A stretch of 64,000 nt of DNA, taken from Candidatus Saccharimonadota bacterium. GTDB lineage: Bacteria > Patescibacteriota > Saccharimonadia > QS-5-54-17. The stretch spans positions 1,623 through 65,622 of the forward strand of contig JBJHCT010000002.1 of the NCBI GenBank assembly GCA_050486185.1, given 5' to 3'. The notes under the pieces are model-generated. The model made no database searches. It worked only from the letters and a program-made list of their open reading frames with translations, and was not told the origin of the DNA. Shown in pieces: positions 1 to 64,000 of this stretch; positions within the stretch are counted from its first letter, which is position 1, and each line of letters begins with the position of its first letter. Both the position numbers and the translations under genes were made by a program.

Positions 1-356
1 TAAGAGAGATAATTAATAAATATGAACTTCTAGCTACAGTGGCTGGCCATATGGGTGATGGCAACTTTCACGTTATACCACTGATGGAAATAGAAAAAGA
101 GGAGGAAAGAGCCAAGCTAGAACCAGCCATGCGTGAAGTCAATGAGCTAGTGTTGAGTTATGGTGGCTCACTATCGGGTGAACATAATGACGGTCTGATA
201 CGTGGCCCGTGGCTGAAACAGATGTATGGAGAAGAGGTTTTTAACTACTTTAAACAGGTTAAAAATATTTTCGATCCAGAGAATATCTTCAACCCTCATA
301 AGAAAACCGATGCTACTTGGGAGTACGCCCAAGATCATATAAGGGATAGTTTTTAA
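1..356 (+). CDS. FAD-linked oxidase (GlcD / D-lactate dehydrogenase family), C-terminal part; the 5' end lies outside the window
   Basis: The reading frame is open from nt 3 with no upstream stop. It translates to ...ATVAGHMGDGNFHV...GGSLSGEHNDGLIRG...NIFNPHK, typical of the C-terminal domain of FAD-binding oxidases. Confidence 0.6.
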   Translation, partial: REIINKYELLATVAGHMGDGNFHVIPLMEIEKEEERAKLEPAMREVNELVLSYGGSLSGEHNDGLIRGPWLKQMYGEEVFNYFKQVKNIFDPENIFNPHKKTDATWEYAQDHIRDSF

Positions 357-371
357 TCTAAACTGGAGCCT

Positions 372-1892
372 TTATCTAGGTACAAAATTTAGATAATCTT
401 CGTCACTACCAAATATCACTGGTGAGACAGCGTTTTCAGTCGCCTGGTTCACTTGCCAGACTATATAGTTAGGCCAGTACCAAGTTTCAGAGCTTCTAAT
501 TAGGAAGCTAGTTAGTCCGCCACCTTGCAGCACTAATACCAATGCTATTAAACAGCTAGCAACCTTGAGCTTGAGTCTATCTTTGAATAACCTACTTAAC
601 CCCAGACCCATAATAGCTATGACGCTAGGGATAACCAGTAGTAAATACCGGCCGTTTAAAGCTATTATTCTGCCACTACTGGTATATGAGGAGTAGTTAT
701 TTAGCCACAACACCAAGCAATAAAAGGCTGCTACTGCTAAAATCAGCCATAAATCAGGTCGGTTTCTAAATATTGATCTAGCATAAACAGTAGTAGCTAC
801 TAATCCTAATAAGAAAACAGCCGTAAAGCCTAGACTCATAAGCGGTAGTGGTGAGAAGTTTTGGTACCGATCAACCTCTACGTCTCCGTTAATCATGAAA
901 AACAATCTATACCACATACCGCTATGCCATTTACCGATATGCTCACTTAAACTTGGTGTAAATTCAGGGTCGATATCTTGGTCGTAGTAGTAGTTTCTCT
1001 CATACGGACCAAACTCCATGCACTGTTCATGAGATATAACCTCATCACAGCTAGGCATCAAAGTTTGATACTGGATTAGATTCAGCCCATAGCGCTCAAA
1101 AGCTAGCCCCATTCCTAGCAGCAACAGTAGCGGTAGGAGTAGCTTAGCTTTTGTAGATAGGTTGCCCCAACTAGCCTTCGTAACCTCAGCCATAGAAGCT
1201 AAATTATCTTTAAACTTAACCAATCCATAGATGAGTAAGAAAGCTGCCGTAGCTGCTAGGATAGGCAGTACTGCGTACTTAGTGATTGCAGCAAATACTG
1301 CTACAACAGCTAGTATTAGTAGATTTTTAATAGGTATTTTTTGTTGTTTGAGCTGTTTAGTAATATCAACTGCTAGTACTAACGTCCAAGCCACTAGTAG
1401 AATCAATAGATTATCGTAGTTTATATGGGCAGCTAGCAAAGGCACTATCGGTATGAGAGTAAATAGCAGCAGGCTGATATGGGTTAGGGCTGGTGACACC
1501 TTTAGTTTTAGAAATAGTTTACGGAAAATAACTAAAGCGTAAACAAATATACCGATATTAATCAGTCTGAGGGCGATAATCTGAGCTACCTGGTTATCGG
1601 TAAGCACGTCTAATATACGGTAAGGCCAACTCAATAGATAGTGGAAGAAGTAGGAAGGGTAGCGGTGCATAGCCGCAAAGGCATCAGCCCCTTCCGGGTG
1701 ATCTGGCAAGAACGGAAGCCACTGACTAGCATAAACTTGAATGACTCCAAAGTGGTAAGCTTCATCGAAAGCCATAGGATAAATTGCCGATAGCCCTATC
1801 CATAGAGCTTGAAAGATAAATAGACCTAAAACAATCCAAAAAAACTTAATAGAAGATAGTAGGTTGTAGATAGCTATATGCCAGTTCCTCAT
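372..1892 (-). CDS. Polytopic membrane protein, GT-C-fold glycosyltransferase-like (ArnT/PMT-type)
   Basis: 506 aa with about 12 hydrophobic helices. There is an early extracytoplasmic loop FDEAYHFG (DE motif) followed by aromatic-rich loops, as in GT39/GT83 glycosyltransferases. It lies 14 nt downstream of the LTD gene on the same strand. Confidence 0.4.
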   Translation of the reverse strand: MRNWHIAIYNLLSSIKFFWIVLGLFIFQALWIGLSAIYPMAFDEAYHFGVIQVYASQWLPFLPDHPEGADAFAAMHRYPSYFFHYLLSWPYRILDVLTDNQVAQIIALRLINIGIFVYALVIFRKLFLKLKVSPALTHISLLLFTLIPIVPLLAAHINYDNLLILLVAWTLVLAVDITKQLKQQKIPIKNLLILAVVAVFAAITKYAVLPILAATAAFLLIYGLVKFKDNLASMAEVTKASWGNLSTKAKLLLPLLLLLGMGLAFERYGLNLIQYQTLMPSCDEVISHEQCMEFGPYERNYYYDQDIDPEFTPSLSEHIGKWHSGMWYRLFFMINGDVEVDRYQNFSPLPLMSLGFTAVFLLGLVATTVYARSIFRNRPDLWLILAVAAFYCLVLWLNNYSSYTSSGRIIALNGRYLLLVIPSVIAIMGLGLSRLFKDRLKLKVASCLIALVLVLQGGGLTSFLIRSSETWYWPNYIVWQVNQATENAVSPVIFGSDEDYLNFVPR

Positions 1893-1906
1893 AACTGGTA
1901 TATATT

Positions 1907-3661
1907 CTACCTGTTTTTAGTAATTTTGCGTAAGAGGTGGTGTATATCTCTGCGCCACTCCCAGAGGCCGTAGACTAGGGCTAAAGTAAATATAGTGGCG
2001 GCATACCACCAACTGATTGGTGCGGCTACGTAAGCTGCTCGAACCTCCTCTATATCATTAATAACTTCCTCATTAGGCAAGACTATGTTACGGCACCTGT
2101 TAGTTTCGGGGTTACGTTCTTGATTGGGTCCACAAGGAGTAAGTGAGGAAGTTGTTTCAATATTTCTACATCTGTTAGTTTCAGGATTACGTTCTTGATG
2201 AGGTCCACAAGGAACTAGCTGCCTGGCAGCGGATTCGATATTGCGACACCTATTGGTCTCAGGGTTGCGCTCTCTTCCTGGCCCACAATCAGGCAAGGGT
2301 TCTTCCTCTACTATATTCCTACACCTATTAGTCTCAGAATGTCTGAACTGTCCCTCAGGGCAGGGTCTGCTAGGCTGTTTGATGTTACTTTCCCCAGGGG
2401 TAGGAGAATAGCTCCACTGCCAAAAGAACTCATCATCCATAAATAGCGACCAAGAAGCTCCCTCTGGAATACTCTCTTCATATAAACTACTATCTAGGTT
2501 CATTTCTTCTAGATTTTCTAGATTTAGCTCATCTAGTTCAACATAGTTTTGATCTAGTAGATAAACCTTGCCACTGACTCCTACAGGTAGAGAGATTTTA
2601 CTTTCTTCTTCAAAAAAGGCCATAAACTCTCTAGCCCCTAAGATTAACTCATCATCAAACCAGAATATATCGCTCAAAGAACCGCTATTAACGGATAGAG
2701 TCTGTAAACCACAACCCTCTAGTGATATAGACTCATCTGTTGGATTATGTATCTCTATAAAGGCGTGTTCTTCTCTAGGAAACTGACTGCGAGGCCCTTT
2801 GGGGTTTGGAAGTAGCTCTGATAATATAACCCCTTCACAGTAGGTGGTGGGTTGCTCATCTAGACCTTCCTCGTCGGTATCACCTTCTTGATTATTGCCA
2901 TTATCGTCATCACCATCATCAGTATCATCACCGTTTTCTGGCTCTAAACAATCATAAGACTCTTTGGGTCTAGGTTGAGAGCTGATAGCAAAATCCAAAG
3001 AGTTATCTTCTTGATTAAATATCTCACCATCTTCTAAGAAACAACGGTGCAGGGATTGATCTCTATCCAATGTCAAAGCTGCTTCAACCAAAGGGGAGTC
3101 GGCACCGCCCCAACCTAGTAGATCAACAATCAGCCAACTACCATTTTGCTGTTGGTCTGGTTTAATCAGCCGTAGATGTCCGCCGCTATCGGCTAAACCA
3201 GCCCCGCTAAGCAGTAACTCAACATCGATACCGGGGTTTTTGTCTACAAACTCCTCAGTAGCAATTAGAAAGAAAGAGTTGGGCTCAATAGAGTAGGTAG
3301 CTTCTCCAGATTGGTTTGAGCTAATGCGATTGCTCCAGTTTGTACCGGTTGCTGCCTTGTACTCTAACCGCCACTCGGTTAGATCGATAACCTCATCGGT
3401 AGCATTATATAGCTCTACAAATTCGTATAAAGCATCATCCTCGCTACCGGTTTGAACCTCGCTAATTAATACAGAAGCATTAGGTGAGAACTCCCATTCC
3501 TGCGCATCGCTTTCAGCCGATACACTAACAGGCCAACTCCAAACCAAGCTAACAACAATCAATCCCAAAACTTTAAATAAACACATTATCTCTTCCAACC
3601 TCAAACTTTGAGTACCATCATAAAGTCTGTATTTAGATTTTGCAAACATTTGTTTATTCAA
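1907..3661 (-). CDS. Secreted, C-terminally membrane-anchored protein with two lamin-tail domains (LTD), an acidic Asp-rich linker and four tandem Cys-containing repeats
   Basis: Signal peptide (LGLIVVSLVWSWPVSVSA|ESD; the true start is probably the internal Met at about nt 3586). LTD signatures appear twice: VLISEVQTG...YEFVELYNATDEVIDLTEWRL and VILSELLPNP...AFIEIHNPTDESISLEGCGL. This is followed by a DDTDDGDDDNGNN linker, four PCGPxxERNPETNRCRNI repeats, and a C-terminal TM helix WWYAATIFTLALVYGLW. It overlaps the ComEC stop by 8 nt. Confidence 0.55.
   Translation of the reverse strand: MNKQMFAKSKYRLYDGTQSLRLEEIMCLFKVLGLIVVSLVWSWPVSVSAESDAQEWEFSPNASVLISEVQTGSEDDALYEFVELYNATDEVIDLTEWRLEYKAATGTNWSNRISSNQSGEATYSIEPNSFFLIATEEFVDKNPGIDVELLLSGAGLADSGGHLRLIKPDQQQNGSWLIVDLLGWGGADSPLVEAALTLDRDQSLHRCFLEDGEIFNQEDNSLDFAISSQPRPKESYDCLEPENGDDTDDGDDDNGNNQEGDTDEEGLDEQPTTYCEGVILSELLPNPKGPRSQFPREEHAFIEIHNPTDESISLEGCGLQTLSVNSGSLSDIFWFDDELILGAREFMAFFEEESKISLPVGVSGKVYLLDQNYVELDELNLENLEEMNLDSSLYEESIPEGASWSLFMDDEFFWQWSYSPTPGESNIKQPSRPCPEGQFRHSETNRCRNIVEEEPLPDCGPGRERNPETNRCRNIESAARQLVPCGPHQERNPETNRCRNIETTSSLTPCGPNQERNPETNRCRNIVLPNEEVINDIEEVRAAYVAAPISWWYAATIFTLALVYGLWEWRRDIHHLLRKITKNR
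2088..2355 (-). repeat. Four tandem coding repeats of about 75-81 nt inside the LTD gene (ERNPETNRCRNI units)
   Basis: Near-identical DNA segments ...tctgttagtttcagg/gggttacgttcttga... start at about 2088, 2166, 2240 and 2322 on the plus strand. Confidence 0.7.
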
Positions 3662-5120
3662 CCGGATTCTCTTGACGCAAGTTATATCCAGTAACTTTTA
3701 AGAGGTAAATAATGAGGACTAATATCAAAAAGTAGCTCAAGGCTAGATGTGTTGAGTTAAAAACTATCTCGTTATAGGCTATTTGTTGAGCAGCCAGCCA
3801 GTCACTAATTTGGTTGATATAACTTAGGATAATGTAGCTAGGCATACCAACAAAAACACCTAAAGCACTAGAAACCGTAGCTACTAGACCGCTAGCAGCA
3901 GTCAGTAGCATCACTATCGGCACTAGCGGCAAGATTAACAAGTTGGATGCTAGAGCTAATGGCGAATAATGACCAAAAGTGTAGGCGATGATAGGGAAGG
4001 TAGTAATTTGAGCTGAGGTAGTAGCAAGGACTATGTAGCGAAACATTCCTGGTTCAGTTCCGCCCCAAAAGTAGCTATTTAGTAGTGGTGCTAGGATAAT
4101 AACTCCAGCAAAAGCTGTGAAAGATAGAAACCAGCCGACATCACCCCATATAGAGCTAGGATCAATCACCACTGTTATAGCTGCTACAAATAAGAGTAAG
4201 ACTAGAGGATGAAAACTGCGTCCATAATACCAAGCTAGCAGGCTCAAGCCACTGACTAGAGCTGCTCTAGTCATAGAGGTACTAAAACCGGTAACTAATA
4301 AAAAGCCGAAAATACCGATAAAGCTCATCAGTGTAGCTAAGTATTTGGATAATCTCATGAAGCTTCTGCGCAAGTATTTAACCACGATACTTAAGTGAAA
4401 ACCGCTAGCAACCACTATATGAGCTAGCCCTAGGATACGCAGCCGCTCCAGTAAGTCACTCGGCAGTAGTTGCCTCTGTCCAAACAAAAAGCTAATTCCT
4501 AGTAGCGACTCAGGTTCAGGGATAGCTTCTTGGATGCGATCGGCAAAAAAGTCGCGGGCCCTTCGAGCTATATCACCAGGAATAGGTCTATAGATATCAA
4601 CTAGTTCTGCGCGGAAGATTGAGGCTGATAAATTACCAAAACCTTCTTCTAAATTGCCTTGAATAGATACAATATCACCTCTTTTAATCTCTAGATCTGT
4701 GCTTAAACTCACCCATATATCCCCTGGTAGTTTAGTAGAATCAATCGTAACTCTATCTAGACGCAGACTCATATTTCTGCCACTAACAGTGCCGGTGTCA
4801 TCAGCTACTCGTGCTTCTAGGCTGACAAAATTTCCATAATATTGTTCATATCCCAACATCTCATACTGTTGATTAGCACCTAAGAAAAGCCCAACTAATA
4901 CACCACCGGCTAAAAATATAGGCAACATCAAAACACGAGAGTTGAAGAAGCCAGCAATAATCAAAGAAAGAGCTACAACTAACCACTGAATAGAATAAAA
5001 ACTGTCGGGAGGTACTACTAGAATAGAGGCTACTCCGGCCAAAATCCCTAGTGAGATGGTAGCTATGGCCCAAGAGGGGTGAAGTCTGCGCTTGATTACA
5101 AACCCAATCTTATCAATCAC
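3654..5120 (-). CDS. comEC: ComEC/Rec2 DNA internalisation channel with DUF4131 OB-fold and competence domain, no beta-lactamase domain
   Basis: 488 aa. N-terminal TM helices, an OB-fold-like segment (GNFVSLEARV...GDIWVSL...RGDIVSIQG), then the competence-domain signature LLGISFLFGQRQLLPSDLLERLRILGLAHIVVASGFHLSIV and further TM helices. The protein ends without a metallo-beta-lactamase domain. It overlaps the neighbouring genes by 8 nt on each side. Confidence 0.75.
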   Translation of the reverse strand: MIDKIGFVIKRRLHPSWAIATISLGILAGVASILVVPPDSFYSIQWLVVALSLIIAGFFNSRVLMLPIFLAGGVLVGLFLGANQQYEMLGYEQYYGNFVSLEARVADDTGTVSGRNMSLRLDRVTIDSTKLPGDIWVSLSTDLEIKRGDIVSIQGNLEEGFGNLSASIFRAELVDIYRPIPGDIARRARDFFADRIQEAIPEPESLLGISFLFGQRQLLPSDLLERLRILGLAHIVVASGFHLSIVVKYLRRSFMRLSKYLATLMSFIGIFGFLLVTGFSTSMTRAALVSGLSLLAWYYGRSFHPLVLLLFVAAITVVIDPSSIWGDVGWFLSFTAFAGVIILAPLLNSYFWGGTEPGMFRYIVLATTSAQITTFPIIAYTFGHYSPLALASNLLILPLVPIVMLLTAASGLVATVSSALGVFVGMPSYIILSYINQISDWLAAQQIAYNEIVFNSTHLALSYFLILVLIIYLLKVTGYNLRQENPVE

Positions 5121-5880
5121 TTATAGCCCCTCTTTCAACCGGCAGTACTTGCAGAGGACAAGTATCCAGTACTTGCTCCATAGCCTGCTTTTCCTTTGGT
5201 CTAACCCAAAGCTCGTACTTGAGCTTAACTGCTATTTGCCTAGCTATATATAGGCATTGATATTCTTGTGGTGGCAGCCAATCGGCTGCATCTTTATCAC
5301 CCTTAGCCATATTAGCCGGACCATCGATAGCAACTAGATTTAAGGGATCGTTATAGAATCTATGCCTTTGCTCATAACTTAGATCTTGGGCACCTTTAAT
5401 CCAAGCATCAGAGACCGCTACTAGGTGCTCTATATGTATATCACCGCTTGTATCTGGTCCACGAACAAACTCGATGCGAGTAAGGGTGAAGGGGTCACGT
5501 TCTAACACACCTGATAAGACGGTGCAGTTATCCTCATCTAAAACTATATCTACTAAATCGCGTTGCAAAATCCTATTCCTCATATCGCAACCACCAACAG
5601 TAGTCCAGCTGGAGCTGAAGTTATCTCGGCTATAGTCATCACGCGAGACAGCCTCAGCTACTGCTAGTTGGCCCAAGGCCTCTTTAGCTAATACTAAAGA
5701 GTCATCTTGTTCGATCTCTTCTATAGATAGACCTTGGTGGCTGCTTTGAGACATTAATCGCTGCTGATTGATGTGGTTGATAAATAAACCAACAGCTACA
5801 ACCGCAGCTATGACAACTAGCAATAAAAATCTGCGACGATGGTAAACTCTCTCTGTTTTATCCAAGAAACTATCCTTCAA
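5113..5880 (-). CDS. Membrane-anchored extracytoplasmic nuclease, His-Me finger / DUF1524 (GmrSD C-terminal-like) family
   Basis: N-terminal signal-anchor (FLLLVVIAAVVAVGLFI). The motifs SWTTVGGCDMRNRILQRD...IHIEHLVAVSDAWIKGA...RHRFYNDPLNLVAIDGPANMAKGDKDAADWLPPQEYQCLYIARQIAVKLKYEL match the DUF1524 HNH-like nuclease pattern (DxDH...W..GA...R..FANDP.NL.AV...N.SKGD....WLPP..Y.C.Y). It is first in the operon with comEC. Confidence 0.5.
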   Translation of the reverse strand: MKDSFLDKTERVYHRRRFLLLVVIAAVVAVGLFINHINQQRLMSQSSHQGLSIEEIEQDDSLVLAKEALGQLAVAEAVSRDDYSRDNFSSSWTTVGGCDMRNRILQRDLVDIVLDEDNCTVLSGVLERDPFTLTRIEFVRGPDTSGDIHIEHLVAVSDAWIKGAQDLSYEQRHRFYNDPLNLVAIDGPANMAKGDKDAADWLPPQEYQCLYIARQIAVKLKYELWVRPKEKQAMEQVLDTCPLQVLPVERGAISD

Positions 5881-6011
5881 AACACCTTTAACAACAAACT
5901 GACATTGCTTGCTAACTTAGCATTCATAACTCAAAACTTGCAAGCATTGCTAAAGATAAATGGTTATGGTATGGTCTGGAATATATAGCTTAATAATTAG
6001 ATAAAACAAAA

Positions 6012-6596
6012 ATGTCGACTATTGAAGCAGCATCAACTTTAACCAGATCTTATGAAAGAGAGGTTGCTACAGGTGAGTCGATACTTTTAGCAGACGCTAG
6101 ATCACAGGCTTTACGAGAACTTGAAGATAGCTTGCCGATTAGAAATTCTAACTTAGTAGTTCCTGAAACAGTGCCTAAAAACGCAGACGATCTCTTGCTG
6201 TTTGTAGAAACCCAGGCCATAAATAGCACTAGAGAGTCGGTCTGTAGATATGTTAGAGATAAGATGCAAAGATATAAGGTTGGACAAACAGCTTTAGGTA
6301 GTAGGGAAGAAGCTGAGCTAAATATACTACCTCTATCTGGCAGACTAGATACAGCACTATTATTGCAGTCTGCTAGTTGGTTTGGCTTTAGGTACTTTCA
6401 CGATGTTAACTCTCCGATTATTCGTAAACTAGATGAACTGGATTTAAGAACAGCTGTAGATGGAGATCACCGCGTTCAGCAGAACGGACTAGTATTAAGA
6501 GCTTTACTATCTACTCTAGAATCGATAGAGATGGATTTAACACCACTAGCTAGAGCCCAAGGGGCGCAAGCTCTGGGTTATAGGTCTAGCTTTTAA
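6012..6596 (+). CDS. Hypothetical protein (soluble, 194 aa)
   Basis: Long ORF with no recognisable motif; divergent from the nuclease gene. Confidence 0.35.
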   Translation: MSTIEAASTLTRSYEREVATGESILLADARSQALRELEDSLPIRNSNLVVPETVPKNADDLLLFVETQAINSTRESVCRYVRDKMQRYKVGQTALGSREEAELNILPLSGRLDTALLLQSASWFGFRYFHDVNSPIIRKLDELDLRTAVDGDHRVQQNGLVLRALLSTLESIEMDLTPLARAQGAQALGYRSSF

Positions 6597-6629
6597 TTAT
6601 TACTCTTTCAGATTACACTATTTGAATAA

Positions 6630-6721
<92 letters not shown>

Positions 6722-6797
6722 ATTTATCAAAGACTAAATCTAAAAGATTAGAGTCAGACTGTTCCGGTTATTGTTTTAATTTGCTAAAATTTAAACA

Positions 6798-7319
6798 ATG
6801 AGAATAAGACGAATTGCAAGTAAAATTCGAGGATCAATATTTTTATTCGGCATCTCCATCCTCAGTTTACTGAAGGTACCCGCAGTTTTTGCAGATATAC
6901 CTGGGAACGTACGAGACCCTAAGAATCCTTACCCTCATATGAATCCGGATCCTGCATTAAATTATGGACAAGTTTCTACCTATGTTTTATTAACTTTAGC
7001 TTTAGAGCTTCCAATATTCTACCTTCTAGGTTTTAAGTCAAAAAAAGCACTGGGGCTTGTGGCGATAGTAAATATTATTAGTGTTTCCGCTTTTCATATT
7101 CTTAACTTCACCCTTAATGTAGAGCTCTTCTACGGTGTTGGTTTATTGATTGCTGAACTATTAATAATTATTTTCGAATTCTCACTGCTAGCGATGTTCT
7201 TGAGAAAAGAAATAGCAATTAAGAAAATAATAATCGCCACGGTAGTAGCAAATACTGTCTCTGCGCTAATTGGCATATTTATTATCAATATTATTTTTGA
7301 TGCAATAGGACTATTCTAG
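6798..7319 (+). CDS. Hypothetical integral membrane protein (173 aa, about 4 TM helices)
   Basis: Hydrophobic helices and an AT-rich gene immediately downstream of the tRNA. Confidence 0.4.
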   Translation: MRIRRIASKIRGSIFLFGISILSLLKVPAVFADIPGNVRDPKNPYPHMNPDPALNYGQVSTYVLLTLALELPIFYLLGFKSKKALGLVAIVNIISVSAFHILNFTLNVELFYGVGLLIAELLIIIFEFSLLAMFLRKEIAIKKIIIATVVANTVSALIGIFIINIIFDAIGLF

Positions 7320-7321
7320 AT

Positions 7322-8311
7322 GTGATTAACCGGCGGCTAGCGATAATACTGCTTTTGTCTATCCCCATAATTATTCTGTCGGTGGTATTGATTAAAGACT
7401 TCGACAAAGACATTACTAATAGAAACTTTAGCGAACGGATGGCATTAGATTTTTATGCTGAGTGCGACAGTGGAGTCGATATGCATCGCGTTTACTGCCT
7501 TGAGGTTAAAATTATCTCCTATATATCTAGTTTTCCTGCAGAAACAGGGAATGTCTTTGCAACTTTTTGGGAAACAGGTAAAAGCGGAAAATTATCAGAC
7601 GATATGCGAATCTTTTCTGATATAGCACATAAAGCAGGAATGGTACTAGCAAACAGCGACATATCTTTAGATAAAGCTTTATCTTTTTGCGGCACAACCT
7701 TTAAGCAAGGCTGTATTCACGGAGTAATTATGGAGTATATAGACAACAAATATCCCTCTGAAATCGAAGCTTCTACATTGTTTGATTTTTGTGGCACAGT
7801 CTCTGATGAAAACTATATTATTTATATAAACTGTTTGCATGGGGTAGGGCATATACTAGCTGCAAAAAGCAGAGATTCAATCCAGTCAATTCTGGGTCTA
7901 TGTGATCCTCTATCTGCCGAGGAAAGCTTTGCCTGCGCAAGTGGAGTTCTTATGGAATACTCAAAAGGTACCGCAGGTTCTGGTGCGCATGCGCATACGC
8001 CGGTTGGCAAAAAGGAGCTGCCCTGTGTAGAGCTCGACGATGAGTATAAGTCGGTTTGCTATGCGAGCGCCGGTTCATACAGGCAATACCAGCCTGGTCA
8101 AGAGGATTTTAGTAAAAGCTATAACTTTTGTCTTAATAGTCCAGAGGAGTATATCGATGACTGTTTGATTGGATTGTCTGAACGAGCAATTTTGGCTTCG
8201 GCGGAAAATCAAGAAAAATTAAACGATATTTGTGCGGAAATTGAAAATCAAGATGCAAGATTTGCGTGTGTTGACTCAATTCAAAAATTACTCGAAATAC
8301 CATACCTCTAA
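7322..8311 (+). CDS. Membrane-anchored Cys-rich protein with about 6 internal C-x(7-12)-C-(x)-G modules
   Basis: N-terminal TM helix. Repeated units FCGTTFKQGCIHGVIMEY / FCGTVSDENYIIYINCLHGVGHIL / LCDPLSAEESFACASGVLMEY / PCVELDDEYKSVCYASAGSY / FCLNSPEEYIDDCLIGL / ICAEIENQDARFACVDS. The start codon abuts the upstream stop. Confidence 0.45.
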   Translation: MINRRLAIILLLSIPIIILSVVLIKDFDKDITNRNFSERMALDFYAECDSGVDMHRVYCLEVKIISYISSFPAETGNVFATFWETGKSGKLSDDMRIFSDIAHKAGMVLANSDISLDKALSFCGTTFKQGCIHGVIMEYIDNKYPSEIEASTLFDFCGTVSDENYIIYINCLHGVGHILAAKSRDSIQSILGLCDPLSAEESFACASGVLMEYSKGTAGSGAHAHTPVGKKELPCVELDDEYKSVCYASAGSYRQYQPGQEDFSKSYNFCLNSPEEYIDDCLIGLSERAILASAENQEKLNDICAEIENQDARFACVDSIQKLLEIPYL

Positions 8312-8599
8312 TCTTTTAGAGTTAACCTGATAAATTAAAGGTGCAGCTACGAATTTTTACTTCTATCCCTTGAACTGGGGATAGAAAAGAAAGCAAAACG
8401 ACAAGTAGACTCTTGTTCTAGTGAGCGCACTTTAGCGATTTCTCCCATAACCAAAGAATAGCTAGAAGTTTGCGCAGCATAAGGCCAATTGCTACAATGT
8501 GACTACAAAGTTTTTAGATAAAACTAACTAATTGTAATTAAGCCTCAGTCAATCAAAAAGAAAATATTATCAAGACACAAAACTAATTAACAATCCTAT

Positions 8600-8812
8600 A
8601 TGATACATAGAAGCCAGAAATTAACCCCCTTTAAGCAGACACTTTTTACCCTGTTAATTGGCCTATCTGTTGTTGCATTTTGGAGAGGTGCTTGGGGAAT
8701 TATGGATGCTTATTTGCTCCCAAATAATCATGAACTAAGTTCATGGGTTTCGATCATAATTGGATTAGCTATCTTATACATAACTCATTATTGGACAAAA
8801 GAGTTGGCCTAA
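8600..8812 (+). CDS. Small two-TM membrane protein (70 aa)
   Basis: Hydrophobic ORF after a 288-nt noncoding gap. Confidence 0.3.
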   Translation: MIHRSQKLTPFKQTLFTLLIGLSVVAFWRGAWGIMDAYLLPNNHELSSWVSIIIGLAILYITHYWTKELA

Positions 8813-8839
8813 AATCAACAACTGATAATGGCTTAGTAT

Positions 8840-9763
8840 TTACTGACTTGTAAAGACCGAGTAAAGTGGCTCTTTTCTACTACCATCCAGACTATATAAG
8901 CCTAAATCAGCCCACTCCTCACCGGTTTCAGGTGAACCATACAACAAACCCCAAGATACGAACTGTACATTTCGACCATCGATAATCTCTGAAAAACGCT
9001 CATAAAAGGCAGCTTGAGATTCTCCAGCAGTACTATATCCTGATAAATAAGCCGGCAAATGAGTCCAACCAATCTCGGTAAAAGCTACTGGTATATCAAG
9101 CCTACTGGCAATATCGAAAGCCTGATCGTAGTAGTTACTAGGGATATCATTTAAGTTAGCGTATCTAGCAAATGGGTAGGAGGTTAGAGCTAGTAAGTCG
9201 ATTTTGAGATTATCTATCAACTCAGGCTCAAATCTCTCATACTGGAAAGTCGGATAGATGATACAGTCTGAGCACTCCGCCTTAATAGCATCATAGATAC
9301 CGTTATACGCACCTACAAATTCACTTTTGTGAGTCATCAGCTCTAGTTCGTTGCCTAAACCTATAAAAACAGGGTCATATTGCCTAACAAGCTCTAAATA
9401 GGCCTGTTTCAAGCCATCCATATCAGAAACACTACCACCGGCCATATTCGGTACTGGTAGGTCGTTATAGCCTAGCTCAAATCCAGCCCTGATAACTTCT
9501 GGAACCTCACCATCTAAAGAAGGAGCGTTAAAGAAACTTAAACCTACCTCATTAGCTCTTTGTAGATCAGTAGCAAAATCATCATGAAACACAAAGCCAA
9601 CACCGCTAGAGGTATTTAAATACTGTTTTCTCAGATCATTATCACTGCTTTTTATATCCAAAATAGAATCTGAAGACTTTCGGTCCGAAGTAATTACAAC
9701 AATAGTAGCTACTACAACCGATATAGCTAAGATTGCGAGAATGATAATGGCTAGTTTCTTCAT
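8840..9763 (-). CDS. Membrane-anchored putative glycoside hydrolase, TIM-barrel clan GH-A-like (GH5/GH26/GH113-type)
   Basis: N-terminal TM anchor. A GLGNELEL (NE acid/base-like) motif and a later FTEIGW (nucleophile-like) motif at the spacing expected for clan GH-A. Confidence 0.35.
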   Translation of the reverse strand: MKKLAIIILAILAISVVVATIVVITSDRKSSDSILDIKSSDNDLRKQYLNTSSGVGFVFHDDFATDLQRANEVGLSFFNAPSLDGEVPEVIRAGFELGYNDLPVPNMAGGSVSDMDGLKQAYLELVRQYDPVFIGLGNELELMTHKSEFVGAYNGIYDAIKAECSDCIIYPTFQYERFEPELIDNLKIDLLALTSYPFARYANLNDIPSNYYDQAFDIASRLDIPVAFTEIGWTHLPAYLSGYSTAGESQAAFYERFSEIIDGRNVQFVSWGLLYGSPETGEEWADLGLYSLDGSRKEPLYSVFTSQ

Positions 9764-9879
9764 TAATAAGCCCTACTTCAGCTTAACTATTAATAGTTAA
9801 GCATAGCTTTTGAGTATATACAAAAGCTAGTCTCTTTATTTAGCTCTATGTGAGGCGGTATTGTCTTAGATACTGCCTT

Positions 9880-10401
9880 TTATTTGTTCTTTTGCCACGG
9901 CTTGATTTGCTCAAACTCGCTACTAGGTATGATAAAGGCCTCATTCACATCTAAATCGTGATGGGCCCAGTCTTCTAGACCGACAGGCTTTTGAACAGCA
10001 TCATCTCTTCTAGACTTTACAGGCGGTACCCCACCATTTTGTAGTAAATCGATAAAGCTTTTCCAACGCTCCTCAATTTTATCTTTAGCAATACCGCAGG
10101 ATACAATAGTTTTAAAGCCATTCTCGGCGATTATATGAAATATATAGGTAGAGTTCTTGGACGCATCGCTTTCTGAGCCTTCAATAATTTCCTTAATACA
10201 AAGACCTATACCATTTTTTAACTGCCTACCAGTGCTGTGGTGGCTGTCCCAGTCATTAATGTAAACCTCGCAATTATCTGCTTCTGATTCATCTTCGGCC
10301 TCACTTAGGAAGGCAGCAAGGTTTCTTAATAACACCTCAGCAGTTTGAGTGCTAGGCGGTAGTTCTGGCCCATAAATATCTGGACTTGGTGTCTTTTCCA
10401 T
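9880..10401 (-). CDS. Hypothetical cytoplasmic protein (173 aa)
   Basis: ORF only; no recognisable motif. Confidence 0.35.
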   Translation of the reverse strand: MEKTPSPDIYGPELPPSTQTAEVLLRNLAAFLSEAEDESEADNCEVYINDWDSHHSTGRQLKNGIGLCIKEIIEGSESDASKNSTYIFHIIAENGFKTIVSCGIAKDKIEERWKSFIDLLQNGGVPPVKSRRDDAVQKPVGLEDWAHHDLDVNEAFIIPSSEFEQIKPWQKNK

Positions 10402-10489
10402 TCTTAAACTCTCCTCATGAATTGTATTTTTCAGTCATATTTATACCACCAATACTTATTTTTAGCAAATTTGCTACAATATATCCAAG

Positions 10490-11158
10490 ATGATGAGCAA
10501 CAGGAGCAAACAGCTTGATGCTACCGATAGGGTGCTAATCTGGACCCTAAAGATTATTAGGATTTTACTAGTTGGCTCGGTCGTTTTATCCTTACTGACT
10601 CTACACTGGATGGAGTTGTTTGTGAGCCTTACGGTGCTGGCTATGACTTATGTAGCTTCTGTAGTAGAGCGGTTGTATAAGATCAGGATGCCACTTGAGA
10701 TAGAGGCTTATATGGTGATATTGATTTATACCTCGATATTCTTAGGCGAGCTACATGGTTTTTATGGTCGTTTTTGGTGGTGGGACTCCATCATGCACTT
10801 TAGCGCTGCTATGGTCTTTGGTTTTATCGGTTTTTTGATCATGTATATGATCTATCATCGCCACAAGATTAAAGCTTCTGCCTCACTCATAGCCCTATTT
10901 GCTTTCTGTTTCTCTATGACGATTGGAGCTATGTGGGAGGTTTTTGAATTCATTATGGATCAGAGTTTTGATCTGACCATGCAGCCTAGCGGTTTTGATA
11001 CTATGGTCGATTTAATCCTCAACGCTATCGGAGCAGCGATCACCTCGGTAGTAGGTTACTTCTACATTAAAAGGGGTGAGATGAGCGTATTTCATCGATT
11101 AGTTAGCAGATTCATGAGAGATAATCCGCACATTGCTAAGACTGTAGCTAAAAAGTAA
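10490..11158 (+). CDS. Hypothetical polytopic membrane protein (222 aa, about 6 TM helices)
   Basis: Hydrophobicity pattern; Trp/Phe-rich loops. Confidence 0.4.
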   Translation: MMSNRSKQLDATDRVLIWTLKIIRILLVGSVVLSLLTLHWMELFVSLTVLAMTYVASVVERLYKIRMPLEIEAYMVILIYTSIFLGELHGFYGRFWWWDSIMHFSAAMVFGFIGFLIMYMIYHRHKIKASASLIALFAFCFSMTIGAMWEVFEFIMDQSFDLTMQPSGFDTMVDLILNAIGAAITSVVGYFYIKRGEMSVFHRLVSRFMRDNPHIAKTVAKK

Positions 11159-11207
11159 TTTAAAGCCAAAGATTTAAAATCTAAAATAGGTAAAAAGATA
11201 GGTGGTA

Positions 11208-11396
11208 TTAGTAGCGGCCATGCTCGGTCTTTTTCCAGACCCAGTAAGCGCTCCAGCCAGCACCGATCATGATCAATATAGAAGAGCCAAAAAACTCTAT
11301 GCCAACACTGGCAAGTAGGCGTAGCAATAGCCATAAAATAGTAAATACAGCTATAAATACAGCTATAGCTCGAAATTTAGCGTCAGTTAAATTCAT
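11208..11396 (-). CDS. Small membrane protein (62 aa, 2 TM helices)
   Basis: Hydrophobic ORF that overlaps an alternative 80-aa ORF; uncertain. Confidence 0.2.
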   Translation of the reverse strand: MNLTDAKFRAIAVFIAVFTILWLLLRLLASVGIEFFGSSILIMIGAGWSAYWVWKKTEHGRY

Positions 11397-11445
11397 GTGG
11401 TTTAGTATCCTTGAAAAATCGATCTAAGGCAACATCCTAGCATAA

Positions 11446-11928
11446 TTAAAAACGAGCTAGGTGCCTTTGGTGATTAGTGATACTAGAGCGTAAATCATCT
11501 GCAAAACTATCACTTAGGTTGTCTAAATCAAGCCTTTGTAAATTATCCAAACTATACTGCAGGTATTCCTCTACAGCCTCTTTGTAGATTTGATCTAGGT
11601 TCTCTCCGGCCTGATTAATCTCATCTACTGCCCAAGAGTCGGCTCTAGCCGGTGGGCTACCAAAATTGTCTCGGTAATGTTGGGATAAAACCTGGTAGTC
11701 ACTACTGGTAGTACTGAGTATGTTGGTAGCAAGTGATTGAGTATTAATATCAGACGATCTACCACTAGTAATATCACTGATTTCGATAATATTCACTTGA
11801 GCTTGCAAGCTGTTTCTTAAAGCTACTTCTTGGGGGTCGTCGCTACCTAAAATCATACTAAGTAGCCATAGAAATAAAGCAATCCCAAATACTATGCCGG
11901 TAATTACTAGTAATTTCGAAGTATCCAT
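11446..11928 (-). CDS. Hypothetical N-terminally membrane-anchored protein (160 aa)
   Basis: Single N-terminal TM helix then a polar domain. Confidence 0.4.
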   Translation of the reverse strand: MDTSKLLVITGIVFGIALFLWLLSMILGSDDPQEVALRNSLQAQVNIIEISDITSGRSSDINTQSLATNILSTTSSDYQVLSQHYRDNFGSPPARADSWAVDEINQAGENLDQIYKEAVEEYLQYSLDNLQRLDLDNLSDSFADDLRSSITNHQRHLARF

Positions 11929-11986
11929 AAGGGTGATTATAGCATTAATTGGCTAAAAACAGCCTGCACCATATATACTAAAAGAT

Positions 11987-13729
11987 ATGGATGAGGTCAC
12001 GGAAATTAAAGACCGCCTAGGCGTGGAAGAAGTGGTAGGCGAATATGTTCAGCTTAAACAGGCTGGGCGTAATTTCAAGGGTCTTTGCCCGTTCCATCAT
12101 GAGAAGACTCCTAGCTTCATAGTTAGTCCTGACAAGGGGATATACCACTGTTTTGGTTGCAATGAAGGTGGCGATATCCTTAGCTTTGTACAAAAAGTCG
12201 ATGGCTTAGATTTTCGTAGTGCTCTAGAAGTTCTAGCCCGTAAAGCTGGTGTAGAACTACCAGAGAAAACTGTCGGTAGCGCTAAAGCTAAAAAACGTAA
12301 AGACAAGGCCTACGAAATACTGTCTAAATCGGCTCAATACTACCACATACTACTTTCTAAAAATGACACCGCTAAAAACTACGTAATCAAAGACCGCCAA
12401 ATCAATACAGATACTATTAAAAACTTTAAATTAGGCTGGTCCCCGAATAGAAGTGATTCATTGGTGAGTTTCTTGAAAAAACAGGGGTATTCTGAATCTG
12501 AAATCGTTGACAGTGGCCTGGGAACTAATAGGCGTGGGTCTTTGAGCGATATGTTTCGTGGCCGCATTATGGTGCCTTTTATCGATATTCAAGGTAGAGT
12601 AGTTGGTTTTACGGGACGCATCCTAAAAGACGATGGTAATGGTCCGAAGTATCTCAATACACCTCAAGGACTAGTTTTTGATAAAGGTAGATTTGTCTTC
12701 GGCCTATACCAAGCTAAAGACAGCATTAGAGAGCAAGACGAGACAGTAGTGGTTGAGGGTAACTTAGATGTAGTTAGTTCTCATCAGGCTGGAGTAACTA
12801 ACGTAGTAGCTATGAGCGGTACAGCGGTAACTACGGCTCAATTAAAACAACTCACTAGGTTAAGTTCCAATATCACTCTAGCTTTTGATGCCGATGAGGC
12901 CGGTATTAAGGCTACTGAGCGAATTATTCCATTAGCTCAGGAAGTCGATGCTAACTTATATATCGCCACTATGCCAGAAGGCTCAGATCCAGATGACATC
13001 ATCAAACAAGACCTAAAGCGCTGGCAACAGATTTTAGCCGATAAGGTGTATGTTATGGATTGGCTGATCGAAGGCCTTAAAAGTAAGTATGACCTAACTC
13101 AATCTCAGTCCAAAAAGGATTTTACCACCCGCATTAGCTCTAGTTTGTTACGCCTTAAAGACCCGGTTGAAAGAGAACACTATATCGAGCAGGTAGCCTC
13201 ATTAGTAGGGGTAGCACCATCAGTTATAACCGATAAGCTATCTACCTCTAAACAACCTGCATCTAGTAAGCTAAAATCGGTCAATAAAGAGGCTGTCAAT
13301 AATAGTATAGTTCATGATGATATGAGGACGGTACTGGATGCACTCCTGAGTCTAGTGGTGACCTATCCAGATACTCGCAGTGCTGTAGATGATATCAAAG
13401 ACAGTCATTTACCAGAAAATATTATGCCTTTAATTGAATGGCTGAAAAAACATGAAGAGGATATATCTGATGTGCAACTACCCAAGAGATTGCAATCACT
13501 GGATAACTATGTCAAAATACTCCTATTAAAGGGTGAAGAAATATATGGGCCATGGAACGGTGTAGATAGGCAAGTAGAAGCCTTCAGCCTGGCCCACCGC
13601 CTAGAAGAATTACAAAACAAAAGATACAAACAACAACTTAGTCAGGAGATTGCTGCAGCTGAAGCTGCCGGTGATACCGATTTGAGACAGAAACTATTAA
13701 ATAAATATCAACAAGCTAGTAAATCTTAA
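11987..13729 (+). CDS. dnaG: DNA primase
   Basis: Zinc ribbon CPFHHEKTPSF...YHCFGCNEGGD. TOPRIM segment VVVEGNLDVVS...AFDADEAG. Conserved dnaG-rpoD order. Confidence 0.9.
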   Translation: MDEVTEIKDRLGVEEVVGEYVQLKQAGRNFKGLCPFHHEKTPSFIVSPDKGIYHCFGCNEGGDILSFVQKVDGLDFRSALEVLARKAGVELPEKTVGSAKAKKRKDKAYEILSKSAQYYHILLSKNDTAKNYVIKDRQINTDTIKNFKLGWSPNRSDSLVSFLKKQGYSESEIVDSGLGTNRRGSLSDMFRGRIMVPFIDIQGRVVGFTGRILKDDGNGPKYLNTPQGLVFDKGRFVFGLYQAKDSIREQDETVVVEGNLDVVSSHQAGVTNVVAMSGTAVTTAQLKQLTRLSSNITLAFDADEAGIKATERIIPLAQEVDANLYIATMPEGSDPDDIIKQDLKRWQQILADKVYVMDWLIEGLKSKYDLTQSQSKKDFTTRISSSLLRLKDPVEREHYIEQVASLVGVAPSVITDKLSTSKQPASSKLKSVNKEAVNNSIVHDDMRTVLDALLSLVVTYPDTRSAVDDIKDSHLPENIMPLIEWLKKHEEDISDVQLPKRLQSLDNYVKILLLKGEEIYGPWNGVDRQVEAFSLAHRLEELQNKRYKQQLSQEIAAAEAAGDTDLRQKLLNKYQQASKS

Positions 13730-13750
13730 GCTAAAAGATATCTAGATCAA

Positions 13751-13779
13751 TTATCAAACAACCTAGGCGTCAATAATGC
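13751..13779 (+). promoter_or_regulatory. Candidate sigma-70-type promoter for rpoD (TTATCA-17 nt-TAATGC)
   Basis: Hexamers at 13751-13756 and 13774-13779. Strong SD GGGAGG at 13798-13803, 5 nt before the TTG start. Confidence 0.2.
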
Positions 13780-13808
13780 AAAGTAAGTTAATTTAAAGGG
13801 AGGACATT

Positions 13809-14903
13809 TTGCCAAAAGCTAAAAATACCAATGCTAAGCCCAAGAACGATCCAGAAGAGGAGGCTTTAAAGCTACTTAAAAAGGGTCAGAGACAGGGCTA
13901 CATAGACTACAAAGAAGTAGTTAAAAAGATTGAAGACAAGGAAGACAATATCGATGTCCTAGATCAGCTGCACTCCGATCTAATCGATGCTGGTGTCGAG
14001 ATTATTAACGAAAAAGGTAGTACTTGGGAAGATGAGGATGAGGACGATAATGCCAGTAACTACATCGATGATATATCAGATGACTCAGTCCGTCTTTATC
14101 TGCGTGATATCGGTAAAACCCCCTTGCTATCTGCCGAAGAAGAGGTAGCGTTAGCTACCAAAGTGGTTAACGGAGATAAGGGTGCTAAAGATAAGATGGC
14201 CGAGGCTAATATGCGTTTAGTAGTCTCTATTGCTAAGAAGTATGTTGGACGAGGTTTAGATCTACTTGATCTAATCCAGGAAGGCAACACCGGACTCTTA
14301 AGAGCTGTTGAGAAGTTTGATCCTACTAGAGGGTTTAAGTTCTCAACTTATGCTACTTGGTGGATCCGTCAGGCTATTACCCGCGCTATAGCCGATCAAG
14401 CTCGTACAATCCGCATACCGGTGCACATGGTTGAGACTATTAATAAGTTGATGCGTACGCAACGGCGTATGACTCAGGAGATGGGTAGAGAGCCAACTAA
14501 TGAAGAGCTAGCTAAAGAGATGGAGCTTGAGATCGAAAAAGTCGAGTACATCATGAAGATCAAACAAGACATATCCTCACTTGACGCACCGGTTAGAGAG
14601 GATGAAGACGAGTCTAAACTAGGTGATTTCATCGAGGATGAAGACTCGGCTACTCCAGAAGAGACCGCTACTCAGCAGCTACTTAAAGAGCACGTCAACG
14701 TTATGTTGGATGTACTTTCTCCTAGAGAACAAAAGATTTTGAAGATGCGCTTTGGCCTAGAAGATGGCCGCACCCATACCCTAGAAGAAGTGGGCTATGA
14801 GTTCGGTGTAACCAGGGAGAGAATTAGACAGATTGAAGCTAAAGCTCTGGCGAAACTGCGCAAGAACAAAGAATCTAGAGAGCTGAAAGACTACTTAGGT
14901 TAA
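13809..14903 (+). CDS. rpoD: RNA polymerase primary sigma factor (sigma-70)
   Basis: Region 2 [51 protein letters not shown] and region 4 [26 protein letters not shown] start with SD. Confidence 0.92.
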
Positions 14904-14973
14904 AACAACTCAACCTAGATCGTAGTTGAACCTTACTCGATAGGTGAGCCTAAAAGATATATACTAACTAAAT

Positions 14974-17538
14974 ATGAGTGAGCGGAAGAAACTGGCAGTA
15001 ATTGATGGTAAGTCAGTGCTATATCGTGGCTACTATGCCATGACCCATCTGGCTAATAGACAGGGTAAGCCGACCGGAGCGACCTATGGCTTTGCCATGA
15101 TGGCGCTTAAAGTGGTCAATGATATCAAGCCCGATTACGTCATAGTGGCTTGGGATAAATCAAAGACCAATACTCACTCAAGACGCAAACTCTACAAAGA
15201 CTACAAGGCCAATAGAAAGCCTATGCCAGAAGACCTGCGAGAACAGATACCAGATGTTAGAGATCTTTGCGAAGCTCTGTCTTGGCCTTTCTTGGAGATA
15301 GATGATTATGAAGCCGATGACATTATGGGCACATTATCAGAAGAGGCCAAGGGCCGGGGTTTAGACGTAGTCTTAGTTACTAGCGACTTAGATACACTGC
15401 AGTTAGTCAATGGCCATACCAGTGTTTTGGCATTAAAAACAGGTTTGAGTAAAACCATTAGTTACGATGAGGCCGAAGTCAAAAGAGAGTTTGGTATGAC
15501 ACCGGCTCAGTTCGGTGATTACAAGGCTCTTAGAGGCGATCCTAGCGATAATATACCGGGTGTAAGTGGTGTAGGAGAGAAGACCGCCAAAGAGTTAATA
15601 GCAGATTACGGCTCCCTAGATGAGGTGTATAAGCATCTAGAAGATATAAAGCCTAATCTAGCTGATAAGTTGAGGAAAGATAAAGACATGGCTTATTTAA
15701 GCCGTGACTTAGTTGATATTATTTGCGATTTACCAATAGAGCTAGATCTAAAAGCGGCCGATGTGAAGGACTGCCAACCGGCCAAGATAGAGGCGCTATT
15801 TAATAGCTTAGGCTTTCGTAGACTCAAAGATGAACTGCCTGAATGGATGAAACCAGAGGTCGGTCTGTTTGCCGATACTAGTGGTGAAAATTCTCAAGAG
15901 GCAGAAGTCGAAGCTATAAAAATCGAATCCAAGAGTGAAAATAATGAAAAGATTAAAGAAAAGCAGGCCTTGGTGGTTGTTTTGGATCAAAAAGTCCTAG
16001 TGAGTCCAAGCAATAAACAGGCCTACATAACAGATATCAATAACCTAGAGGCTGATAGTATCTTGGCCTTTCACGCCAAAGATGAGCTGAAAAAGCTAAC
16101 TAATAAACCAGAGGTAGACTTTGATGTGACTATTGCGGCTTTTGTGTTCAACCCATTACTGAGAAGACAGACTTTCTCTGAAGCTGCTCAAGACTCTTTA
16201 GGTTTAACGGTATCTGATATTGAGCGCAAAGACGATGTAGATTTAGAGTTAGCCGGTAAGCACTTGAGCTTGCTTTGGCAGATGATTAATCATTACAGAC
16301 AAGAGCTAGCAAAAACTTCCAAATTAGAATCGGTCTTAACTGATATCGAGTGGCCACTAATACCGGTAATAGCTAGTATGGAGCAACGAGGAGTGAAGCT
16401 CGATAGTAGCTACTTAGCTGACATGAGCCAAGATTTTACTGGCCGCATTGAAGAGTTGAGTCAAGCTATATACAAGCAGGCCGGTCAGGAATTTAATATC
16501 AACTCGCCTAATCAGCTGCAGGGAATATTATTTGAGAAGTTAAATATTTCTAGCGAAGGGATTAAGAAGACTAAATCGGGATTTTCAACCGGAGCTAGTG
16601 AGTTAGAGAAGCTGCGCATACTTCATCCAATTATCGATTTAATTAGCCACTATAGGGAATTGAACAAATTAAAAAGCACCTATATCGACGCCTTGCCTAA
16701 ATTAGTTGATGAAAATGGTAGGTTGCATACAACTTTAACCCAGACCGTAGCTCAGACGGGTAGACTCTCTAGTCTCAATCCTAATTTACAGAATATTCCT
16801 ATCAGAACAGAAGAGGGGAGAGCTATCAGACGCGCCTTTATAGCAGAGACAGGTAACACCCTAATTAGTGCCGATTATTCGCAGTTTGAACTAAGACTGG
16901 CTGCAATCCTAAGTGGTGATGAACAAATGATTGCTGCATTTAATAGTGGTTTAGACATTCACGTTCAGACCGCGGCTGAGCTATACGGAATCGATATTAA
17001 AGACGTTAGCAAGGAGCAGCGCTACAATGCCAAGGCGGTTAATTTTGGAGTCATGTATGGCATGAGTGCACACGGCCTATCGGTCTCTACCGGCATGAGC
17101 CGTGATGAGGCCAAGAACTTTATCGATAAATATTTTGATATTAGGCCTAAGCTAAAAGAGTATTTAGATAAATTAAAGAAAATTGCCAAGGAAGAGGGCT
17201 ATGTAGAGACTATGTTTGGTAGGCGCAGGCCTATGCCGGATATTAAATCAAGCAACTTTGCCGTTAGAAATGCTGCCGAGCGAGCCGCTATTAATATGCC
17301 ACTTCAGGGTAGTGCCGCCGATTTAATGAAACTAGCTATGGTAGAGGTGGATAAGCAGCTAGATGATGATTGCTGGCAGATACTGCAGATTCACGACTCC
17401 ATCTTGATAGAGTGTCCGAAAAGCAAAGCTGAGCAGTTAGCCGCTAAAGTAGAAGAGGTGATGGAGAATATAAAGCCTGATTTAGAGGTTAAATTAGAGG
17501 TAGATACTAGTATTGGTGATACCTGGGCTGACCTATAA
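14974..17538 (+). CDS. polA: DNA polymerase I (5'-3' exonuclease domain + polymerase domain; 3'-5' exonuclease motifs degenerate)
   Basis: FEN domain (GYYAM...DYKANR). Polymerase motif A LISADYSQFELRLAA, motif B RYNAKAVNFGVMYG, motif C QIHDSILIE. Confidence 0.92.
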   Translation: MSERKKLAVIDGKSVLYRGYYAMTHLANRQGKPTGATYGFAMMALKVVNDIKPDYVIVAWDKSKTNTHSRRKLYKDYKANRKPMPEDLREQIPDVRDLCEALSWPFLEIDDYEADDIMGTLSEEAKGRGLDVVLVTSDLDTLQLVNGHTSVLALKTGLSKTISYDEAEVKREFGMTPAQFGDYKALRGDPSDNIPGVSGVGEKTAKELIADYGSLDEVYKHLEDIKPNLADKLRKDKDMAYLSRDLVDIICDLPIELDLKAADVKDCQPAKIEALFNSLGFRRLKDELPEWMKPEVGLFADTSGENSQEAEVEAIKIESKSENNEKIKEKQALVVVLDQKVLVSPSNKQAYITDINNLEADSILAFHAKDELKKLTNKPEVDFDVTIAAFVFNPLLRRQTFSEAAQDSLGLTVSDIERKDDVDLELAGKHLSLLWQMINHYRQELAKTSKLESVLTDIEWPLIPVIASMEQRGVKLDSSYLADMSQDFTGRIEELSQAIYKQAGQEFNINSPNQLQGILFEKLNISSEGIKKTKSGFSTGASELEKLRILHPIIDLISHYRELNKLKSTYIDALPKLVDENGRLHTTLTQTVAQTGRLSSLNPNLQNIPIRTEEGRAIRRAFIAETGNTLISADYSQFELRLAAILSGDEQMIAAFNSGLDIHVQTAAELYGIDIKDVSKEQRYNAKAVNFGVMYGMSAHGLSVSTGMSRDEAKNFIDKYFDIRPKLKEYLDKLKKIAKEEGYVETMFGRRRPMPDIKSSNFAVRNAAERAAINMPLQGSAADLMKLAMVEVDKQLDDDCWQILQIHDSILIECPKSKAEQLAAKVEEVMENIKPDLEVKLEVDTSIGDTWADL

Positions 17539-17559
17539 CGTGCTATATTAATCTTAGGT

Positions 17560-18012
17560 ATGAACAAGATTAAAGAACTAGTTAATTCTAAGTTGTTTTG
17601 GCTACAAGTAGCTTTCGTAGTCTCCCTATCGGCTGCTTTAGGTAGTCTAATTTTAGAGTATGTTTTAAGTTTATTGCCCTGCACGCTTTGTTGGTGGCAG
17701 CGCATCTTCATGTATCCGCTACCGTTTATATTAGGGGCTGCCTTAATCCAGAAAAAGTTTGATGTTTTCTGGTACGCTTTCCCTATGGTAGTGGTAGGTG
17801 CTAGCGTTGCTATATTCCACTACAGTTTACAGATTCTACCTAGAGCAGCCGATGTTTGCGGACCTAGTATTATATCTTGCACCGAGAGACAGATAGATAT
17901 CTTAGGCTTTATGACTATACCGTTTGGGTCCTTGATAGCCTTTATCGCTATAGGTTTTGCACTAGTTATGCTCAAGCGAGCTCAAACTATCACTTCAGAT
18001 TCAAAAGACTAA
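17560..18012 (+). CDS. dsbB: Disulfide bond formation protein B (DsbB/BdbC family)
   Basis: 150 aa, 4 TM helices. CTLCWWQR pair in the first periplasmic loop and a second Cys pair (CGPSIISC). Confidence 0.6.
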   Translation: MNKIKELVNSKLFWLQVAFVVSLSAALGSLILEYVLSLLPCTLCWWQRIFMYPLPFILGAALIQKKFDVFWYAFPMVVVGASVAIFHYSLQILPRAADVCGPSIISCTERQIDILGFMTIPFGSLIAFIAIGFALVMLKRAQTITSDSKD

Positions 18013-18029
18013 AAAGTAACTATATAGCT

Positions 18030-18908
18030 ATGCCAGAACTACCAGAAGTCGAAACTATTAAACGAGGACTCGAGAAGGTATTGATCGGCCAATCTATCAA
18101 GAGTGTTGAGGTTCTTTGGTCTAACTCTATGTCGGTAGAAGAACAAGAAATAGCAGATAATATCATCGATGCTGAGATTGTCGGTATCACTAGACGGGGC
18201 AAGGTCTTAATCATCGATCTTAGCAGCCAATATAGCTTATTAATCCATCTAAAAATGACCGGACAGCTAGTGTTGGATAGCTCAGATAAACGCAGTTTCA
18301 CTAGGTTAGCCGGTGGCCATCCAACCAAGTCTTTAGCGGCTGATCTACCGGATAACAGCACTAGAGCGGTATTTACTACCAGCGAGGGGCATAGGTTGTT
18401 CTTTAATGATCAGCGCAAGTTCGGTTGGATTAAGCTAGTTAAATCAAAAGATATAAGCAGCCAAAAACTGCTGCAATTAATGGGCCCAGAACCTCTAGAG
18501 AGCAGTTACTCACTGAAAGAGTTTGCCGCTAAACTGTCTAAAACCAGTAGACCTATTAAGGCCGTCATCTTGGATCAGACTGTTGTAGCTGGGGTTGGTA
18601 ATATCTATGCTGATGAGGCGCTGCATTTAGCCAAGGTTCATCCCTTAAAACCCGCTAAGGATCTATCGCAAGCTCAGGTTAAACGTATATTCGAAGCTAT
18701 ACCAACAGTGATGCGCCTGAGCCTCGACTATGGTGGTACTAGTTTTACCAACTACGTAAACGCCAATGGTCTCAAAGGCGACTATTTAGCTAACGCCAGA
18801 GTGTTTCGCAGAGAAGATCAGAAATGTTTAGAGTGCGGGGTTGTTATAGAGAAGATAAGAGTTGCCGGTAGAGGCACACATATCTGCCCTAAGTGTCAAA
18901 AGCTCTAG
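18030..18908 (+). CDS. mutM: Formamidopyrimidine-DNA glycosylase
   Basis: N-terminal MPELPEVETIKRGL catalytic Pro2/Glu3. H2TH segment. C-terminal zinc finger CLECG...CPKCQKL. The true start is the ATG at 18030; the ORF track's 17877 start is an artefact. Confidence 0.85.
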   Translation: MPELPEVETIKRGLEKVLIGQSIKSVEVLWSNSMSVEEQEIADNIIDAEIVGITRRGKVLIIDLSSQYSLLIHLKMTGQLVLDSSDKRSFTRLAGGHPTKSLAADLPDNSTRAVFTTSEGHRLFFNDQRKFGWIKLVKSKDISSQKLLQLMGPEPLESSYSLKEFAAKLSKTSRPIKAVILDQTVVAGVGNIYADEALHLAKVHPLKPAKDLSQAQVKRIFEAIPTVMRLSLDYGGTSFTNYVNANGLKGDYLANARVFRREDQKCLECGVVIEKIRVAGRGTHICPKCQKL

Positions 18909-18944
18909 ATAGTCTAGATGAAATGTTAGATACTAGTTAGTGAG

Positions 18945-19874
18945 ATGGTTTATTTTTTCTATGGAGACAACAACTACGCTGCCAAGCAGCAGATAGGCAA
19001 GCTGATAAAGCGCTACCAAGATAGTATGGACTCAGACTTTGGTCTAAGCCGCTTCGAAAGCGATACCGAGATAGATAATGTCATCACAGCTATGACGTCA
19101 CTACCGATGTTAGCGACTCATAGTTTGGTAATTATCGATCATCCTAGCCGCAACAAAGCCTTATGTGAGGCTATAACAGGGGTTGTAGATAGAGTGCCTC
19201 AGGAGACAGTAGTAGTTATTTACGATCCAGGAGTCGATAAGCGTTCTAAGTGGTATAAATTTATTAAAGATAACGCCAAGGCTCAGGAGTTTGCTCATAA
19301 ATCAGAAGTTCAACTAACTTCTTGGCTAAAGCGCTACGCTCAAGACCAGGGACTAGAACTTGATAATCGACTAGCTAGGTTATTGATGGATATGGTCGGC
19401 GAAGATCAGTGGCAATTAAGCAAAGAGATAGATAAACACCAGGCTTTGGGTGAGATTACTGAGGAATCGATTAAAGCTTTAGTTCTACCTAATCCTAAAC
19501 ACACTATTTTCGAGCTCATAGATACGCTTTCCTCCGGGGATATCGCTAAAGGCCTAAGCTATTTCGATGATTTAAAGCAGCAGAATATTCATGATTTAGA
19601 AATACTAACTATGCTCGGTTGGCAGCTGCGTAACTTACTCGCTATAGCTTACTCAAACCAAGCTTCCGATGCTCAGATAGCTAAAGATCATGGTATTAAC
19701 CCTTTCGTTATTCGTAAATCTCGATATATTTTGCGTACGATCGATACTGAGTCGCTAGAGAGTCTCTACCACCAGGTGATTGAGGCCGATTATGCCATTA
19801 AAAGCGGCCAGGGTAGTAGCGACTCCCAAGCTATATTAGAAAGAGTGATGCTAAATATCGCCAAAGTGGCCTAA
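18945..19874 (+). CDS. holA: DNA polymerase III delta subunit
   Basis: 309 aa. N-terminal FFYGDNNY and C-terminal helical domain FELIDTLSSGDIAKGLSYFDDL...GWQLRNLL, typical of HolA. Confidence 0.55.
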   Translation: MVYFFYGDNNYAAKQQIGKLIKRYQDSMDSDFGLSRFESDTEIDNVITAMTSLPMLATHSLVIIDHPSRNKALCEAITGVVDRVPQETVVVIYDPGVDKRSKWYKFIKDNAKAQEFAHKSEVQLTSWLKRYAQDQGLELDNRLARLLMDMVGEDQWQLSKEIDKHQALGEITEESIKALVLPNPKHTIFELIDTLSSGDIAKGLSYFDDLKQQNIHDLEILTMLGWQLRNLLAIAYSNQASDAQIAKDHGINPFVIRKSRYILRTIDTESLESLYHQVIEADYAIKSGQGSSDSQAILERVMLNIAKVA

Positions 19875-19884
19875 AGAAACTAAT

Positions 19885-20262
19885 TTATTTCTTAGTAGTC
19901 TTTTTACTAGTAGCAGCTTTTTTAGCTGGAGCTTTCTTGGCAGGGGTTTTCTTAGCAGTAGTCTTTTTAGCTGGAGTCTTAGCGTCAGTAGCTTTAGTTT
20001 TGGCAGCTTCACTAAGTTTACGGCTTAGGCTAGATTTTTTTCTAGCGGCAGTATTCTTGTGAATAACACCTTGTCTGACGGCTTTATCGATAGCTTTTTG
20101 AGCAGCTGGCAAAAAGCCTTCAGCTGATTTCTTATCACCGGCAGATATAGCGTCTAGCACCGCTTTGACTTTGTTGCGCATCTCACGGCGGTAGCGGTTA
20201 TTAACTCTGGTTTTCTTGGTGTCTTGCCGCATTCTTTTAGCGGCCGATTTAATAATTGGCAT
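19885..20262 (-). CDS. rpsT: 30S ribosomal protein S20 with lysine/alanine-rich C-terminal extension
   Basis: MPIIKSAAKRMRQDTKKTRVNNRYR... core, then a TKATDAKTPAKKTTAKKTPAKKAPAKK tail. Confidence 0.8.
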   Translation of the reverse strand: MPIIKSAAKRMRQDTKKTRVNNRYRREMRNKVKAVLDAISAGDKKSAEGFLPAAQKAIDKAVRQGVIHKNTAARKKSSLSRKLSEAAKTKATDAKTPAKKTTAKKTPAKKAPAKKAATSKKTTKK

Positions 20263-20392
20263 AGTTTGTCTTAATCCTCACATAATAAATTATTAGCCTA
20301 TATTCTAGAGGCCAACTATACTGTAAGTAGGTCAACTATGCAAGGGTTTTATCTAGTGGTTGGCTAAAATATTAAATCACCCCTGTTTCTGA

Positions 20393-22141
20393 TTGACAAA
20401 ACAGGGAAGAGTCAGTAGCTTAAGAACTATGAGTAAAAAAGACAAAGACGAAGATAATTCAGAAAAAGATAACGGCAGCAATTCTCAGCCAACCGTTAAG
20501 CAGCAGATAGTTGAGGCTATCAAAAATGCCGATAGTTTAGTGATCTCTGTAGGTAAAGATCCTAGTAGAGATACATTCGCAGCAGCCATAGCTTTGCACC
20601 TAATGCTGACCAAGCTAGAGAAGGTGTCAGAAGTTGTTATCAGTAATAACTTACCCAAATCCTTAGAGTTTCTACCACATGATTTCATTAATGAAGAATT
20701 AAAAGGTCAAAAAGACTTTGTAATTGAAGTTGATCAAACTAAGACTGAGTCAGACAGCCTGAAATATCTTCGAGAAGGCGATAAGTTAAAGATATATATA
20801 ACCCCATATGACGGCACTTACAGTGAAAAAGACGTTAGCTTCAGTGATGGTGATTACCATTACAACCTAGTTATAGGTTTGGGGGCTAGCGCTAAGTCTC
20901 AGCTAGATAAGGCCATAACTTCAGATAAGAAGCTAACCGATAAAGTAGAGTTTGCTTTTATCAATAACGATGCTGATGGCGGCGGTGATTTATCTTGGAG
21001 TGATGTTGCTGCTAGTTCAGTTTCAGAAATGGTTATGAGTATGTCGGAAGCTCTAGGTGGGGGGATGTTGGATAAGCAGATATCTACAGCACTACTTACA
21101 GGTATAGTCGATAAGACCGATCACTTCACTAATACTTCGACTACTCCAAAAGTTATGACTATGGCGGCTCAACTTTTGGCCGCTGGTGCCAACCAAGCTG
21201 AAGTAGTCAAAAACCAAAAGACTCCTCCACCAGAGGATGAGCCAGCTAAAGAGGCGGAATCAGATACTAAATCTAGTGCCAAGGATGAAGTTAAAGAGGA
21301 TGAGAGTAAGAGTAGTAAAAAAGACAAAAAAGAAGAGAAAAAGACTAAAGATAAAGATGAAGCTAAAGAGTCTAAAGCAGAGAAGCCGGCTGAACCAGAT
21401 GGTGAAGAGGACAATTCGGAGACTAAATTAGATGAAACTTCTAATGAGGCAGATAAAGCCGTCACCCCAGCTATAGAAGGAGATGAGCCGTCACCAGATG
21501 CTATTGCCGACATGATTAAAGTAGGCAGTTCATTGATCGAGGAAGAAGAGGTTAGTGAACCTGCACCTGATAATACCGAGAAAGCCGATAGCAACTCAAA
21601 CGTAGCCTCCAGTCTAGTAGATGCTAAGCCTAGAGAGAGAGTTATAGAACCACCTACTAGTCAGCAAGACCTACAGCCAGGCCCAGAAACTAACCAACAA
21701 CTAGACCAGCAAGACCTAGAGTCACAAAACATATTAGAGTCTATCAAGCAGGGAGGTTCGCAACCTATTTCTGATAATACTGCAGTCACACAAGGCCTAA
21801 GTGGTGTAGGTGCAGCTGCACCTAGTAGTGATAGCATCGATACCTTTACTCCCGGTTCAACTTTAGAATCTAGTAGCTCTACCGCAAGTTTACCGAGTGA
21901 TAACAATCTAGATAGCGGCTTATCGAACGTTAGTGGCATCGACAATCAAACTCTAACAACAGGTGGAGCAGCAGCTCCTTTCAATGAAGCTTCAGATTCA
22001 CCTAAACCTGCCGGTAATCATCCACCCACCAACAAAGAGGGCCATATAGATATAGACGCAGCTCGCAAGGCAGCCGAAGAGGCATATAACAGCATGCATT
22101 TAGATGCTTCTTCAAATGATGAAAATCAGCCACAGTCATAG
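20393..22141 (+). CDS. DHH-family phosphoesterase homolog (NrnA-like) with degenerate catalytic motifs and a long acidic/Lys/Ser-rich disordered tail
   Basis: GDLSWSDVAASSVSEMV and LLTGIVDKTDHFTNTSTTPK match NrnA (GDLLWVDTSASSVSEMI / GIVGDTGRF..NTT.K). The catalytic DHH is replaced by NND and motif I PDPDA by DPSRD. There is no DHHA1 GGGH module. The C-terminal 300 aa is low complexity. Confidence 0.5.
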   Translation: MTKQGRVSSLRTMSKKDKDEDNSEKDNGSNSQPTVKQQIVEAIKNADSLVISVGKDPSRDTFAAAIALHLMLTKLEKVSEVVISNNLPKSLEFLPHDFINEELKGQKDFVIEVDQTKTESDSLKYLREGDKLKIYITPYDGTYSEKDVSFSDGDYHYNLVIGLGASAKSQLDKAITSDKKLTDKVEFAFINNDADGGGDLSWSDVAASSVSEMVMSMSEALGGGMLDKQISTALLTGIVDKTDHFTNTSTTPKVMTMAAQLLAAGANQAEVVKNQKTPPPEDEPAKEAESDTKSSAKDEVKEDESKSSKKDKKEEKKTKDKDEAKESKAEKPAEPDGEEDNSETKLDETSNEADKAVTPAIEGDEPSPDAIADMIKVGSSLIEEEEVSEPAPDNTEKADSNSNVASSLVDAKPRERVIEPPTSQQDLQPGPETNQQLDQQDLESQNILESIKQGGSQPISDNTAVTQGLSGVGAAAPSSDSIDTFTPGSTLESSSSTASLPSDNNLDSGLSNVSGIDNQTLTTGGAAAPFNEASDSPKPAGNHPPTNKEGHIDIDAARKAAEEAYNSMHLDASSNDENQPQS

Positions 22142-22144
22142 ACT

Positions 22145-22816
22145 ATGGAAGGCGTACTGTTAATCGATAAACCAAAAAGGTGGAGTAGCTTCGATGTTAT
22201 ACGGAAATTACGCCATCAACTAAAAGACGGCGATAAACCACCCAAGATGGGCCACGCCGGCACATTAGACCCCATGGCTACAGGCCTGCTAATAGTTCTA
22301 GTTGGCTCTGCCACTAAACGCCAAAATAGCTTTATGAAGTTAGATAAAACCTATGAAGCCAAGATTACCCTAGGTTCTAACAGCAGCAGTGATGATAGCG
22401 AAGGTCAGCTAACTAGCGTTAGCCAACATCAACCCTCGGAAGACGAAGTGATTGAAGCCCTAAATTCATTTACTGGTGAAATATCACAAGTTCCACCACA
22501 GTTCTCAGCTATCAAAGTAGATGGTAAAAGAGCTTACAAGACAGCCAGGGAGGGTGGTCACACCGAGCTTAAGTCTCGTCAAATCATCATCCACTCAATT
22601 GAGTTAATTAGCTATCAATACCCTGTAATTCACATAAATTGCCATGTTAGTAGCGGCACTTACATACGTAGTTTAGCTAGAGATATAGGTAGTGACTTAA
22701 GCACAGGTGCATATCTAAGCTATTTACGTCGCACGAGTATAGGGGAGTGGAGTGTTGAGGATGCAATAGATCCAGATCTAGCTACTCATAATTTCATAAG
22801 AGCCATTGACAAATAG
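22145..22816 (+). CDS. truB: tRNA pseudouridine(55) synthase
   Basis: GHAGTLDPMATGLLIVLVG catalytic Asp motif; conserved truB-rpsO-pnp order. Confidence 0.85.
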   Translation: MEGVLLIDKPKRWSSFDVIRKLRHQLKDGDKPPKMGHAGTLDPMATGLLIVLVGSATKRQNSFMKLDKTYEAKITLGSNSSSDDSEGQLTSVSQHQPSEDEVIEALNSFTGEISQVPPQFSAIKVDGKRAYKTAREGGHTELKSRQIIIHSIELISYQYPVIHINCHVSSGTYIRSLARDIGSDLSTGAYLSYLRRTSIGEWSVEDAIDPDLATHNFIRAIDK

Positions 22817-22996
22817 ACGATAATAGCATAAAGTATCACCTAATAATTTTGTGGCTCTATGGTGGAGACATGAAATCAATATAAAATTGAACAACAAAGT
22901 TATTACAGCCTAGAACAACAGGGAGTCTTGAGCTGCTTTATGCAAGGGAGTTTAGCGTTGTATGGGGTCTTAATAACTGTTATTATGTAAGGAGTT

Positions 22997-23263
22997 ATGG
23001 TGAAGTCCAATAAAAAACAAGAGATTATTTCAGGTCTTGGTTCACACAAGTCAGATACCGGTTCGACCGAAGTGCAAGTCGGTATACTAACTGAGCGAAT
23101 CAAGTCTTTGACAGAGCACCTAAAGATCCATAAAAAGGATCTGCACTCTCGACGTGGGCTACTACAAATGGTAGGTAGACGTAAGCGTCTGCTTGACTAT
23201 CTCAAGCGTAAAGATAGCGACAACTATCAGAAGCTAGTGGCTAAATTAGGACTACGCAAATAA
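22997..23263 (+). CDS. rpsO: 30S ribosomal protein S15
   Basis: [43 protein letters not shown]. Confidence 0.9.
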
Positions 23264-23407
23264 CACCTGTATCTTGATACATTAGTACTTAAAAAAGTAA
23301 CCAAGATAAACTAAATTTAAATATAATTTGTTTGGCGATCAGGGAAGTAGGTATTAACTTTTCCATTCAATACCTGACCCCTGCTCGCAAACTAGAAAGG
23401 AGATGTT

Positions 23408-25531
23408 TTGGGTAACATCATACATCCGTTTAACGGAAAACAAGTAAAAGTAGAAACTGAGTTTTGTGGCAAAAAACTCTCAATAGAAACCGGCCGAATG
23501 GCTTTTTTGGCCGACGGCGCAGCTTTAGTGCGTTACGGCGATACCGTAGTTTTGGGTACTGCCGTAGTAGAGAAGACTGCTAGAGATGGCATAGATTTCT
23601 TCCCGTTACTCATAGATTATGAGGAGCGCATGTATGCTACCGGTAAGATATCAGGTAGTAAATATATGAAGAGAGAGGGTAGGCCATCAGAAACCGCTAC
23701 TTTGACTGCTAGGTTGATCGACCGACCGATTCGTCCACTATTTCCTAAAGGTTTTCGCAACGACACTCAGGTAGTCACTACTGTATTAAGTGCCGATATG
23801 GAGCACCCCATAGACGTTATCGCCATGATTGCAGCTTCTAGCGCTCTAACCCTATCGGGCGCACCGTTTAAGGGCCCTATCAGCGGTATTAGAGTAGGTC
23901 TAATCGACGATAAGCTGGTAGCCTATCCTAGCAATAGCGATATGGCTAAAAGCACTCTAGATCTTAATCTGGCCGGTACTAAAGATGCCATCATGATGGT
24001 AGAGGCCGGTGCCAGTGAAGTAGATGAGAAGACTATGGCCGAGGCTTTAGAGTTAGCTCATAAATCTCTGCAGCCAGTTATCGAACTGCAGAACGAACTA
24101 GCTAAAAAGGTCGGTGTTGAAGAGATGAAATATGAACTGCATGAGGATGACACCGAACTTGAACAGTCTATGAGGGAGTTTTTGCGCGATAAGCTAGGTC
24201 CAGCCGTTAGACACGAGAGTCACTATGAAAGACACCGTGCCATCTCTAACCTAGAAGAAGAGGCTGTAGAGCATTTTGCCGATAAGCATGCTGATAAATA
24301 CGAGAAAGCCCACGTTACAGAAAGTTTCGACTCAGCCATTAAGGCCGAGGTCCGAAGATCTATCTTGGAAGAAGGCAAACGACCGGATAATCGCAAGAGC
24401 GATGAGGTTAGACCGCTTAGCTCAGAAGTAGGAGTCTTACCTAAAACCCACGGCTCAGCCCTGTTTACTAGAGGCAGTACTCAGGTGCTAAATATCACCA
24501 CTCTAGCATCGTCTAGTTATGCTATGGCGATCGACAGCATGGAAGAAGATAGTGAGAAACACTTTATGCACCACTATAATTTCCCAGGCTACTCTACCGG
24601 TGAAGTTAGACCGATGCGTACTCCTGGTAGGCGTGAGATAGGTCACGGAGCTTTAGCAGAACGTGCAGTAGCCCCAATGATTCCAAACCAAGATGAGTTT
24701 CCTTACGTAATACGCAGTGTATCAGAGGTAACCACCAGTAATGGCTCTACCTCGATGGCTAGTGTCTGTGGAACTGTTTTAAGTTTGATGGACGCAGGCG
24801 TACCTATTAAAAGACCGGTATCGGGAATCGCTATGGGTCTAATGATAGGGGCAGATGGCAAGTATGAGATTCTCTCTGATATTGCTGGGGCAGAAGATTT
24901 CGCTGGCGATATGGACTTTAAGGTAGCAGGAACCAGTGAAGGCATTACAGCCCTGCAGATGGATATCAAAGTTGGTGGAATTACACCAAAAATCATGGCA
25001 GAAGCACTAGCTCAGGCTAAAGCAGGCCGAGCCCACATTCTAGATCATATGCTGGAAACTCTAGCTGAACCTAGGAAGGAGCTAAATGAGAACGCACCCA
25101 AGATAGTAACTATCAAGATCAATCCAGAGAAGATCGGTGAAGTTATCGGTCGAGGCGGCGAGACCATCAACGGCATCATCGATGAGACCGGTGCTCAGAT
25201 AGACATCAAGGACGACGGCACAGTACTAATAGCAGCAGCAGGTGGCAATAGTGATGGTGCCGATAAGGCTATAGAGATAATCAAGGCTCTTACTACTGAT
25301 CCAGAAGTCGGCAATGTCTACGAAGGAGAAGTAGTTAAAATAACTGATTTCGGTGCCTTCGTTAACGTCTTACCTGGTAAAGATGGACTGCTCCACATCT
25401 CAGAGATTGCCGATAAGCATGTAGATAAGGTTGAAGATGAACTTAAAGAAGGTGACGTGATTAAAGTTAAACTGATCGGTATCGATGATATGGGTCGCTT
25501 GAAGCTAAGTAAAAAGGCTTTAAAGGAGTAG
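23408..25531 (+). CDS. pnp: Polynucleotide phosphorylase
   Basis: Two RNase PH domains, KH (IGEVIGRGGETINGI) and S1 (GEVVKITDFGAFVNV) domains. TTG start. A 144-nt leader follows rpsO. Confidence 0.92.
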   Translation: MGNIIHPFNGKQVKVETEFCGKKLSIETGRMAFLADGAALVRYGDTVVLGTAVVEKTARDGIDFFPLLIDYEERMYATGKISGSKYMKREGRPSETATLTARLIDRPIRPLFPKGFRNDTQVVTTVLSADMEHPIDVIAMIAASSALTLSGAPFKGPISGIRVGLIDDKLVAYPSNSDMAKSTLDLNLAGTKDAIMMVEAGASEVDEKTMAEALELAHKSLQPVIELQNELAKKVGVEEMKYELHEDDTELEQSMREFLRDKLGPAVRHESHYERHRAISNLEEEAVEHFADKHADKYEKAHVTESFDSAIKAEVRRSILEEGKRPDNRKSDEVRPLSSEVGVLPKTHGSALFTRGSTQVLNITTLASSSYAMAIDSMEEDSEKHFMHHYNFPGYSTGEVRPMRTPGRREIGHGALAERAVAPMIPNQDEFPYVIRSVSEVTTSNGSTSMASVCGTVLSLMDAGVPIKRPVSGIAMGLMIGADGKYEILSDIAGAEDFAGDMDFKVAGTSEGITALQMDIKVGGITPKIMAEALAQAKAGRAHILDHMLETLAEPRKELNENAPKIVTIKINPEKIGEVIGRGGETINGIIDETGAQIDIKDDGTVLIAAAGGNSDGADKAIEIIKALTTDPEVGNVYEGEVVKITDFGAFVNVLPGKDGLLHISEIADKHVDKVEDELKEGDVIKVKLIGIDDMGRLKLSKKALKE

Positions 25532-25535
25532 TTTT

Positions 25536-25568
25536 TTGCAAAGAGGCTAATTATTAGCTTCTTTGCAA
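25536..25568 (+). terminator. Stable 13-bp stem-loop directly after the pnp stop (no U tract)
   Basis: ttgcaaagaggcta-attat-tagcttctttgcaa with one G-U pair. Possible terminator or 3' stabiliser. Confidence 0.3.
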
Positions 25569-25609
25569 CTCTGAAGGAACCAGTAGGGGTTTAAACGTAA
25601 AAGATAGGT

Positions 25610-26227
25610 ATGGATAAACAAGCCAAGCTAGATGAAATAGCTCAAAGCATCATAGATAATGAGGTGTGTGCTGAGCTCAGAGATGGAGCTACTCAGCTAG
25701 TGCCAGGAGTCGGTAGTCCCGATGCAGAAGTTGTCTTCATCGGCGAAGCTCCTGGCAAGAGTGAGGACGAGCAGGGAGAGCCGTTTGTAGGTGCTGCTGG
25801 GAAGTTTTTAAATGAGATGCTGGCAAGTATCGGTATGGATAGGTCTAGCGTTTTTATCACTAATATAGTAAAGTATCGACCACCAGAGAATCGCGATCCT
25901 TTACCTGAGGAAAAGGCAGCATTCCTTCCATATCTAATGCGTCAACTTGAAGTTATTGACCCTAAATTGGTAGTAACTTTAGGTAGGCACAGTATGGAAT
26001 ACTTCTTGCCTCAACTGCGTATTAGCCAAGTGCATGGCCAGCCTAAGAAGGTGAAGGTTAAAAACATAGCTACGGAAGGCTCAAGCAGTCAAGATGATAT
26101 TTTGGTAACTTTAACGATTCTACCGCTATATCATCCAGCAGCTGCGCTATACAATGGATCTCAGCGCCAAGTACTTCTAGATGATTTCGCACTAATACCT
26201 AAAATTTTAGATAAATTAGAAAACTAA
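25610..26227 (+). CDS. Uracil-DNA glycosylase, family 4
   Basis: [31 protein letters not shown] motif and a C-terminal HPAAALY. Confidence 0.75.
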
Positions 26228-26262
26228 ATTAACAAAATTAACTAATAAGGAGAAGACTAAAA

Positions 26263-28299
26263 ATGTCACAACAACAAAAGACCGATAATAGGTCTAATAA
26301 CAATCAAAATAACCACCAAAAAGGTGGTAACAGAAACCAGGGGAGGCCTAGTGGTAATCACCATAAAGGTGGCAATAATCACAAAGGCAATAACAATAAC
26401 AACAGCAACGGAGTCTCTCGTAAGAGCTCTAGAGCTGTAGAGCGAGAGCTTAGGCGCAACTACGATGATGCCCATAAGCTAGCTAGGTTCGATGATGTGG
26501 TAACTGATGCCGATAAGGCTAGATTAGCTATGCAGCAAAAGAAAGCCAATCAATTAGATAGCGGTGAACCTAAACTCAGGGTCATCCCTATGGGTGGTCA
26601 AGATGGGGTTGGTAATAAGAATATGGCCATAATCGAATACGGTAACGATGCTATCGTAGTAGACTGCGGTTTTAATCTAGGCCTAGATCTACCAGGTATT
26701 AACTACTCTATACCAGATATTACCTATCTAGAGTCGATCAAGCATAAAGTAAGAGGCTACGTATTTACTCACGGACACCTAGATCACATCGGTGCGACCG
26801 GGTATGTGATACCTAAAATACCGGCCCCTATATATGGTTCTAGATTTACTGTGGGTATGGTAGAGAAGCAGATCGCCGATAACGAAGAGGTCGATCCCGA
26901 CTTTCAGCCGGAACTAGTTGAGATGAATATCGACAACCACGAGAGACTTAAGGTCGGCCCATTCTTTGTTGAGCTCGTGCGCACCACCCACTCTATACCC
27001 GACTCTACTACCTTGGTTATAGATACTCCGGTAGGTAGGATTGTTCACACTGGAGACTTTAGGCTAGACCCAGAGCCATTAGATAATCAGCCTTCTGATA
27101 TAGCTAGACTTAAAGAAGTTGGCGAAGAAGGGGTATTGCTGTTAATGGCAGAAAGTACTAACACTGAAAGACCTGGAAGAACTCCAACTGAGCATACTTT
27201 AGAGCAAAGCTTTCATGACATCCTATCTCAAAGTCGAGGCAGAGTCATAGTATCTGCATTTTCTAGCAATATTAACCGTATGCAGATGATTATAGATGCT
27301 TCAGCTAAAAGTAATCGTAAAGTAGCTATAGACGGTCGCAGTATGCTAGCCACAGTTGAGCTATCTGTTAAGCTCGGCTATATCAAGATACCTAAAGGCA
27401 CCATAATCTCCATGAAGGATGTATCGAACCTAAAAGACCAGGAAGTAACAGTTATCTGTACGGGTGGTCAGGGAGAGCCTAATGCAGCGTTATCGCGTAT
27501 GGCTGTTGGCGATCATAACCACATTACTCTTAAAGATGGCGATACGGTTGTCCTAAGCTCTACGCCAATTCCAGGCAACGAGGTAGCTTTTTCCGATAAC
27601 GTTAACGCTATGATGAGGCGAGGCGCTACGGTGCTTAAACATACTACCCATGAAATCGATGGCTGCGGGCCACTACACGTATCGGGTCATGCCAATAGAG
27701 ATGAGCTTAAGCAGATGATCGATATGACCAAGCCAAAATACATCATGCCTAATCACGGCCCATTCTTTCATAGGCAAAGGTACATAGGTATAGCTAAAGA
27801 GGCAGGATTAAATCCAAATCAGGTAACACTGGTTGATAATGGTGCGGTGTTAGAATTTGATAAATCTGGCAATATGAAGCAAGAGTCAACTGTTCCTACC
27901 GGATCGGTACTGGTCGATCAAAACGGCTACGTAGTACCTAACCTAGTAGTTAAAGATAGGCTACTGATGGCCGATGATGGCATAGTTGTAGCAGTATTAA
28001 CTATGGATAAGAAAAGTAAGCAGCTACTATCTAGTCCAGACATTATCTCTAGAGGCTTCATCCATATGCAGGAGAGTTCTAGTTTAGTTAATGACTTGCG
28101 TGACTATATGCGCAGCTTTACTCGCCAGCATGCTAGAAGAGCAGATATTAAAGACTTTAAGCAGAACTTGCGAGACGGTATTAGTGGATTCTTGTACCAA
28201 GAGACCCAAAGAGCTCCAGTAGTAATACCGGTGGTTAACATGGTGGAATCTTCCAATAAGCCTAAAGGTAAAAAAATACTAGGCCCCAAGAAGACCTAG
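26263..28299 (+). CDS. rnj: Ribonuclease J with N/G/H-rich N-terminal extension
   Basis: MBL motif HGHLDHIGATGYV, beta-CASP and C-terminal domains. The first ~55 aa are NNNQNNHQKGGN...HHKGGNNHKGNNNNN. Confidence 0.85.
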   Translation: MSQQQKTDNRSNNNQNNHQKGGNRNQGRPSGNHHKGGNNHKGNNNNNSNGVSRKSSRAVERELRRNYDDAHKLARFDDVVTDADKARLAMQQKKANQLDSGEPKLRVIPMGGQDGVGNKNMAIIEYGNDAIVVDCGFNLGLDLPGINYSIPDITYLESIKHKVRGYVFTHGHLDHIGATGYVIPKIPAPIYGSRFTVGMVEKQIADNEEVDPDFQPELVEMNIDNHERLKVGPFFVELVRTTHSIPDSTTLVIDTPVGRIVHTGDFRLDPEPLDNQPSDIARLKEVGEEGVLLLMAESTNTERPGRTPTEHTLEQSFHDILSQSRGRVIVSAFSSNINRMQMIIDASAKSNRKVAIDGRSMLATVELSVKLGYIKIPKGTIISMKDVSNLKDQEVTVICTGGQGEPNAALSRMAVGDHNHITLKDGDTVVLSSTPIPGNEVAFSDNVNAMMRRGATVLKHTTHEIDGCGPLHVSGHANRDELKQMIDMTKPKYIMPNHGPFFHRQRYIGIAKEAGLNPNQVTLVDNGAVLEFDKSGNMKQESTVPTGSVLVDQNGYVVPNLVVKDRLLMADDGIVVAVLTMDKKSKQLLSSPDIISRGFIHMQESSSLVNDLRDYMRSFTRQHARRADIKDFKQNLRDGISGFLYQETQRAPVVIPVVNMVESSNKPKGKKILGPKKT

Positions 28300-28350
28300 G
28301 AGTTAGTAAATAGTAAACAGCTCTGTATCATAGCCGGTGCGTCCTATATA

Positions 28351-30495
28351 ATGTCTAGTATGGCTAAGAAATCGACCGCAAAAAAAACCAACAAAGCTAA
28401 AGACAAGAGCAAAAAAGAAGAGCAAGAGGCTCTTGTATCTGGAGTTGGCCGAGAGGTAACAGCTGTAGCGGTGCTGGCTTTGGGGATACTACTACTAATC
28501 GCCATATTCTTCCCAGGCGGGAGACTAACAGATGGCGCTATTAGTAGCTTAACTTGGATGTTTGGCTCAGTAGTTTTCTTGCTCCCTCTAGCTTTGATCT
28601 ATCTTGCCATTAGGTTGTTTACAGCCAAGACCAAGCAACTCAAAGGTATACATTACCTAGGTTTAACCTTGCTTTTATTAGCTATAACCGGCCTGTTTTC
28701 TGTTTTTGCCGGAGTTAATAGCTTTAGTGATGCTATCGATGGAGTCGGCGGCGGGGTAGTAGGCTACATCTTAGGAAGTAGCTCAGCTAGTCTATTGAGT
28801 GTTCCTGGAGCTGTAATTATCTTGATAGCTACTACTGTAATAGGAGCTATTTTGGCTTCAGATATCACCATCACTCAAGTTATTGAGCTGTTTAAGAATA
28901 TGCGCACCAGTAAAAAGGATAGTGGCGATGATTTCGCTTCTCAATTGGCTGGTGAAGATGGCAAGCCGGTAAAGATGAAGATTAATGCCAAGGTGCCGCT
29001 AGCAAGAGCTGACGGTAAGGATTCTGGCAAAGAAGACAGCGGTGAAACTGAAGTGCTAGTTGCTAGTAATGATCCTGACTGGAAATTGCCAAACCCAGAG
29101 CTATTAGAGGATAAACAAGGCCAGGCTAACGCAGGCAACCCCAAGGAAAAAGGCAAGATTATCGAAGAGACTCTGGCTAGTTTCGGGGTAGAAGTAACTA
29201 TGGACGAGGTCAATATCGGTCCGACCGTTACTCAGTACACCCTAAAACCTGCTAGCGGTGTGCGTTTGAGCAAGATCACCGAGCTAGAGCACAACCTAGC
29301 CTTGAACCTAGCTGCCCAGAGTCTGCGAGTAGAAGCACCAATCCCTGGTAAAAGTGCTGTCGGTATCGAGGTGCCGAATGAAAAAACGGCTATTGTTAGG
29401 ATGCGTGAGATCCTCAAGTCAGATGAATGGCAAAAGACTAGATCACCACTTAGCTTCATTTTAGGTAAGGGTGTGGCCGGAAATATCGAGGTTACTGATC
29501 TTGCTAAGATGCCCCATCTATTAGTGGCCGGTGCTACAGGGTCTGGTAAGTCGGTGATGATTAATTCATTTCTACTTAGCTTGCTGTATCGTAACTCTCC
29601 GGCTGATTTGAAACTAATCTTAGTTGATCCTAAGCAGGTTGAACTCAGTCTCTACCGAGATATACCGCACTTACTTAGCCCTGTAATTATCGATCCAGAA
29701 AAAACTATTTCGGCACTAAAGTGGGCAGTAGCTGAGATGGATAGGCGCTACTCAATGTTTGCGGATCTTGGCAAGCGTAATATCGGTGAGTATAACTCTT
29801 CACAGTCTGATGAGCATATGCCACATATCTTAATCGTTATCGACGAGATGGCAGATCTAATGATGATTGCAGCCTCAGATGTTGAGAGCTTAATCGTTAG
29901 ATTAGCTCAGAAATCTCGTGCAACCGGTATTCATTTAGTGCTAGCCACTCAAAGGCCTAGCGTTAACGTTATTACTGGCCTAATTAAGGCTAATGTACCA
30001 GCTAGAATCAGCTTTTCAACCGTATCACAGGTAGACTCACGCACTATTATCGACCAAGCTGGAGCTGAGAAGTTACTTGGTAATGGAGATATGCTCTTTA
30101 GCGCTCCAGACTTCATTAAGCCAAGACGTATCCAAGGAGTATTTGTAACTGAAAAAGAGGTCAGGCAGGTTACCGACTTCTTAAGAGAAGCTAGAGAGCC
30201 GCAGTACAACGATGAGGTATTAAACCAACAGGTTAAACTTGGCGGCGGAGCCAATGCCTTGGGAGATATTGGTGGTGCCGATGATGAGTTATTGAGCGAA
30301 GCAGCTAGGCTAGTAATTGAGTCTGGTAAAGCCTCGGCCTCTTTGATCCAGAGAAGACTTAGGGTGGGCTACTCTAGGGCTGCTAGGTTACTAGATCTAT
30401 TAGAGGAGCAGGGCATTGTCTCTGGTCCCGATGGCTCTAGGCCTAGAGATGTATTAGTTAGGGATATCTCTGAGCTAGAGAGTGATGATTTATAG
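28351..30495 (+). CDS. ftsK: DNA translocase FtsK/SpoIIIE
   Basis: N-terminal TM helices. Walker A VAGATGSGKSV. Walker B ILIVIDEMADL. C-terminal winged-helix gamma domain. Confidence 0.88.
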   Translation: MSSMAKKSTAKKTNKAKDKSKKEEQEALVSGVGREVTAVAVLALGILLLIAIFFPGGRLTDGAISSLTWMFGSVVFLLPLALIYLAIRLFTAKTKQLKGIHYLGLTLLLLAITGLFSVFAGVNSFSDAIDGVGGGVVGYILGSSSASLLSVPGAVIILIATTVIGAILASDITITQVIELFKNMRTSKKDSGDDFASQLAGEDGKPVKMKINAKVPLARADGKDSGKEDSGETEVLVASNDPDWKLPNPELLEDKQGQANAGNPKEKGKIIEETLASFGVEVTMDEVNIGPTVTQYTLKPASGVRLSKITELEHNLALNLAAQSLRVEAPIPGKSAVGIEVPNEKTAIVRMREILKSDEWQKTRSPLSFILGKGVAGNIEVTDLAKMPHLLVAGATGSGKSVMINSFLLSLLYRNSPADLKLILVDPKQVELSLYRDIPHLLSPVIIDPEKTISALKWAVAEMDRRYSMFADLGKRNIGEYNSSQSDEHMPHILIVIDEMADLMMIAASDVESLIVRLAQKSRATGIHLVLATQRPSVNVITGLIKANVPARISFSTVSQVDSRTIIDQAGAEKLLGNGDMLFSAPDFIKPRRIQGVFVTEKEVRQVTDFLREAREPQYNDEVLNQQVKLGGGANALGDIGGADDELLSEAARLVIESGKASASLIQRRLRVGYSRAARLLDLLEEQGIVSGPDGSRPRDVLVRDISELESDDL

Positions 30496-30540
30496 TATCT
30501 ATTAGTAGTTGTAAATAATTTTTAAAAGAGGCCAAAGCCT

Positions 30541-30942
30541 GTGTTTAGACGCAACCTCAAACCACTAAGACTTCGCAGTCGACAATCTGCTCCTATAGTT
30601 ACTTCCTCTTTAACTGTCCAGGTAGCTATCTCCTCAGCTATTGTCTTAGCTTTAGTCTATATGCTTTGGCAGCTGTCTATACTCTTTTCCTCACCACCCT
30701 TAGAGATAAGTCATCCCGTCAATAACCAGGTATTAGCTAGTGACTATGTTGAAGTGGTAGGTTCTACCAGTTCCAGTAGCCAGGTATTAATTGAAGGCCA
30801 AGAGGTATTGGTAGATAGTGAAGGTAATTTTACTTATAACTTAGTATTACCGGTAGGGATAAACACCATTAGTGTAGTTGCCCAGTCGCGTTTAGGTAGG
30901 ACTTCCAGCGTAGAGTTGGTCGTAATAGTTGAGGGCACTTAG
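30541..30942 (+). CDS. Hypothetical membrane-anchored protein with beta-sandwich-like domain (GTG start)
   Basis: ORF with TM helix; weak. Confidence 0.3.
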   Translation: MFRRNLKPLRLRSRQSAPIVTSSLTVQVAISSAIVLALVYMLWQLSILFSSPPLEISHPVNNQVLASDYVEVVGSTSSSSQVLIEGQEVLVDSEGNFTYNLVLPVGINTISVVAQSRLGRTSSVELVVIVEGT

Positions 30943-31064
30943 GTTTTAGTTAGGGCTGTATGTATATGGTATAATAGGTTTAATATCAATAAATAAACCT
31001 TTCTCCTTATCGGTGATGTTAGTTTTGACTAATCGGTAGGGCGAAGACCAAGGGAAGGAGTTTT

Positions 31065-31463
31065 ATGCAAAAATATGAGTTGGCGGTGCTTTTACATCCC
31101 GATCTAGAGATCGATATAGAAACACCCCTTAAGCAGCTAGAGAAAGAAATTTCTACTAGCGGTGGTAAAATCATCAAGCGAGATGATTGGGGCAAGCGCA
31201 AGTTAGCCTATCCTATCAATAAGCACAACTTTGCTATCTATTTCTTTTATGTATTAGAGATGGAATCGACCAAGGTTGAGGATTTAGAGCAAGCACTTAA
31301 ACTTAACGACCAGGTAATTAGACACCTCGTAGTTAAGTTTAATCCAGACTCAGAACTGTTAGACAGTGATGATGAAGGTAGGAACAAGAGTGACAGTGAC
31401 GCAGAAGATAAGCCGGCAAAGGCTAAATCAACTGCTAAGAGTAGTGAAGATAGTGAAAAATAG
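31065..31463 (+). CDS. rpsF: 30S ribosomal protein S6 (acidic C-terminal tail)
   Basis: MQKYELAVLLHPDLE...KLAYPINK; rpsF-ssb-rpsR synteny. Confidence 0.85.
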   Translation: MQKYELAVLLHPDLEIDIETPLKQLEKEISTSGGKIIKRDDWGKRKLAYPINKHNFAIYFFYVLEMESTKVEDLEQALKLNDQVIRHLVVKFNPDSELLDSDDEGRNKSDSDAEDKPAKAKSTAKSSEDSEK

Positions 31464-31516
31464 GTAGGAAATAGTGATAAAGGTTAGAAAATTAAACAAC
31501 GAGAAGGAGGGATAAG

Positions 31517-31969
31517 ATGGCTCGTAGTTTCAATCAAGTAATATTAGTAGGTAATTTAACTAGGGACCCTGAACTTAAGACAGTCCCTAGCGGTCAGTCG
31601 GTTGCTACTTTTGGCATAGCTACCAATCGAGTCTGGACCGATCAGAACGGTGATCAGCAAGAACAGGCCGACTTTCATAATGTAGTGGCTTGGGCTAAGC
31701 TAGCTGAATTAGCTGAGCAGTATCTGGCCAAGGGCCGAAGGGTGATGGTGGTCGGTAGATTGCACACTCGTTCATGGGAAGGTGATGATGGTAAAAAGAA
31801 CTACCGCACAGAGATAGTAGCCAGTGAAATCAACTTTCTTGATGGTCCTGGTGGATCAGAGTCAACAACAAGCGATTCTGCCAAAAGCTCTAAACCCAGT
31901 AAAAAGGGTGACGATGTTGAGATCGAGGACCTAGACGAAGAGGTGGACTTAAGTGAGATACCTTTTTAG
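31517..31969 (+). CDS. ssb: Single-stranded DNA-binding protein
   Basis: OB fold MARSFNQVILVGNLTRDPEL...VVAW and an acidic tail ending DLSEIPF. Confidence 0.9.
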   Translation: MARSFNQVILVGNLTRDPELKTVPSGQSVATFGIATNRVWTDQNGDQQEQADFHNVVAWAKLAELAEQYLAKGRRVMVVGRLHTRSWEGDDGKKNYRTEIVASEINFLDGPGGSESTTSDSAKSSKPSKKGDDVEIEDLDEEVDLSEIPF

Positions 31970-32002
31970 AGATTAATTAAGTTAAGTTAAAGGAATAGAT
32001 AA

Positions 32003-32200
32003 ATGACAGCAAAACCACGAATGCGTATGCCGAAAGTTTTTGATTACAAAGATATCAAAACTTTGCAACGCTATATCAATATGTTTGGTCAGATAGAACC
32101 TAGACGCAAAACTGGCCTAAGCGAGGCACAGCAAAACCAGCTAGCTAAAGCTGTTAAGCGAGCTAGACACATCGCTTTAATGCCTTTTGTATCAGAGTAA
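32003..32200 (+). CDS. rpsR: 30S ribosomal protein S18
   Basis: [13 protein letters not shown]...[11 protein letters not shown]...[11 protein letters not shown]. Confidence 0.85.
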
Positions 32201-32240
32201 GTATAGATATTAAAATCTATTAGATTAAGGGGCAGTAGCT

Positions 32241-32801
32241 ATGGATTATGGTATTACCGATCTAAAAAAGGGCGTATTAATCAATGTTGATGATAAGCCC
32301 TACAAAGTTATGGAGTATTCCCACAGCGCTATGGGAAGAGGTGGTGGTGTAGTTAAAACTAAACTCAAAAACCTTCACGATGGCTCGACTTTAGCCAGGA
32401 CTTTTAAAGGCAATGATAAAGTGGCTGCCATTGAGGCCGATACTACCTCCGCCCAGTATCTTTATTCCGATAGTGACAATGCCTACTTTTTGCGGCTAGA
32501 TGATTATGAGCAAGTAGCTCTAAGCTTAGAATTAATAGGTGATAAGGCTAGTTATCTAAAAGAAAGTTTAGAGGTAGATTTACTATATATCGACTCTAAA
32601 CTAGTAGATCTTGAACTGCCTATTAAGGTAGAGTATCGAGTAGTTGAAGCCGAACCTAACGTTAAGGGTGATAGTGCCGGTAATGTTTTAAAGCGCTGCA
32701 CTCTAGAGACAGGGCTCAAGATACAAGTACCGCTCTTTATTAAGGAGGGCGATAATCTATTGGTAGATACCAGAAATGGTAGCTATGTTGAGAGAGTTTA
32801 G
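32241..32801 (+). CDS. efp: Elongation factor P (Arg-type loop)
   Basis: Three-domain EF-P. The beta3-beta4 loop reads SAMGRGGGVV, with Arg where E. coli has Lys34. Confidence 0.9.
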   Translation: MDYGITDLKKGVLINVDDKPYKVMEYSHSAMGRGGGVVKTKLKNLHDGSTLARTFKGNDKVAAIEADTTSAQYLYSDSDNAYFLRLDDYEQVALSLELIGDKASYLKESLEVDLLYIDSKLVDLELPIKVEYRVVEAEPNVKGDSAGNVLKRCTLETGLKIQVPLFIKEGDNLLVDTRNGSYVERV

Positions 32802-32809
32802 GTATTTTT

Positions 32810-33553
32810 ATGGCAGATAAGACTAGGTTAGATCAGTATCTACACAGTCATGGTCTAGCTGAATCACGCACGCAAGCAGCGGCCTTGATTATGTCGGGCC
32901 AAGTCCAGGTTGATGGCAGGCGGATAGATAAGCCTGGCTGGCAGCTAGATGCTAACAGTGAAGTCGATATAGAAGTGAAAGCTCCGATCAAATATGTATC
33001 TAGGGCCGGTTTTAAGTTAGAGTCGGCTAATGAAAAGTTCAAGCTAGATTTTAAAGGAAAAGTCGTTTTAGATGTCGGATCTTCTACTGGTGGGTTTAGT
33101 GACTTTGTATTACAACAAGGAGCGAAAAGAGTCTATGCGGTCGATGTCGGCACTAACCAGCTACATGAGCGTATCAGGGGTAGTTCCAAGGTTGTAGTGA
33201 TGGAGAAGACCGACATTAGAGAGGCCGCTCTACCAGAAGCAGCCGATATCGCTGTTATTGATGTATCGTTCATATCACTCAGACAGATACTGCCTAGTGT
33301 TGCTAGATTGATTAAACCAGAAGGCGTAATAGTGGCTATGTGTAAGCCTCAGTTTGAGGCTGGCGTTAAAGATGCCTCTAAACATAAAGGCGTGATTAAA
33401 AACGATCGCTTAAGGAGAAGTATATTAAAGGATTTTGAATCTTGGGCTAGGAATTATTACCAGGTAGTAGATAAAGCTGACTCTAGTGTCTCTGGTGCTA
33501 AAGGCAACGTTGAACGATTCTATCTACTAAAGAGTTTAAAGCCTAGTAACTAG
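32810..33553 (+). CDS. tlyA: TlyA-family rRNA 2'-O-methyltransferase (S4 + FtsJ domains)
   Basis: S4 domain RLDQYLHSHGLAESRTQA..., SAM motif VLDVGSSTGGFSD. Confidence 0.8.
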   Translation: MADKTRLDQYLHSHGLAESRTQAAALIMSGQVQVDGRRIDKPGWQLDANSEVDIEVKAPIKYVSRAGFKLESANEKFKLDFKGKVVLDVGSSTGGFSDFVLQQGAKRVYAVDVGTNQLHERIRGSSKVVVMEKTDIREAALPEAADIAVIDVSFISLRQILPSVARLIKPEGVIVAMCKPQFEAGVKDASKHKGVIKNDRLRRSILKDFESWARNYYQVVDKADSSVSGAKGNVERFYLLKSLKPSN

Positions 33554-34668
33554 ACATTGAACTTAAATTCAGCTACATCTCCATCTTGCATGACATACTC
33601 TCGGCCTTCACTACGAATTTTGCCTAAAGACTTAGCTTGAGTCCTGGATCCAGCTTCAACCAAATCTTCCCAGTTGATAATATCAGCGGCTATGAAGCCT
33701 TTTTCGAAATCACCATGAATAACTCCGGCTGCCTGGGGCGCTTTATATCCTTGCTTGATAGTCCAGGCTCTAATCTCTTTTTCGCCTACAGTAAAGAAGC
33801 TAATTAGCTTAAGTAGTTGGTAGCTTGTCTGGATAAGCTGAATTAGACCGGATTCTTTTTGCCCGTACTCTCCAAGCAGTTCAGCTGCCTCTGATTCGCT
33901 CAAGTCTTGTAGTTCCGATTCCAATTTAGCGCAGATAAAGACCGATGGGTTGGGGGAAGCGATTTTTGCAAGCTGTTCAAGCTTGAAGTTATCCATCAAA
34001 GTAGCCTCATCGACATTGAAGACTATTAGCATTGGCTTGGCTGTTAAAAGCTGACTTATCAAGACCTGGTTATCGTGAGTTAGTTGTTTATCGATAACGA
34101 ACTGCTCAACATCTTGATTTTGAACAAAATTTTTGATCAACTCTCCTTGATCCAGTGCTTGCTGCAGGCTTTGAAGGGTCTGTAGGTCTTTGGCTATTTT
34201 GGTATCAGACTTAGCTATTTTAGCTAGGGATTCGATTCTTTTATTAACAGTATCTAAATCGGCCAATATTAGTTCCGTATTGATAGTCTCGATGTCTTTT
34301 TGTGGATTAATGTCGTTACTAACGTGAGTAACATTGCTATCATCAAAAGCTCTGACAACTTGAGCTATAGCTGCAGTTTCGCGGATATTGGCCAAGAACT
34401 TATTGCCCAAACCCTCTCCTTTAGAGGCTCCGGCTACCAAACCGGCAATATCGGTAAAATGCACCTCAGCAGCAACTATCGGTGATTCTGGATGTAGTTT
34501 GGATAGTTCTTTTAGCCTATGATCGGGTACACCGACAACACCGACATTGGGGTCGATAGTTGCAAAAGGATAATTAGCCGCTAAGACGTGGTTTTTGGTT
34601 AAGGCGTTAAATAGGGTTGATTTGCCGACATTGGGCAGACCAACTATGCCGATAGATAGTGAACTCAT
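33550..34668 (-). CDS. ychF: Ribosome-binding ATPase YchF
   Basis: G1 GIVGLPNVGKSTLFNALT, TGS domain at C-terminus. Confidence 0.9.
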   Translation of the reverse strand: MSSLSIGIVGLPNVGKSTLFNALTKNHVLAANYPFATIDPNVGVVGVPDHRLKELSKLHPESPIVAAEVHFTDIAGLVAGASKGEGLGNKFLANIRETAAIAQVVRAFDDSNVTHVSNDINPQKDIETINTELILADLDTVNKRIESLAKIAKSDTKIAKDLQTLQSLQQALDQGELIKNFVQNQDVEQFVIDKQLTHDNQVLISQLLTAKPMLIVFNVDEATLMDNFKLEQLAKIASPNPSVFICAKLESELQDLSESEAAELLGEYGQKESGLIQLIQTSYQLLKLISFFTVGEKEIRAWTIKQGYKAPQAAGVIHGDFEKGFIAADIINWEDLVEAGSRTQAKSLGKIRSEGREYVMQDGDVAEFKFNV

Positions 34669-34830
34669 AATTATTAATATTCTAACAGATATTAACTACT
34701 GAAACGACTAACCCTAGTTTATATAGTCTGATAGTCTGTAAGGGTATAATAAAAACATAAGCGTTGACTTATGTATAACTACTTATGCTAAACTAATTAT
34801 TAAGCAAAAGAGGATTATTAAATAAAAGTT

Positions 34831-35889
34831 ATGGCCAAGAAACCTAATCAGGAAGAAGCCAACCAAAAAGCAACTGTTGATACAAGCAGTTCCTCTAGTT
34901 CTGGCTGGAAGCATTTCAGGTTGCAAAAGCCAGGCTCTGGCAACGACAAGCTAAACAATCGCTCAGTCAAAATAGCTGCATTAATAGCTACACTATTAAT
35001 CTTGGCGGTATTTGCTTGGGTAACAACCGATCCCTTGGATAGGTTGAGCGATAGCACAGATAGCGAAGAAGCCTTCAATATAGAGGGAGTGTCTTTTAGT
35101 GAAGATGATATAGCTCCTTATATAGATGGCGCTAGAGAAGTAGGTATAGATCCAGAAATTATGCGCCAAGCTATTGAAGAGGGTCTAACCTTTAAGGTTT
35201 TAGCCGATGAATACGGTGTAGAAATATCCGATGATTTAATCAGAGAAACTATAGAGAAATATGATAGCTACGACCCAGAGCTTGTAGAGACCAATGCTTG
35301 GGTTAGGTTAGTCGGTTTTAGGCTAGCTATGGAAGATCAGATTATGGAGTCTCCAGAAGGCGAAGCTAGGGGCTATGCCTTTATATTCTATTTCGGCACA
35401 CTAGCTGATGATTATGTACCGCCAGAAGAGATGGGTGAATCTCTACCAGAGGAAGTCGAGTCTCGATTAGGAGATGAAGGAGCGATAGCTGCCGATAGAG
35501 AATATGCTAGAGAGCAGGCCGAGTATTATCATTCAGAACTTACAGCCGGCAACATAACTGCTGATGAAGCTCTGGAAGCTATTAGAAATGACAATCGCTT
35601 AGTTCATAACTATCATGACAATCCAGAGTTGAGCTACTCACTGCAGTTTGGTTATAGCGACGAACTATCTTGGGATGCTGAGTTGTGGTTGCTAAATGCT
35701 AGAGAGTTTGTACAGCAATATGACGAAATCGATAATTATTCTGATATAAATCTAGGCAAACTCAATTACATAGAGGCAGAGGGTGAATACGATGCCTATT
35801 ACTACTTCGTATATTTAGAAGAGTCGGTCGGACCCTTAAGTGCTATAGCTAATAGAATTGTAGAATTAGGGATAGTAACGCCATGGTAA
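34831..35889 (+). CDS. Hypothetical N-terminally anchored acidic extracytoplasmic protein (352 aa)
   Basis: TM helix IAALIATLLILAVFAWV then an acidic domain. Its stop overlaps the next gene. Confidence 0.4.
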   Translation: MAKKPNQEEANQKATVDTSSSSSSGWKHFRLQKPGSGNDKLNNRSVKIAALIATLLILAVFAWVTTDPLDRLSDSTDSEEAFNIEGVSFSEDDIAPYIDGAREVGIDPEIMRQAIEEGLTFKVLADEYGVEISDDLIRETIEKYDSYDPELVETNAWVRLVGFRLAMEDQIMESPEGEARGYAFIFYFGTLADDYVPPEEMGESLPEEVESRLGDEGAIAADREYAREQAEYYHSELTAGNITADEALEAIRNDNRLVHNYHDNPELSYSLQFGYSDELSWDAELWLLNAREFVQQYDEIDNYSDINLGKLNYIEAEGEYDAYYYFVYLEESVGPLSAIANRIVELGIVTPW

Positions 35890-38099
35890 GAATTCTCAAA
35901 AAACTCAGTGTAGCCACTATTATGCTTTTTGCTTCAGTGGCTCTAGTCTCCCTAGTTTCCGCTGAAGAGGTTTACGCCAACGAGGGTTGTAATCAGTGGG
36001 GGGTAGTTAATGTTAGGGCTACTCATAGAGACACTAGGACCGGAGTGACCGGAAATGTGTCAGGAGTGACTGCTAACTTTAGCTCCAATATGAATGGGTC
36101 TAGAAGCAGTACAATATCAGGGGGTAGTACTAGTTTTGGTAATTTACGTTGTGGTTGCGTTGACGGCACTGGTCCAGCTAGCTACAGCGTTAGTGTTTCT
36201 GGTACTCCTAGCGGCACTGTTAGTGGTGGTAGTTGGAGTTCAAGTAATAGTAGTGGGACTATTAGGAACGGCTCTCCCGCAACTGCCACATTTACATATA
36301 ACTGGCAATCAACCTATTATAGATACGATACTAGTATTAGCGTTTCAGGTAGTTCGACCACTCCTAAGCCAGGTCAGGATATAACAGTTAGAGGTACAGT
36401 TAGAAATAGCGGCACTGACAATGGACGAGGCTACGATTATCGCATCAGGGTAACTAGTGGTAGCCAGTATTTGGTTAGCTCCAGTTCGTCCTCAGGCAGT
36501 GGTAGTGGTTTAAGCCGGGGTAGTAGCAGAAACCACTCAACAACATATAGGGTTAGGGATGATGCTCCGCATAACGTTCAGATTAGATTTGAATTTAGAG
36601 CCGGTAATTCTCGCCAAGAACAAGTTAGGCCGACTAGAAGAGTAGAAGATAGCGGCTATAGCACTAGTTCTGGCAGTACTAGGGTATACAACCAGCAGTT
36701 TGAGTTAAGCAATATTACTATATCTGGTGATGACAACTATGTAACACCAGGAATCAACGGCACCGATCTAGAGATATTAGTTAATGTAGTTAATAACGGT
36801 GACGTTACTTCAGCTCCATCAGCGATTAATAACTCGGGAGCCTCAGGGGGTACATCTAGCGGAGTAACAACTACTTTAGATGTTTATCGTAACGACCAGA
36901 GAGTTGATAGACAGACCTTTAGCGGCCAAATATCACGTGGTGCAGGTGGTAGAACTTTTGAGTATACCCACACTATTCCTAATTCAGACCCAGAAGATAC
37001 AGTTTATTGTTTCATAGCTTATTCTAATCCAACATCTGGTTGGAGTGATGGTTCTAGTTACCGAGGAGCGCCTTTCAGTAATGATCCAGAACCGGTCAGA
37101 ACTTCTGATAATGTCGATGATTGCGGCGACGAGAGTAGGGTAACCACCCAGGCCTATTTCCAAGTATCTCGTAACGATATATTCTCCGGCGTATCCTTTG
37201 CTGGCGGCAGTAATCCACTTACCGGCTGCTCACCTGTAGATGCTTCTAGAGCTTTCATAAGTGCTGCTAGGACTGGCACAGGCTCTAGCGACTACGGTTC
37301 ATTGGTAGAGTATGCTGCCTATGCACTAGATGTAATTAGTCGTTTTGGCACGGCCGTAGGAGTTGGCAATAATGTATCGGCGTCTAGTTTCTTTACAGCC
37401 TCACCTGGTAATGACGCTCTAGCCTTTGCTAATGAACCAAACCAAGGTTTCTTAGGCAACGATGCCTATAGATGTATGTCGGATCTATTTACTATGTTAG
37501 ATAAAGACCAGGCGGTTGTGCCTAACAACACCAACAACATATCTCTAGCTGGCTTATTCGGTAGCAGTAATGATATTCAAGTATATGGTGGTGATAATAC
37601 CAATATTAGAATTACCAACGGTAACCTAGGAAATGCCAACAACCGCAGACTAACTTTGATAGCTGATGGCGATATCACTATTACTAGCGATATCAGATAC
37701 CAGGGCAGCAGCTCTCAGTATCGATCAAATAACGTAGCAATCATTGCCAAGGGTAATATATTAATAGAAAGCGGAGTAGAAGAGATTAACGCTATGCTAT
37801 ACGCCATACCTAGAGATGAAGGCGGTGGCGGAGTAATAGATACTTGTTCTAATCATGAGAATCTAGGTACCGATGTTTGTGGCGATCAACTTAGGGTTAC
37901 TGGTGTGGTAGTGGCTGATAGGCTAGATCTAAAACGTACACACGGTGGTATATCAGGCGATCGAGATAGGGAGCCGGCTGAAATCTTCCGATTTTCTCCA
38001 GATATGTTTATTCGAGCACCTTTCTTTGTTTTTGCTGAAGGTGTGCCCACGCCGGATCTACAAGTTCAGCAATTAGTCGATTTACCACCACTGTTTTAA
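35883..38099 (+). CDS. Large secreted Ser/Gly/Thr/Asn-rich surface protein (738 aa), possibly beta-helical, directly upstream of pilM
   Basis: Signal peptide ...SLVSAEEVYA. Low-complexity S/G/T tracts and a C-terminal region with repetitive ...LTLIADGDITITSDIRYQGS...NVAIIAKGNILIESG... strands. Confidence 0.45.
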   Translation: MVRILKKLSVATIMLFASVALVSLVSAEEVYANEGCNQWGVVNVRATHRDTRTGVTGNVSGVTANFSSNMNGSRSSTISGGSTSFGNLRCGCVDGTGPASYSVSVSGTPSGTVSGGSWSSSNSSGTIRNGSPATATFTYNWQSTYYRYDTSISVSGSSTTPKPGQDITVRGTVRNSGTDNGRGYDYRIRVTSGSQYLVSSSSSSGSGSGLSRGSSRNHSTTYRVRDDAPHNVQIRFEFRAGNSRQEQVRPTRRVEDSGYSTSSGSTRVYNQQFELSNITISGDDNYVTPGINGTDLEILVNVVNNGDVTSAPSAINNSGASGGTSSGVTTTLDVYRNDQRVDRQTFSGQISRGAGGRTFEYTHTIPNSDPEDTVYCFIAYSNPTSGWSDGSSYRGAPFSNDPEPVRTSDNVDDCGDESRVTTQAYFQVSRNDIFSGVSFAGGSNPLTGCSPVDASRAFISAARTGTGSSDYGSLVEYAAYALDVISRFGTAVGVGNNVSASSFFTASPGNDALAFANEPNQGFLGNDAYRCMSDLFTMLDKDQAVVPNNTNNISLAGLFGSSNDIQVYGGDNTNIRITNGNLGNANNRRLTLIADGDITITSDIRYQGSSSQYRSNNVAIIAKGNILIESGVEEINAMLYAIPRDEGGGGVIDTCSNHENLGTDVCGDQLRVTGVVVADRLDLKRTHGGISGDRDREPAEIFRFSPDMFIRAPFFVFAEGVPTPDLQVQQLVDLPPLF

Positions 38100-38146
38100 A
38101 TTAGCATCAAACATCGGTTTTTAGCTCTTCCCACCACTTAACGCTT

Positions 38147-39220
38147 GTGCTAAAATTACTACAAGCTATGGCTAATTTTTTATCAAATAAAATCAAGGAC
38201 AGTTTCTTTGCCCTAGATATAGGCTCTACGGCTGTGCGAGCTGTACAGCTTAAGGGTGTAGATATACCCAAGAACATCATGTCCTATGCGTCAGTACCTA
38301 TAGATCCTAGGATTGCAGAAAGCGATTCTAAGCAAGACTTACAATCCCTAAAAAAGACTATTGAGAAACTAATCAAAGATGCCGGTATCAGCGAAAAAAA
38401 CGTAGTGGCTGGTATACCTACCAAGAAAATATTTGCTTCCGTAGTAGATTTTCCTAAACTATCAGGTGCAGAGCTTAAGAAAACAGTCGAGTATCAGCTA
38501 GAGAGCCATGTACCGACATCGATAGATGAGGTCAAAGTTGACTGGGTGCCTCTAGGCCCGTCTTTAGTTGATGAGGATAAACTAGAGGTATTGATCGTTA
38601 GTGTGAATAAAGACTTTGCAGAAGAGCGCATGAACCTAATCGATGATTTAGGACTTAATACTATTGCTTTTGAACCAGATGCTATCGCTTTAACTAGATC
38701 CCTAGTCAGTAGTGGCTACAGTGGCTCTAGCTTGTTGCTTGATTTAGGCTATCTAAACACTGATTTAGTTATCACGGTTGGTGATAAGCCAAGATTAATC
38801 AGATCGGTACCTGTAGGTGGTCAATCATTCGTTAAAACAGTAGCTCAGAATTTAAACCTAGATGCTAATCAAGCCCAGCAGTTTGTTTATAAGTTTGGGT
38901 TAAGCACTGATAAGGCGGAGGGGCAAATATATAAGGCACTAGAGAACGTTGTAGAGAATTTAATTAGCGAGATTAGTAAATCGATTAAGTTCTTCTCCGA
39001 TCGATACTCCGGAGCTAAGCTAGACCGCATAGTAGTTACTGGTGGGGCATCGGCATTACCAGGACTGCCTTTATATATAGCCAATAGAACCGGTATACAG
39101 GTAGAGATCGGCAATCCTTGGCAGAACATCTCCTATTCTCCCAGCCAATACAATGAGTTGATTAGATTATCTAGTCACTATGCTACGGCTTTAGGTTTAG
39201 GATTGAGGGCTGAAGAATGA
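38147..39220 (+). CDS. pilM: Type IV pilus assembly protein PilM (actin-like ATPase)
   Basis: FALDIGSTAVRAVQL phosphate-1 motif; VTGGASALPGL. Confidence 0.75.
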   Translation: MLKLLQAMANFLSNKIKDSFFALDIGSTAVRAVQLKGVDIPKNIMSYASVPIDPRIAESDSKQDLQSLKKTIEKLIKDAGISEKNVVAGIPTKKIFASVVDFPKLSGAELKKTVEYQLESHVPTSIDEVKVDWVPLGPSLVDEDKLEVLIVSVNKDFAEERMNLIDDLGLNTIAFEPDAIALTRSLVSSGYSGSSLLLDLGYLNTDLVITVGDKPRLIRSVPVGGQSFVKTVAQNLNLDANQAQQFVYKFGLSTDKAEGQIYKALENVVENLISEISKSIKFFSDRYSGAKLDRIVVTGGASALPGLPLYIANRTGIQVEIGNPWQNISYSPSQYNELIRLSSHYATALGLGLRAEE

Positions 39221-39918
39221 TAACCATTAACTTACTCCCAGATATCAAGAAAGACTATATTAACGCTAGGCGGCAGCGTAACAAGGTGGTCGGCTGGTCT
39301 ATTTTTGCAGGAGGCGGCGCGATAGTCTTAGTAATTATTTCCTTAATTATTATAGCCGCTCAATGGGTAGTAGTTAATAATACTCGAGAGAATGTTGAGG
39401 CCTTAAGCCAAGAACTAGCAGACAAAGAAGATGTTATTGAATTAATAACTGTCCAAAACCAGCTACAAGTATTACCAGAACTGCACTTGCAAAAACCTAA
39501 AATTGATCGACTTTTTGAGTATCTGCAGTCACTGACTCCAGAAGGTGTGCGTTTGAGCTCAGTCAGACTAGATATGGATCGCCAAATCCTAGAAATCACC
39601 GGTAATGCTAGAAGCATTAGAGATTTTAATGCGCTGGTCGATACCTACAAGGCTACTCTCTATCAGGCGCAATCAGTAGATTCTAACGGTGATTCAACTA
39701 GTTTTTCCAGCCCCTTGGCGGCTTTTGAGGATGTTAGATCGGTAATGAGTATCGATGCAGCTACTCAGAATGCTAACTTTAGAATCACTATGGAGTTTGA
39801 CCCTGCTATATTTGACGCTCGCTACCCATCAGTTAGAATCTCTGCTAATGGTGTAGTTGCTGATGAAGATGATTCTGGCGAGGTTATTTTCGATGATTCA
39901 ATCGAGGTTGAGGAGTAG
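39217..39918 (+). CDS. pilN: PilN-like bitopic protein
   Basis: Single N-terminal TM after a basic stretch. Gene order pilM-N-O with 4-nt overlap. Confidence 0.5.
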   Translation: MITINLLPDIKKDYINARRQRNKVVGWSIFAGGGAIVLVIISLIIIAAQWVVVNNTRENVEALSQELADKEDVIELITVQNQLQVLPELHLQKPKIDRLFEYLQSLTPEGVRLSSVRLDMDRQILEITGNARSIRDFNALVDTYKATLYQAQSVDSNGDSTSFSSPLAAFEDVRSVMSIDAATQNANFRITMEFDPAIFDARYPSVRISANGVVADEDDSGEVIFDDSIEVEE

Positions 39919-39920
39919 CC

Positions 39921-40559
39921 ATGAATTTATTTGATATAAACCTCACCAAAGATACCAAGATAGATAAAATCAAATCGACCATGATGGCATCGGTCATAAT
40001 ATCTGTGATAGTTATATCTTTCTCGTTGGTATTTTTGAAGTTCTTATTTGACCTTTGGAGCTACAGCGGCAGAGTCTACTCGGCCCAAAGAGAGGCTCGA
40101 ACAGTACTAGAATCTAATATCGAGGCCTACGAGCAGATGAAGCCTGAGTTTGACGTACTCAACTCAGCTAGCGGTACACCAGCTAGCCCAGACTCTAGCG
40201 TAGTTTTAGATGCTTTGCCTCATATATATGACTTTCCAGCTCTAGCTGCTTCGATGAAAAAACTAGCTGATTTAAGCGGAGTACAGCTAGTAGCTTTTAG
40301 TGGAGTGGATGAGGAGGGAGCTGTACCGGGTCCATCTCCTACACCCGTGCCATATGATGTTCACTTTCGCATAGAAGTCGGTGGATCATATGATGATATT
40401 CAAGCCTTTATCAACTCTTTAGATACTTCTATACGGCCATTTGAAATTACAGCTATTGAATTATTTGGTTCTGATAATACATTGAGAGCTGATATTAGAC
40501 TTAAAACCTATTATCAGCCGACCAAGAATCTTAATTATCCACAAAGGGTGGTGCAGTAA
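39921..40559 (+). CDS. pilO: PilO-like bitopic protein
   Basis: TM helix plus periplasmic domain; gene position. Confidence 0.45.
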   Translation: MNLFDINLTKDTKIDKIKSTMMASVIISVIVISFSLVFLKFLFDLWSYSGRVYSAQREARTVLESNIEAYEQMKPEFDVLNSASGTPASPDSSVVLDALPHIYDFPALAASMKKLADLSGVQLVAFSGVDEEGAVPGPSPTPVPYDVHFRIEVGGSYDDIQAFINSLDTSIRPFEITAIELFGSDNTLRADIRLKTYYQPTKNLNYPQRVVQ

Positions 40560-40813
40560 TGTTAGAGCAAAAAGATATCATCGCCATATCATTAATAGCT
40601 GTTATGAGTTTCATAGCTTCTTTCTTCATAGCTGCAGCTTTGATAACTACACCTGAGGATAGGGCCGAGTCGGTGATGGAGGTTAACGAACTCTCATCTA
40701 ATTTCTCACATCCCGATAGCGCTATATTTAATGAAGATGCCATTAACCCTACAGAAGAGATAACTATTGGAGGCGATTCTGCCACTAATCCATTTGATTC
40801 AGATAGGGATTAG
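40559..40813 (+). CDS. Small single-TM protein after pilO (84 aa), C-terminal NPFDSD
   Basis: Paralogous in position and C-terminal motif to the 55348..55656 ORF in the second cluster. Confidence 0.3.
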   Translation: MLEQKDIIAISLIAVMSFIASFFIAAALITTPEDRAESVMEVNELSSNFSHPDSAIFNEDAINPTEEITIGGDSATNPFDSDRD

Positions 40814-40819
40814 CTTGAT

Positions 40820-42031
40820 ATGTTGACCTTTAAATACACCGCTAGAGACCCTAAAACGCATGAGGAAATTAAAGCCACTGTTCAGGCTCAGTCTCAGGCC
40901 GATGCCGTTAAATTAATTACTGATCAAGGGTTAATGCCTACTAATATAGAGGTACAGACCTCTGGTAGTAATAGGTTTTCTTCTAGTAATAAAATTAGCT
41001 CCAAAGACAAGATTGTCTTTTTCCGCCAGCTATCAACACTAGTTGGTGCTGGATTGCCACTAACTCAGTCTTTAAGAACAGTTATAGAACAGCTAGATAG
41101 CAAAGCTTTAGTTACTATCTTGATGCAGGTTGTATCAGATGTTGAGGGCGGCACACCTCTAGCAGATGCTATGGGTAAACACCCCAAAGTCTTTAGCGAT
41201 GTAGTAGTTAGCCTTATAGCTGCGGGTGAAGCTTCGGGAATGCTAGATGAATCACTCAAGCGAATAGCCGATCAGACTGAAAAAGATGCCGAGATGGTCT
41301 CTAAGGTTAGAGGTGCTTTGGTGTATCCAGCTATAGTACTATTTGTTATAGCTGCAGTTATTATCTTTATGTTAACTACAGTTTTACCACAGATAGAGTT
41401 ACTGTACGCAGATTTAAATCAAGACTTACCTCTAACAACCGATATCATGCTCAAGATGTCCAATGTCATAACCAAGCTATGGTGGCTGGTTATAATAATC
41501 TTGGCTGGTGGTGTATTTCTAGTAAAGAAATATATCGATACTGAAAGCGGCCAAAGGCGTTTTGATGCATTTAAGATGAAAGTGCCGCTATTTGGTAAGT
41601 TATTTAAGAAACTATATATGGCTCGATTCGCTAGAACTGGAGCTATATTGATGCAGAGTGGAGTACAGATGTTAGAGATGTTGCGAATTACCGCTAGAGC
41701 CGTTAACAACGCGCTGGTCGCTGATGATATTATTAAAGCCGCCGGTAAAGTCAGAGGCGGTAAGCAGCTATCAGAGTCTCTGCAAGATAGTGAGCACTTC
41801 CTATCCCTAGTACCACAGATGATTAGTATCGGTGAGAAGTCCGGGTCTATAGACGGCATGATGTCTAAAGCAGCAGATTTTTATGAGAAAGAGTTGGATG
41901 ATGAAATCAAGACTATCTCTACTACTATCGAACCACTATTAATGGTTGTATTAGCGGTGATAGCAGCCATTATGGTCGGGGCTATACTGCTACCGGTTTA
42001 CGGTCTAGTGGGCGGCAACATATCTTTGTAG
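40820..42031 (+). CDS. pilC: Type IV pilus platform protein PilC (GspF family)
   Basis: Two GspF repeats, 3 TM helices, 403 aa. Confidence 0.85.
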   Translation: MLTFKYTARDPKTHEEIKATVQAQSQADAVKLITDQGLMPTNIEVQTSGSNRFSSSNKISSKDKIVFFRQLSTLVGAGLPLTQSLRTVIEQLDSKALVTILMQVVSDVEGGTPLADAMGKHPKVFSDVVVSLIAAGEASGMLDESLKRIADQTEKDAEMVSKVRGALVYPAIVLFVIAAVIIFMLTTVLPQIELLYADLNQDLPLTTDIMLKMSNVITKLWWLVIIILAGGVFLVKKYIDTESGQRRFDAFKMKVPLFGKLFKKLYMARFARTGAILMQSGVQMLEMLRITARAVNNALVADDIIKAAGKVRGGKQLSESLQDSEHFLSLVPQMISIGEKSGSIDGMMSKAADFYEKELDDEIKTISTTIEPLLMVVLAVIAAIMVGAILLPVYGLVGGNISL

Positions 42032-42150
42032 GAAAGAATTTTTAAGCAAAAAGTTCTTAGTTGCGCAAACCTCTGATATGAAATAAAATATAAGCACAAG
42101 CTTGATTAAAAAAATTAAAAGATATAATATCAAGGATAGGCAACAAATTT

Positions 42151-42660
42151 ATGATAAATATTGATTCAATAAACAAGAAACTAAGATCAAGGAAACTTGA
42201 TAGTCAAAAGCAAGAAGGCTTCACTATTATTGAAGTAGTTTTGGTGCTGGCTATTGCCGGTCTAATCTTTCTAATCGTATTCTTAGCTCTACCGCAGTTG
42301 CAGAGCACTCAAAGAGACTCTCAAAGAAGGTCTGACTTGGGTAGATTTATGTCCGCACTCGAGACTTATGCATCTAACAACAACGGTAGGTATCCTAACG
42401 ATTCTGACTTGCAGCAGATGAACGCTTTTGTGGACGGCTACTTAACTAATCAAGGTGCTACTTTTAATGATCCACTGGAAGACGACTACCAGTTCGGCAA
42501 CGATCCTACTAGCCTAAGCTCGGGTACTATCTATTATCGAACAGGGGCTTACTGTGGTGACTCGGAAGGGACTTTTGCTACCGACGGTGCAGGGTCTAGG
42601 AATATAGCTGCTATGGTGCCTTTAGAGAATGGTATAGCTTACTGTATAGACAATAGGTAG
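42151..42660 (+). CDS. Type IV pilin (prepilin-type leader)
   Basis: Leader ...KQEG|FTIIEVVLVLAIAGLIF with Glu+5. 169 aa with a C-terminal Cys pair. Confidence 0.7.
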   Translation: MINIDSINKKLRSRKLDSQKQEGFTIIEVVLVLAIAGLIFLIVFLALPQLQSTQRDSQRRSDLGRFMSALETYASNNNGRYPNDSDLQQMNAFVDGYLTNQGATFNDPLEDDYQFGNDPTSLSSGTIYYRTGAYCGDSEGTFATDGAGSRNIAAMVPLENGIAYCIDNR

Positions 42661-42720
42661 GTCTTCTTTAGGTAGTAGCAACACATTTTAGCATAAGCAA
42701 TATGCTATAATCCAAGGTGT

Positions 42721-43524
42721 ATGAGCCTCAAGCAACGCAAACAAAAACTAGCCACAAATTCAGGGTTTACTATCCTAGAATTAATTTTATTTGTAGCTAT
42801 ATCTAGTTTGATGTTGACTATAGCCTTTACTAGTGTGGCTGGCAGGACTCAAGAAGCTCAATTTACTGATTCGGTAAGGACTCTGGAGTCACAACTTCGT
42901 CGCCACATTACCAATGTTAGTACTGGTCTAAATCTTCGCGGCGATGTTGATTGTGCTAAGTCCGGAGGGGTCTTGACCTTTCCAGCTGATAGTAACGCTG
43001 TAGAGGCTGGTCGCAATCAATCTTGTGTAGCTAATGGCCTATATATGTCTTTTGATTTAGATACGCCCGAGAATTATGTTGTGCAGTCGGTAGCCTCAAC
43101 TATAGAGTATGATGAGAGTCTTGGATCTTTAGAGAACCTAGTTGATAAACTTGTCTCTATGGACGTAGGGTTAGTACCAAATACTAGGTCGGAAAACGAT
43201 ATAAGTTGGGGTACAGAATACAGAGGTGGCTTTGTAGATTATGACGGTTCCGTAACTGAGGTAGCTGATATAGCTTTCTTAAAAATGAGATCAATAAATT
43301 CAAGCAGCCAGTACATGTTTGCTTACGCCAGAGAAGCTGGCGATACCGATGTGGCTGATTTAGAGGGGGAGATCGCTAGATTTAGAGATGAGAATATCGT
43401 TCCGATTCCATCCAATGTAGAGTATGGAATGTGTTTTGAGGGTGCAAATCGTGATTTTGTAGCAGTTGTAGTTGGTGGTGACGGTCAATTTAGTTTAGTA
43501 TTTCGTGATGAGAGGTGTAGTTAA
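42721..43524 (+). CDS. Pilin-like protein (prepilin-type N-terminus)
   Basis: ...TNSG|FTILELILFVAISSLML, Glu+5. Confidence 0.6.
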   Translation: MSLKQRKQKLATNSGFTILELILFVAISSLMLTIAFTSVAGRTQEAQFTDSVRTLESQLRRHITNVSTGLNLRGDVDCAKSGGVLTFPADSNAVEAGRNQSCVANGLYMSFDLDTPENYVVQSVASTIEYDESLGSLENLVDKLVSMDVGLVPNTRSENDISWGTEYRGGFVDYDGSVTEVADIAFLKMRSINSSSQYMFAYAREAGDTDVADLEGEIARFRDENIVPIPSNVEYGMCFEGANRDFVAVVVGGDGQFSLVFRDERCS

Positions 43525-45245
43525 TGTTCAACCTCTTTAAATCTACCTCTAACTCTCGCGGTGAAACCATCGTTGAGGTTCTTCTTGCTACAGTCATCCT
43601 CTCCACAGTTATCGCCGGAGCATATACTCTCTCTACTCGTGCCACTAGAATTGGTCAAGCCTCTATCGAACGTACGGAAGTTACTAATCAAGTCCAATCA
43701 AATGCCGAGGTCTTACGAGGCATTAGCTTCGAAAGAGGAGCTGCCTGGTCAAGAATAGTCACAGACGATGAAGAGACTAGTTTTGTGACTAACATCAAAC
43801 CTATCTATGATGAAACTACTTGTGAACCAACTCCTGGTTCTAGACCCTTCATCATCAACCAAGACAACATCGGCACGCCCGATGAAGACTCAGACAACGT
43901 CTTTGGTGCTAACGTCATAGAACCTTTCGAGACAGATGACGTATTAGACGAGAGTATCTATAGCTTCTGGATAGAAGCTTACCAAGAGACTGATAACTAT
44001 ATAGACTTCCACATTAGAGCCTGTTGGCAGAACCTAACCGGTTCTAGCTACAACCGTTCAGGAGCTGTACTGAGACTATATAGCGGCACCCAAGGTGGTT
44101 GGGGTAGATTCGTCTCTGGTCCTACTAGAAGATTACCCCTAGTAACCACTGATGCTATCTCTAATATCGAACCTGATTCTGCTAATACAGGCGGTAATGT
44201 AGCTGATGATGGTGGGGCTAGTGTAACTGCTCGTGGCATAGTCTACGCCACCTCTGCCTCACCGACCTTGAGTGATAACGAGATTAGACGAGGTGCCGGC
44301 ACCGGCTCCTTTAGCGTTAGCTTAACTAACCTCCAACCAGAAACCACCTACTATGTCAGAGCTTATGCTACTAACTCCTTTGGTACTTCCTATGGTAATG
44401 AGAGGGTCTTTGAGACCGATAGTGATGGTATAGAGGCTACTGGCGGATCCCAAACCACAGTTACTATTAGCGGAGAAACATACCGTGTGCATAGGTTCAC
44501 TGGTAACGGTAACTTTAGAATGCTATCAGATGAGGGTCGGGTAGAAGTACTAATAGTAGGCGGTGGTGGAGGAGGTGGTAACAATGGCGGCGGTGGCGGC
44601 GGGGCTGGCGGCGTAGTAGTTAGAACTTTAACTTTATCTAGCGGTACCTATACAGTTAGAGTCGGCAGTGGTGGTCGTGGAGCTTGTTGTTCAGGTTCTG
44701 TAACTAACTCTAATCGAGGCGCTAATGGTCAAAACTCTTCTTTTGATAGTATAGTTGCTCGTGGCGGCGGAGGCGGAGGCGGCAGGGGTACTAGCGGTAT
44801 AGGTGGTGCTAGTGGCGGCGGCGGAGGAGCTAGAGGTAATACTTCAGGTGGTTCTGGCATATCAGGGCAAGGTAATAGGGGTGGTAATGGGAGTAACCAT
44901 AGCTCTAGACCATCTGGTGGCGGTGGCGGATATGCCTCAGTCGGTATTCACGCAGCCTCAAGTAGAGGTGGTCATGGTGGCCACGGTTTTAACTCCAGTT
45001 CTTGGGGGATAGGTCGTAGCTGTGTGGCTGGCGGTGGCGGAGGCGCAATTTTGAGTGGATCTATTGGGGTAGGTCGTTGCGGCGGCGGTAATGGCGGTTT
45101 CGGTGGCAGTCCATATAACCAACCCCAATCACAGATATCGGCTACTGCTAATACTGGCGGAGGCGGTGGCGGCGGAAACAATCTAGCTGCTAGTGGCGGT
45201 GGGCACGGAGGCTCAGGAATAGTAGTTATTCGTTATCTTGATTAA
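43524..45245 (+). CDS. Large pilin-like protein with FN3-like module and poly-glycine C-terminal half
   Basis: ...NSRG|ETIVEVLLATVILS, Glu+5. An FN3-like ...TYYVRAYATNSFGTSYGNERVF segment. About 230 aa of G5-7 blocks. Confidence 0.6.
   Translation: MFNLFKSTSNSRGETIVEVLLATVILSTVIAGAYTLSTRATRIGQASIERTEVTNQVQSNAEVLRGISFERGAAWSRIVTDDEETSFVTNIKPIYDETTCEPTPGSRPFIINQDNIGTPDEDSDNVFGANVIEPFETDDVLDESIYSFWIEAYQETDNYIDFHIRACWQNLTGSSYNRSGAVLRLYSGTQGGWGRFVSGPTRRLPLVTTDAISNIEPDSANTGGNVADDGGASVTARGIVYATSASPTLSDNEIRRGAGTGSFSVSLTNLQPETTYYVRAYATNSFGTSYGNERVFETDSDGIEATGGSQTTVTISGETYRVHRFTGNGNFRMLSDEGRVEVLIVGGGGGGGNNGGGGGGAGGVVVRTLTLSSGTYTVRVGSGGRGACCSGSVTNSNRGANGQNSSFDSIVARGGGGGGGRGTSGIGGASGGGGGARGNTSGGSGISGQGNRGGNGSNHSSRPSGGGGGYASVGIHAASSRGGHGGHGFNSSSWGIGRSCVAGGGGGAILSGSIGVGRCGGGNGGFGGSPYNQPQSQISATANTGGGGGGGNNLAASGGGHGGSGIVVIRYLD
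44560..45240 (+). repeat. Low-complexity GGN-codon tract encoding poly-Gly blocks
   Basis: Repeated ggcggtggcggaggc-type runs; the antisense frames give the spurious Pro-rich ORFs in the track. Confidence 0.6.
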
Positions 45246-45263
45246 TGTTAAGCTTATAGTTGT

Positions 45264-46421
45264 ATGGTAGAGTTTTTAACATTTTTTATTATCCTAACAG
45301 CAGGACTGCTTTTCTCAGAGTTCTTTAATAGACTGCACTTGCCTTGGGTAACAGCTCTAATAATATCGGGTATTGTTTTTGGTAGTGAAGGCTTTGATAT
45401 TATCCAGAGCAATCAGGTGACTGACTTTTTCTCAGAAACAGGGCTAGTATTTTTAATGTTTATGGCCGGTCTTGAGATTAGCTTTGCTAGTTTCCGTAAC
45501 GTCAAACATGAAGTTACAGTTGTCAGTGCTATCAACGGCATCATACCACTGTTAGTTGCCTTAGCTATTGCTGTGATGTTTAATATGAGCTTTGATGCCG
45601 GTTTCTTACTAGGTGCCGCCCTTGTCTCCTCATCTATTGCCGTGGTACTGCCTTCATTAGAGGGGCGAGCCGTTTCTAGACGCAAAATTGGTCATACTAT
45701 TATCGGCTCAACCGTAGTGCTAGATATTGTCAGTGTGACTTTCTTCTCGATACTAATTCAACGGGCTACCGGTACTGACCTACCTTTGCTTGTACTTTAT
45801 ACCTTCCTAGCTCTAGCACTAGTAACTTTGAGGCTATCTGTTTCTAAAATTGAGGAATACCTAACTAAATTTGATAGTAAAAAATTCGAGCAAGAGCTAC
45901 AGCTGATTATCAGCATATTATTAGGTACAGTCATACTTTTCGGATTACTTGGTTTGCAGCCTGCTGAGGCAGGATTCTTTGCTGGGTTGGTTTTGAGCGG
46001 ATCGGTCAATGATCGTTTGACCAAGGCTAAACTCAGAGCTATCGCTTACGGGATGTTCATACCTGTTTTCTTTGTCATGGTTGGTGCTGAATTGCAGATC
46101 AGTGGTCTACTTAGCTCACCTAGCGCCTACCTATTAATTATAGTGGTACTACTAGGCTCAATCCTGTCCAAGTTCGGTAGCGGTTTTCTAGCCGGTCGCA
46201 TGACTAACTTCTCTAAACGCGAAAGCTTGCTTTTGGGCGCTGCTACCACTCCTCAACTTAACGTTACGCTAGCGATTGCTGCTACTGGATTCTCCTACGG
46301 ACTCATCAATCATGATCTATTAACTGCGCTAATTGTATTGAGTATCGGTACTACCATGATAGCGCCGATATTAATCAACAAATTAGCCTCTGGCCTGGAA
46401 GAAGAAGATAGCCAAAGCTGA
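45264..46421 (+). CDS. Cation:proton antiporter (CPA2/Kef-type membrane domain, no RCK)
   Basis: 385 aa, about 11 TM helices, Na+/H+ exchanger-like. Confidence 0.6.
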   Translation: MVEFLTFFIILTAGLLFSEFFNRLHLPWVTALIISGIVFGSEGFDIIQSNQVTDFFSETGLVFLMFMAGLEISFASFRNVKHEVTVVSAINGIIPLLVALAIAVMFNMSFDAGFLLGAALVSSSIAVVLPSLEGRAVSRRKIGHTIIGSTVVLDIVSVTFFSILIQRATGTDLPLLVLYTFLALALVTLRLSVSKIEEYLTKFDSKKFEQELQLIISILLGTVILFGLLGLQPAEAGFFAGLVLSGSVNDRLTKAKLRAIAYGMFIPVFFVMVGAELQISGLLSSPSAYLLIIVVLLGSILSKFGSGFLAGRMTNFSKRESLLLGAATTPQLNVTLAIAATGFSYGLINHDLLTALIVLSIGTTMIAPILINKLASGLEEEDSQS

Positions 46422-46463
46422 TATAATCTTTGTAAGAGAAGTAAATTAAAGGTAAATTTTTAA

Positions 46464-47114
46464 GTGAGGAGGGTAAATCTAATGGGTAAAGGTTTCTGGG
46501 CAGTACTAGGTTTAATAGTAGTAGTAATGGTAGGTGTAGTTATAGCTTTTGGCGATAGGGACTCTGCTCCAAGAGAGGTGATAGAGAACCCTCATGAGAT
46601 TACCGAAGAAGATAATGCGGTAGGCCCAAGTGATGCACCGATAACTTTAGTAAAATATAGCGATTTTCAGTGTCCAGCTTGTGAAGTCGGCTATCGGGCC
46701 TTAAAGGATATCAAGGTTGAATTTGCAGATGATTTACAATTTGTTTACCGTCACTCACCGTTTCTCACGCAAGCCTATGATGCGGCTAGAGCCTCAGAAG
46801 CTGCTGCAAGGCAAGATATGTTTTGGCAGATGCACGATATGCTATTTGAAAGACAATCGCAGTGGAGCGGTAACGCCAATATCCGCAGCTTATTTGAATC
46901 TTACGCTGAAGAGCTAGATATGGATGTCGACCAATATAGGGAAGATTTTGAGAATGCTGGCTCTAGGGTTGAGCGAGATGTAGCTATTCGTGATCAGATT
47001 GATGTTATCGGCACTCCTACCTACTTCATAAATGGTGAGAGGTTGCCGGAGAATCCTCAGACTAGTGAGAGATTTGCAGAGATTATATCTGAATACTTAG
47101 CAGATATAGAGTAG
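46464..47114 (+). CDS. DsbA-like thiol:disulfide oxidoreductase (thioredoxin fold, membrane-anchored)
   Basis: N-terminal TM helix and a CPAC active site (FQCPACEV). Confidence 0.65.
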   Translation: MRRVNLMGKGFWAVLGLIVVVMVGVVIAFGDRDSAPREVIENPHEITEEDNAVGPSDAPITLVKYSDFQCPACEVGYRALKDIKVEFADDLQFVYRHSPFLTQAYDAARASEAAARQDMFWQMHDMLFERQSQWSGNANIRSLFESYAEELDMDVDQYREDFENAGSRVERDVAIRDQIDVIGTPTYFINGERLPENPQTSERFAEIISEYLADIE

Positions 47115-47137
47115 AAGTTAGCTCTATACCTTTATTC

Positions 47138-48814
47138 TTAGGAATGGTGGTTTTTGGCTAGGTGATTGATATGTTCTTGTTTGGCTCGAGCAAACTGCTC
47201 ATGGGCTTTTAGTCCGTGCCTCATGATTTTTTGGCTAATGTTTTTACTGCCCAAGAAATGAGGCATCATAACGTAATGAACTCCCATATCATAAAGTGCG
47301 TCGGCTTCATCGGACTCTTCGGCTTTAGCAATCACTACAGCTTTGGGATTGCACTCTAGAGCGTGCCTAGCCACTAAAGCATTAGTAGCATAATCACTAG
47401 TCGCAGCAATTACCATCTGGGCTGAGTCTAGGGGTAGGTCTTCTAGGAATTCAGCGTCGTTGGCATCACCATACAGGGCCTTGATGTTTTGTTTACTCAT
47501 GGACTCAATAACTTCGGGATCGTAATCTACCACTAGGTATTTTTTACCCAGCTTTTTAAAACTGTCAATCAGTGCGTGGCTACCGGTCTTGTAGCCAAAT
47601 AGTATGACATGATATTTTTCACCACTATCGGCCTTTTCTTTGGTGTTTTTGCGCTCAAATATCTTCAGGGCCGGTTCTAGTAAGTCATATAGTTTATCAG
47701 AGTAAATAATCATATAGGTGCTAACTGCGATAGTGATCATAGCTACTAGAGTCATCATAGAGACGATTTCATCGGTTATAAAGCCTTGCTCCCTGGCAAG
47801 TAGGAGTAATATCAAGGAGAATTCGCTGATCTGAGCTACGGTCAGACCGGCCTTAAAGCCGGTCTTCTTCTTAAACCCTAGAAGCTTCATGATACTCATG
47901 ACGATGATTTGGTTACCTATGAGTACAAAGATAGATAGGGCGATAGCTGGGATAATGCCGGCCCCAATGCTCATAATATCTAACTCAGCACCTAGGATAA
48001 TGAAGAATAGGACTATAAAGAAGTCACGAAGTGGACGCATCTTGGAAGCTACTTCAAAGGCATATGGTGAGCTAGCTAGAGCTACACCGGCAGCTAGTGC
48101 GCCTATCTCAATCGAGAAGCCGATAGCGTAAGCTAGTGAAGCTACACCAAAACCCCAGCCTATAGCAAAGAGGAATAGAAATTCTTGCGATTTTCCTAGG
48201 AATTTCTGTAAGTGAGGCAAGATATATACCGAAATTAAAGCAATTGCTGCTATAAAGGCGACACCTGCTAATATAGTGCTACTCATAGCTTCACCCAAGG
48301 ACTGATCTTGACCCATAGCGGTAACAGCTACAAGAGCCATAACAGCTACGATGTCTTGTACTAGCAAGAAGCCAGTGGCGATTTTGCCATATAGTCTATG
48401 GGTATCTTTACGGTCTGATAATAGTTTAAGGATAATAATAGTGCTGGAAAAACTTAAGCCCGCTGCTATATAGATAGAGTGGTTAGCGCTAAATCCTAAG
48501 GCTTGAGCGATTAGAAAGCCTATACTGGCGGTGAAAAGTATCTGCCCAACACCGGTCATGACGGCAATTTTGCCGACTTCTTTAATAACTCTAGGGTTAA
48601 GCCCTAGGCCGATAATAAACAACAGTAAAGCTATACCCATATGGGAAAATAGCTCTACTGTTTCAGCTGAATGAACTAGATCAAAAACGGTCGGACCGAC
48701 CAATAAACCGGTAATTATGTGACCGATTATCAGTGGCTGTTTCAACAGCTGCATCACGGCCGCTATCAAAGTAGCGACTACAAGAATTAAGCTGATTTCA
48801 AGAAATACGTCCAT
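47138..48814 (-). CDS. K+ efflux / cation:proton antiporter with C-terminal RCK (TrkA-N) domain
   Basis: CPA2 membrane domain plus VILFGYKTGSHALIDSF...YLVVDYD Rossmann RCK segment. Confidence 0.75.
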   Translation of the reverse strand: MDVFLEISLILVVATLIAAVMQLLKQPLIIGHIITGLLVGPTVFDLVHSAETVELFSHMGIALLLFIIGLGLNPRVIKEVGKIAVMTGVGQILFTASIGFLIAQALGFSANHSIYIAAGLSFSSTIIILKLLSDRKDTHRLYGKIATGFLLVQDIVAVMALVAVTAMGQDQSLGEAMSSTILAGVAFIAAIALISVYILPHLQKFLGKSQEFLFLFAIGWGFGVASLAYAIGFSIEIGALAAGVALASSPYAFEVASKMRPLRDFFIVLFFIILGAELDIMSIGAGIIPAIALSIFVLIGNQIIVMSIMKLLGFKKKTGFKAGLTVAQISEFSLILLLLAREQGFITDEIVSMMTLVAMITIAVSTYMIIYSDKLYDLLEPALKIFERKNTKEKADSGEKYHVILFGYKTGSHALIDSFKKLGKKYLVVDYDPEVIESMSKQNIKALYGDANDAEFLEDLPLDSAQMVIAATSDYATNALVARHALECNPKAVVIAKAEESDEADALYDMGVHYVMMPHFLGSKNISQKIMRHGLKAHEQFARAKQEHINHLAKNHHS

Positions 48815-48921
48815 AAAAAAGTTTTAACTCAATCTAAATAGCCCAGGAAGTTTAGATGTGATTTGTTACTATCTATTTTTAACGCCTGAGCTTAAAAAAT
48901 CGATAAAACTCTGCTCCTTTA

Positions 48922-48987
48922 AGCAGGAACAGCTACTTTAATTTCGATCTTTTGAGTAGTTGAGTATTGATTGATAGTGATAGCCAT
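48922..48987 (-). CDS. Possible 22-aa small ORF MAITINQYSTTQKIEIKVAVPA with strong SD
   Basis: AAAGGAG sits 6 nt before the ATG, in the 360-nt gap upstream of the KefB-like gene. Confidence 0.15.
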
Positions 48988-49175
48988 TTTTGACTCCTTT
49001 TTGTTTTTTAACATAGACCAAGACACCGTCAACTTGTTTCAAAGGTGACTATTATTCTAGATTATGTCTGTTTTGTTAATTTTTTATTTTTGCTTGCCAA
49101 GAAACTAGTCTTGGTAACCATGTCACTAGTATGTCGCAAAAGCACAAGCTTTGTCAACTCTGATACACTATAATT

Positions 49176-50537
49176 ATGTTTATTAACCTGCCCAAGGACA
49201 AACTACAAAAGAGTTTGGGCTTACTCACGCTATGTGTTATTGGTGTAGGCGGTACAGTTGGCGGCGGCATTTTTGTATTACTTAGCCCAGGAGCTGCCGT
49301 AGCAGGAGATTTCTTGCCGCTATCGTTTATCTTAGGTGGAGTATTGGCCTTTATGGGGGCATTGCTTTATGCCGAATTAGGTACAACTATACCTAGATCG
49401 GGTTCAAGTATAGAACTAGTATTTTCTACTACCAGGCATAAGTACTATCCCTTCATATTCTCCTGGCTAGTACTCCTAGGCGACGTTAGTTACTTAGTAA
49501 TTAATGCTTTGGGCCTAGCTTTTTATGCCAACTTCTTCATCAGTATCAACCCACTGATAATTGCTTTGGTCGGATTGATTCTTGTTGGTTTACTCAATCT
49601 TTTGGGCGCTTCAACCACGGGTCGTGGCGAAGTCTTTACCGAAACAACCTTGGTTTTCTTGCTGCTGAGTTTCGTAGCCTTAGCTCTAGTTGGTTCAGAT
49701 ACATATGCTCCTGGTGAGTTTATCTCTCAAGTACCTCTCAATCTACTGCCTATAATCGCTGGTACTGCCATAGTCTTTACCGCTTTTGTTGGTTATGAAT
49801 ATATCGCCTCGGTTGCTGGTGAAGCTAAAGATCCAGGCAAAAACATCCCTAAAGCTTTGATGATTACTATAGTGGTAGCTACAGTGATATTTGCATCTGT
49901 ATCGTATGCAGCTCTTAAGCTAGTATCACCCAGCAGTTTAGCTGAAGCTGATGCACCCCTGCTCCTAGCTGCTGAACAGCTGGGAGCTGTTGGTATGTGG
50001 ATTGTTCTACCAGCCGCCATTATGGCTACAACTGGTTCCTTAATAGCGGCTACTTTAGTATCCTCCAGGAGACTGTATGCCTTGTCTCGTCAAGGCTACA
50101 TGCGATCAGTATTTTCTAAAGTCAATAAGTTTGATGTACCCCATAGATCGATTTTAGGAGTATTAATCCTAGCAGTATTCTTGCTACTTACTAATTCGGT
50201 AGCCTTCACCGCCTATATCGGCAACACGGTTTATTTAATAGTGCTAATTACTATCGCCATATCACTGCTTAAATTCCGCAAACAAAGACCGTATCTAAAC
50301 AGGCCTTTTAAAGCACCATTCTTCCCCTGGATGCCGATGTTTGTAGTGGCTCTAGCAGGGTCAATACTGCTATTTGTCGATAAAATTTCAGTAGCTGTTA
50401 CTGCTTTGTGGATAATACTGGGTTACTTTGTGTATCTAGCTACACGCATATCCCAACCGAAACTGTATTACGGTATGTGGGGCGGGGTAGTGTTCTTGCT
50501 ACTAGTAGGCTTCTTAGGTATTTTATACCTACTCTAG
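49176..50537 (+). CDS. APC-family amino acid permease
   Basis: 453 aa, about 12 TM helices, N-terminal GGTVGGGIFVL motif. Confidence 0.75.
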   Translation: MFINLPKDKLQKSLGLLTLCVIGVGGTVGGGIFVLLSPGAAVAGDFLPLSFILGGVLAFMGALLYAELGTTIPRSGSSIELVFSTTRHKYYPFIFSWLVLLGDVSYLVINALGLAFYANFFISINPLIIALVGLILVGLLNLLGASTTGRGEVFTETTLVFLLLSFVALALVGSDTYAPGEFISQVPLNLLPIIAGTAIVFTAFVGYEYIASVAGEAKDPGKNIPKALMITIVVATVIFASVSYAALKLVSPSSLAEADAPLLLAAEQLGAVGMWIVLPAAIMATTGSLIAATLVSSRRLYALSRQGYMRSVFSKVNKFDVPHRSILGVLILAVFLLLTNSVAFTAYIGNTVYLIVLITIAISLLKFRKQRPYLNRPFKAPFFPWMPMFVVALAGSILLFVDKISVAVTALWIILGYFVYLATRISQPKLYYGMWGGVVFLLLVGFLGILYLL

Positions 50538-51047
50538 AATCAATAAAATACCGGCAAAGACAGTTAGTAGGCCGTAAACTAGACCTAGAGCCGCTATGTA
50601 GTTTCGTATCTCAGGGGCAGTGACTAGATCTGTAAATCCAGTGATTAATCCAGCCGCAGCAACTAGCAATAAAAACCCACCTAAAATACAAGCTCCACCA
50701 ACGACTGGCCTTAGTCTGTGGTTATTGGCGATATCATACATTTTCGAGACTGTCTCCTCGGCTTTTTCGGTTTCTTTTTCTACTTCTTTGAGCAACTTAT
50801 TAACATCTTCTTGATCTGTCAACGTACCGGCATAGTTATGTAGTGCGGTAGTTTTAATAGCTTCATTCGTTCTAACTTCACTGCGGATTTTATCCCAGTC
50901 AGCTTCTTCAGAAAACTGCTGATCATAATTAGCATTGAGCCAGCTAGTAAAATCCTTTTTAGCAGCGTTATTAGCGATGAATTCTAGTACTAATGAACGC
51001 TCTTTTTGTTTATCTGTGTTGGTGTGATTATTATTCATGAGCCCCAT
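50529..51047 (-). CDS. Hypothetical protein with two C-terminal TM helices
   Basis: ORF only. Confidence 0.35.
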   Translation of the reverse strand: MGLMNNNHTNTDKQKERSLVLEFIANNAAKKDFTSWLNANYDQQFSEEADWDKIRSEVRTNEAIKTTALHNYAGTLTDQEDVNKLLKEVEKETEKAEETVSKMYDIANNHRLRPVVGGACILGGFLLLVAAAGLITGFTDLVTAPEIRNYIAALGLVYGLLTVFAGILLILE

Positions 51048-51136
51048 TGTATCATAACTGTTTTAGGTTGCTGTCTTTGCTAGTTTAACCTGATACCTAT
51101 TTGCCAATCTTAGCAATATCGTTGATACTAGAATAG

Positions 51137-52495
51137 ATGAAATATATGAGTATCAATCAAACTCCTGAATCTCTCGGTCAAGAAGTAACTGTCTGTGGCT
51201 GGGTGCATAGCATTCGAGATATGGGCAAAATGGCCTTTATAGACTTACGAGATCCTAGTGGTCTTCTGCAGATAGTTATCTCTAGCGACGAACTACCTAA
51301 AGTAGGCCCAGAGTGGGTAGTAGAGGTTACTGGCGAGGTTAAAGCTAGGGGTGAGAAGTTTATTAACCCCAATCTTGAAACTGGCAAAATCGAACTTAAA
51401 GCTAGTGATATTAAAGTAGTTAATAAATCAGAAGAACTACCCATAGAGATCAAGAAAGATACCATTAGTATTAACGAAGAAGTTAGGCTCAAGTATCGCT
51501 ACTTAGATATGCGCTCAGAACGGATGAGCAAAAACCTCAAGCTTAGACATAAAAGCCTGCAATTTATCAGAAACTACCTATCAAACAATGACTTTTTAGA
51601 GATAGATACACCAATGCTAACTAAAGGTACTCCAGAAGGTGCTAGGGAATATATCGTGCCTTCAAGGCTGCACAGTGGTAAGTTCTATGTACTACCTCAA
51701 TCACCACAGCAGTTTAAACAGCTGTTGATGGTGGCAGGAGTCGGTAAATACTTCCAGATTGCTAAGTGCTTGCGTGATGAAGATCAAAGAGGTGATCGGC
51801 AGCCTGAGTTTACTCAAATCGATATAGAGATGTCGTTTGTGGCAAGAGATGACGTATTAGAGACTAACGAAGCGATGATGCGCGAGCTAGTTAAACAGGT
51901 TGCATCCGAGAAAAAGATCAGTGTTGACTTCAAACAGCTAAGTTACGATGAGGCTGTGGAAAAATATGGCACTGATAAGCCGGATTTGAGAAAAGATCCT
52001 AACGACCCTAATGAACTAGCTTTTGTCTGGATTACTGACTTTCCTATGTTTGAAGAAAAAGAAGGTAGATTAGAGGCTATGCACCACCCCTTCACAGCTC
52101 CACTAGTAGAAGATATCGATAAGCTAGAGAGTAAGCCTAAGGAAGTTAGAGCTGATGCCTATGATTTGGTATTAAATGGTTTTGAAATAGCTGGTGGATC
52201 GATGAGAATTAGTGATTCTAACTTGCAGCATAAAGTATTTGAGCTGCTTGAGTTAGATGAGCAAGAGATTGATAGGCGATTTGGGCATATACTAGAAGCC
52301 TTTAAATACGGCACTCCACCACATGGCGGTATAGCCTATGGATTCGATAGATTATTAATGATACTAGCTGGAGAACCTAACATCCGTGAAGTCATGGCTT
52401 TTCCAAAAACTGGCGATGGCCGCGATCCATTAACTGGAGCTCCTACTGAACTAGATGAGTCGATCCTCAAAGAAGCTAATATTAAGAATATCTAA
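51137..52495 (+). CDS. aspS: Aspartyl-tRNA synthetase, bacterial-type core lacking the GAD insertion domain
   Basis: QSPQQFKQLLMVAGVGKYFQIAKCLRDEDQRGDRQPEFTQIDIEMSF, YGTDKPDLR, then directly WITDFPMFE...MHHPFTAP and motif 3 GGIAYGFDRLLM. Confidence 0.85.
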   Translation: MKYMSINQTPESLGQEVTVCGWVHSIRDMGKMAFIDLRDPSGLLQIVISSDELPKVGPEWVVEVTGEVKARGEKFINPNLETGKIELKASDIKVVNKSEELPIEIKKDTISINEEVRLKYRYLDMRSERMSKNLKLRHKSLQFIRNYLSNNDFLEIDTPMLTKGTPEGAREYIVPSRLHSGKFYVLPQSPQQFKQLLMVAGVGKYFQIAKCLRDEDQRGDRQPEFTQIDIEMSFVARDDVLETNEAMMRELVKQVASEKKISVDFKQLSYDEAVEKYGTDKPDLRKDPNDPNELAFVWITDFPMFEEKEGRLEAMHHPFTAPLVEDIDKLESKPKEVRADAYDLVLNGFEIAGGSMRISDSNLQHKVFELLELDEQEIDRRFGHILEAFKYGTPPHGGIAYGFDRLLMILAGEPNIREVMAFPKTGDGRDPLTGAPTELDESILKEANIKNI

Positions 52496-52517
52496 GAGTC
52501 AGGGAAGGAATATCTGA

Positions 52518-53246
52518 ATGTCTGGTCACTCAAAATGGCACTCTATCAAACACAAAAAAGGCGCCGCCGATGCTAAGCGAGGCAAAGAGTTTACCAAGCT
52601 AGGTAACGCCATTGCTATCGCTGCTCGAGATGGATCAGATCCTGAGATTAATTTCCGTCTGCGCCTAGCTATAGATAAAGCTAGAGTTGCTAATATGCCC
52701 AATGCCAATATCGACAAAGCAGTAGCTCGTGGTAGCGGTCAACTAGAAGGTGAACAGATTCAAGAAATTATCTATGAAGGTTACGGCCCAGGCGGCATAG
52801 CTGTGATTGTCGAGGCGGCTACCGATAATAAGAACAGAGCCTATTCAGATATCCGTACCGCTTTTTCTAAAAATGGCGGCAATATCGCCGAATCAGGCGC
52901 CGTAGCTTATCAGTTCGATAGAAGAGGCATTATCGTATTAGAGACTGGCGACATGGATGAAGCTACTTTAGTTGCTATCGATGCTGGAGCTGTTGATGTT
53001 GAAGAGGGAGAAGATGTCTTAACTGTCTACACCGAAGCTAAGGAACTAGCCAAGGTTACTAAAACCTTGGGTGAGAGTTACAAAATTAACTCATCTGAGC
53101 TGGGCTACGTACCACAAAGTACAATTATGCTAGATGATAAATCTACGTCTATGAAGGCTATTAACTTGATGAATGCTTTAGAAGAGTTAGATGATGTAGC
53201 TAACACTTACAGCAATTTCGATATAGCAGATGATGTAGAGATATAG
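52518..53246 (+). CDS. yebC: YebC/PmpR family DNA-binding regulator
   Basis: MSGHSKWHSIKHKKGAADAKRGK. Confidence 0.88.
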   Translation: MSGHSKWHSIKHKKGAADAKRGKEFTKLGNAIAIAARDGSDPEINFRLRLAIDKARVANMPNANIDKAVARGSGQLEGEQIQEIIYEGYGPGGIAVIVEAATDNKNRAYSDIRTAFSKNGGNIAESGAVAYQFDRRGIIVLETGDMDEATLVAIDAGAVDVEEGEDVLTVYTEAKELAKVTKTLGESYKINSSELGYVPQSTIMLDDKSTSMKAINLMNALEELDDVANTYSNFDIADDVEI

Positions 53247-53258
53247 GGGTATTTTAGC

Positions 53259-53729
53259 GTGGTGAGAATTTTCGGCATAGACCCAGGTACAGCTATTACC
53301 GGTTTTGGAGTGGTGGATGTTGACGGCGATAATTTTAAATTTGTCGATGCTGGGGTGATTCGCACCCCCGCCAAACAAGCATTAGAGCTGAGACTCGAGA
53401 CTATATATGCAGATTTAAGTGAGCTTATTAAGCAACACAGCCCTAAATTCGTAGCCATAGAGAACCTCTATTTCGCTAGTAACGTTAAAACTGCCATGTC
53501 GGTGGCTCAGGCTAGGGGAGTAGCTATGTTAGCTACTATGCATGCTGGAGCGGAAGTAGTAGAGTATACCCCTCTGCAGGTTAAACAAGCTATAACCGGG
53601 TATGGCAAGGCAGAGAAGAGGCAGATGCAAGAAATGGTCAAGGTGTTACTTAGTATGAATGACATTCCAAAGCCTGATGATGCGGCCGATGCCCTAGCAC
53701 TTGCTATATGTCATGGGCAGAGTCTATAG
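53259..53729 (+). CDS. ruvC: Holliday junction resolvase RuvC (GTG start)
   Basis: RIFGIDPGTAITGFGVVD...DAADALALAICH. Confidence 0.88.
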   Translation: MVRIFGIDPGTAITGFGVVDVDGDNFKFVDAGVIRTPAKQALELRLETIYADLSELIKQHSPKFVAIENLYFASNVKTAMSVAQARGVAMLATMHAGAEVVEYTPLQVKQAITGYGKAEKRQMQEMVKVLLSMNDIPKPDDAADALALAICHGQSL

Positions 53730-53750
53730 CCTACCTGTATAATACTAACT

Positions 53751-54311
53751 ATGATTGCAACCATATCAGGAGTAGTAAGCGAGAAACTAGAGGCTTCAGT
53801 AGTAGTTGAAGCCAATGGAGTCGGCTACCTACTAGCTGTTTCAGCTAGTGACTACCAATCACTAGAAGTAGATAGTGAGACTCGCCTGTATGTTTATGAG
53901 GTTATTAGAGAAGATGCTTACGATCTGTATGGTTTCTTAGAGTCGATCGGCAAGATCATCTTCAAACAGCTCTTGAGTGTATCTGGAGTTGGTCCTAAAG
54001 CCGCTATAGCTATCCTATCTATCGCCTCGATCGATAAAGTTCAAGAAGCCATAGCAGTAGGAGATATAAGTTTCTTGCAGTCTGCTGATGGTGTAGGTAA
54101 GCGTACAGCCGAGAGGATTGCCGTTGAGCTAAAAGATAAAGTCATAGCAGATACTTATGCTGGCTCAAGTAGTACTACTTCAGATACAGCTATCGAAGCT
54201 TTGGAATCTTTGGGCTATTCACGTAGTGTGGCCTTAAAGGCACTATCTAAGGTACCTAAAGACCTAAGCGATGAGGAGAGAATTAAACAAGCCCTAGGAG
54301 AGATGAAGTGA
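53751..54311 (+). CDS. ruvA: Holliday junction branch migration protein RuvA
   Basis: OB domain, HhH pairs ([12 protein letters not shown]), C-terminal domain III. Confidence 0.85.
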
Positions 54312-55342
54312 TAGATCGAGTAGTTGATGCAAAGCCTAAAAGCCAAGATGATGATGAGGATATTCAGCTTGAGAGTTTGCGGCCTAATGTATTTGATGAG
54401 TATGTTGGCCAAGAGCAAGCCAAACGTAACCTCAAACTAGCTATCAAAGCTTCAAAGAAGCGAGGTGAGGCTATCGATCATGTCTTGCTTCATGGCCCTC
54501 CAGGCTTAGGTAAAACTACTCTAGCTGGAGTGATTGCACATGAGATGGGGTCGAGCTTTCGTATTACCTCTGGTCCAGCTATAGAACGGGCCGGTGATCT
54601 AGCCTCATTATTAACTAGTCTCAAAGACGGCGATATCTTATTCATTGATGAGATCCACAGACTACCTAGAACCGTAGAAGAGGTTTTGTATCCAGCTATG
54701 GAGGATTTTCGCCTAGATATTATGATAGGCAAGGGTCCGTCGGCTAGATCTTTACGTCTTGACTTGCCAAGATTCACTATTATCGGTGCTACTACTAGGG
54801 TTGGATCTCTATCGGCACCTTTGCGTGATCGTTTCGGTATGGTCCATAGACTAGAATTTTATTCTCATGATGAGATGATAGAGATTCTCAAACGCTCAGC
54901 TCGCATAATCGAGATGGAACTAGAAGCTAGTGCTGCTTTAGAGATAGCTAGACGCTCAAGGCTGACTCCCAGGGTGGCTAATCGCCTGTTGCGCAGAGTT
55001 AGAGATTTAGCAGAGGTTGAGGGTGATGGTAGAGCTACGCATAGCACAACCAAGGATGCGCTGGCGATGTTAGAGATAGATGAACTGGGCCTAGATGCGG
55101 GCGATAGAGGTCTTTTAAGCGCAATCATCGAGAGTTATAGTGGCGGTCCGGTCGGAATCGATACTATAGCTGCTTTAATTAGCGAGGAACGTTCTACTAT
55201 TGAAGATGTCTATGAGCCGTATTTGATGCAGATAGGGTTCTTGGAGCGTACCCCTAGAGGTAGGAAAGTCAGTCCCAAAGCCTATGAACATCTAGGCTAC
55301 GAATCAAAAACAGCCAAAGATAACGAGCAGCAGCTACTATAG
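54308..55342 (+). CDS. ruvB: Holliday junction helicase RuvB
   Basis: Walker [12 protein letters not shown], sensor motifs, winged helix. Confidence 0.92.
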
Positions 55343-55347
55343 TTTCT

Positions 55348-55656
55348 TTAAGGGCTAAAAGGATCCTGAGTACCTAAGTCTCCCAAAGACTCATCGACAT
55401 TAACCTCTACTAGATTGTCTATTTTATCTCTTAATTCCTCATCTACATTAATACCGATTTGCTGGCTTTCAAATAGTTGCTCCAAGCGTCGGTTTTCATC
55501 GATAACTGGGTTGCTAATTGGTCTAATCTTGATCAACGTATAGCCAAACAGTACCAGAATAAGCAACCAAATAGCTATTAAGCGGTAGCGAGATATAAAT
55601 CTAATACCTTTCTTGGCTGTTAGTAGTAGTTGGTCTTTATCAGGTAATAACTTCAT
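55348..55656 (-). CDS. Small single-TM protein after pilO (102 aa), C-terminal QDPFSP
   Basis: Position and tail motif parallel the 40559..40813 ORF. Confidence 0.3.
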   Translation of the reverse strand: MKLLPDKDQLLLTAKKGIRFISRYRLIAIWLLILVLFGYTLIKIRPISNPVIDENRRLEQLFESQQIGINVDEELRDKIDNLVEVNVDESLGDLGTQDPFSP

Positions 55657-56210
55657 GGCTTCAAAAATACCTCTAAATTAATACTAAACTGCAGTCCACT
55701 GCCAGATCTTGATATGTTTAGGTTACTTATCTGCATATGCCTCTTATTATTTTCAAGAGCCTCTAAAAGCTGAATAAATTCTTGGTATGAGCTTACGATC
55801 TGGAATCTAACCGGCATTATTCTCACATTAGGTATGCTAGAAGTTAGGGTTTGACTAATTTCACCGGGTCTGCCGCTCGTTGATTCAAAACTCAAACCTC
55901 TTAATTCAAGCCCGACACTACTGACTATAGCCTGTAGCTGTAGGGCTACTTTGGCCTGTTCTTTTTCTTCTGGTAGTATCTTGTACACACTGTCTCGTAG
56001 ATCAGCCAACTCAGCGTATTCTTGCTCGAGTTGCTCTAAGCTAGTCAACCTTTCGTTGATTACCGATATATCAGTCATTAGTACTGATAGATTATCGGCT
56101 TTACCAGCTAAAGCCCTATGACTCATCCAGAAGCCAACCAGTCCAACCATAATTACTAAGCTCACAATAGTCACGAGAGTGATGAAGAGTTGTTTGGGGG
56201 TGATATTCAT
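55653..56210 (-). CDS. pilO: PilO-like bitopic protein
   Basis: TM helix plus coiled-coil; gene order. Confidence 0.45.
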   Translation of the reverse strand: MNITPKQLFITLVTIVSLVIMVGLVGFWMSHRALAGKADNLSVLMTDISVINERLTSLEQLEQEYAELADLRDSVYKILPEEKEQAKVALQLQAIVSSVGLELRGLSFESTSGRPGEISQTLTSSIPNVRIMPVRFQIVSSYQEFIQLLEALENNKRHMQISNLNISRSGSGLQFSINLEVFLKP

Positions 56211-56746
56211 CTGGCTGCTCCCTCACTAAATTTCATAACTACCTCTACGTTATATCCATTTGAACCGGCAGAAATGGATTGAGTGTCAACAGATTCAATA
56301 CGGGCGCTACTGCTTAGAGCTTCTTGAAGCAGGCTGGCTTGATTGAACGATCTAGTGGTAACAGTAATCCTGACAGGCTGATCATCCTGGCCAGTTAGTA
56401 CGATGCTGTTTATGTAGGCATCAGGCGGCAAGGTATCGGCTAGATCCTCTAACAAGGCGCTAAACCTGGTCTGCTGAGACATCAGCTGATCAATGGTATT
56501 AAGCCGATTATTCAACGAGGAGACATTAGTTTCTAAATCCTGGTAGCTATTTAGTTGCTGCTGTGATCTGGCTAATGACTGAGAATACTCCTCGATCTGC
56601 CTATCGGCAAAAACGTGAGCAGTGTATAGGGTTGCTGCTAGAAGCAGTGATAGGCCGACAATTAATATTAGTAGCCGCAACAAAAGAATGTTATGTTTGG
56701 AAAACTTAACCTGATCTTTTAACTCTGGAGGCAGCAAGTTAATCAT
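56207..56746 (-). CDS. pilN: PilN-like bitopic protein
   Basis: MINLLPPELK start then TM helix, typical PilN N-terminus. Confidence 0.55.
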   Translation of the reverse strand: MINLLPPELKDQVKFSKHNILLLRLLILIVGLSLLLAATLYTAHVFADRQIEEYSQSLARSQQQLNSYQDLETNVSSLNNRLNTIDQLMSQQTRFSALLEDLADTLPPDAYINSIVLTGQDDQPVRITVTTRSFNQASLLQEALSSSARIESVDTQSISAGSNGYNVEVVMKFSEGAAR

Positions 56747-57803
56747 CGCTAACCTCCTTAAGAGCTAAGCCAACAGCGGTAGTGTATAAAGATACCTCGT
56801 TTTTATGGGGTGGCTGTAAAGGGGAGACTTTGATATTAGCCAAAGGGTTACAGGTGCTAACCGGTATACCGGTTAAATGGGCTATAAAGTCACTCATGCC
56901 CGGTAAGGATGATCCACCACCTACGACAACTATCTCTTCAATATGCTGATCGAATTTAGAGTGCTCATGGTGGTATCTAAGCATTTTCTGAACTTCATTA
57001 GCTAAAGAGTTTAGCATAGGCGATAGTACTGAAGTTAGCTGAGACTGCCACTTACTTTCTGTAATGCCGTAACGATTCTTGATTTTCTGGGCTTGATGCT
57101 TATCGATTCCTAGCGCTTGAGCAATAGCATTGGTTATATCTAAACCACCAGTGTCTACAGAACCGATTAGCTGTAAACCTTGATCGTAAATAGCTAGGTC
57201 GCTAGACTCGGCCCCGAAGTCAATAATTACTTTGGGTTTTTGATTACCCACACTATGGTTAACAGCTCTAACAATAGCTGATAGGTTAGGCTCAATAATC
57301 TCTACCTCGAGACCTAAAACGCCAAAAAGATTAATATATGAATCAACCACTTTTTTAGGAGTAGCTACTATCAAAACTAGCATTTCATCACTCTTTTCAT
57401 CAGCATCTTTGGTGATAGTGTAATCTAAATATATTTGATCAGGTGGCAAGGGTACATACTGTTCAGCCTGCATGCGTATAGCGGTCTCTAAGTCATCACC
57501 GCTAAGCCTAGGCAGAGTGATAGCTCTGGCGAATATCTGTGAAGTAGGGATAGATATAGCTACTCGATTGGTAGTAACTTCGCCGATAATCGATTGACCT
57601 AGTAGTTCTTTAATCGACTGGGCAATTACTTGAGGTTGTTTAATCTCTCCACCCTCAATAGCTTTTGGATCAAAGCTATTGTAGCCATAACCAACTGCCT
57701 CTACTTGATTTTTGGTCTTTGATATCTGGGCTACTTTAATAGTCTGTAGTCCAATATCTACTCCAAATATGGGTTTTTGTTTATAAAACAGTGCTTTACT
57801 CAT
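56739..57803 (-). CDS. pilM: Type IV pilus assembly protein PilM
   Basis: IFGVDIGLQTIKVAQI, VVGGGSSLPG. Confidence 0.75.
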   Translation of the reverse strand: MSKALFYKQKPIFGVDIGLQTIKVAQISKTKNQVEAVGYGYNSFDPKAIEGGEIKQPQVIAQSIKELLGQSIIGEVTTNRVAISIPTSQIFARAITLPRLSGDDLETAIRMQAEQYVPLPPDQIYLDYTITKDADEKSDEMLVLIVATPKKVVDSYINLFGVLGLEVEIIEPNLSAIVRAVNHSVGNQKPKVIIDFGAESSDLAIYDQGLQLIGSVDTGGLDITNAIAQALGIDKHQAQKIKNRYGITESKWQSQLTSVLSPMLNSLANEVQKMLRYHHEHSKFDQHIEEIVVVGGGSSLPGMSDFIAHLTGIPVSTCNPLANIKVSPLQPPHKNEVSLYTTAVGLALKEVSDD

Positions 57804-57871
57804 AATATTACCATTAGCATTATATCAGGGATAGTTAACCAGTGCGATTGGGAGTAGTCTGTATATTCTCC

Positions 57872-59281
57872 TTATTCAAATATCTGTTGATAGTTTTTAA
57901 TAGACCAAACACTTTGACCGGATGATAGTTCCTGTCCAAAAGTAATGTTACCGGTGTTGCCTAAATGAATGGTCTGACCCAAGATTGCTCCGACTGAACC
58001 ACTGTTACTTAACTCAACTTTACTCCAACGAGCATAGAATTTACTACCGGCCGCTAGAGAGGAGTTGTCTAAAGTTATGGTAGTAATTGATTGTGAATTA
58101 TATAAATCAACGCCGCTAACTTCACTACAATCTGGTGAACAGCTAGCAGTGGAGTGAAAAGTGATGAATTCTACACCTAAACCATCAGAGTTAGTTAGTA
58201 TTTTCGAGGAGTTACGCATCTCGATGCCATCTGAGCCATCAACCATAATAACTGGCAAGTTTTCACTAATAGTATCTGATATCTCAATAGTTCCAGAGTT
58301 TCTCATACTCAAACTTCCATCCATCCAAACATCGCCCTCTACTACAACGGTACAGCTACGCCTAATACTCACATCACCACCAGTAATATGGGTGTTAGCT
58401 GGCCAAGTTTTGACTTGATTGTTGTTGGTGCAGCTAGCTTCAATATTAGTCATGGTATTAGTCGCAGCATCTTGATGAGCTTGACGATCGTACTCTGGTA
58501 GATCAACGGGATCACTGCTACTACCTTCGATTAATCCCGGACTATACATACCGCTACCATTAGTTTGGTTAGTGGCACGTACCTCACCATATATACTGGC
58601 TTGATTACTTATACTGATGGGTTCACCACTAGTGCACTGTGAAGGAAAGCTGCTATCTGGGGGTTCAGGGCAGAACATATGGGCTACATAAACATTACCA
58701 GGATTATCTTCACTACCGATACGAGCGCTATTGCTCATATTGATATAGCCATTAACATAGACATCGCCATTAGCAATGGTAGCGCTATTGGACATAATCA
58801 GACCTCCTGGGCCGGTCTGTATAGAGTAATCATCAGTAGTCGTACCGACCACTACTAAACGAATGCTACGGCTAATTAAAGGATCACTAGCCGTACTCGG
58901 CATATAGACTCGACCAGTAGCAGTAATTATCTTTTCGTTACTTAAACCACCTTCGGCGATAGTAGTTTGATAGGTAACCCTACCTTGTGTTTGATTTTGT
59001 GCGAACACTTCCTCACTTTGATATCCAGCAAAATCACTGTCATTATTTAATTCGTGTAAAGTTTTCTCAGCCCCGGCTTCAGCTGCCAGCATGGCGTTGG
59101 CTCGAGCTATACCTCGATCGGCAATATTCATCTGAGCTAAGACCAGGCTAGATAAAGACAAGCCAACAGTTAGAATTATTAGCATTATTACTAAAAGAGT
59201 AGGCAGTATCATACCTTGAGAATTATCGACTTTATTCATTTCTAAATACTCCCCTAATACTAAAGTCTGCCTGCAAATCAC
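57872..59281 (-). CDS. Large pseudopilin-like protein (PilX/GspK-like N-terminus without Glu+5), beta-rich C-terminal domain
   Basis: ...NSQG|MILPTLLVIMLIILTVGLSL hydrophobic N-terminus. 469 aa. Overlaps the upstream pilin gene. Confidence 0.4.
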   Translation of the reverse strand: MICRQTLVLGEYLEMNKVDNSQGMILPTLLVIMLIILTVGLSLSSLVLAQMNIADRGIARANAMLAAEAGAEKTLHELNNDSDFAGYQSEEVFAQNQTQGRVTYQTTIAEGGLSNEKIITATGRVYMPSTASDPLISRSIRLVVVGTTTDDYSIQTGPGGLIMSNSATIANGDVYVNGYINMSNSARIGSEDNPGNVYVAHMFCPEPPDSSFPSQCTSGEPISISNQASIYGEVRATNQTNGSGMYSPGLIEGSSSDPVDLPEYDRQAHQDAATNTMTNIEASCTNNNQVKTWPANTHITGGDVSIRRSCTVVVEGDVWMDGSLSMRNSGTIEISDTISENLPVIMVDGSDGIEMRNSSKILTNSDGLGVEFITFHSTASCSPDCSEVSGVDLYNSQSITTITLDNSSLAAGSKFYARWSKVELSNSGSVGAILGQTIHLGNTGNITFGQELSSGQSVWSIKNYQQIFE

Positions 59282-59921
59282 GAGAGTAGACTCGATCAGA
59301 AATCGATAAATCTACTCTAACCGATCGAGCATTTTCATCTTCTGGCGAAACTTCTTCATCTTCAAAACTGAAGTAGGTGATGGTGAAATTACTGACATTA
59401 GAAGCTAGTAGGGTATCTGATGGACACCCAGTGGTTCCGCTTGGACAGGTAGTACCAGCAGCGTTACCCTCAACATCAGCTGCTAATATGCGCTTATATA
59501 AATTACCGTTATCTAGGAAATAAACTAAATTATTCTTGTGGGTGATATAGGCAAAAGGATCTTCATATATGAAGTTATTGTTACTATCTACAACAGGGGA
59601 GGCTAAAATCAAAACTTCGCCATTTGACACCCAGCTATAATCATCAGCAGGTGAGTCAGGCGCATGAGAGTCTGGCCAACGATTAATCTCATCTACTCGA
59701 GCGCTATGTTTAATGTCTTGATTAATAACTTCCAGGCTAATCTGAGCGTCCATTAGTAGTTTCGATCTAGCTGAAGCTATGGCATTGGCTACAATCTTAT
59801 CACTAAAGAAACTCAAGATAATGGCAATCAAGATACCGGTCACAGCTGTAACTACAATCAGCTCTATCAGAGTAATGCCTCGGCTTCGGTGTTTAAGTTT
59901 GAATAATGATTTTTGACTCAT
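59232..59921 (-). CDS. Minor pilin-like protein (prepilin-type)
   Basis: ...HRSRG|ITLIELIVVTAVTGILIA, Glu+5. Confidence 0.6.
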   Translation of the reverse strand: MSQKSLFKLKHRSRGITLIELIVVTAVTGILIAIILSFFSDKIVANAIASARSKLLMDAQISLEVINQDIKHSARVDEINRWPDSHAPDSPADDYSWVSNGEVLILASPVVDSNNNFIYEDPFAYITHKNNLVYFLDNGNLYKRILAADVEGNAAGTTCPSGTTGCPSDTLLASNVSNFTITYFSFEDEEVSPEDENARSVRVDLSISDRVYSRDLQADFSIRGVFRNE

Positions 59922-60373
59922 TGCGATATCCCGATAGAACCGATAATGCCGGTTAATATAATAGTTTTACCATCAGGACTTTGGGCGTAGGTAATGTTAA
60001 CTTCTAACTCTTTGAGGCCTGGTGTATCTTCACTGACATGAACTTGAGCAGATCTTGGTTCTGGCAGTTCTTGAGGTAGCTCATCGGTAAAATCGATAAT
60101 AGTATCAGGCTCTAGTGAGTTGTAGTGGTTATTTCTAAGAGACTCGATCTTAGCCTCGCCAGCTTTAGTAGCTAATTCGATATTATGAGTGCGTCTCTGT
60201 ATGGTGTCTATAGATATAAATAGCTGGAATACCCCTACTACTATTAGGCTGAATATAGACATAGCAATCAATAACTCTATGAGGGTAAATCCAAGATTAG
60301 AAGGTGTTTGTGGCAATGCTTTCAATACAAAGTCCTTAAGGTTTAATATAACTAATTCTAGCACTAATACCAC
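59918..60373 (-). CDS. Minor pilin-like protein (prepilin-type)
   Basis: ...SNLG|FTLIELLIAMSIFSLIV. The annotated N-terminus is probably too long. Confidence 0.55.
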   Translation of the reverse strand: MVLVLELVILNLKDFVLKALPQTPSNLGFTLIELLIAMSIFSLIVVGVFQLFISIDTIQRRTHNIELATKAGEAKIESLRNNHYNSLEPDTIIDFTDELPQELPEPRSAQVHVSEDTPGLKELEVNITYAQSPDGKTIILTGIIGSIGISQ

Positions 60374-60470
60374 CTAGACTACATTGGGATCAATAAATAA
60401 ACCGGCTGCAAATTAGTGCAACCGGTTTAAGTCGTGCGACCACTTTTAGTTGAGGCAGCTCTTCTTTAAG

Positions 60471-60905
60471 CTATTCTGCAACTACTCCAGATGGTCGATT
60501 GATGCTGTTGACGACGTAGTTACTATCATCATCTCCAGTGTCTGGGTCGTCGGCGTTTTCTAGCTCAACAGTGATAGTGTAGGCTACACAAGTCTCCGCT
60601 CCAGTACATTCATTACCATCGTCAAGAAGTGGCTCATATCCATCTCTAACATCTTCAGCAAAGTCGTCTGCTTCATAGTTAGTGATATCTGCTAGGTCAA
60701 CAGGATAACTCTGGTTGTCGTTCCAATAAGTTTCTAGTAGTAGAGAGAGGTTTCTAGCATCACTCTTTCTCTCTGTATCCCGAGCTCTTTCCTGAGCTGA
60801 GAATAGGTTAGGTAGGGTTAGAGCTACCAGTATGCCAATAACTACTATAACTACCAATAGTTCTATCAGGGTAAATCCCCGTTGTCTATTGATTAAACTT
60901 TTCAT
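60471..60905 (-). CDS. pilA: Type IV major pilin candidate
   Basis: MKSLINRQRG|FTLIELLVVIVVIGILVA, 144 aa, its own upstream gap. Confidence 0.65.
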   Translation of the reverse strand: MKSLINRQRGFTLIELLVVIVVIGILVALTLPNLFSAQERARDTERKSDARNLSLLLETYWNDNQSYPVDLADITNYEADDFAEDVRDGYEPLLDDGNECTGAETCVAYTITVELENADDPDTGDDDSNYVVNSINRPSGVVAE

Positions 60906-61037
60906 CTATTTCCTCCTTTATAGGTTTTTAGATATTGTCGATTTTTATATACTTTAGAGGTTATAACGGTTATGCTTCGGTGTCAATAGGGGTACCCTGA
61001 TTTGGCTACCTATACTACAAAAATTATCAGTGCTTAG

Positions 61038-62252
61038 CTAAAAACCTTGAGTCATCTCTGTTAATGGTCCAAAGATACTAGCTATGATTAAGGCTACTAT
61101 TCCTCCCAAAGCCACTATTAAGGCAGGTTCAATTACGGAGTTGATACCGGTTATAGCTCTATCTACTTCTTGTTCATAAAATACAGCAATTCTTTCTAGC
61201 ACTGTATCTATCTGTCCGGTCTCTTCACCGACCGCCGCCATCTGAGTCACAATACCTGGGAAGATGCCTGAACTAGCTAGAGAAATTGAAATCGGTTGAC
61301 CGTTTTTAATCTTATCTATACTAGATGATAGACCTTCTTGTATGACCATATTGGATAAAGCACCGCTAGTAATCTCTAAGGCGTTGACCACAGATATACC
61401 GGCACCAGTTAGCGAGCTAAATATGCGTGAGAATCTAGCTACATTTACTTTTAAGATAATAGTGCCAAAAGCTGGTATTTTCAGTAGCAAGCTATCTAGC
61501 ATATATTTGCCTTTTGGCGTACGCACAAACCTACTAGTTGCTACAACAGCTAATATGGTGACAACTATTAGTATTAGACCGTTATTGACTAGAAAGTTAC
61601 TAAAAGATATTAGTAATTGGGTTTGAGCGGGTAGCTCTGTGCCGAAATCATCAAATATGGCGGTAAATTTAGGAATAATATTGGTCATCAAAAAGATAAC
61701 TGCACCTATAGCCACAGTCAAAACTACGCTTGGATATATCAAGGCTCCTCGGAGCTTGCTTTTGATTTCTGCATCTTTCTCTACCTGAGATGCTAATCTA
61801 TCCATTATCTGATCCAAGATACCACCTTCTTCACCGGCCTTGATCATATTGACATAAACACTAGAGAAGGTCTTAGGGTATTTACTCATGGCCTCAGACA
61901 GCTGAGTACCGGCCTCTACTTCAGATACGATATCTTCCAAAATCTTCTTTAGTCCTAGTGACTCAGTCTGATTTGACATAGTGGAGAGCGATCTAACCAA
62001 AGGCACCCCAGCACCGACCATAGTAGCCATTTGCCGGGTGAATACTACGATATCCATAGTTTTTACTTTGTTAGAGCTGCCAATATTTATATTTAAGTTC
62101 TTGATTGATCTGCCACCAGCCTTATCGATTTTAAGTGGACTCAAGCCCTTGTATTGCAAGGCAGATATAGCGGCCTCTTTAGAGTCAGCCTCTATGCAGC
62201 CCTTTTGCATCTCGCCTTTATCGCTCATCGCGGTATATTGAAATTCAGCCAC
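61038..62252 (-). CDS. pilC: Type IV pilus platform protein PilC (GspF family), GTG start
   Basis: Two GspF repeats; 404 aa. Confidence 0.85.
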   Translation of the reverse strand: MAEFQYTAMSDKGEMQKGCIEADSKEAAISALQYKGLSPLKIDKAGGRSIKNLNINIGSSNKVKTMDIVVFTRQMATMVGAGVPLVRSLSTMSNQTESLGLKKILEDIVSEVEAGTQLSEAMSKYPKTFSSVYVNMIKAGEEGGILDQIMDRLASQVEKDAEIKSKLRGALIYPSVVLTVAIGAVIFLMTNIIPKFTAIFDDFGTELPAQTQLLISFSNFLVNNGLILIVVTILAVVATSRFVRTPKGKYMLDSLLLKIPAFGTIILKVNVARFSRIFSSLTGAGISVVNALEITSGALSNMVIQEGLSSSIDKIKNGQPISISLASSGIFPGIVTQMAAVGEETGQIDTVLERIAVFYEQEVDRAITGINSVIEPALIVALGGIVALIIASIFGPLTEMTQGF

Positions 62253-62262
62253 TTTAAAACCC

Positions 62263-64000
62263 CTACTCTCTGGTTACTCTTAATACTTCTTCGATAGCAG
62301 TAACGCCGTTTAAAGCTTTCATGAATCCGTCTAGCTGCATAGTCATCATGCCGTTTTCTATAGCTTGATGCTGGATATCATCACTAGTGGCGTTACCGAC
62401 AATTAACTTAGAGATAGTCTCATCGATCTCCAGTACCTCATAGATACCCATTCTGCCACTGTAGCCCTCCCCGTCGCACTCGTCACAACCCTCGCCCGGT
62501 TTAAAGAGGGCGAGGTTGTTAAGGTCGACCTCGCTAGGCGCTAAGTTTTTTGTTGAGTCTTGGCTTTTCTTGCCTTCTTTTTTATCTTCATCCTTAGACT
62601 TATTCTTTTTCTTAGAGTTTCTCTCTAGGTCTAGCTTGAGGCTTTCATTGATTAGGGGTAGATACCTTTCTAGATAAAACTCTTGATTTAGTTTTGCTAG
62701 CTCTTTTTCATCAGGGCTGTAGTTTTGTCTGCAGTTGGTGCATAGTTTGCGCACCAATCGCTGCCCAACCACCACTCTAACCGTTGAAGCAATCAAGAAA
62801 GGCTCAGCTCCCATATCTAGAAGTCTAGGTAAAGTCGTAGCTGCATTGTTGGTGTGAAGGGTTGATAACACTAAGTGGCCGGTTAAGGCTGCTTGGATAG
62901 CTAGATCAGAGGTCTCACCGTCACGAACCTCACCGACCATAATGATATTGGGGTCTTGTCTAAGTAGAGCCCTTAATCCAGAAGCAAAGGTCATGCCGGC
63001 CTTAGGGTTGACTTGAGTTTGGTTAACTCCTTGGATACGGTACTCTACGGGATCTTCGACGGTCGATATATTTACTTTAGGTGAATTGAGACTAGTTAGA
63101 ATGCTATAAAGGGTAGTTGATTTACCTGAACCGGTAGGTCCGGTGACCAAAATCATACCGTGTGGTTGGTGCATAGCCCTATCCATTTTCTCTAGTGGGC
63201 TACTGCCAAAACCCAGCTCTTCTAAAGTTAGAGCTCTTGAGGATTCATTGAGCAGTCTCATGACTACTTTTTCACCGTCCATAGTCGGTAGGGTAGAGAC
63301 ACGTAGAGCCACAGTACCTGAAGCGGTCTGGATCTTGAATCTACCATCTTGGGGTTTGCGGTGTTCATCAATCTTTAAGTTAGCCATAATTTTGATTCTC
63401 GATACTAGAGCTAACATTAAGTTCCTGGGTAGGGTATTGGCTTCTTTGAGTACGCCGTCGACTCGGTAGCGAATCTGGACTAACTGCTCTCTAGGCTCGA
63501 TATGAACATCAGAGGCTCCTTCCTTGATGGCGTATTCGATTAATAGGTTAACTGTTTTAGCTATAGGGGAGTCTTCGGCTACTTCATCGGCACTAACTTC
63601 TTCTGCTATTATCTCATCTTCACCCTCGGGAATAACTTTGGTAATCTCACTATCTAAGTTGCCTTTATATTGCTCAAGAACCTTATTTATATCGCTATCG
63701 GTAGCTATATAGAAATGGACATCTTTACCTAGTAGTTTTTCCAGGGCGTCGATAGCGGGTAGATCACCTGGATCGGATATAGCTACTTTGCGGCCACCTT
63801 TGTCGGTAGCTTCAAATAGCACTGCTCTATACTGTCTGGCGATATGCTCGGGTATGAGGTTGAGTACTGGCGGTTCAATATTGACATTAGCTAAAGAGAC
63901 GAACTCAGCTCCGATATTATCAGCGTAGAGTTTGGTTAGATCTTTATCACTAAAAACTTTCTTATCGATCAGTACATCCTGAAGAGGCTTCTTTTGCTTC
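62263..64000 (-). CDS. pilB: Type IV pilus assembly ATPase PilB/GspE; the N-terminus extends beyond the window end
   Basis: Walker A VTGPTGSGKST, Asp box, Walker B, His box, tetracysteine motif. The frame stays open upstream of Met-63822 (…KQKKPLQDVLIDKK…VLNLIPEHIARQYRAV, a GspE N-terminal domain) to nt 64000. Confidence 0.88.
   Translation of the reverse strand, partial: KQKKPLQDVLIDKKVFSDKDLTKLYADNIGAEFVSLANVNIEPPVLNLIPEHIARQYRAVLFEATDKGGRKVAISDPGDLPAIDALEKLLGKDVHFYIATDSDINKVLEQYKGNLDSEITKVIPEGEDEIIAEEVSADEVAEDSPIAKTVNLLIEYAIKEGASDVHIEPREQLVQIRYRVDGVLKEANTLPRNLMLALVSRIKIMANLKIDEHRKPQDGRFKIQTASGTVALRVSTLPTMDGEKVVMRLLNESSRALTLEELGFGSSPLEKMDRAMHQPHGMILVTGPTGSGKSTTLYSILTSLNSPKVNISTVEDPVEYRIQGVNQTQVNPKAGMTFASGLRALLRQDPNIIMVGEVRDGETSDLAIQAALTGHLVLSTLHTNNAATTLPRLLDMGAEPFLIASTVRVVVGQRLVRKLCTNCRQNYSPDEKELAKLNQEFYLERYLPLINESLKLDLERNSKKKNKSKDEDKKEGKKSQDSTKNLAPSEVDLNNLALFKPGEGCDECDGEGYSGRMGIYEVLEIDETISKLIVGNATSDDIQHQAIENGMMTMQLDGFMKALNGVTAIEEVLRVTRE

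Follow-up and report, generated by a model that had tools for sequence, protein, structure and literature searches.

The genes at 5113-5880, 3654-5120 and 1907-3586 on the minus strand of the window (the whole stretch of 64,000 nucleotides that was analysed) are the comEC locus, i.e., the locus of the DNA-uptake channel, of a Saccharibacterium, an ultrasmall, host-dependent bacterium. They encode a predicted membrane-anchored extracytoplasmic DNase, a short-form ComEC/Rec2 channel without a metallo-beta-lactamase (MBL) domain, and a surface protein with two lamin-tail domains (LTDs). The cluster centred on comEC is plausibly DNA-related, and we propose, with a probability of roughly 0.45, that the nuclease may supply in trans the DNA-cutting step that is missing from the short ComEC.

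Organization of the comEC locus

The open reading frames were found exactly where the earlier note had placed them, as three minus-strand genes in a row at 5113-5880 (255 aa), 3654-5120 (488 aa) and 1907-3661 (584 aa). The proposal that they overlap by 8 nt each was correct for the first junction, at which the end of the nuclease gene overlaps the GTG start of comEC at 5113-5120 (GTGATTGA, minus strand). A GAGGGG ribosome-binding site precedes this GTG at a distance of 6 nt. The invariant ComEC residues H14, S16 and W17 precede any alternative start, and the same junction ranges from -14 to 0 nt in relatives. This overlap is genuine, and the junction is likely to be translationally coupled. 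For the ComEC/LTD junction, an 8-nt overlap requires the TTG start at 3661, to which the reading frame remains open and which is used in the NCBI annotation of the source genome (584 aa). However, the N-terminus of a homologue, P0123 (MRLFKWTWLVV), aligns with MCLFKVLGLIVV of the window at ATG 3586, and the corresponding gaps in the two closest relatives are 64 and 73 nt; therefore, a gap of 67 nt is likely and the second overlap is probably absent. A GGAAGAG ribosome-binding site serves ATG 3586.

The three-gene operon described previously likely extends to a fourth gene that had been missed, which encodes a 506-aa polytopic membrane protein (372-1892, minus strand) with only a weak match to DUF6020 and starts 14 nt past the LTD stop. 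A promoter and terminator scan, of little informative value overall, gave no terminator-like site at this boundary. The fourth gene is conserved, immediately downstream of the LTD gene in one related locus (L117) and near it in another (L004). Nuclease, comEC, the LTD gene and probably the fourth gene appear to form one transcript from 5880 to 372. The window also contains two type IV pilus loci, in agreement with the reduced-genome organism with two pilus systems that had been suspected.

A short ComEC without a nuclease domain

The ComEC protein matched the Pfam Competence family (PF03772, E 6e-38) and TIGR00360 above its cutoff, and it terminates directly past the competence (channel) domain (aa 212-473 by the Pfam envelope; 3702-4487, minus strand), which has multiple TM segments. 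No Lactamase_B domain was found in ComEC by the Pfam search. An extracytoplasmic OB-fold region lies at aa ~84-205 (4506-4871, minus strand), with a net charge of -8 in the window and a family median of 0. The earlier description, an OB fold plus competence domain only, was right on the competence domain and the missing MBL domain; the OB-fold match (DUF4131) is below the Pfam cutoff in the window protein (20.8 bits vs 31.6) and above it in orthologues. The window ComEC is the short CPR form, which consists of a TM region at the N-terminus, the extracytoplasmic OB region and the channel domain and has no C-terminal MBL nuclease. It shares the channel domain and the N-terminal OB region with ComEC/Rec2 of S. 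epibionticum (SEML1_0777) and with canonical ComEC (B. subtilis; structures 30bt and 9vc6), but it lacks the C-terminal MBL domain of approximately 300 aa of the canonical proteins (488 vs 801-827 aa), and it matches the solved ComECs of 801 and 827 aa over the channel domain only. Saccharibacterial ComECs are 477-516 aa long (n=35), and the absence of the MBL nuclease domain has been reported for CPR ComECs (PMC6744442).

It has been shown experimentally that natural transformation of the cultured Saccharibacterium S. epibionticum needs ComEC, while its com genes were dispensable for growth by Tn-seq (PMC10633639). Of the DNA-import or nucleotide-scavenging module envisaged in the earlier note, the import part is consistent with the conserved cluster and with this requirement, whereas the dispensability of the com genes argues against obligatory scavenging via ComEC.

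The nuclease

The longest open reading frame of the nuclease (5113-5880) encodes 255 aa, and the NCBI annotation gives 250 aa from TTG 5865. As had been predicted, it is a signal-anchored DUF1524 protein: its sole Pfam match is GmrSD_C (PF07510, the former DUF1524; E 3.8e-17, 62.9 bits, above cutoff), and a hydropathy scan found a single TM helix, an N-terminal signal-anchor at aa ~17-37 (5770-5832, minus strand) with HRRRF just before it, for which a topology with the N-terminus inside and the catalytic domain outside is predicted. The RRRR motif and a hydrophobic stretch are kept across 42 homologues, whereas the sequence of the TM helix is not conserved and thus gives no hint that the helix contacts ComEC specifically within the membrane. 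The catalytic set of the His-Me finger is complete: IEH152, R172, N177-D178, N190, K193 and D197 (core at aa 148-197; 5290-5439, minus strand) do not vary among 42 aligned sequences (alignment A3). C98, C119, C209 and C241 are also invariant in this alignment, and the four cysteines together with the signal anchor imply export. The ectodomain is neutral in net charge at the family median.

The fold is that of the periplasmic or secreted non-specific DNases endonuclease I and Vvn, the closest being secreted endonuclease I. The window nuclease differs from the endonuclease I/Vvn/Dns family (Pfam Endonuclease_1) in sequence, with ~14% identity and no Endonuclease_1 match, and from these soluble enzymes in its TM anchor. 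Streptococcus pneumoniae EndA is likewise a membrane-anchored, extracytoplasmic, non-specific nuclease of the His-Me-finger superfamily, properties which are predicted here, and EndA works beside ComEC, where it degrades the non-transported strand. Unlike EndA, which belongs to group 5 (DRGH/Endonuclease_NS), the window nuclease belongs to group 3 (DUF1524), and its function is inferred. endA is not known to be adjacent to comEC.

The LTD surface protein

The LTD protein (559 aa from ATG 3586; 1907-3586, minus strand) is a type-I-anchored surface protein with two acidic Ig-like domains atop a Cys-repeat stalk, which bears out the secreted, membrane-tethered two-LTD protein that had been described. 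Pfam LTD (PF00932) matched in two stretches (E 2e-18), 1956 homologues were found, and the AF2 model (pLDDT 81) gave lamin Ig-fold matches with a probability of 1.0. On the minus strand, a signal peptide predicted to be cleavable from its sequence and the aligned homologue N-termini (MCLFKVLGLIVVSLVWSWPVSVSA, 3515-3586) is followed by LTD1 (2966-3487, net charge -22), a disordered acidic linker (2846-2965, net charge -17; pLDDT <50 at residues 238-265) and LTD2 (2396-2845, net charge -24), both LTDs being Ig-like beta-sandwiches. The stalk consists of four Cys-rich beta-hairpin repeats, C-x2-G-Q-x-R-N-P-E-T-N-R-C-R, with invariant C/R/T/N columns (2087-2374, minus strand); it is TNF-receptor-like, in line with weak matches to PF25314 (TNFR_nem) in homologues and with the ECOD class of the S. 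epibionticum orthologue, 'TNF receptor-like'. The C-terminal TM anchor (1952-2017, minus strand; AF2 helix 547-564) has a conserved YGxWEWRxD motif at its cytoplasmic end, of which W565 and R566 are invariant and Y560 and E564 near-invariant in 48 sequences.

Ties of LTDs to extracellular nucleic-acid handling, also claimed in the earlier note, are evident from Shewanella ExeM, Haloferax Hvo_1477 and haloarchaeal 'ComA', in which an LTD is fused to a ComEC-type MBL domain. In contrast to these proteins, LTD, nuclease and channel are here three polypeptides of one cluster, and the LTD protein combines two LTDs with a TNFR-like stalk and has no catalytic domain.

Conservation of the gene neighbourhood

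Of 27 species-level genomes, 14 have the nuclease gene directly before comEC and 19 have the LTD gene after comEC, the latter in two gene orders. This clustering recurs across genomes with differing, unrelated flanks and is far beyond chance. The second layout, comEC-yebC-LTD-ruvCAB, retains the ComEC-LTD linkage, and in the window the yebC-ruvCAB cluster is 47 kb away; the LTD protein may therefore be regarded as a conserved cell-surface partner of ComEC.

The linkage of the nuclease, which the earlier note had taken as a feature of the module, is more restricted. ComEC is downstream in 12 of the 65 assessable metagenomic nuclease loci, the nuclease being elsewhere in the other 53, which indicates that the linkage is clade-specific, and the ComEC-linked copies group together in a single region of the nuclease tree, suggesting few independent origins. 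In S. epibionticum, unlike in the window, the nuclease (SEML1_0519, non-essential) is unlinked to comEC, whose neighbourhood comprises yebC, the LTD gene and ruvC.

Possible roles of the nuclease and the LTD protein

In canonical ComEC, strand degradation is a task of its own MBL domain, and in pneumococcus of EndA. In the proposed mechanism, one of the two type IV pilus systems would deliver DNA to the cell, the nuclease, located beside ComEC on the external side of the membrane, would cut the DNA and/or degrade the non-transported strand in trans, and the single strand would then pass through ComEC.

Alternatively, the nuclease could be a general, ComEC-independent surface DNase that digests DNA of the environment or the host to obtain nucleotides or phosphate as nutrients, its adjacency to comEC in one clade reflecting loose thematic co-regulation. 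Most members of the family stand alone beside housekeeping genes (M1 peptidase, NusA, queuosine-precursor transporter), SEML1_0519 is unlinked, Saccharibacteria have no de novo nucleotide synthesis, and TM-anchored DUF1524 proteins have already been catalogued as putative extracellular nucleases. However, overlapping (8 nt) or abutting junctions persist down to ~42% nuclease identity while the flanks change, and scavenging via SEML1_0519 is not obligatory, since this gene is non-essential in co-culture. We consider scavenging less probable than the in-trans role.

For the LTD protein, it is possible, though less likely than not, that it is a cell-envelope or host-interaction protein outside DNA uptake whose linkage to comEC is historical. 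Its architecture of Ig-like domains, Cys-rich stalk and TM anchor is adhesin-like, its ectodomain is acidic (net charge of roughly -60), and the orthologue SEML1_0775 is class II essential, core and Patescibacteria-enriched while comEC, comF and dprA are dispensable. Polarity on ruvC, a class A PBP and ruvA, located 5-43 nt downstream, may account for this essentiality, and the LTD-comEC linkage has outlasted the rearrangement that separated the LTD gene from yebC-ruvCAB.

The suggestion in the earlier note that the LTD protein substitutes for ComEA, as a surface receptor passing DNA to ComEC, is unlikely as stated. Like ComEA, the protein is tethered to the membrane, has its ectodomain outside the cytoplasm and is encoded beside comEC, which the LTD gene follows in both layouts; ComEA is annotated in 31% of CPR genomes, not more (PMC6744442), and neither ComEA nor K02237 or PF12836 was found in the S. 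epibionticum gene tables. Furthermore, LTDs accompany extracellular nucleases, and ExeM activity in vitro drops upon LTD removal. In contrast to ComEA, with its HhH (HHH_3) and basic DNA-binding surface, the LTD protein had neither an HhH nor any other known DNA-binding domain in the Pfam search, and LTD1, LTD2 and the linker are strongly acidic family-wide (median net charges of -16, -15 and -12 in 48 homologues), whereas the family medians of the OB region and of the nuclease ectodomain are neutral. Direct DNA binding has been reported for no bacterial LTD, whose role is described as 'not yet elucidated', and SEML1_0775, but not comEC, is classed as essential, a comparison confounded by the polarity mentioned above. 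Because of the acidic charge, the protein is more likely a scaffold, a spacer or a cation-mediated binder.

Endonuclease I, Dns and Vvn, the closest structural relatives of the nuclease, have been reported to decrease the transformation rate, which is a counterpoint to a role in uptake. It is nevertheless improbable that the nuclease acts as a gatekeeper and limits transformation by degrading incoming DNA, as these enzymes do in Vibrio, because co-transcription and a likely coupled junction imply that channel and antagonist would be made together. The regulation of dns in Vibrio, which runs counter to that of the competence genes, also counts against it. It is highly improbable that the nuclease serves in restriction or defence as a type IV enzyme of the GmrSD type: it shares with such enzymes the DUF1524 domain that is its only Pfam match, but it has only 255 aa, lacks the DUF262/GmrS (ParB-like NTPase) domain, is apparently exported, had no match in a PADLOC search, and has a fold closest to secreted endonuclease I.

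How strand degradation works with an MBL-less ComEC has explicitly been left open in the literature. A ComEC without a nuclease domain, together with a DNase that is anchored in the membrane as a protein of its own and a highly acidic protein at the cell surface, would provide a candidate route, open to testing, by which incoming DNA may be processed in Saccharibacteria.

Organisation of the comEC cluster

The analysis showed a conserved comEC-centred cluster on the minus strand, which encodes an exported, endonuclease-I-like putative DNase, a ComEC without the metallo-beta-lactamase (MBL) nuclease domain, and an acidic surface protein with two lamin-tail domains (LTDs). The three consecutive open reading frames described in an earlier note on this DNA were found at exactly 5113-5880 (nuclease, 255 amino acids), 3654-5120 (ComEC, 488 amino acids) and 1907-3661 (LTD protein, 584 amino acids). 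The note had also claimed an overlap of 8 nt at each junction. The overlap between the nuclease and ComEC genes (GTGATTGA, 5113-5120) is genuine: a GAGGGG ribosome-binding site is located 6 nt upstream, the conserved ComEC residues 14-17 lie 5' of every alternative start, and the same junction in relatives ranges from -14 to 0 nt. The ComEC/LTD overlap is probably not genuine: it needs a TTG start at 3661, which is the choice of the NCBI annotation for the source genome. Against this start, the N-terminus of the homologue P0123 (MRLFKWTWLVV) aligns with MCLFKVLGLIVV at ATG 3586, the gaps in the two closest relatives are 64 and 73 nt, and ATG 3586 has a separate ribosome-binding site, GGAAGAG. 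Therefore, the two genes are likely separated by a gap of 67 nt, with the LTD gene at 1907-3586.

A fourth gene (372-1892, minus strand), encoding a 506-amino-acid polytopic membrane protein, begins 14 nt past the LTD stop, and the closest relatives (loci L117 and L004) retain it behind the LTD gene. Its sole family match is a weak one to DUF6020. The FDEAYHFG motif of this protein resembles the loop-1 DE motif of PMT/GT-C glycosyltransferases, and a possible role of the product is the glycosylation of a surface protein encoded in the operon. We infer that the cluster genes are co-transcribed; a scan of positions 1-6800 for promoters and terminators placed none at gene boundaries, and its counts were no higher than expected from shuffled sequence. 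Divergent from the cluster, on the plus strand, are three open reading frames without a Pfam family (194, 173 and 329 amino acids, 6012-8311), the 329-amino-acid product being Cys-rich with an N-terminal hydrophobic segment, and a tRNA-Ser(GGA) gene (6630-6721) just upstream of the cluster, which was the only RNA gene detected by the Rfam scan of the window.

The predicted products

The nuclease matched the DUF1524 family, now GmrSD_C (PF07510), with an E-value of 3.8e-17 (62.9 bits against a cutoff of 23), in agreement with the earlier assignment. It was also rightly described as signal-anchored: a single transmembrane helix at residues 19-37 follows an HRRRF motif and is predicted to serve as a membrane anchor, with the N-terminus inside and the catalytic domain outside. 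In this segment, conservation among 42 homologues is limited to an RRRR motif and the hydrophobic stretch, while in the same set H152 of an (E/D)H motif, R172, N177-D178, N190, K193, D197 and four cysteines are invariant. Structural comparison showed that the nuclease has the three-dimensional fold of the Endonuclease I/Vvn family, with approximately 14% identity in the structural alignments. The corresponding sequence family, PF04231, gave no match at E<=0.01, and a PDB search with the nuclease profile returned a spurious titin match only; it is the fold alone that reveals the kinship with endonuclease I. The suggested resemblance to EndA stands in part: the protein is membrane-anchored and predicted to face outside, but the DRGH-type Endonuclease_NS domain (PF01223/PF13930) was not matched. 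A classification of His-Me nucleases lists transmembrane-bearing DUF1524 proteins as putative extracellular nucleases.

ComEC (3654-5120) is polytopic and contains the Competence domain (PF03772, E 6.3e-38, 131 bits, residues 212-473), as had been proposed. It scored 57.8 against a cutoff of 36.5 with TIGR00360, and 39 against a cutoff of 190 with the equivalog model TIGR00361. The OB-fold model DUF4131 (PF13567) scored 20.8 bits here, below its cutoff of 31.6, and is matched by the orthologues in two related Saccharibacterial loci (L006 and L117) and by SEML1_0777, the ComEC of S. epibionticum ML1. The description of a short ComEC is borne out, since the protein stops 15 amino acids past the channel domain and has no Lactamase_B (PF00753) match. 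Alignments with solved ComECs of 801 and 827 amino acids were confined to their channel domains, and the proteins of all 35 Saccharibacterial relatives are 477-516 amino acids long. Bacteria of the candidate phyla radiation (CPR), to which Saccharibacteria belong, have been reported to lack the ComEC-MBL fusion almost entirely (PMC6744442), and about half of all ComEC proteins have no nuclease domain. A requirement of ComEC for natural transformation has been demonstrated for the S. epibionticum orthologue, whose deletion abolishes it (PMC10633639).

In the LTD protein, both lamin-tail domains were recovered (two PF00932 stretches, E 2e-18, 67 bits against a cutoff of 34.3), and the LTD Ig fold matched Lamin A/C, B1 and B2 with a probability of 1.0. 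A signal sequence is predicted at the N-terminus and a transmembrane helix at the C-terminus, consistent with the secreted, membrane-tethered protein envisaged in the note. The order of elements in 48 homologues is signal peptide, LTD1, disordered acidic linker, LTD2, Cys repeats and transmembrane anchor. The Cys-rich part (2087-2374, minus strand) consists of four tandem hairpin repeats, C-x2-GQ-x-RNPETNRCR, in which Arg, Thr, Asn and Cys are invariant in the 48 homologues; copy number varies from four to five, with five in the family consensus, and weak Pfam matches together with a published ECOD assignment indicate that the repeats are TNF-receptor-like. The anchor (1952-2017, minus strand) ends in YGxWEWRxD, which is nearly invariant in the same homologues and matched no sorting-signal model in NCBIfam. 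Because it is conserved to such a degree, this motif suggests a specific partner contact or a sorting signal rather than a passive anchor.

LTD1, the linker and LTD2 are strongly negative, with net charges of -22, -17 and -24 (family medians -16, -12 and -15), and the Cys repeats have a net charge of +1 (family median +5.5). As controls, the OB region of ComEC and the nuclease ectodomain have charges of -8 and -11 here, more acidic than the family norm, with medians of 0 for both. Because these control medians are 0, the acidity of the LTDs is a family trait and not that of this organism alone, and its explanation as a mere effect of an acidic proteome was rejected.

Conservation of the cluster

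The ComEC alignment retrieved 27 species-level genome loci, all from Saccharibacterial metagenome-assembled genomes, a few of them mislabelled. In 14 of the 27 loci the nuclease gene directly precedes comEC in the same orientation, two further loci being cut by contig ends, and in 19 of 27 an LTD-protein gene follows comEC in that orientation, three of the remaining eight being cut. This linkage is not general synteny, because the flanking genes vary between loci. One genome has the nuclease-comEC pair with the LTD gene approximately 8 kb away on the opposite strand. Family HMMs found no diverged nuclease or LTD copies in the loci without them, and an open reading frame of about 240 amino acids right after comEC in distant Saccharibacteria, considered as a diverged nuclease, proved to be YebC/TACO1.

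A second layout, comEC-yebC-LTD-ruvC-ruvA-ruvB, occurs in Saccharibacteria with a more distant ComEC, of 31-37% identity to that of the window (loci L026-L033), and has comEC and the LTD gene embedded in the yebC-ruvC-ruvA-ruvB recombination cluster; the cultured S. epibionticum ML1 shows it as well (SEML1_0777 to 0770). In one genome of this group, L029, the insertion of an IS1595-family transposase (8402-9301) separates yebC from the LTD gene, which accounts for their spacing of 3.7 kb. In the window, yebC-ruvC-ruvA-ruvB (52518-55342, plus strand) is 47 kb from the comEC cluster; it is therefore comEC, not ruv, that the LTD gene accompanies.

When metagenomic nuclease loci were considered, comEC was downstream of the nuclease in only 12 of 65 assessable cases. 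In a neighbour-joining tree the comEC-linked copies group together, and the unlinked copies, which adjoin genes for an M1 peptidase, NusA and a queuosine-precursor transporter, as does the S. epibionticum orthologue SEML1_0519, fall in other clades. By these comparisons, the linkage of the nuclease and ComEC genes is specific to one clade and has remained stable there.

Genomic context

The named homologues of the nuclease and of the LTD protein are from Candidatus Saccharimonadales/Saccharibacteria, and further products encoded in the window are DnaG, RpoD, PolA, Fpg, HolA, PNPase, RNase J and FtsK. In line with the two pilus systems of the note, there are two distinct loci for type IV pili: one at 34831-45245 on the plus strand (PilM 38147-39220, PilC 40820-42031, a Gly_rich_2 protein 43524-45245) and one at 55653-63822 on the minus strand (PilM 56739-57803, prepilin 59232-59921, PilC 61038-62252, PilB ATPase 62263-63822), in agreement with the two distinct type IV pili reported for Saccharibacteria. 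Two Na+/H+ exchangers are encoded at 45264-46421 (plus strand) and 47138-48814 (minus strand). The isolate names of the close relatives L011 and L012, T3Sed10 and CSSed165cm, presumably denote soda-lake sediment samples; together with the exchangers and the acidic extracytoplasmic domains, they hint at a saline or alkaline habitat.

Discussion

How the non-transported strand is removed by systems with a nuclease-less ComEC has been stated as an open question (PMC8579336, PMC12455585), and the ComEA KO is present in only 31% of CPR genomes, which raises the question of its replacement in most of these bacteria (PMC6744442). By functional analogy with pneumococcal EndA, the nuclease would act in trans and take over the cutting or strand degradation that an MBL-less ComEC cannot perform itself, with the LTD protein as a conserved surface partner. 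More broadly, in Saccharibacterial MBL-less ComEC systems the DUF1524 ectonuclease may be the long-sought trans-acting enzyme by which the non-transported strand is opened or degraded at the channel, and the LTD/TNFR-stalk protein may be a part of the uptake machinery at the cell surface that has so far gone unrecognised and does not depend on ComEA. Together they would represent, as separate proteins, the LTD-nuclease-ComEC combinations that occur as fusions in other lineages. We regard this reading as tentative, with a probability of roughly one in four. The tie between LTDs, extracellular nucleic-acid handling and ComEC that the note had drawn agrees with the literature, which contains surface nucleases with an LTD (ExeM, Hvo_1477 and an Izemoplasma protein) and haloarchaeal ComEC-type MBL proteins; ExeM without its LTD has lower activity in vitro.

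Alternatively, the nuclease could be a general scavenging DNase, a role that fits the many copies away from comEC, while the stable linkage in one clade counts against it. Much less probably, it could be a gatekeeper like Dns: EndoI/Vvn-type enzymes are activated by disulfide formation upon export and lower transformation rates, according to the His-Me classification, but the likely translational coupling to comEC counts against this role. A GmrSD type IV restriction enzyme, to which the family name points, was ruled out, because the protein has a transmembrane anchor and DUF1524 only, without the DUF262/GmrS domain, and had no PADLOC match. PADLOC had none for the LTD protein either, nor NCBIfam for either of the two proteins.

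For the LTD protein, a role as an envelope or host-interaction factor draws on its orthologue SEML1_0775, a class II essential, core, Patescibacteria-enriched gene, and on the finding that com genes are dispensable for the growth of S. epibionticum (PMC10633639). However, SEML1_0775 is located 5 nt upstream of ruvC, with the genes for a class A PBP and RuvA behind it. Fitness requires all three, and a polar effect on these directly downstream genes may be behind its essentiality. Thus, the exclusion by Tn-seq of a ComEC-accessory role, on the grounds that the LTD gene is essential and comEC is not, was downgraded, and the persistence of the LTD gene beside comEC favours such a role. The proposal that the protein substitutes for ComEA as a DNA receptor has in its favour that ComEA (K02237, PF12836) has no entry in the S. 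epibionticum gene tables. It is weakened by a profile search of the LTD protein that gave no helix-hairpin-helix (HHH_3) match and by the family-wide acidity of LTD1, LTD2 and the linker, which do not offer a basic DNA-binding surface of the ComEA kind. Scaffolding or cation-mediated binding is therefore probably its role, rather than ComEA-like binding.

Should these hypotheses prove false, the locus would remain a well-defined comEC operon whose surface DNase is an ordinary one. The family of every part and the role of ComEC in the phylum are already known, and the literature searched held no link of DUF1524 or LTD proteins to ComEC in these bacteria; the novelty lies in the conserved combination and in the candidate answer that it offers to the missing-nuclease question. 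The locus names two candidates, the nuclease and the LTD protein, and the hypotheses on both are directly testable, because their orthologues SEML1_0519 and SEML1_0775 are found in S. epibionticum, a genetically manipulable Saccharibacterium.

Follow-up and report, generated by a model that had tools for sequence, protein, structure and literature searches.

Two convergent type IV pilus gene clusters, probably of T4P-1 and T4P-2 type, in a Saccharimonadales genome

Gene content of the clusters and of the block between them

In the present study, a 64-kb stretch of DNA (hereafter the window, taken at its whole length) was analyzed, for which a preliminary description had proposed two convergent type IV pilus (T4P) gene clusters around a 10-kb block. 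An ORF listing together with Pfam and NCBIfam scans located 18 of 18 pilus genes as proposed (Table 1), and the names of the core-block genes were taken from the Pfam annotations attached to Logan contigs.

Table 1. Position of the pilus genes and neighboring features in the window
Feature	Coordinates	Strand	Evidence
ComEC gene	3654-5120
pilM-A	38147-39220	+	PF11104 2.4e-43; TIGR01175 161.6 bits vs cutoff 133
pilN-like A	39217-39918	+	PF05137 3.8e-5, 24.1 bits vs cutoff 22.8; N-terminal TM
pilO-like A	39921-40559	+	PF04350 0.0097, under cutoff
84-aa single-TM protein A	40559-40813	+	no Pfam match
pilC-A	40820-42031	+	T2SSF 1e-54, two stretches; GspF/PilC NCBIfam 1e-86 to 2e-107
A6, candidate major pilin (pilA1 position)	42151-42660	+	G/FTIIE; N_methyl 2.5e-5
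A7, minor pilin (pilV1 position)	42721-43524	+	G/FTILE read from sequence; N_methyl 0.02 (weak)
A8, modular pilin (pilZ1 position), 573 aa	43524-45245	+	G/ETIVE; N_methyl 4e-4; PF21722 3.5e-19
core block	45264..55342	mixed	cation:proton antiporter, DsbA-like, K+/H+ antiporter with TrkA_N (-), amino-acid permease, 172-aa TM protein (-), AspRS, YebC, RuvC, RuvA, RuvB
102-aa single-TM protein, last of cluster B	55348-55656	-	no Pfam match; 97-aa gene at same place in L171
pilO-B	55653-56210	-	PF04350 2.9e-7
pilN-B	56207-56746	-	PF05137 9.5e-9
pilM-B	56739-57803	-	PF11104 3.6e-47; TIGR01175 178 bits
PilX-like minor pilin	57872-59281	-	PilX_N 0.13 only; no Glu5
minor pilin B	59232-59921	-	G/ITLIE; N_methyl 2.1e-6
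minor pilin B	59918-60373	-	G/FTLIE; N_methyl 1.5e-7
hairpin 3' of major pilin gene	60398..60429	-	13-bp stem, 6 GC pairs, then U-rich tail
major pilin B (pilA2-like), 144 aa	60471-60905	-	G/FTLIE; N_methyl 1e-9; PDB pilins to 1.5e-12
pilC-B	61038-62252	-	T2SSF 1.1e-56; PilC/GspF NCBIfam 1e-108 to 5e-118
pilB-B, extension ATPase	62263..64000	-	T2SSE (PF00437) 7.8e-134 + MshEN; TIGR02538 type IV-A PilB 4.8e-172

Cluster A contains pilM-N-O, a small TM gene, pilC and three prepilin genes, as had been proposed, and all three prepilins (A6, A7 and A8) carry a class III signal peptide (G/xTxxE), which is also present in the major pilin and two minor pilins of cluster B (B3, B4 and B5). The third prepilin, however, proved to be a modular protein with fn3-like and Gly_rich_2 domains. 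PilM of cluster A shares 90.6% identity with PilM of the relative L002, and it probably starts at the ATG at position 38168; the resulting 350-aa form is also the one in the protein collection. The two PilM proteins score above the TIGR01175 cutoff and the two PilN proteins above that of Pfam; PilO-A lies below the Pfam cutoff and was therefore named from its position, its TM topology and its synteny with L002, L003 and L093. The pilN-like gene occupies the pilN1 position of L093 and of Nanosynbacter lyticus TM7x, and the 84-aa protein, whose C-terminal motif AINPT..ITIG..NPF is kept in L002, L003, L086 and L093, stands where TM7x has an unnamed gene between pilO1 and pilB1. A polytopic PilC/GspF platform protein with two T2SSF domains is encoded in each cluster. 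A6 gave N-terminal matches to PDB pilins and follows pilC, like pilA1 in TM7x and L093, and A7 has orthologs in L002, L003, L086 and L093.

In cluster B, every gene of the proposed run was confirmed, except that pilB runs past the end of the window; its frame is open to the edge, and contig L001 holds the full protein of 607 aa with recA divergent upstream. This gene encodes a PilB-type ATPase (T2SSE with an MshEN N-terminal domain), and no counterpart occurs in cluster A within the window. Directly 3' of the major pilin gene lies a hairpin (-28.9 kcal/mol, z = -3.6; 0 of 200 shuffles equally stable), a putative intrinsic terminator or attenuator. The PilX-like minor pilin, a candidate tip or adhesin protein, likely starts at 59239, giving 455 aa; PilX/GspK-type proteins typically lack Glu5. 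Six of 46 members of its family matched PilX_N (best 6e-5), the family comprised 349 representatives (109 at <=1e-30), and the AF2 model of the protein was unusable (pLDDT 45).

Searches with tblastn using the proteins of a relative detected neither PilD (Peptidase_A24) nor PilT nor a second PilB in the window, the cluster B PilB being the only match. No domain of the secretin PilQ or of PilP was present in the scanned ORFs or the precomputed Pfam annotations. The absence of secretin, PilD and PilT from the window, as noted beforehand, was therefore borne out, and in the monoderm-like Saccharibacteria the absence of a secretin is expected.

Correspondence to the two pilus systems of TM7x

The statement that two T4P systems with distinct roles are known in Saccharibacteria was confirmed by Grossman et al. 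(2025, ISME J, PMC12206443), who described exactly two in N. lyticus TM7x and all clade G1 genomes. In TM7x, T4P-1 is essential, possesses PilB together with a retraction ATPase (PilT) and a prepilin peptidase (PilD), and is thought to form the thicker retractile pilus behind twitching; T4P-2 is thin and non-essential, aids host binding, has no retraction ATPase and is dispensable for twitching and competence (PMC12206443). T4P-1 genes are essential both in TM7x and in S. epibionticum (PMC12206443, PMC10633639). The example roles offered beforehand therefore call for adjustment: host binding falls to T4P-2 and the inferred twitching to T4P-1, and neither system is known to take up DNA.

The closest relatives of the cluster A PilC belong to Ca. 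Saccharimonadales/Saccharibacteria MAGs (89% and 71% identity). The best explanation, to which a probability of about 0.8 was assigned, is that the window derives from a Saccharimonadales (Saccharibacteria, Patescibacteria) genome carrying both type IVa pilus systems typical of the group, that cluster A is of the T4P-1 type and cluster B of the T4P-2 type, and that the contig path exits the T4P-1 locus at A8. Gene order, content and sizes, rather than a tree, suggest that cluster A is a T4P-1-type locus and cluster B a T4P-2-type operon.

In TM7x, locus one has the order pilM-N-O-x-pilB-pilT-pilC-pilA-pilD-pilV-pilZ-pilW-pilX (PMC12206443, Table S3), and the same order was found in L093 (PilC 57%), which has orthologs of A1-A8 and reads PilM-N-O-smallTM-PilB-PilT-PilC-PilA-PilD-A7like-A8Nlike-pilin-PilX-Xer; L091 and L092 agreed with it. 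Of this series the window retains M-N-O-x-C-A-V-Z, in unchanged relative order, and its PilN and PilO are 233 and 212 aa long, those of TM7x T4P-1 being 245 and 222 aa. Unlike TM7x T4P-1, however, the window lacks pilB-pilT-pilD and pilW1- or pilX1-like genes, the pilin at the pilZ1 position bears fn3-like and Gly-rich domains, and in this lineage pilB-pilT-pilD have been displaced to a place beyond the minor pilins, where L002 and L082 also have an additional pilM.

Cluster B and TM7x T4P-2 both combine pilB-pilC with pilM-N-O, lack pilT, lie near recA, and encode a small major pilin (141 aa in TM7x PilA2, 144 aa here) together with several minor pilins, one of them a large PilX-type protein that lacks a canonical PilD site. 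The two differ in that cluster B has its pilin genes within the operon, after pilC and before pilM, and TM7x T4P-2 has them at a separate locus; minor pilins number three here and four in TM7x; recA is divergent and upstream of pilB, whereas recAX of TM7x lies downstream of pilO2; and the PilX-like protein gave no RCC1/beta-propeller signal, which TM7x PilX2 has. The cluster-B-type operon recurs in the more distant relative L171, where it is likewise convergent on RuvB-A-C-YebC as part of AspRS-YebC-RuvCAB.

The proposal that the paralogs are old and did not arise by a recent duplication was upheld. BLASTP identity was 30.6% for the PilM pair, 36.0% for the PilC pair and 32% over 116 aa for the major pilins, no BLASTP match between clusters was obtained for the PilN or PilO pairs, and no DNA repeat of at least 30 nt is shared between clusters A and B. 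These values are far below the >80% set beforehand as the mark of a recent duplication or an assembly artefact, and a recent duplication is not supported; the identities of 31-36% between A and B are no higher than those between the cluster A PilC and PilC of other phyla (34-38%). Two major pilins per cell, presumably with separate tasks, likewise occur in Thermus thermophilus (wide and narrow pili), and the Thermus pili 6xxd, 6xxe and 8qqj were among the PDB matches of the cluster B major pilin. In Thermus, one machinery serves both filaments, whereas here there are two full PilM/N/O/C sets and the relatives have two PilB.

The synteny break at A8 and the motor genes of cluster A

Synteny with the relatives breaks at A8. 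In the relatives, 2-Hacid_dh is followed by an A8-type gene and then by the core-block gene C1, and A8 occurs twice in the sister MAG, the two copies being identical at the 5' end; the second lies after A7, with its Gly-rich 3' end before pilin211. Among Logan contigs from the same sample, one stops at 43586 and the next restarts at 44375, and 43587-44374 is without independent contig cover; the NCBI contig (113,807 nt) runs through A8 without interruption. The duplication in the sister MAG and the contig breaks imply that the A7-A8-C1 join arose either by chimeric assembly or by genuine recombination. Two of the earlier claims depend on this continuity: the flanking of a 10-kb block is correct as deposited but hangs on the join, and the lack of an ATPase in cluster A is correct for the window but is a property of the contig path, the relatives carrying pilB-pilT-pilD in the same locus.

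The chance of a chimeric join through a repeat in two A8 paralogs comes close to even. The convergent layout would then be an artefact, and the true genome would read A7-A8a-pilin-PilX-PilM'-PilB1-PilT-PilD in one place and 2-Hacid_dh-A8b-C1 in another. Both contexts, with the identical A8 5' end, are present in the sister MAG, whose contigs overlap by exactly 55 nt, as is typical of graph branch points; moreover, three assemblies of the L002 genome have 2-Hacid_dh, a 192-aa A8N and C1 in succession, and two Logan contig ends lie only 788 nt apart within A8, the contigs elsewhere being 8-14 kb. However, the A8 ORF is continuous, its nucleotide identity to A8b of the sister is uniform at ~70% with no internal breakpoint signal, and Logan contigs also break in the single-copy yebC. 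Furthermore, these lineages differ at ~25% of nucleotides and show further synteny differences, such as the region after C3 and the placement of ComEC, which makes a real rearrangement plausible. This question arises within the best explanation and leaves the T4P-1 and T4P-2 identities untouched. It is conceivable, at long odds, that two A8-type genes with a shared 5' module and different Gly-rich C-termini at distant loci are a recombination substrate that swaps the adhesin domain of T4P-1; such an exchange would also invert or relocate the pilB1-pilT-pilD segment, with the window as one isomer and the sister MAG as the other, and would constitute a pilin-variation mechanism in Patescibacteria.

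It is improbable that cluster A is truly ATPase-less, and either assembled by the cluster B PilB or decaying after loss of pilB1, pilT and pilD, even though the cluster B PilB is the sole T2SSE ATPase in the window and the deposited 113.8-kb contig is unbroken from A7 through A8 to C1. All eight ORFs of cluster A are intact and 71-91% conserved with the relatives, neither TM7x nor S. epibionticum can do without T4P-1 genes, and identities of only 31-36% for PilM and PilC between the systems make shared use of one motor less likely. Moreover, every relative with informative sequence in or downstream of the T4P-1 locus carries pilB-pilT-pilD there: PilD is in the locus in L002, L082, L091 and L093, PilT adjoins PilB1 in all relatives examined, and pilin-PilX-PilM'-PilB-PilT-PilD follow the A7 ortholog in L002 and L082. 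A PilB1 ortholog, P0003, from another unannotated NCBI contig (as for the proteins of the window), shares 91.2% identity with PilB1 of both L002 and the sister MAG, matching the 89-92% of the window's PilC and PilM to these genomes. P0003 is thus a candidate PilB1 of this lineage, placed by its expected divergence and not by a direct tie to the genome. According to the best explanation, cluster A lacks motor genes because the contig path departs from the T4P-1 locus inside, or at, the duplicated pilin gene A8, and the missing part (pilW1/pilX1-like pilins, the second pilM, pilB1, pilT and pilD) would lie elsewhere in the genome.

Predicted roles of the two pili and the modular pilin A8

Following standard T4aP biology, PilD would cut the prepilins after the conserved Gly, the PilB hexamer would rotate PilC with extrusion of pilins from the membrane, PilMNO would link the cytoplasmic with the extracytoplasmic parts, a secretin would be unnecessary in the monoderm-like envelope, and PilT would depolymerise T4P-1 only. 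From cluster A, T4P-1 would receive its PilM-N-O alignment complex and PilC platform along with the small TM protein, the PilA1-like major pilin and minor pilins that occupy the pilV1 and pilZ1 positions. Cluster B (pilB-pilC-pilA-two minor pilins-PilX-like-pilMNO-small TM, beside recA and convergent on ruvCAB) would form T4P-2, and the corresponding thin pilus of TM7x tethers that epibiont to its host.

A Com-type competence pseudopilus for DNA uptake is very unlikely to be encoded by either cluster, although cluster B, being adjacent to recA, is the obvious candidate and the window holds a ComEC gene: PilMNO, which Com systems are not known to possess, is present in both clusters, and the ComG models scored below their cutoffs (ComGA 266 bits, cutoff 300, vs 573 for PilB; ComGB 119-147 bits, cutoff 240, vs 320-395 for the PilC/GspF models). 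Saccharibacteria are naturally competent (PMC10633639), but TM7x T4P-2 mutants retain wild-type competence (PMC12206443).

Both pilus systems have already been described for Saccharibacteria, and the present data extend the published two-pilus arrangement from oral clade G1 to environmental Saccharimonadales, the relatives being from saline or soda lakes. In this lineage, the T4P-2 pilin genes form part of the machinery operon and the T4P-1 motor genes have changed place. The findings support the idea that a pair of pili with separate tasks has long been a stable part of epibiotic life. Moreover, where a MAG seems to hold a pilus cluster without an ATPase, comparison with relatives should come before interpretation; in the present case the gap falls at a minor pilin gene that is duplicated, extended by further domains and breaks assemblies.

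That minor pilin, A8, is a modular type IV pilin with a pilin module (aa 1-190), an fn3-like domain (~aa 205-300) and Gly_rich_2 (aa 335-571) in one polypeptide. The AF2 model of the N-terminal module has a lollipop shape (pLDDT 70-89), and that of the fn3-like and Gly-rich domains is unreliable. Relatives also encode the pilin module alone, as homologs of ~190 aa, and an 80% ortholog, P0129, is unbroken over aa 1-500 with the same architecture. A8 would thus be a pilZ1-position pilin that gained fn3-like and glycine-rich domains and was duplicated in the sister genome, and it is a reasonable candidate for a host-recognition module. Modular ('bimodular') type IV pilins include PilB of Streptococcus sanguinis, which has a vWA module (PMC8179133). 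Both proteins consist of a pilin module with grafted domains, and display of the grafted domains of A8 on the pilus is likely; these, however, are fn3-like and Gly_rich_2 (PF21722) instead of vWA, and its +1 residue is Glu.

Gene content and age of the two clusters

The window carries two convergent type IV pilus (T4P) gene clusters, cluster A (genes A1-A8) and cluster B, which were mapped by an ORF listing together with Pfam and NCBIfam scans of the window. This map bore out the gene lists of the preliminary description for both clusters. The full cluster B PilB is 607 aa long, and recA lies upstream of it in divergent orientation. Searches of the window recovered no PilT, PilD or second PilB and no secretin domain was seen, as had been described for secretin, PilD and PilT. 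Promoter scans gave matches no more frequent than in shuffled sequence.

Features of the two pilus clusters, the block between them and the ComEC operon
Feature	Location	Position	Strand	Remark
Lamin Tail Domain protein (584 aa)	ComEC operon, third gene	1907-3661	-	two domains; PF00932 2e-18
ComEC	ComEC operon, second gene	3654-5120	-	TIGR00360 1.6e-15
GmrSD_C/DUF1524-type nuclease-like protein	ComEC operon, first gene	5113-5880	-	PF07510 3.8e-17
pilM	cluster A	38147-39220	+	350-aa form in protein collection puts start at 38168
pilN-like gene	cluster A	39217-39918	+	
pilO-like gene	cluster A	39921-40559	+	weak score
84-aa single-TM gene	cluster A	40559-40813	+	
pilC	cluster A	40820-42031	+	
A6	cluster A	42151-42660	+	class III signal peptide
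A7	cluster A	42721-43524	+	class III signal peptide
A8	cluster A	43524-45245	+	class III signal peptide
10 housekeeping/transport genes	between clusters	45264-55342		two cation:proton antiporters, DsbA-like protein, amino-acid permease, small TM protein, AspRS, YebC, RuvC, RuvA, RuvB
102-aa TM gene	cluster B	55348-55656	-	
pilM, pilN and pilO	cluster B	55653-57803 together	-	
PilX-like gene	cluster B	57872-59281	-	
Minor pilins (two)	cluster B	59918-60373 and 59232-59921	-	
Hairpin terminator	cluster B	60429-60398	-	strong; 3' of pilA
pilA	cluster B	60471-60905	-	144 aa
pilC	cluster B	61038-62252	-	
pilB	cluster B	62263 to past window edge	-	frame open to base 64000

Between clusters A and B, identity was 30.6% for the PilM pair, 36.0% for the PilC pair and 32% across 116 residues for the major pilins, and the PilN and PilO pairs gave no match by BLASTP. 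Moreover, PilC of cluster A was 34-38% identical to PilC of Gemmatimonadota or Armatimonadota, on par with its paralog in the same genome. Sequence divergence thus indicates that the two clusters are old paralogs, as had been proposed; none of the PilM, PilN, PilO or PilC pairs exceeded 80% identity, and a recent duplication or an assembly duplicate is ruled out by identities of 31-36% and by the lack of any DNA repeat of at least 30 nt common to both clusters.

Of 185,579 species-representative genomes, just two MAGs had a close match to PilC of cluster A: Ca. Saccharimonadales bacterium LejiaB_40_21 (contig L002; 89%) and Ca. Saccharibacteria bacterium CSSed165cm_563 (L003; 71%). Scans of genome and metagenome contigs with the same protein returned mostly unrelated phyla at 28-38%, and only L002, L003 and the contigs L091-L093 were informative.

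Several minor features accompany these genes. In both clusters a small single-TM protein with an acidic tail ending in an NPF or DPF motif closes the pilMNO block, as also in L093 (1965-2291). The cluster A type carries an AINPT..ITIG..NPF motif conserved as far as the relative with a 57%-identical PilC, and this protein may be an uncharacterised component of the alignment complex. As read from the sequence, PilB of cluster B has a Lys-rich insertion, ERNSKKKNKSKDEDKKEGKKSQ, between two CxxC motifs, and this region is approximately 25 residues longer than in the PilB1 of L002. Directly upstream of cluster A pilM (34831-38099, plus strand) two genes overlap; one encodes a TM protein of 352 aa and the other a Ser/Gly-rich secreted protein of 738 aa, both blank in Pfam save for a weak CARDB match. 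These genes are syntenic in L002, L003 and L086 (56% and 73% identical to L002), and they could be transcribed together with the pilus genes of cluster A as a module for the cell surface or for adhesion.

Proposed correspondence to the two pilus systems of Saccharibacteria

Two T4aP systems have been shown in Nanosynbacter lyticus TM7x and throughout clade G1 of the Saccharibacteria (Grossman et al. 2025, PMC12206443), and two T4P loci have also been reported in S. epibionticum (Wang et al. 2023, PMC10633639), in agreement with the earlier statement that two systems with distinct roles had been reported for this group. In TM7x, locus one of T4P-1 reads pilM1-N1-O1-[unnamed]-pilB1-pilT-pilC1-pilA1-pilD-pilV1-Z1-W1-X1; this system is essential and, by inference, forms the thicker, retractile, twitching pilus (PMC12206443). 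T4P-2 comprises pilB2-pilC2-pilM2-N2-O2 near recAX, and its pilins are encoded at another locus. The 1.8-nm pilus of this system is non-essential and makes host binding faster, and neither twitching nor competence depends on it (PMC12206443).

Orthologs of A1-A8 occur in the exact order of TM7x locus one in the metagenomic relative L093 (PilC 57% identical to cluster A), where PilB-PilT separates the small TM gene from PilC and PilD comes after PilA; L091 and L092 are concordant. Judged from this gene order, cluster A maps to T4P-1, and by position A7 corresponds to pilV1 and A8 to pilZ1. The small TM protein of cluster A stands where TM7x has its unnamed gene, after pilO1 and before pilB1. 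Cluster B resembles T4P-2 of TM7x in its gene content, its lack of pilT, the nearby recA and the size of PilA, and its entire architecture is repeated, together with convergent RuvB-RuvA-RuvC-YebC neighbours, in the relative L171 (PilX-like protein 57% identical). On synteny, content and elimination, cluster B is probably of the T4P-2 type. The preliminary reading was essentially right, and the arrangement belongs to an already known kind of two-pilus system; the present analysis adds the mapping to T4P-1 and T4P-2, an explanation of the missing ATPase as a contig-path effect, and caution about the A7-A8-C1 join. When the two major pilins were searched against PDB sequences, they matched generic pilin N-termini only, and none of the structures hit was a Saccharibacterial pilin.

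A mechanism may be proposed from what is established for T4aP in general and from the experiments in TM7x. The prepilins would be matured by PilD, encoded elsewhere, and the pilus would be polymerised by PilB and PilC, with the machinery aligned by PilMNO, probably together with the conserved small TM proteins; a secretin would not be required. T4P-1 would twitch through PilT-driven retraction, and T4P-2 would be likely non-retractile and tether the cell to its host. Of the roles suggested earlier, motility and attachment would correspond to twitching and host tethering respectively, and a dedicated Com-type DNA-uptake pilus is unsupported, T4P-2 of TM7x being dispensable for competence.

The T4P-1 locus of L002 and of L082, a contig of the sister MAG (GCA_040879705.1), differs from TM7x locus one, for which a single pilM is listed, in having a second PilM paralog (346 aa) directly upstream of pilB1 (L002 10928-11968; L082 2101-3141). 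This paralog shares 34% identity with PilM of cluster A and 25% with that of cluster B.

The missing motor genes and the A7-A8-C1 join

L002 shares the gene order of the window over a stretch that begins two genes ahead of pilM and has A7 as its last gene. After A7, however, L002 continues with a 211-aa pilin, a 388-aa PilX-like protein, the second PilM, PilB (594 aa), PilT, PilD and a Xer-type recombinase, and L082 has the same block, whereas the window continues with A8 and the antiporter gene C1. In the L002 genome (three assemblies), C1 is preceded by GDH, a 2-hydroxyacid dehydrogenase and a 192-aa pilin that matches A8 residues 1-189 at 72% identity and ends there. Likewise, the sister MAG has GDH, 2-Hacid_dh and then A8b (P0129; 80% identical to A8 across residues 1-500), joined to the C1 contig via an exact 55-nt overlap. 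A second copy exists in the sister, whose cluster A contig stops 53 nt into an A8-like gene with a 5' end identical to that of A8b; its PilB1 contig opens with the final codons of another glycine-rich protein. Since an A8-type gene followed by C1 is a separate neighbourhood in the relatives, the window joins two contexts: what precedes the gene fits one copy, and the gene body and what follows it fit the other.

This join could be a real recombination between paralogs or a chimera formed via a shared repeat, and the two are close to evenly balanced, with real recombination slightly favoured (about 45:55 for chimera against recombination). Uniform sliding nucleotide identity between A8 and A8b, with no breakpoint, fits both. 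Exact look-ups with the window proteins matched just three Logan contigs, all of SRR31311414. The Logan contigs of this sample are 100% identical to the window, and one stops at 43586 and the next resumes at 44375, leaving 788 nt of A8 unbridged. Two such contigs also abut in the single-copy yebC (52903-52906) with a 4-nt overlap only; contigs of that assembly thus break without repeats as well, which bears on the weight given to the break in A8. The window and the L002 genome also part in gene order after the K+/H+ antiporter gene C3 (L087 14203-15455; window 49176-50537), where L087 has a 416-aa gene on the minus strand and the window an amino-acid permease, so the two genomes are rearranged at more than one point.

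Whether the join is chimeric or real, the motor genes of cluster A are expected to lie elsewhere. P0003 is encoded on a 9,614-nt NCBI contig that lacks annotation, as the window proteins are on one of 113,807 nt. This PilB shares 91.2% identity with L002 PilB1 and likewise with sister PilB1, a distance mirroring the 89-92% of the window's PilC and PilM to L002 and the sister, which are 94.5-95% identical to each other. The lack of an ATPase in cluster A, true within the window, is thus an effect of the contig path at a duplicated modular pilin, not a trait of the system, as L002 and L082 carry PilB-PilT-PilD after A7.

The modular pilin A8, the PilX-like protein and ComEC

The pilin module of A8, with the invariant motif RGETIVEVLLA, was modelled by AlphaFold2 as a lollipop (pLDDT 70-89), confidently for residues 1-189 only. 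Beyond it lie an fn3-like domain (44136-44423, residues ~205-300) and a Gly_rich_2 domain (PF21722, 3.5e-19), for which no paper was found in the literature. The fn3-like domain shares 45-57% identity with repeats in large Bacteroidota surface proteins; the matching proteins, of 600-1000 aa, come from Bacteroidota and from other bacteria as well (families PF16974, PF25059 and TIGR02145), and the resemblance hints at horizontal gain of this module. The module likewise matches an arabinanase model over the N-terminal region of that model. A full-length homology search was swamped by such repeat proteins, with P0129 the sole true ortholog. The extension was seen only in the window and the sister MAG, and homologs of the pilin module elsewhere stand alone at 170-200 aa, which points to a recent graft. 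By likeness to the modular pilins of S. sanguinis, we infer that the extension is a candidate displayed adhesin. Foldseek comparison with the PDB returned nothing at E<=1e-3.

The family of the cluster B PilX-like protein comprises 349 representatives at 50% clustering (109 at E<=1e-30), mostly full-length, some of which match PilX_N and DUF7305. No RCC1 propeller signal was found in the protein, its family profile matched no PDB sequence, and the single-sequence AlphaFold2 model (pLDDT 45) was unusable.

Elsewhere in the window, a three-gene operon on the minus strand (1907-5880) likely serves DNA uptake. L171 differs from the window in that its ComEC gene lies between yebC and aspS, adjoining the cluster-B-type operon.

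Follow-up and report, generated by a model that had tools for sequence, protein, structure and literature searches.

Gene organization and genomic context

The gene described here lies in a 64,000-nucleotide stretch of DNA from a Candidatus Saccharimonadota bacterium, referred to as the window, and is the last gene of a pilM-N-O-C-pilin-minor pilin cluster, placing it in direct association with pilus genes (Table 1). The open reading frame proposed in an initial annotation was recovered with the same ends and length, and SRG↓ETIVEV (the arrow marks the predicted cleavage site), TYYVRAYATNSFGTSYGNERVF and the terminal GSGIVVIRYLD were all present. The product consists of three modules, namely a pilin module, an Ig/FN3-like module and a glycine-rich module belonging to the Pfam family Gly_rich_2. 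A public collection holds an identical protein (P0001), and an ortholog with 80 % identity and the same architecture (P0002) derives from an independent metagenome-assembled genome (MAG). Orthologs with shared synteny belong to Ca. Saccharimonadales/Saccharimonadia MAGs.

Table 1. Coordinates of the cluster genes and of the features of the modular pilin gene within the window
Feature	Position	Strand	Basis
pilM, pilN, pilO-like gene, 84-aa ORF and pilC	38147..42031	+	Pfam PilM_2, PilN, PilO (weak), T2SSF
Candidate major pilin, 169 aa, canonical G↓FTIIE	42151..42660	+	N_methyl 24.1 bits, TIGR02532
Upstream GspH-like minor pilin, 267 aa, G↓FTILE	42721..43524	+	Pfam/NCBIfam; coupled to the gene described here
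Ribosome-binding site GAGAGG (43510-43515) and start codon	43510..43526	+	Read from sequence
Whole gene, putative trimodular minor pilin of 573 aa, including stop	43524..45245	+	ORF list and translation
Predicted class III leader, aa 1-13, MFNLFKSTSNSRG, ending in Gly(-1)	43524..43562	+	N_methyl, conservation
Pilin module, aa 14-190, PilV/GspI-like	43563..44093	+	AlphaFold2, alignment A2, relatives
Linker, aa 191-208	44094..44147	+	Alignments A2 (protein) and A3 (DNA), low pLDDT
Ig/FN3-like beta-sandwich, aa ~209-300, probable spacer	44148..44423	+	Weak fn3 matches
Gly_rich_2 module, aa ~301-573 (Pfam match aa 335-571)	44424..45242	+	PF21722, AlphaFold2, Foldseek

One nucleotide is common to the ATG of the gene and the TAA stop of the minor pilin gene before it (TAATG), an arrangement that suggests translational coupling of the two. 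A promoter and terminator scan gave a result no better than that for shuffled sequence. The upstream minor pilin is homologous to the product of a 268-aa gene at another locus (L005), where it precedes an ortholog of the pilin module, and the candidate major pilin has 50 % identity to the L005 pilin. The L005 family member is part of a four-gene minor-pilin set near pilD, with a gene order (268-172-214-387 aa) that resembles H-I-J-K. At the loci of other relatives (L001-L004), the ortholog is not beside pilus genes. Within the window, no prepilin peptidase (pilD) gene was detected by tblastn and no assembly ATPase of the cluster itself was found. The window also contains a second pilus cluster with J/K-like minor pilin genes (57872-59281 and 59232-59921), and the protein may belong to either of the two pili.

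A homology search with the whole protein was swamped by the FN3-like stretch; among the matches listed, P0003-P0120 cover this stretch only, the exceptions being P0001 (the protein itself) and P0002. The modules were then searched separately.

The pilin module and its leader

The N-terminal module resembles minor pilins of the PilV/GspI type and has a conserved processing motif, G↓[D/E]TxxEV. Cleavage by prepilin peptidase is predicted between G13 and E14. As in type IV pilins, the leader is short, polar or basic and ends in Gly(-1), and Glu(+5) (E18) is followed by a hydrophobic alpha1N segment of about 20 residues, VLLATVILSTVIAGAY. A small globular beta-sheet head containing C100 and C167 is predicted beyond it. 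Type IV pilins also have a hydrophobic, N-methylated residue at +1 (Phe, Met, Leu or Val), a position occupied by Glu in this protein. Mutagenesis of the P. aeruginosa pilin reportedly showed that cleavage tolerates substitutions at +1, and Glu(+1) therefore lowers the claim to be a pilin without excluding it. The Pfam N_methyl model (PF07963) matched aa 9-34 with 20.3 bits, below its gathering cut-off of 21.2, and exceeded the cut-off in the orthologs P0241 (22.2 bits) and P0245 (22.0 bits).

G13, T15-V19 (including E18), C100 and C167 were invariant in the protein alignment (A2). Searches with the module identified 3729 representative relatives, mostly stand-alone proteins of 160-230 aa, with weak matches to PilV, GspI and GspJ. 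Among the best 148 of these 3729 relatives, the G↓[D/E]TxxEV motif was kept throughout, G(-1) and E(+5) (G-x4-E) were present in 148/148, and the +1 residue was Asp in 145, Glu in two and Ser in one. These minor pilins thus form a large family in which the +1 position is acidic. The leader had been called bona fide, which is a little generous in view of its Glu(+1) and its N_methyl score, although G(-1) and E(+5) are in place. The PilD site, whose lack of conservation in orthologs the initial annotation would have taken as a refutation, is conserved, as seen from the invariance of G13 and from the G-x4-E pattern.

AlphaFold2 predicted a lollipop of helix (residues 12-70) and sheet (strands in 146-186) for the N-terminal part, with a pLDDT of 74; a Foldseek search of this model against the PDB gave no significant match. 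The proposal of a prepilin-type protein is upheld by the conserved leader and alpha1N, the predicted lollipop, the coupled minor pilin and the terminal place of the gene in a pilMNO-pilC-pilin cluster.

The linker and the Ig/FN3-like module

The module boundary falls within the linker, where the match to the short ortholog P0241 stops just past ...RLY(S/T)G. The FN3-like character previously noted for the middle region holds as a weak assignment, and the module may be Ig/FN3-like: Pfam fn3 scored 17.8 bits (cut-off 25 bits), Pur_ac_phosph_N was likewise below its cut-off, NCBIfam matched the BT0360 N-terminal domain (E 2e-8), and sequence matches in the PDB were weak and to FN3/Ig domains. Hundreds of multi-repeat proteins of Bacteroidota match this stretch only. 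The middle module was modelled poorly because the alignment lacked coverage there.

The glycine-rich module is a conserved domain

The C-terminal module matched PF21722 (Gly_rich_2) with 70.1 bits (E 3.5e-19), against a gathering cut-off of 24.3 bits, and the match spans positions 12-225 of the 226 in the model. It has more than 2000 homologs, its glycine positions were invariant across 100 of them, and a conserved consensus is common to the protein and the family (ATGG..YxxHTFTSSG..VEYLVVAGGGGGG...GGSGIVIIRY). Glycine accounts for 92 of the 253 C-terminal residues (36 %, or 36-38 % given as a range) and is concentrated in 9-10 glycine-rich motifs, counted as nine windows of which the first holds two runs. 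The strands of the predicted beta-sandwich core are ETYRVHRF, VEVLIV, VVVRTLTL, TYTVRV, SSFDSIVA and IVVIRY. Runs of five to seven glycines had been put at about five blocks; the runs are real, but seven were counted in the C-terminal 253 aa. Shuffles of these 253 residues contained 0.95±0.9 such runs, and none of 5000 reached seven. The term poly-glycine is nevertheless an overstatement: the region is conserved as a domain, and beta strands lie between its glycine runs.

At the DNA level, glycine codons are mixed (GGT 38, GGC 34, GGA 14, GGG 6) and Tandem Repeats Finder reported two tiny GGC-type stretches only (17-28 nt). Together with the occurrence of the 80 %-identical P0002 in an independent MAG, this speaks against the region being an assembly artefact of low-complexity reads, as had been considered initially. 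The GC content of the module is higher than that of the window (54 % versus 42 %) because of the GGN codons, and was rejected as a sign of horizontal transfer.

The protein contains no GGxGxD motifs, and the sole acidic residue in aa 346-565 is an Asp, which is at odds with the beta-roll-like tail suggested earlier. Searches of the module against the PDB by sequence and by profile yielded low-complexity matches only (scFv linkers, IC140, CCDC6).

Predicted fold and structural relatives

In the AlphaFold2 model, the pLDDT exceeded 90 across aa ~305-573. Some 150 residues were neither helix nor strand at a pLDDT of 89-98, and the glycine motifs are predicted to pack as a polyglycine-II-type lattice. 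When this model was compared with the PDB by Foldseek, the top 23 matches were all TNF-like/glycine-rich proteins. The best was 9d93, the tail tip of mycobacteriophage Bxb1 (E 1e-5), in which chains Q carry a domain described as a "polyglycine-rich domain" (PMC13252515), followed by 7ypx, the tail fibre of cyanophage Pam3 (E 3e-5, TM 0.51), then 7nx1 (LTK TG) and ALK entries. Likeness to the solved TG domains is modest (TM 0.25-0.51, large rmsd, with a predicted model as query). A beta-sandwich with inserted glycine-rich segments, as in the solved members of the TG fold, was recognizable in this predicted model. Among predicted viral proteins (BFVD), 202 significant matches were found (best E 1.7e-22), with an rmsd of 2-3 Å over 240-290 columns. 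In viral proteins the Gly_rich_2 module takes the C-terminal, distal position that is typical of receptor-binding tips, and receptor or ligand binding is the role of the TG fold in Pam3 gp24, S16 gp38 and ALK (PMC9608196).

The C-terminal domain is thus predicted to be a TNF-like beta-sandwich with a glycine-rich lattice, as found in phage fibre tips and in ALK/LTK, and the tail most probably represents a compact module like those with which phages recognize receptors, rather than a floppy tail. The notion of a novel, flexible poly-glycine tail does not survive the match to a known Pfam family, the number of homologs and the compact, confidently predicted fold. Of the three options initially offered for the tail, the evidence favours an adhesive module on the pilus. 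A plausible role and fold can now be assigned to Gly_rich_2, a very common but uncharacterized Pfam domain of cellular organisms.

Modular architecture and other fusions

Orthologs with differing C-termini were found. The close ortholog P0241, which shares the downstream synteny and matches the pilin module of P0002 at 88 % identity, lacks modules 2 and 3, both of which P0002 keeps. Between the window and P0002, identity was 84 % for the glycine-rich module versus 68 % for the pilin head, and no hypervariable loops were visible in this comparison. In a comparison of the window with L001, dN was far below dS in all modules, with dS saturated (above 2). Other members of the pilin family carry Lcl_C repeats or unassigned extensions. 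Given that the carrier occurs by itself in a close relative and with different cargo in other members, the pilin module would be a reusable carrier, with the FN3 and glycine-rich cassette as an accessory.

Further fusions of pilin and Gly_rich_2 were detected in P0126, P0128, P0153, P0217, L040 and L016, from CPR and other genomes. P0153 has the same pilin-fn3-Gly_rich_2 order, and the P0217 fusion lies in a pilB-pilC-...-pilM cluster beside a Laminin_G_3 protein. The architecture was present in four of the 118 closest Gly_rich_2 proteins and in three of 40 genome loci. Giant pilins with glycine-rich tails, which had been considered unusual, are therefore rare but recurrent, and modular pilins as such are well described (PMC8179133).

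Comparison with known systems

Modular pilins have been described as a class, for example PilB of Streptococcus sanguinis with a vWA module and PilC with a lectin module, and FN3 (IPR003961) is listed among their cargo domains (PMC8179133). The protein shares with them a small carrier with a class III leader, a short linker and a bulky non-pilin module, as well as predicted display at or near the tip and a putative role in adhesion. It differs in its Gly_rich_2 cargo, its trimodular build and a PilV/GspI-like carrier with an acidic +1 residue. Gly_rich_2 is not among the architectures given in the main text of PMC8179133, and a literature search found nothing on Gly_rich_2 paired with pilins or with Saccharibacteria. 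The best reading is that Gly_rich_2 is a new cargo for an already known class.

In TM7x, a Saccharibacterium, host binding requires the minor pilin PilX2, which bears a lectin-like domain at its C-terminus and has been proposed as a tip adhesin; neither PilX1 nor PilX2 is predicted to be a PilD substrate (PMC11623550). These proteins and the one described here share the bacterial group, with two type IV pilus systems, and all are large minor pilins whose signal peptides are non-canonical and which have additional domains at the C-terminus. The domains themselves differ when compared by description: PilX1 is jelly-roll L-type-lectin-like and PilX2 is a seven-bladed beta-propeller, whereas the present protein is FN3-like and glycine-rich.

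With the phage tips (Pam3 gp24, 7ypx; Bxb1, 9d93; S16 gp38, 6F45), the module shares a TNF-like or related core, stacked glycine motifs (GGGGxGG), variable distal loops and a distal C-terminal position. It has about ten glycine-rich motifs, compared with 12 in gp24 and ten in gp38 (PMC9608196). Unlike the phage proteins, it is carried on a pilin and not on a trimeric fibre shaft, is presumably monomeric and has no neighbouring chaperone gene. The likeness is at the level of fold only (21-26 % identity, TM 0.43-0.51), and sequence profiles found no solved relative. The TG domains of ALK/LTK (7nx1, 7lrz, 7n00; Foldseek matches 4-23) represent the same type of supradomain, which binds ligands there; however, they belong to animal receptor kinases and have 13-18 % identity and a TM of 0.2-0.26. 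This resemblance is probably a fold analogy or a very distant homology and not membership of the same family. Among the PF21722 proteins of phages, giant viruses and bacteria, with which the module shares the consensus as a full-length domain member, most are 300-470 aa long with tail-fibre-like N-termini, and only ~3-8 % have pilin N-termini.

Interpretation and alternative explanations

Type IV pili are the leading candidates for how the ultrasmall CPR/Patescibacteria find and hold their hosts (PMC11623550). We consider that the gene probably encodes a modular minor type IV pilin of an ultrasmall, Saccharimonadia-like episymbiont that is probably dependent on a host, and that this pilin presents a module for receptor binding close to the tip of the pilus. 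In the mechanism that we infer for cleavage, pilus incorporation, tip location and ligand, prepilin peptidase would cut after G13 and the pilin module would join other minor pilins in a priming complex that ends at the pilus tip. The FN3-like module would serve as a spacer, and the glycine-rich module would be kept rigid by its backbone hydrogen-bonded lattice. Variable loops between the glycine motifs may then bind a surface receptor, probably on the envelope of the host bacterium, after which pilus retraction would draw the cell onto the receptor-bearing surface. The gene is a concrete candidate for a host-recognition determinant, in the form of a pilus subunit with a predicted rigid glycine-lattice module of the kind found in phage tips.

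The protein could instead be a membrane-anchored surface protein, with the N-terminal helix, cleaved or not, as its anchor, or a component of a short T2SS/Com-like pseudopilus, with modules that bind substrates or neighbouring cells without retraction. Glu(+1) and the N_methyl score would fit such a protein, as would the L001-L004 orthologs away from pilus genes, the cluster without an ATPase within the window and the weak family matches to the T2SS pseudopilins GspI and GspJ; the TM7x proteins PilX1 and PilX2 are a further instance of subunits not predicted as PilD substrates (PMC11623550). We nevertheless regard this as rather unlikely, because the family-invariant G(-1) and E(+5) make sense only if the protein is processed by the peptidase and assembled into a filament, because pilMNOC and a candidate major pilin precede the minor pilin gene to which this gene is coupled, and because the L005 family member belongs to a minor-pilin set near pilD. 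A structural or protective role for the glycine-rich module is less probable still, whether as a rigid cap by which the tip complex is stabilized or lengthened or as a decoy that masks the pilus from pilus-specific phages. The greater conservation of the module than of the pilin head, with no obvious hypervariable loops, and the close relative that does without the module are in keeping with this role. It is opposed by the fold, which is the receptor- or ligand-binding part of every characterized protein that has it (Pam3 gp24, S16 gp38, ALK/LTK; PMC9608196), by the distal position of the viral modules and by the P0217 module, which is located beside a lectin-type modular pilin.

Very little probability attaches to a flexible low-complexity poly-glycine tail or a Ca2+-binding beta-roll of the RTX type. 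The high glycine content and repeated glycine runs would be expected of either, but the module has a full-length match to a curated Pfam domain, its glycine positions are invariant, and its structural matches are TNF-like/glycine-rich proteins and not beta-rolls. The disordered tail and the RTX beta-roll were both rejected on the pLDDT above 90 and the lack of GGxGxD, the near absence of acidic residues in aa 346-565 also counting against a beta-roll. An artefact of assembly or gene calling, either a chimeric contig of pilin and phage tail fibre or mis-assembled low-complexity reads, is barely credible. A close ortholog does end exactly at the module boundary, and the glycine-rich module is common in phages. 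However, the same fusion occurs in the independent MAG of P0002, the frame is continuous with dN far below dS in all modules, long DNA repeats are absent, downstream synteny is intact, and independent pilin-Gly_rich_2 fusions occur elsewhere.

A broader proposal can be entertained, although it is doubtful: CPR epibionts and phages may share one toolkit for envelope recognition, in which a phage-type cassette of FN3 and TNF-like/polyglycine modules, grafted on a core minor pilin of the PilV/GspI type, sets host choice and comes and goes over short evolutionary distances, perhaps also by exchange with phages. Gain and loss of the cassette would then act as a host-range switch. A natural comparison is available in the close relative that carries the bare pilin without the module.

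Architecture of the large pilin

The ORF of 573 aa was confirmed in the window, with every string quoted in the initial annotation present. Three modules, a conserved processing motif, a location in a pilus cluster and the C-terminal fold class were established by computation, and the architecture of pilin head (aa 1–190), Ig/FN3-like middle module (aa ~209–300) and glycine-rich domain (aa ~301–573) is regarded as highly probable. The earlier description of a large pilin carrying an extra module was correct.

Glycine accounts for 36 % of the last 253 aa, with seven runs of G5–7 compared to 0.95±0.9 in composition-preserving shuffles (0 of 5000 with ≥7). A low-complexity assembly artefact had been considered for this region. 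Tandem Repeats Finder detected no long DNA repeat in the gene, just two stretches of 17–28 nt, and glycine codons were mixed (GGT 38, GGC 34, GGA 14, GGG 6). An ortholog with 80 % identity and the same layout (P0002) was present in an independent MAG annotated as Candidatus Saccharimonadales. An artefact was rejected on these three grounds.

The pilin module and its processing site

A search with aa 1–190 alone identified six close homologs, all stand-alone proteins of 172–202 aa, and an exhaustive profile search extended the family to 3729 representatives at E≤1e-3, overwhelmingly of 160–230 aa. Invariant positions in the alignment were G13, T15, I16, V17, E18, V19, C100 and C167, together with a DFH.R.CW motif. 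Loss of the PilD site in orthologs had been proposed as evidence against a pilin; instead, G-x4-E was present in all 148 best relatives (of 3729) and G↓[D/E]T[ILV][IV]EV was near-invariant in the family. The leader thus retains a PilD-type site but is slightly atypical, with Glu at +1 and an N_methyl score of 20.3 bits against a Pfam cut-off of 21.2. The +1 residue in the 148 relatives was Asp in 145, Glu in two and Ser in one, and an acidic +1 residue is a hallmark of this family. Asp is unusual as the first mature residue of type IV pilins, and an acidic residue there might affect N-methylation or the salt bridge between Glu5 and the N-terminus.

Family members had weak, sub-threshold matches to PilV, GspI and GspJ over the helix. 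In a more distant relative (L005), the pilin-module ortholog is second in a set of four genes (268, 172, 214 and 387 aa, the third with GFTLVE and the fourth without Glu5) near a pilin and pilD, which is the order of GspH-I-J-K and FimU-PilV-PilW-PilX. These matches and this gene order suggest, with moderate confidence, that the module is PilV/GspI-like.

The glycine-rich module

The tail had been described as poly-glycine, possibly forming a flexible or beta-roll-like tip extension or an adhesive module. It is a conserved domain with interspersed strands, matched over its full length by Pfam PF21722 (Gly_rich_2; 70.1 bits, E 3.5e-19), and more than 2000 proteins match it; the initial annotation thus misjudged a known, folded and widely distributed domain. 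In an alignment of 100 sequences the pattern was sharply conserved and many glycines were invariant (consensus ATGG..Y..HTFTSSG..VEYLVVAGGGGGG..GGGGAGG..Y.VTVGAGG..NSSF..GGGGGG..GQGNNGG..GGGGGGAG..YAGGGGGG..GTANTGGGGGGG..GGSGIVIIRY). AlphaFold2, run with this alignment, gave pLDDT above 90 over aa ~305–573, with a handful of beta strands and ~150 residues assigned by DSSP to neither helix nor strand at very high confidence. A flexible or disordered tail was rejected on the basis of conservation and model confidence. The beta-roll reading was also rejected since the module has no GGxGxD motif and aa 346–565 are essentially without acidic residues.

The top 23 Foldseek matches of the modelled module in the PDB were all proteins with a TNF-like sandwich and glycine-rich domain: the tail tip of mycobacteriophage Bxb1 (9d93 chains Qb and Qa, E 1e-5), the cyanophage Pam3 fibre (7ypx, E 3e-5, TM 0.51), the TG domain of LTK (7nx1, rank 4) and many ALK entries (ranks 7–23, with three other entries among them). 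This link to solved structures is at the level of fold only, as sequence and profile searches against PDB sequences returned low-complexity noise. In BFVD, a set of predicted viral protein structures, there were 202 matches at E≤1e-3 (best E 1.7e-22); query TM reached 0.65, rmsd was 2–3 Å over 240–290 columns and identity was 35–45 %. The matching proteins come from, among others, tailed phages, cyanophages, a pelagiphage, haloarchaeal phage HF2 and prasinoviruses. In the Pam3 fibre, reported to be structurally similar to S16 gp38 and ALK, a TNF-like sandwich bears six loops with twelve glycine-rich motifs (GGGGxGG), which main-chain hydrogen bonds stack at a spacing of about 5 Å; the variable distal loops are proposed receptor binders (PMC9608196). 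The target has 9–10 such motifs (nine windows, the first with two G-runs) rather than twelve. Among solved structures, the relatives of this folded C-terminal domain are phage-fibre tips and ALK/LTK, all of which bind receptors or ligands.

The middle module

Assignment of aa ~209–300 to an Ig/FN3-like sandwich is tentative. Pfam scores were below cut-offs (fn3, 17.8 bits; Pur_ac_phosph_N, 20.6 bits), PDB sequences gave weak matches to FN3 and Ig domains, and an NCBIfam match was obtained to the N-terminal domain of arabinanase BT0360 (E 2e-8). This region alone is shared with hundreds of proteins from Bacteroidota, which carry it in tandem copies. Modelling of this part was poor, since the input alignment did not extend over it.

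Modularity and history of the extension

Among stand-alone orthologs, the nearest (P0241, 192 aa) ends in ...RLYTGSVNR, with the next gene 49 nt further on, and its downstream synteny is identical to that of the target (Na+/H+ exchanger, DsbA-like gene, exchanger-TrkA). DNA similarity between the two loci breaks off right at the end of P0241. Pilin-module identity was 88 % between P0002 and P0241, 75 % between the window and P0002, and 72 % between the window and P0241; the two extension-bearing proteins are not each other's closest relatives by this module. Between the window and a close relative (L001), dS was saturated alike in all modules, and dN was 0.12 in the FN3 and glycine-rich parts and 0.21 in the pilin head. 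The simplest history is that the extension was inherited vertically and maintained by purifying selection, and that the P0241 lineage recently lost it through a clean deletion; recombination is a conceivable alternative. Among the best 150 of the 3729 pilin-family representatives, about ten carried other C-terminal extensions, one consisting of three Lcl_C (C-type-lectin-like) repeats and the remainder without Pfam match. The pilin-only ortholog and these varied extensions suggest that the pilin module behaves as a carrier of exchangeable cargo.

Class III N-termini were confirmed by Pfam in 4 of the 118 closest Gly_rich_2 proteins, and pilin-type N-termini were present in 3 of 40 genome loci with relatives, including a Pelagibacterales and a Parcubacteria protein (the latter N_methyl plus Gly_rich_2). 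The architecture is therefore rare, yet it recurs, particularly among CPR lineages. Fusions include P0126 (Planctomycete-type, DUF1559), P0128 (class III N-terminus by Pfam), P0153 (pilin-fn3-Gly_rich_2, the order of the target) and P0217, encoded between pilB/pilC and pilM directly after a 657-aa Laminin_G_3 (lectin-type) protein (L049:3117-6381, L050:4026-7290). In this last locus, from another small-genome bacterium, two different cargo-bearing pilins adjoin. The third of the three loci encodes a much larger pilin-like protein of Ca. Microsaccharimonas (1569 aa; L016:2935-7644, MAG JBASWP010000002.1), in which an N-terminus of GspK/PilX type (RGFALPTVLI, no Glu5) is combined with four Gly_rich_2 domains in tandem (196 bits). 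The literature searched contained no mention of Gly_rich_2 by name, and the papers it yielded on polyglycine-bearing pilins and on the pili of Saccharibacteria did not describe this domain on a pilin.

Proposed function

The core minor pilins (GspI-J-K, PilV-W-X) initiate pilus assembly and are finally located at the filament tip. In the proposed mechanism, the target would be cleaved after G13 and incorporated in the pilus tip complex, the FN3-like spacer would hold the predicted glycine-lattice module outward, the inter-motif loops would bind a receptor on the envelope of another cell, and retraction would then pull the cells together. That the target acts as a tip adhesin in this way is given slightly better than even chances. 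Modular pilins present cargo at the filament tip (PMC8179133), and in Saccharibacteria host binding requires PilX2, a large minor pilin whose C-terminal domain is lectin-like (PMC11623550). The target is a new variation on this modular-pilin theme, in a bacterial group where pilus adhesins matter biologically. Conserved Cys pairs in the head (C100/C167) and glycine-rich module (C388, C389, C500, C519), with a DsbA-like gene nearby, would fit an extracytoplasmic, disulfide-stabilised protein; the DsbA-like thioredoxin may be relevant to disulfides in both parts.

Genomic context

Features of the target's surroundings and of the second pilus cluster (window positions)
Feature	Position	Strand	Remarks
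678-aa protein	26263–28299	+	
352-aa and 738-aa products	34831–38099	+	Directly upstream of pilM
pilM	starts 38147		
pilN	starts 39217		
pilO-like gene	starts 39921		
84-aa ORF	40559–40813	+	Hydrophobic N-terminal segment; no Pfam match
pilC	starts 40820		
Canonical pilin, 169 aa	starts 42151		G↓FTIIE
GspH-like minor pilin, 267 aa	starts 42721		G↓FTILE; directly precedes target
Target, 573 aa	43524–45245	+	Final gene of pilus cluster
DsbA-like thioredoxin	46464–47114	+	Two genes downstream of target; position conserved in L002–L004
Second pilus cluster	55348–63822	−	Complete type IV pilus cluster
pilM/N/O	55653–57803	−	Second cluster
PilX/GspK-like protein, 469 aa	57872–59281	−	No Glu5; no Pfam match
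N_methyl pilin	59232–59921	−	Second cluster
N_methyl pilin	59918–60373	−	Second cluster
N_methyl pilin	60471–60905	−	Second cluster
pilC	61038–62252	−	Second cluster
pilB	62263–63822	−	Second cluster

The target ATG overlaps the TAA of the preceding gene by one base (TAATG), with GAGAGG 8 nt upstream of the start, which indicates translational coupling to the preceding minor pilin. On the 3' side are a Na+/H+ exchanger, the DsbA-like gene and a second exchanger. Synteny breaks at the target: the downstream genes are common to the window and four close relatives (L001–L004), in which glutamate dehydrogenase and 2-hydroxyacid dehydrogenase replace the pilus cluster upstream. The two products encoded upstream of pilM, the larger with an apparent signal peptide, had no Pfam matches and may represent pilus or surface components specific to this lineage.

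The assembly ATPase and J/K-like minor pilins, missing from the target's cluster, are present in the second cluster; two pilus systems are a known arrangement in Saccharibacteria (PMC11623550). No prepilin peptidase gene was found within the 64-kb window. The 678-aa protein has a low-complexity, strongly N/Q/H/G-rich N-terminus (MSQQQKTDNRSNNNQNNHQKGGNRNQG...).
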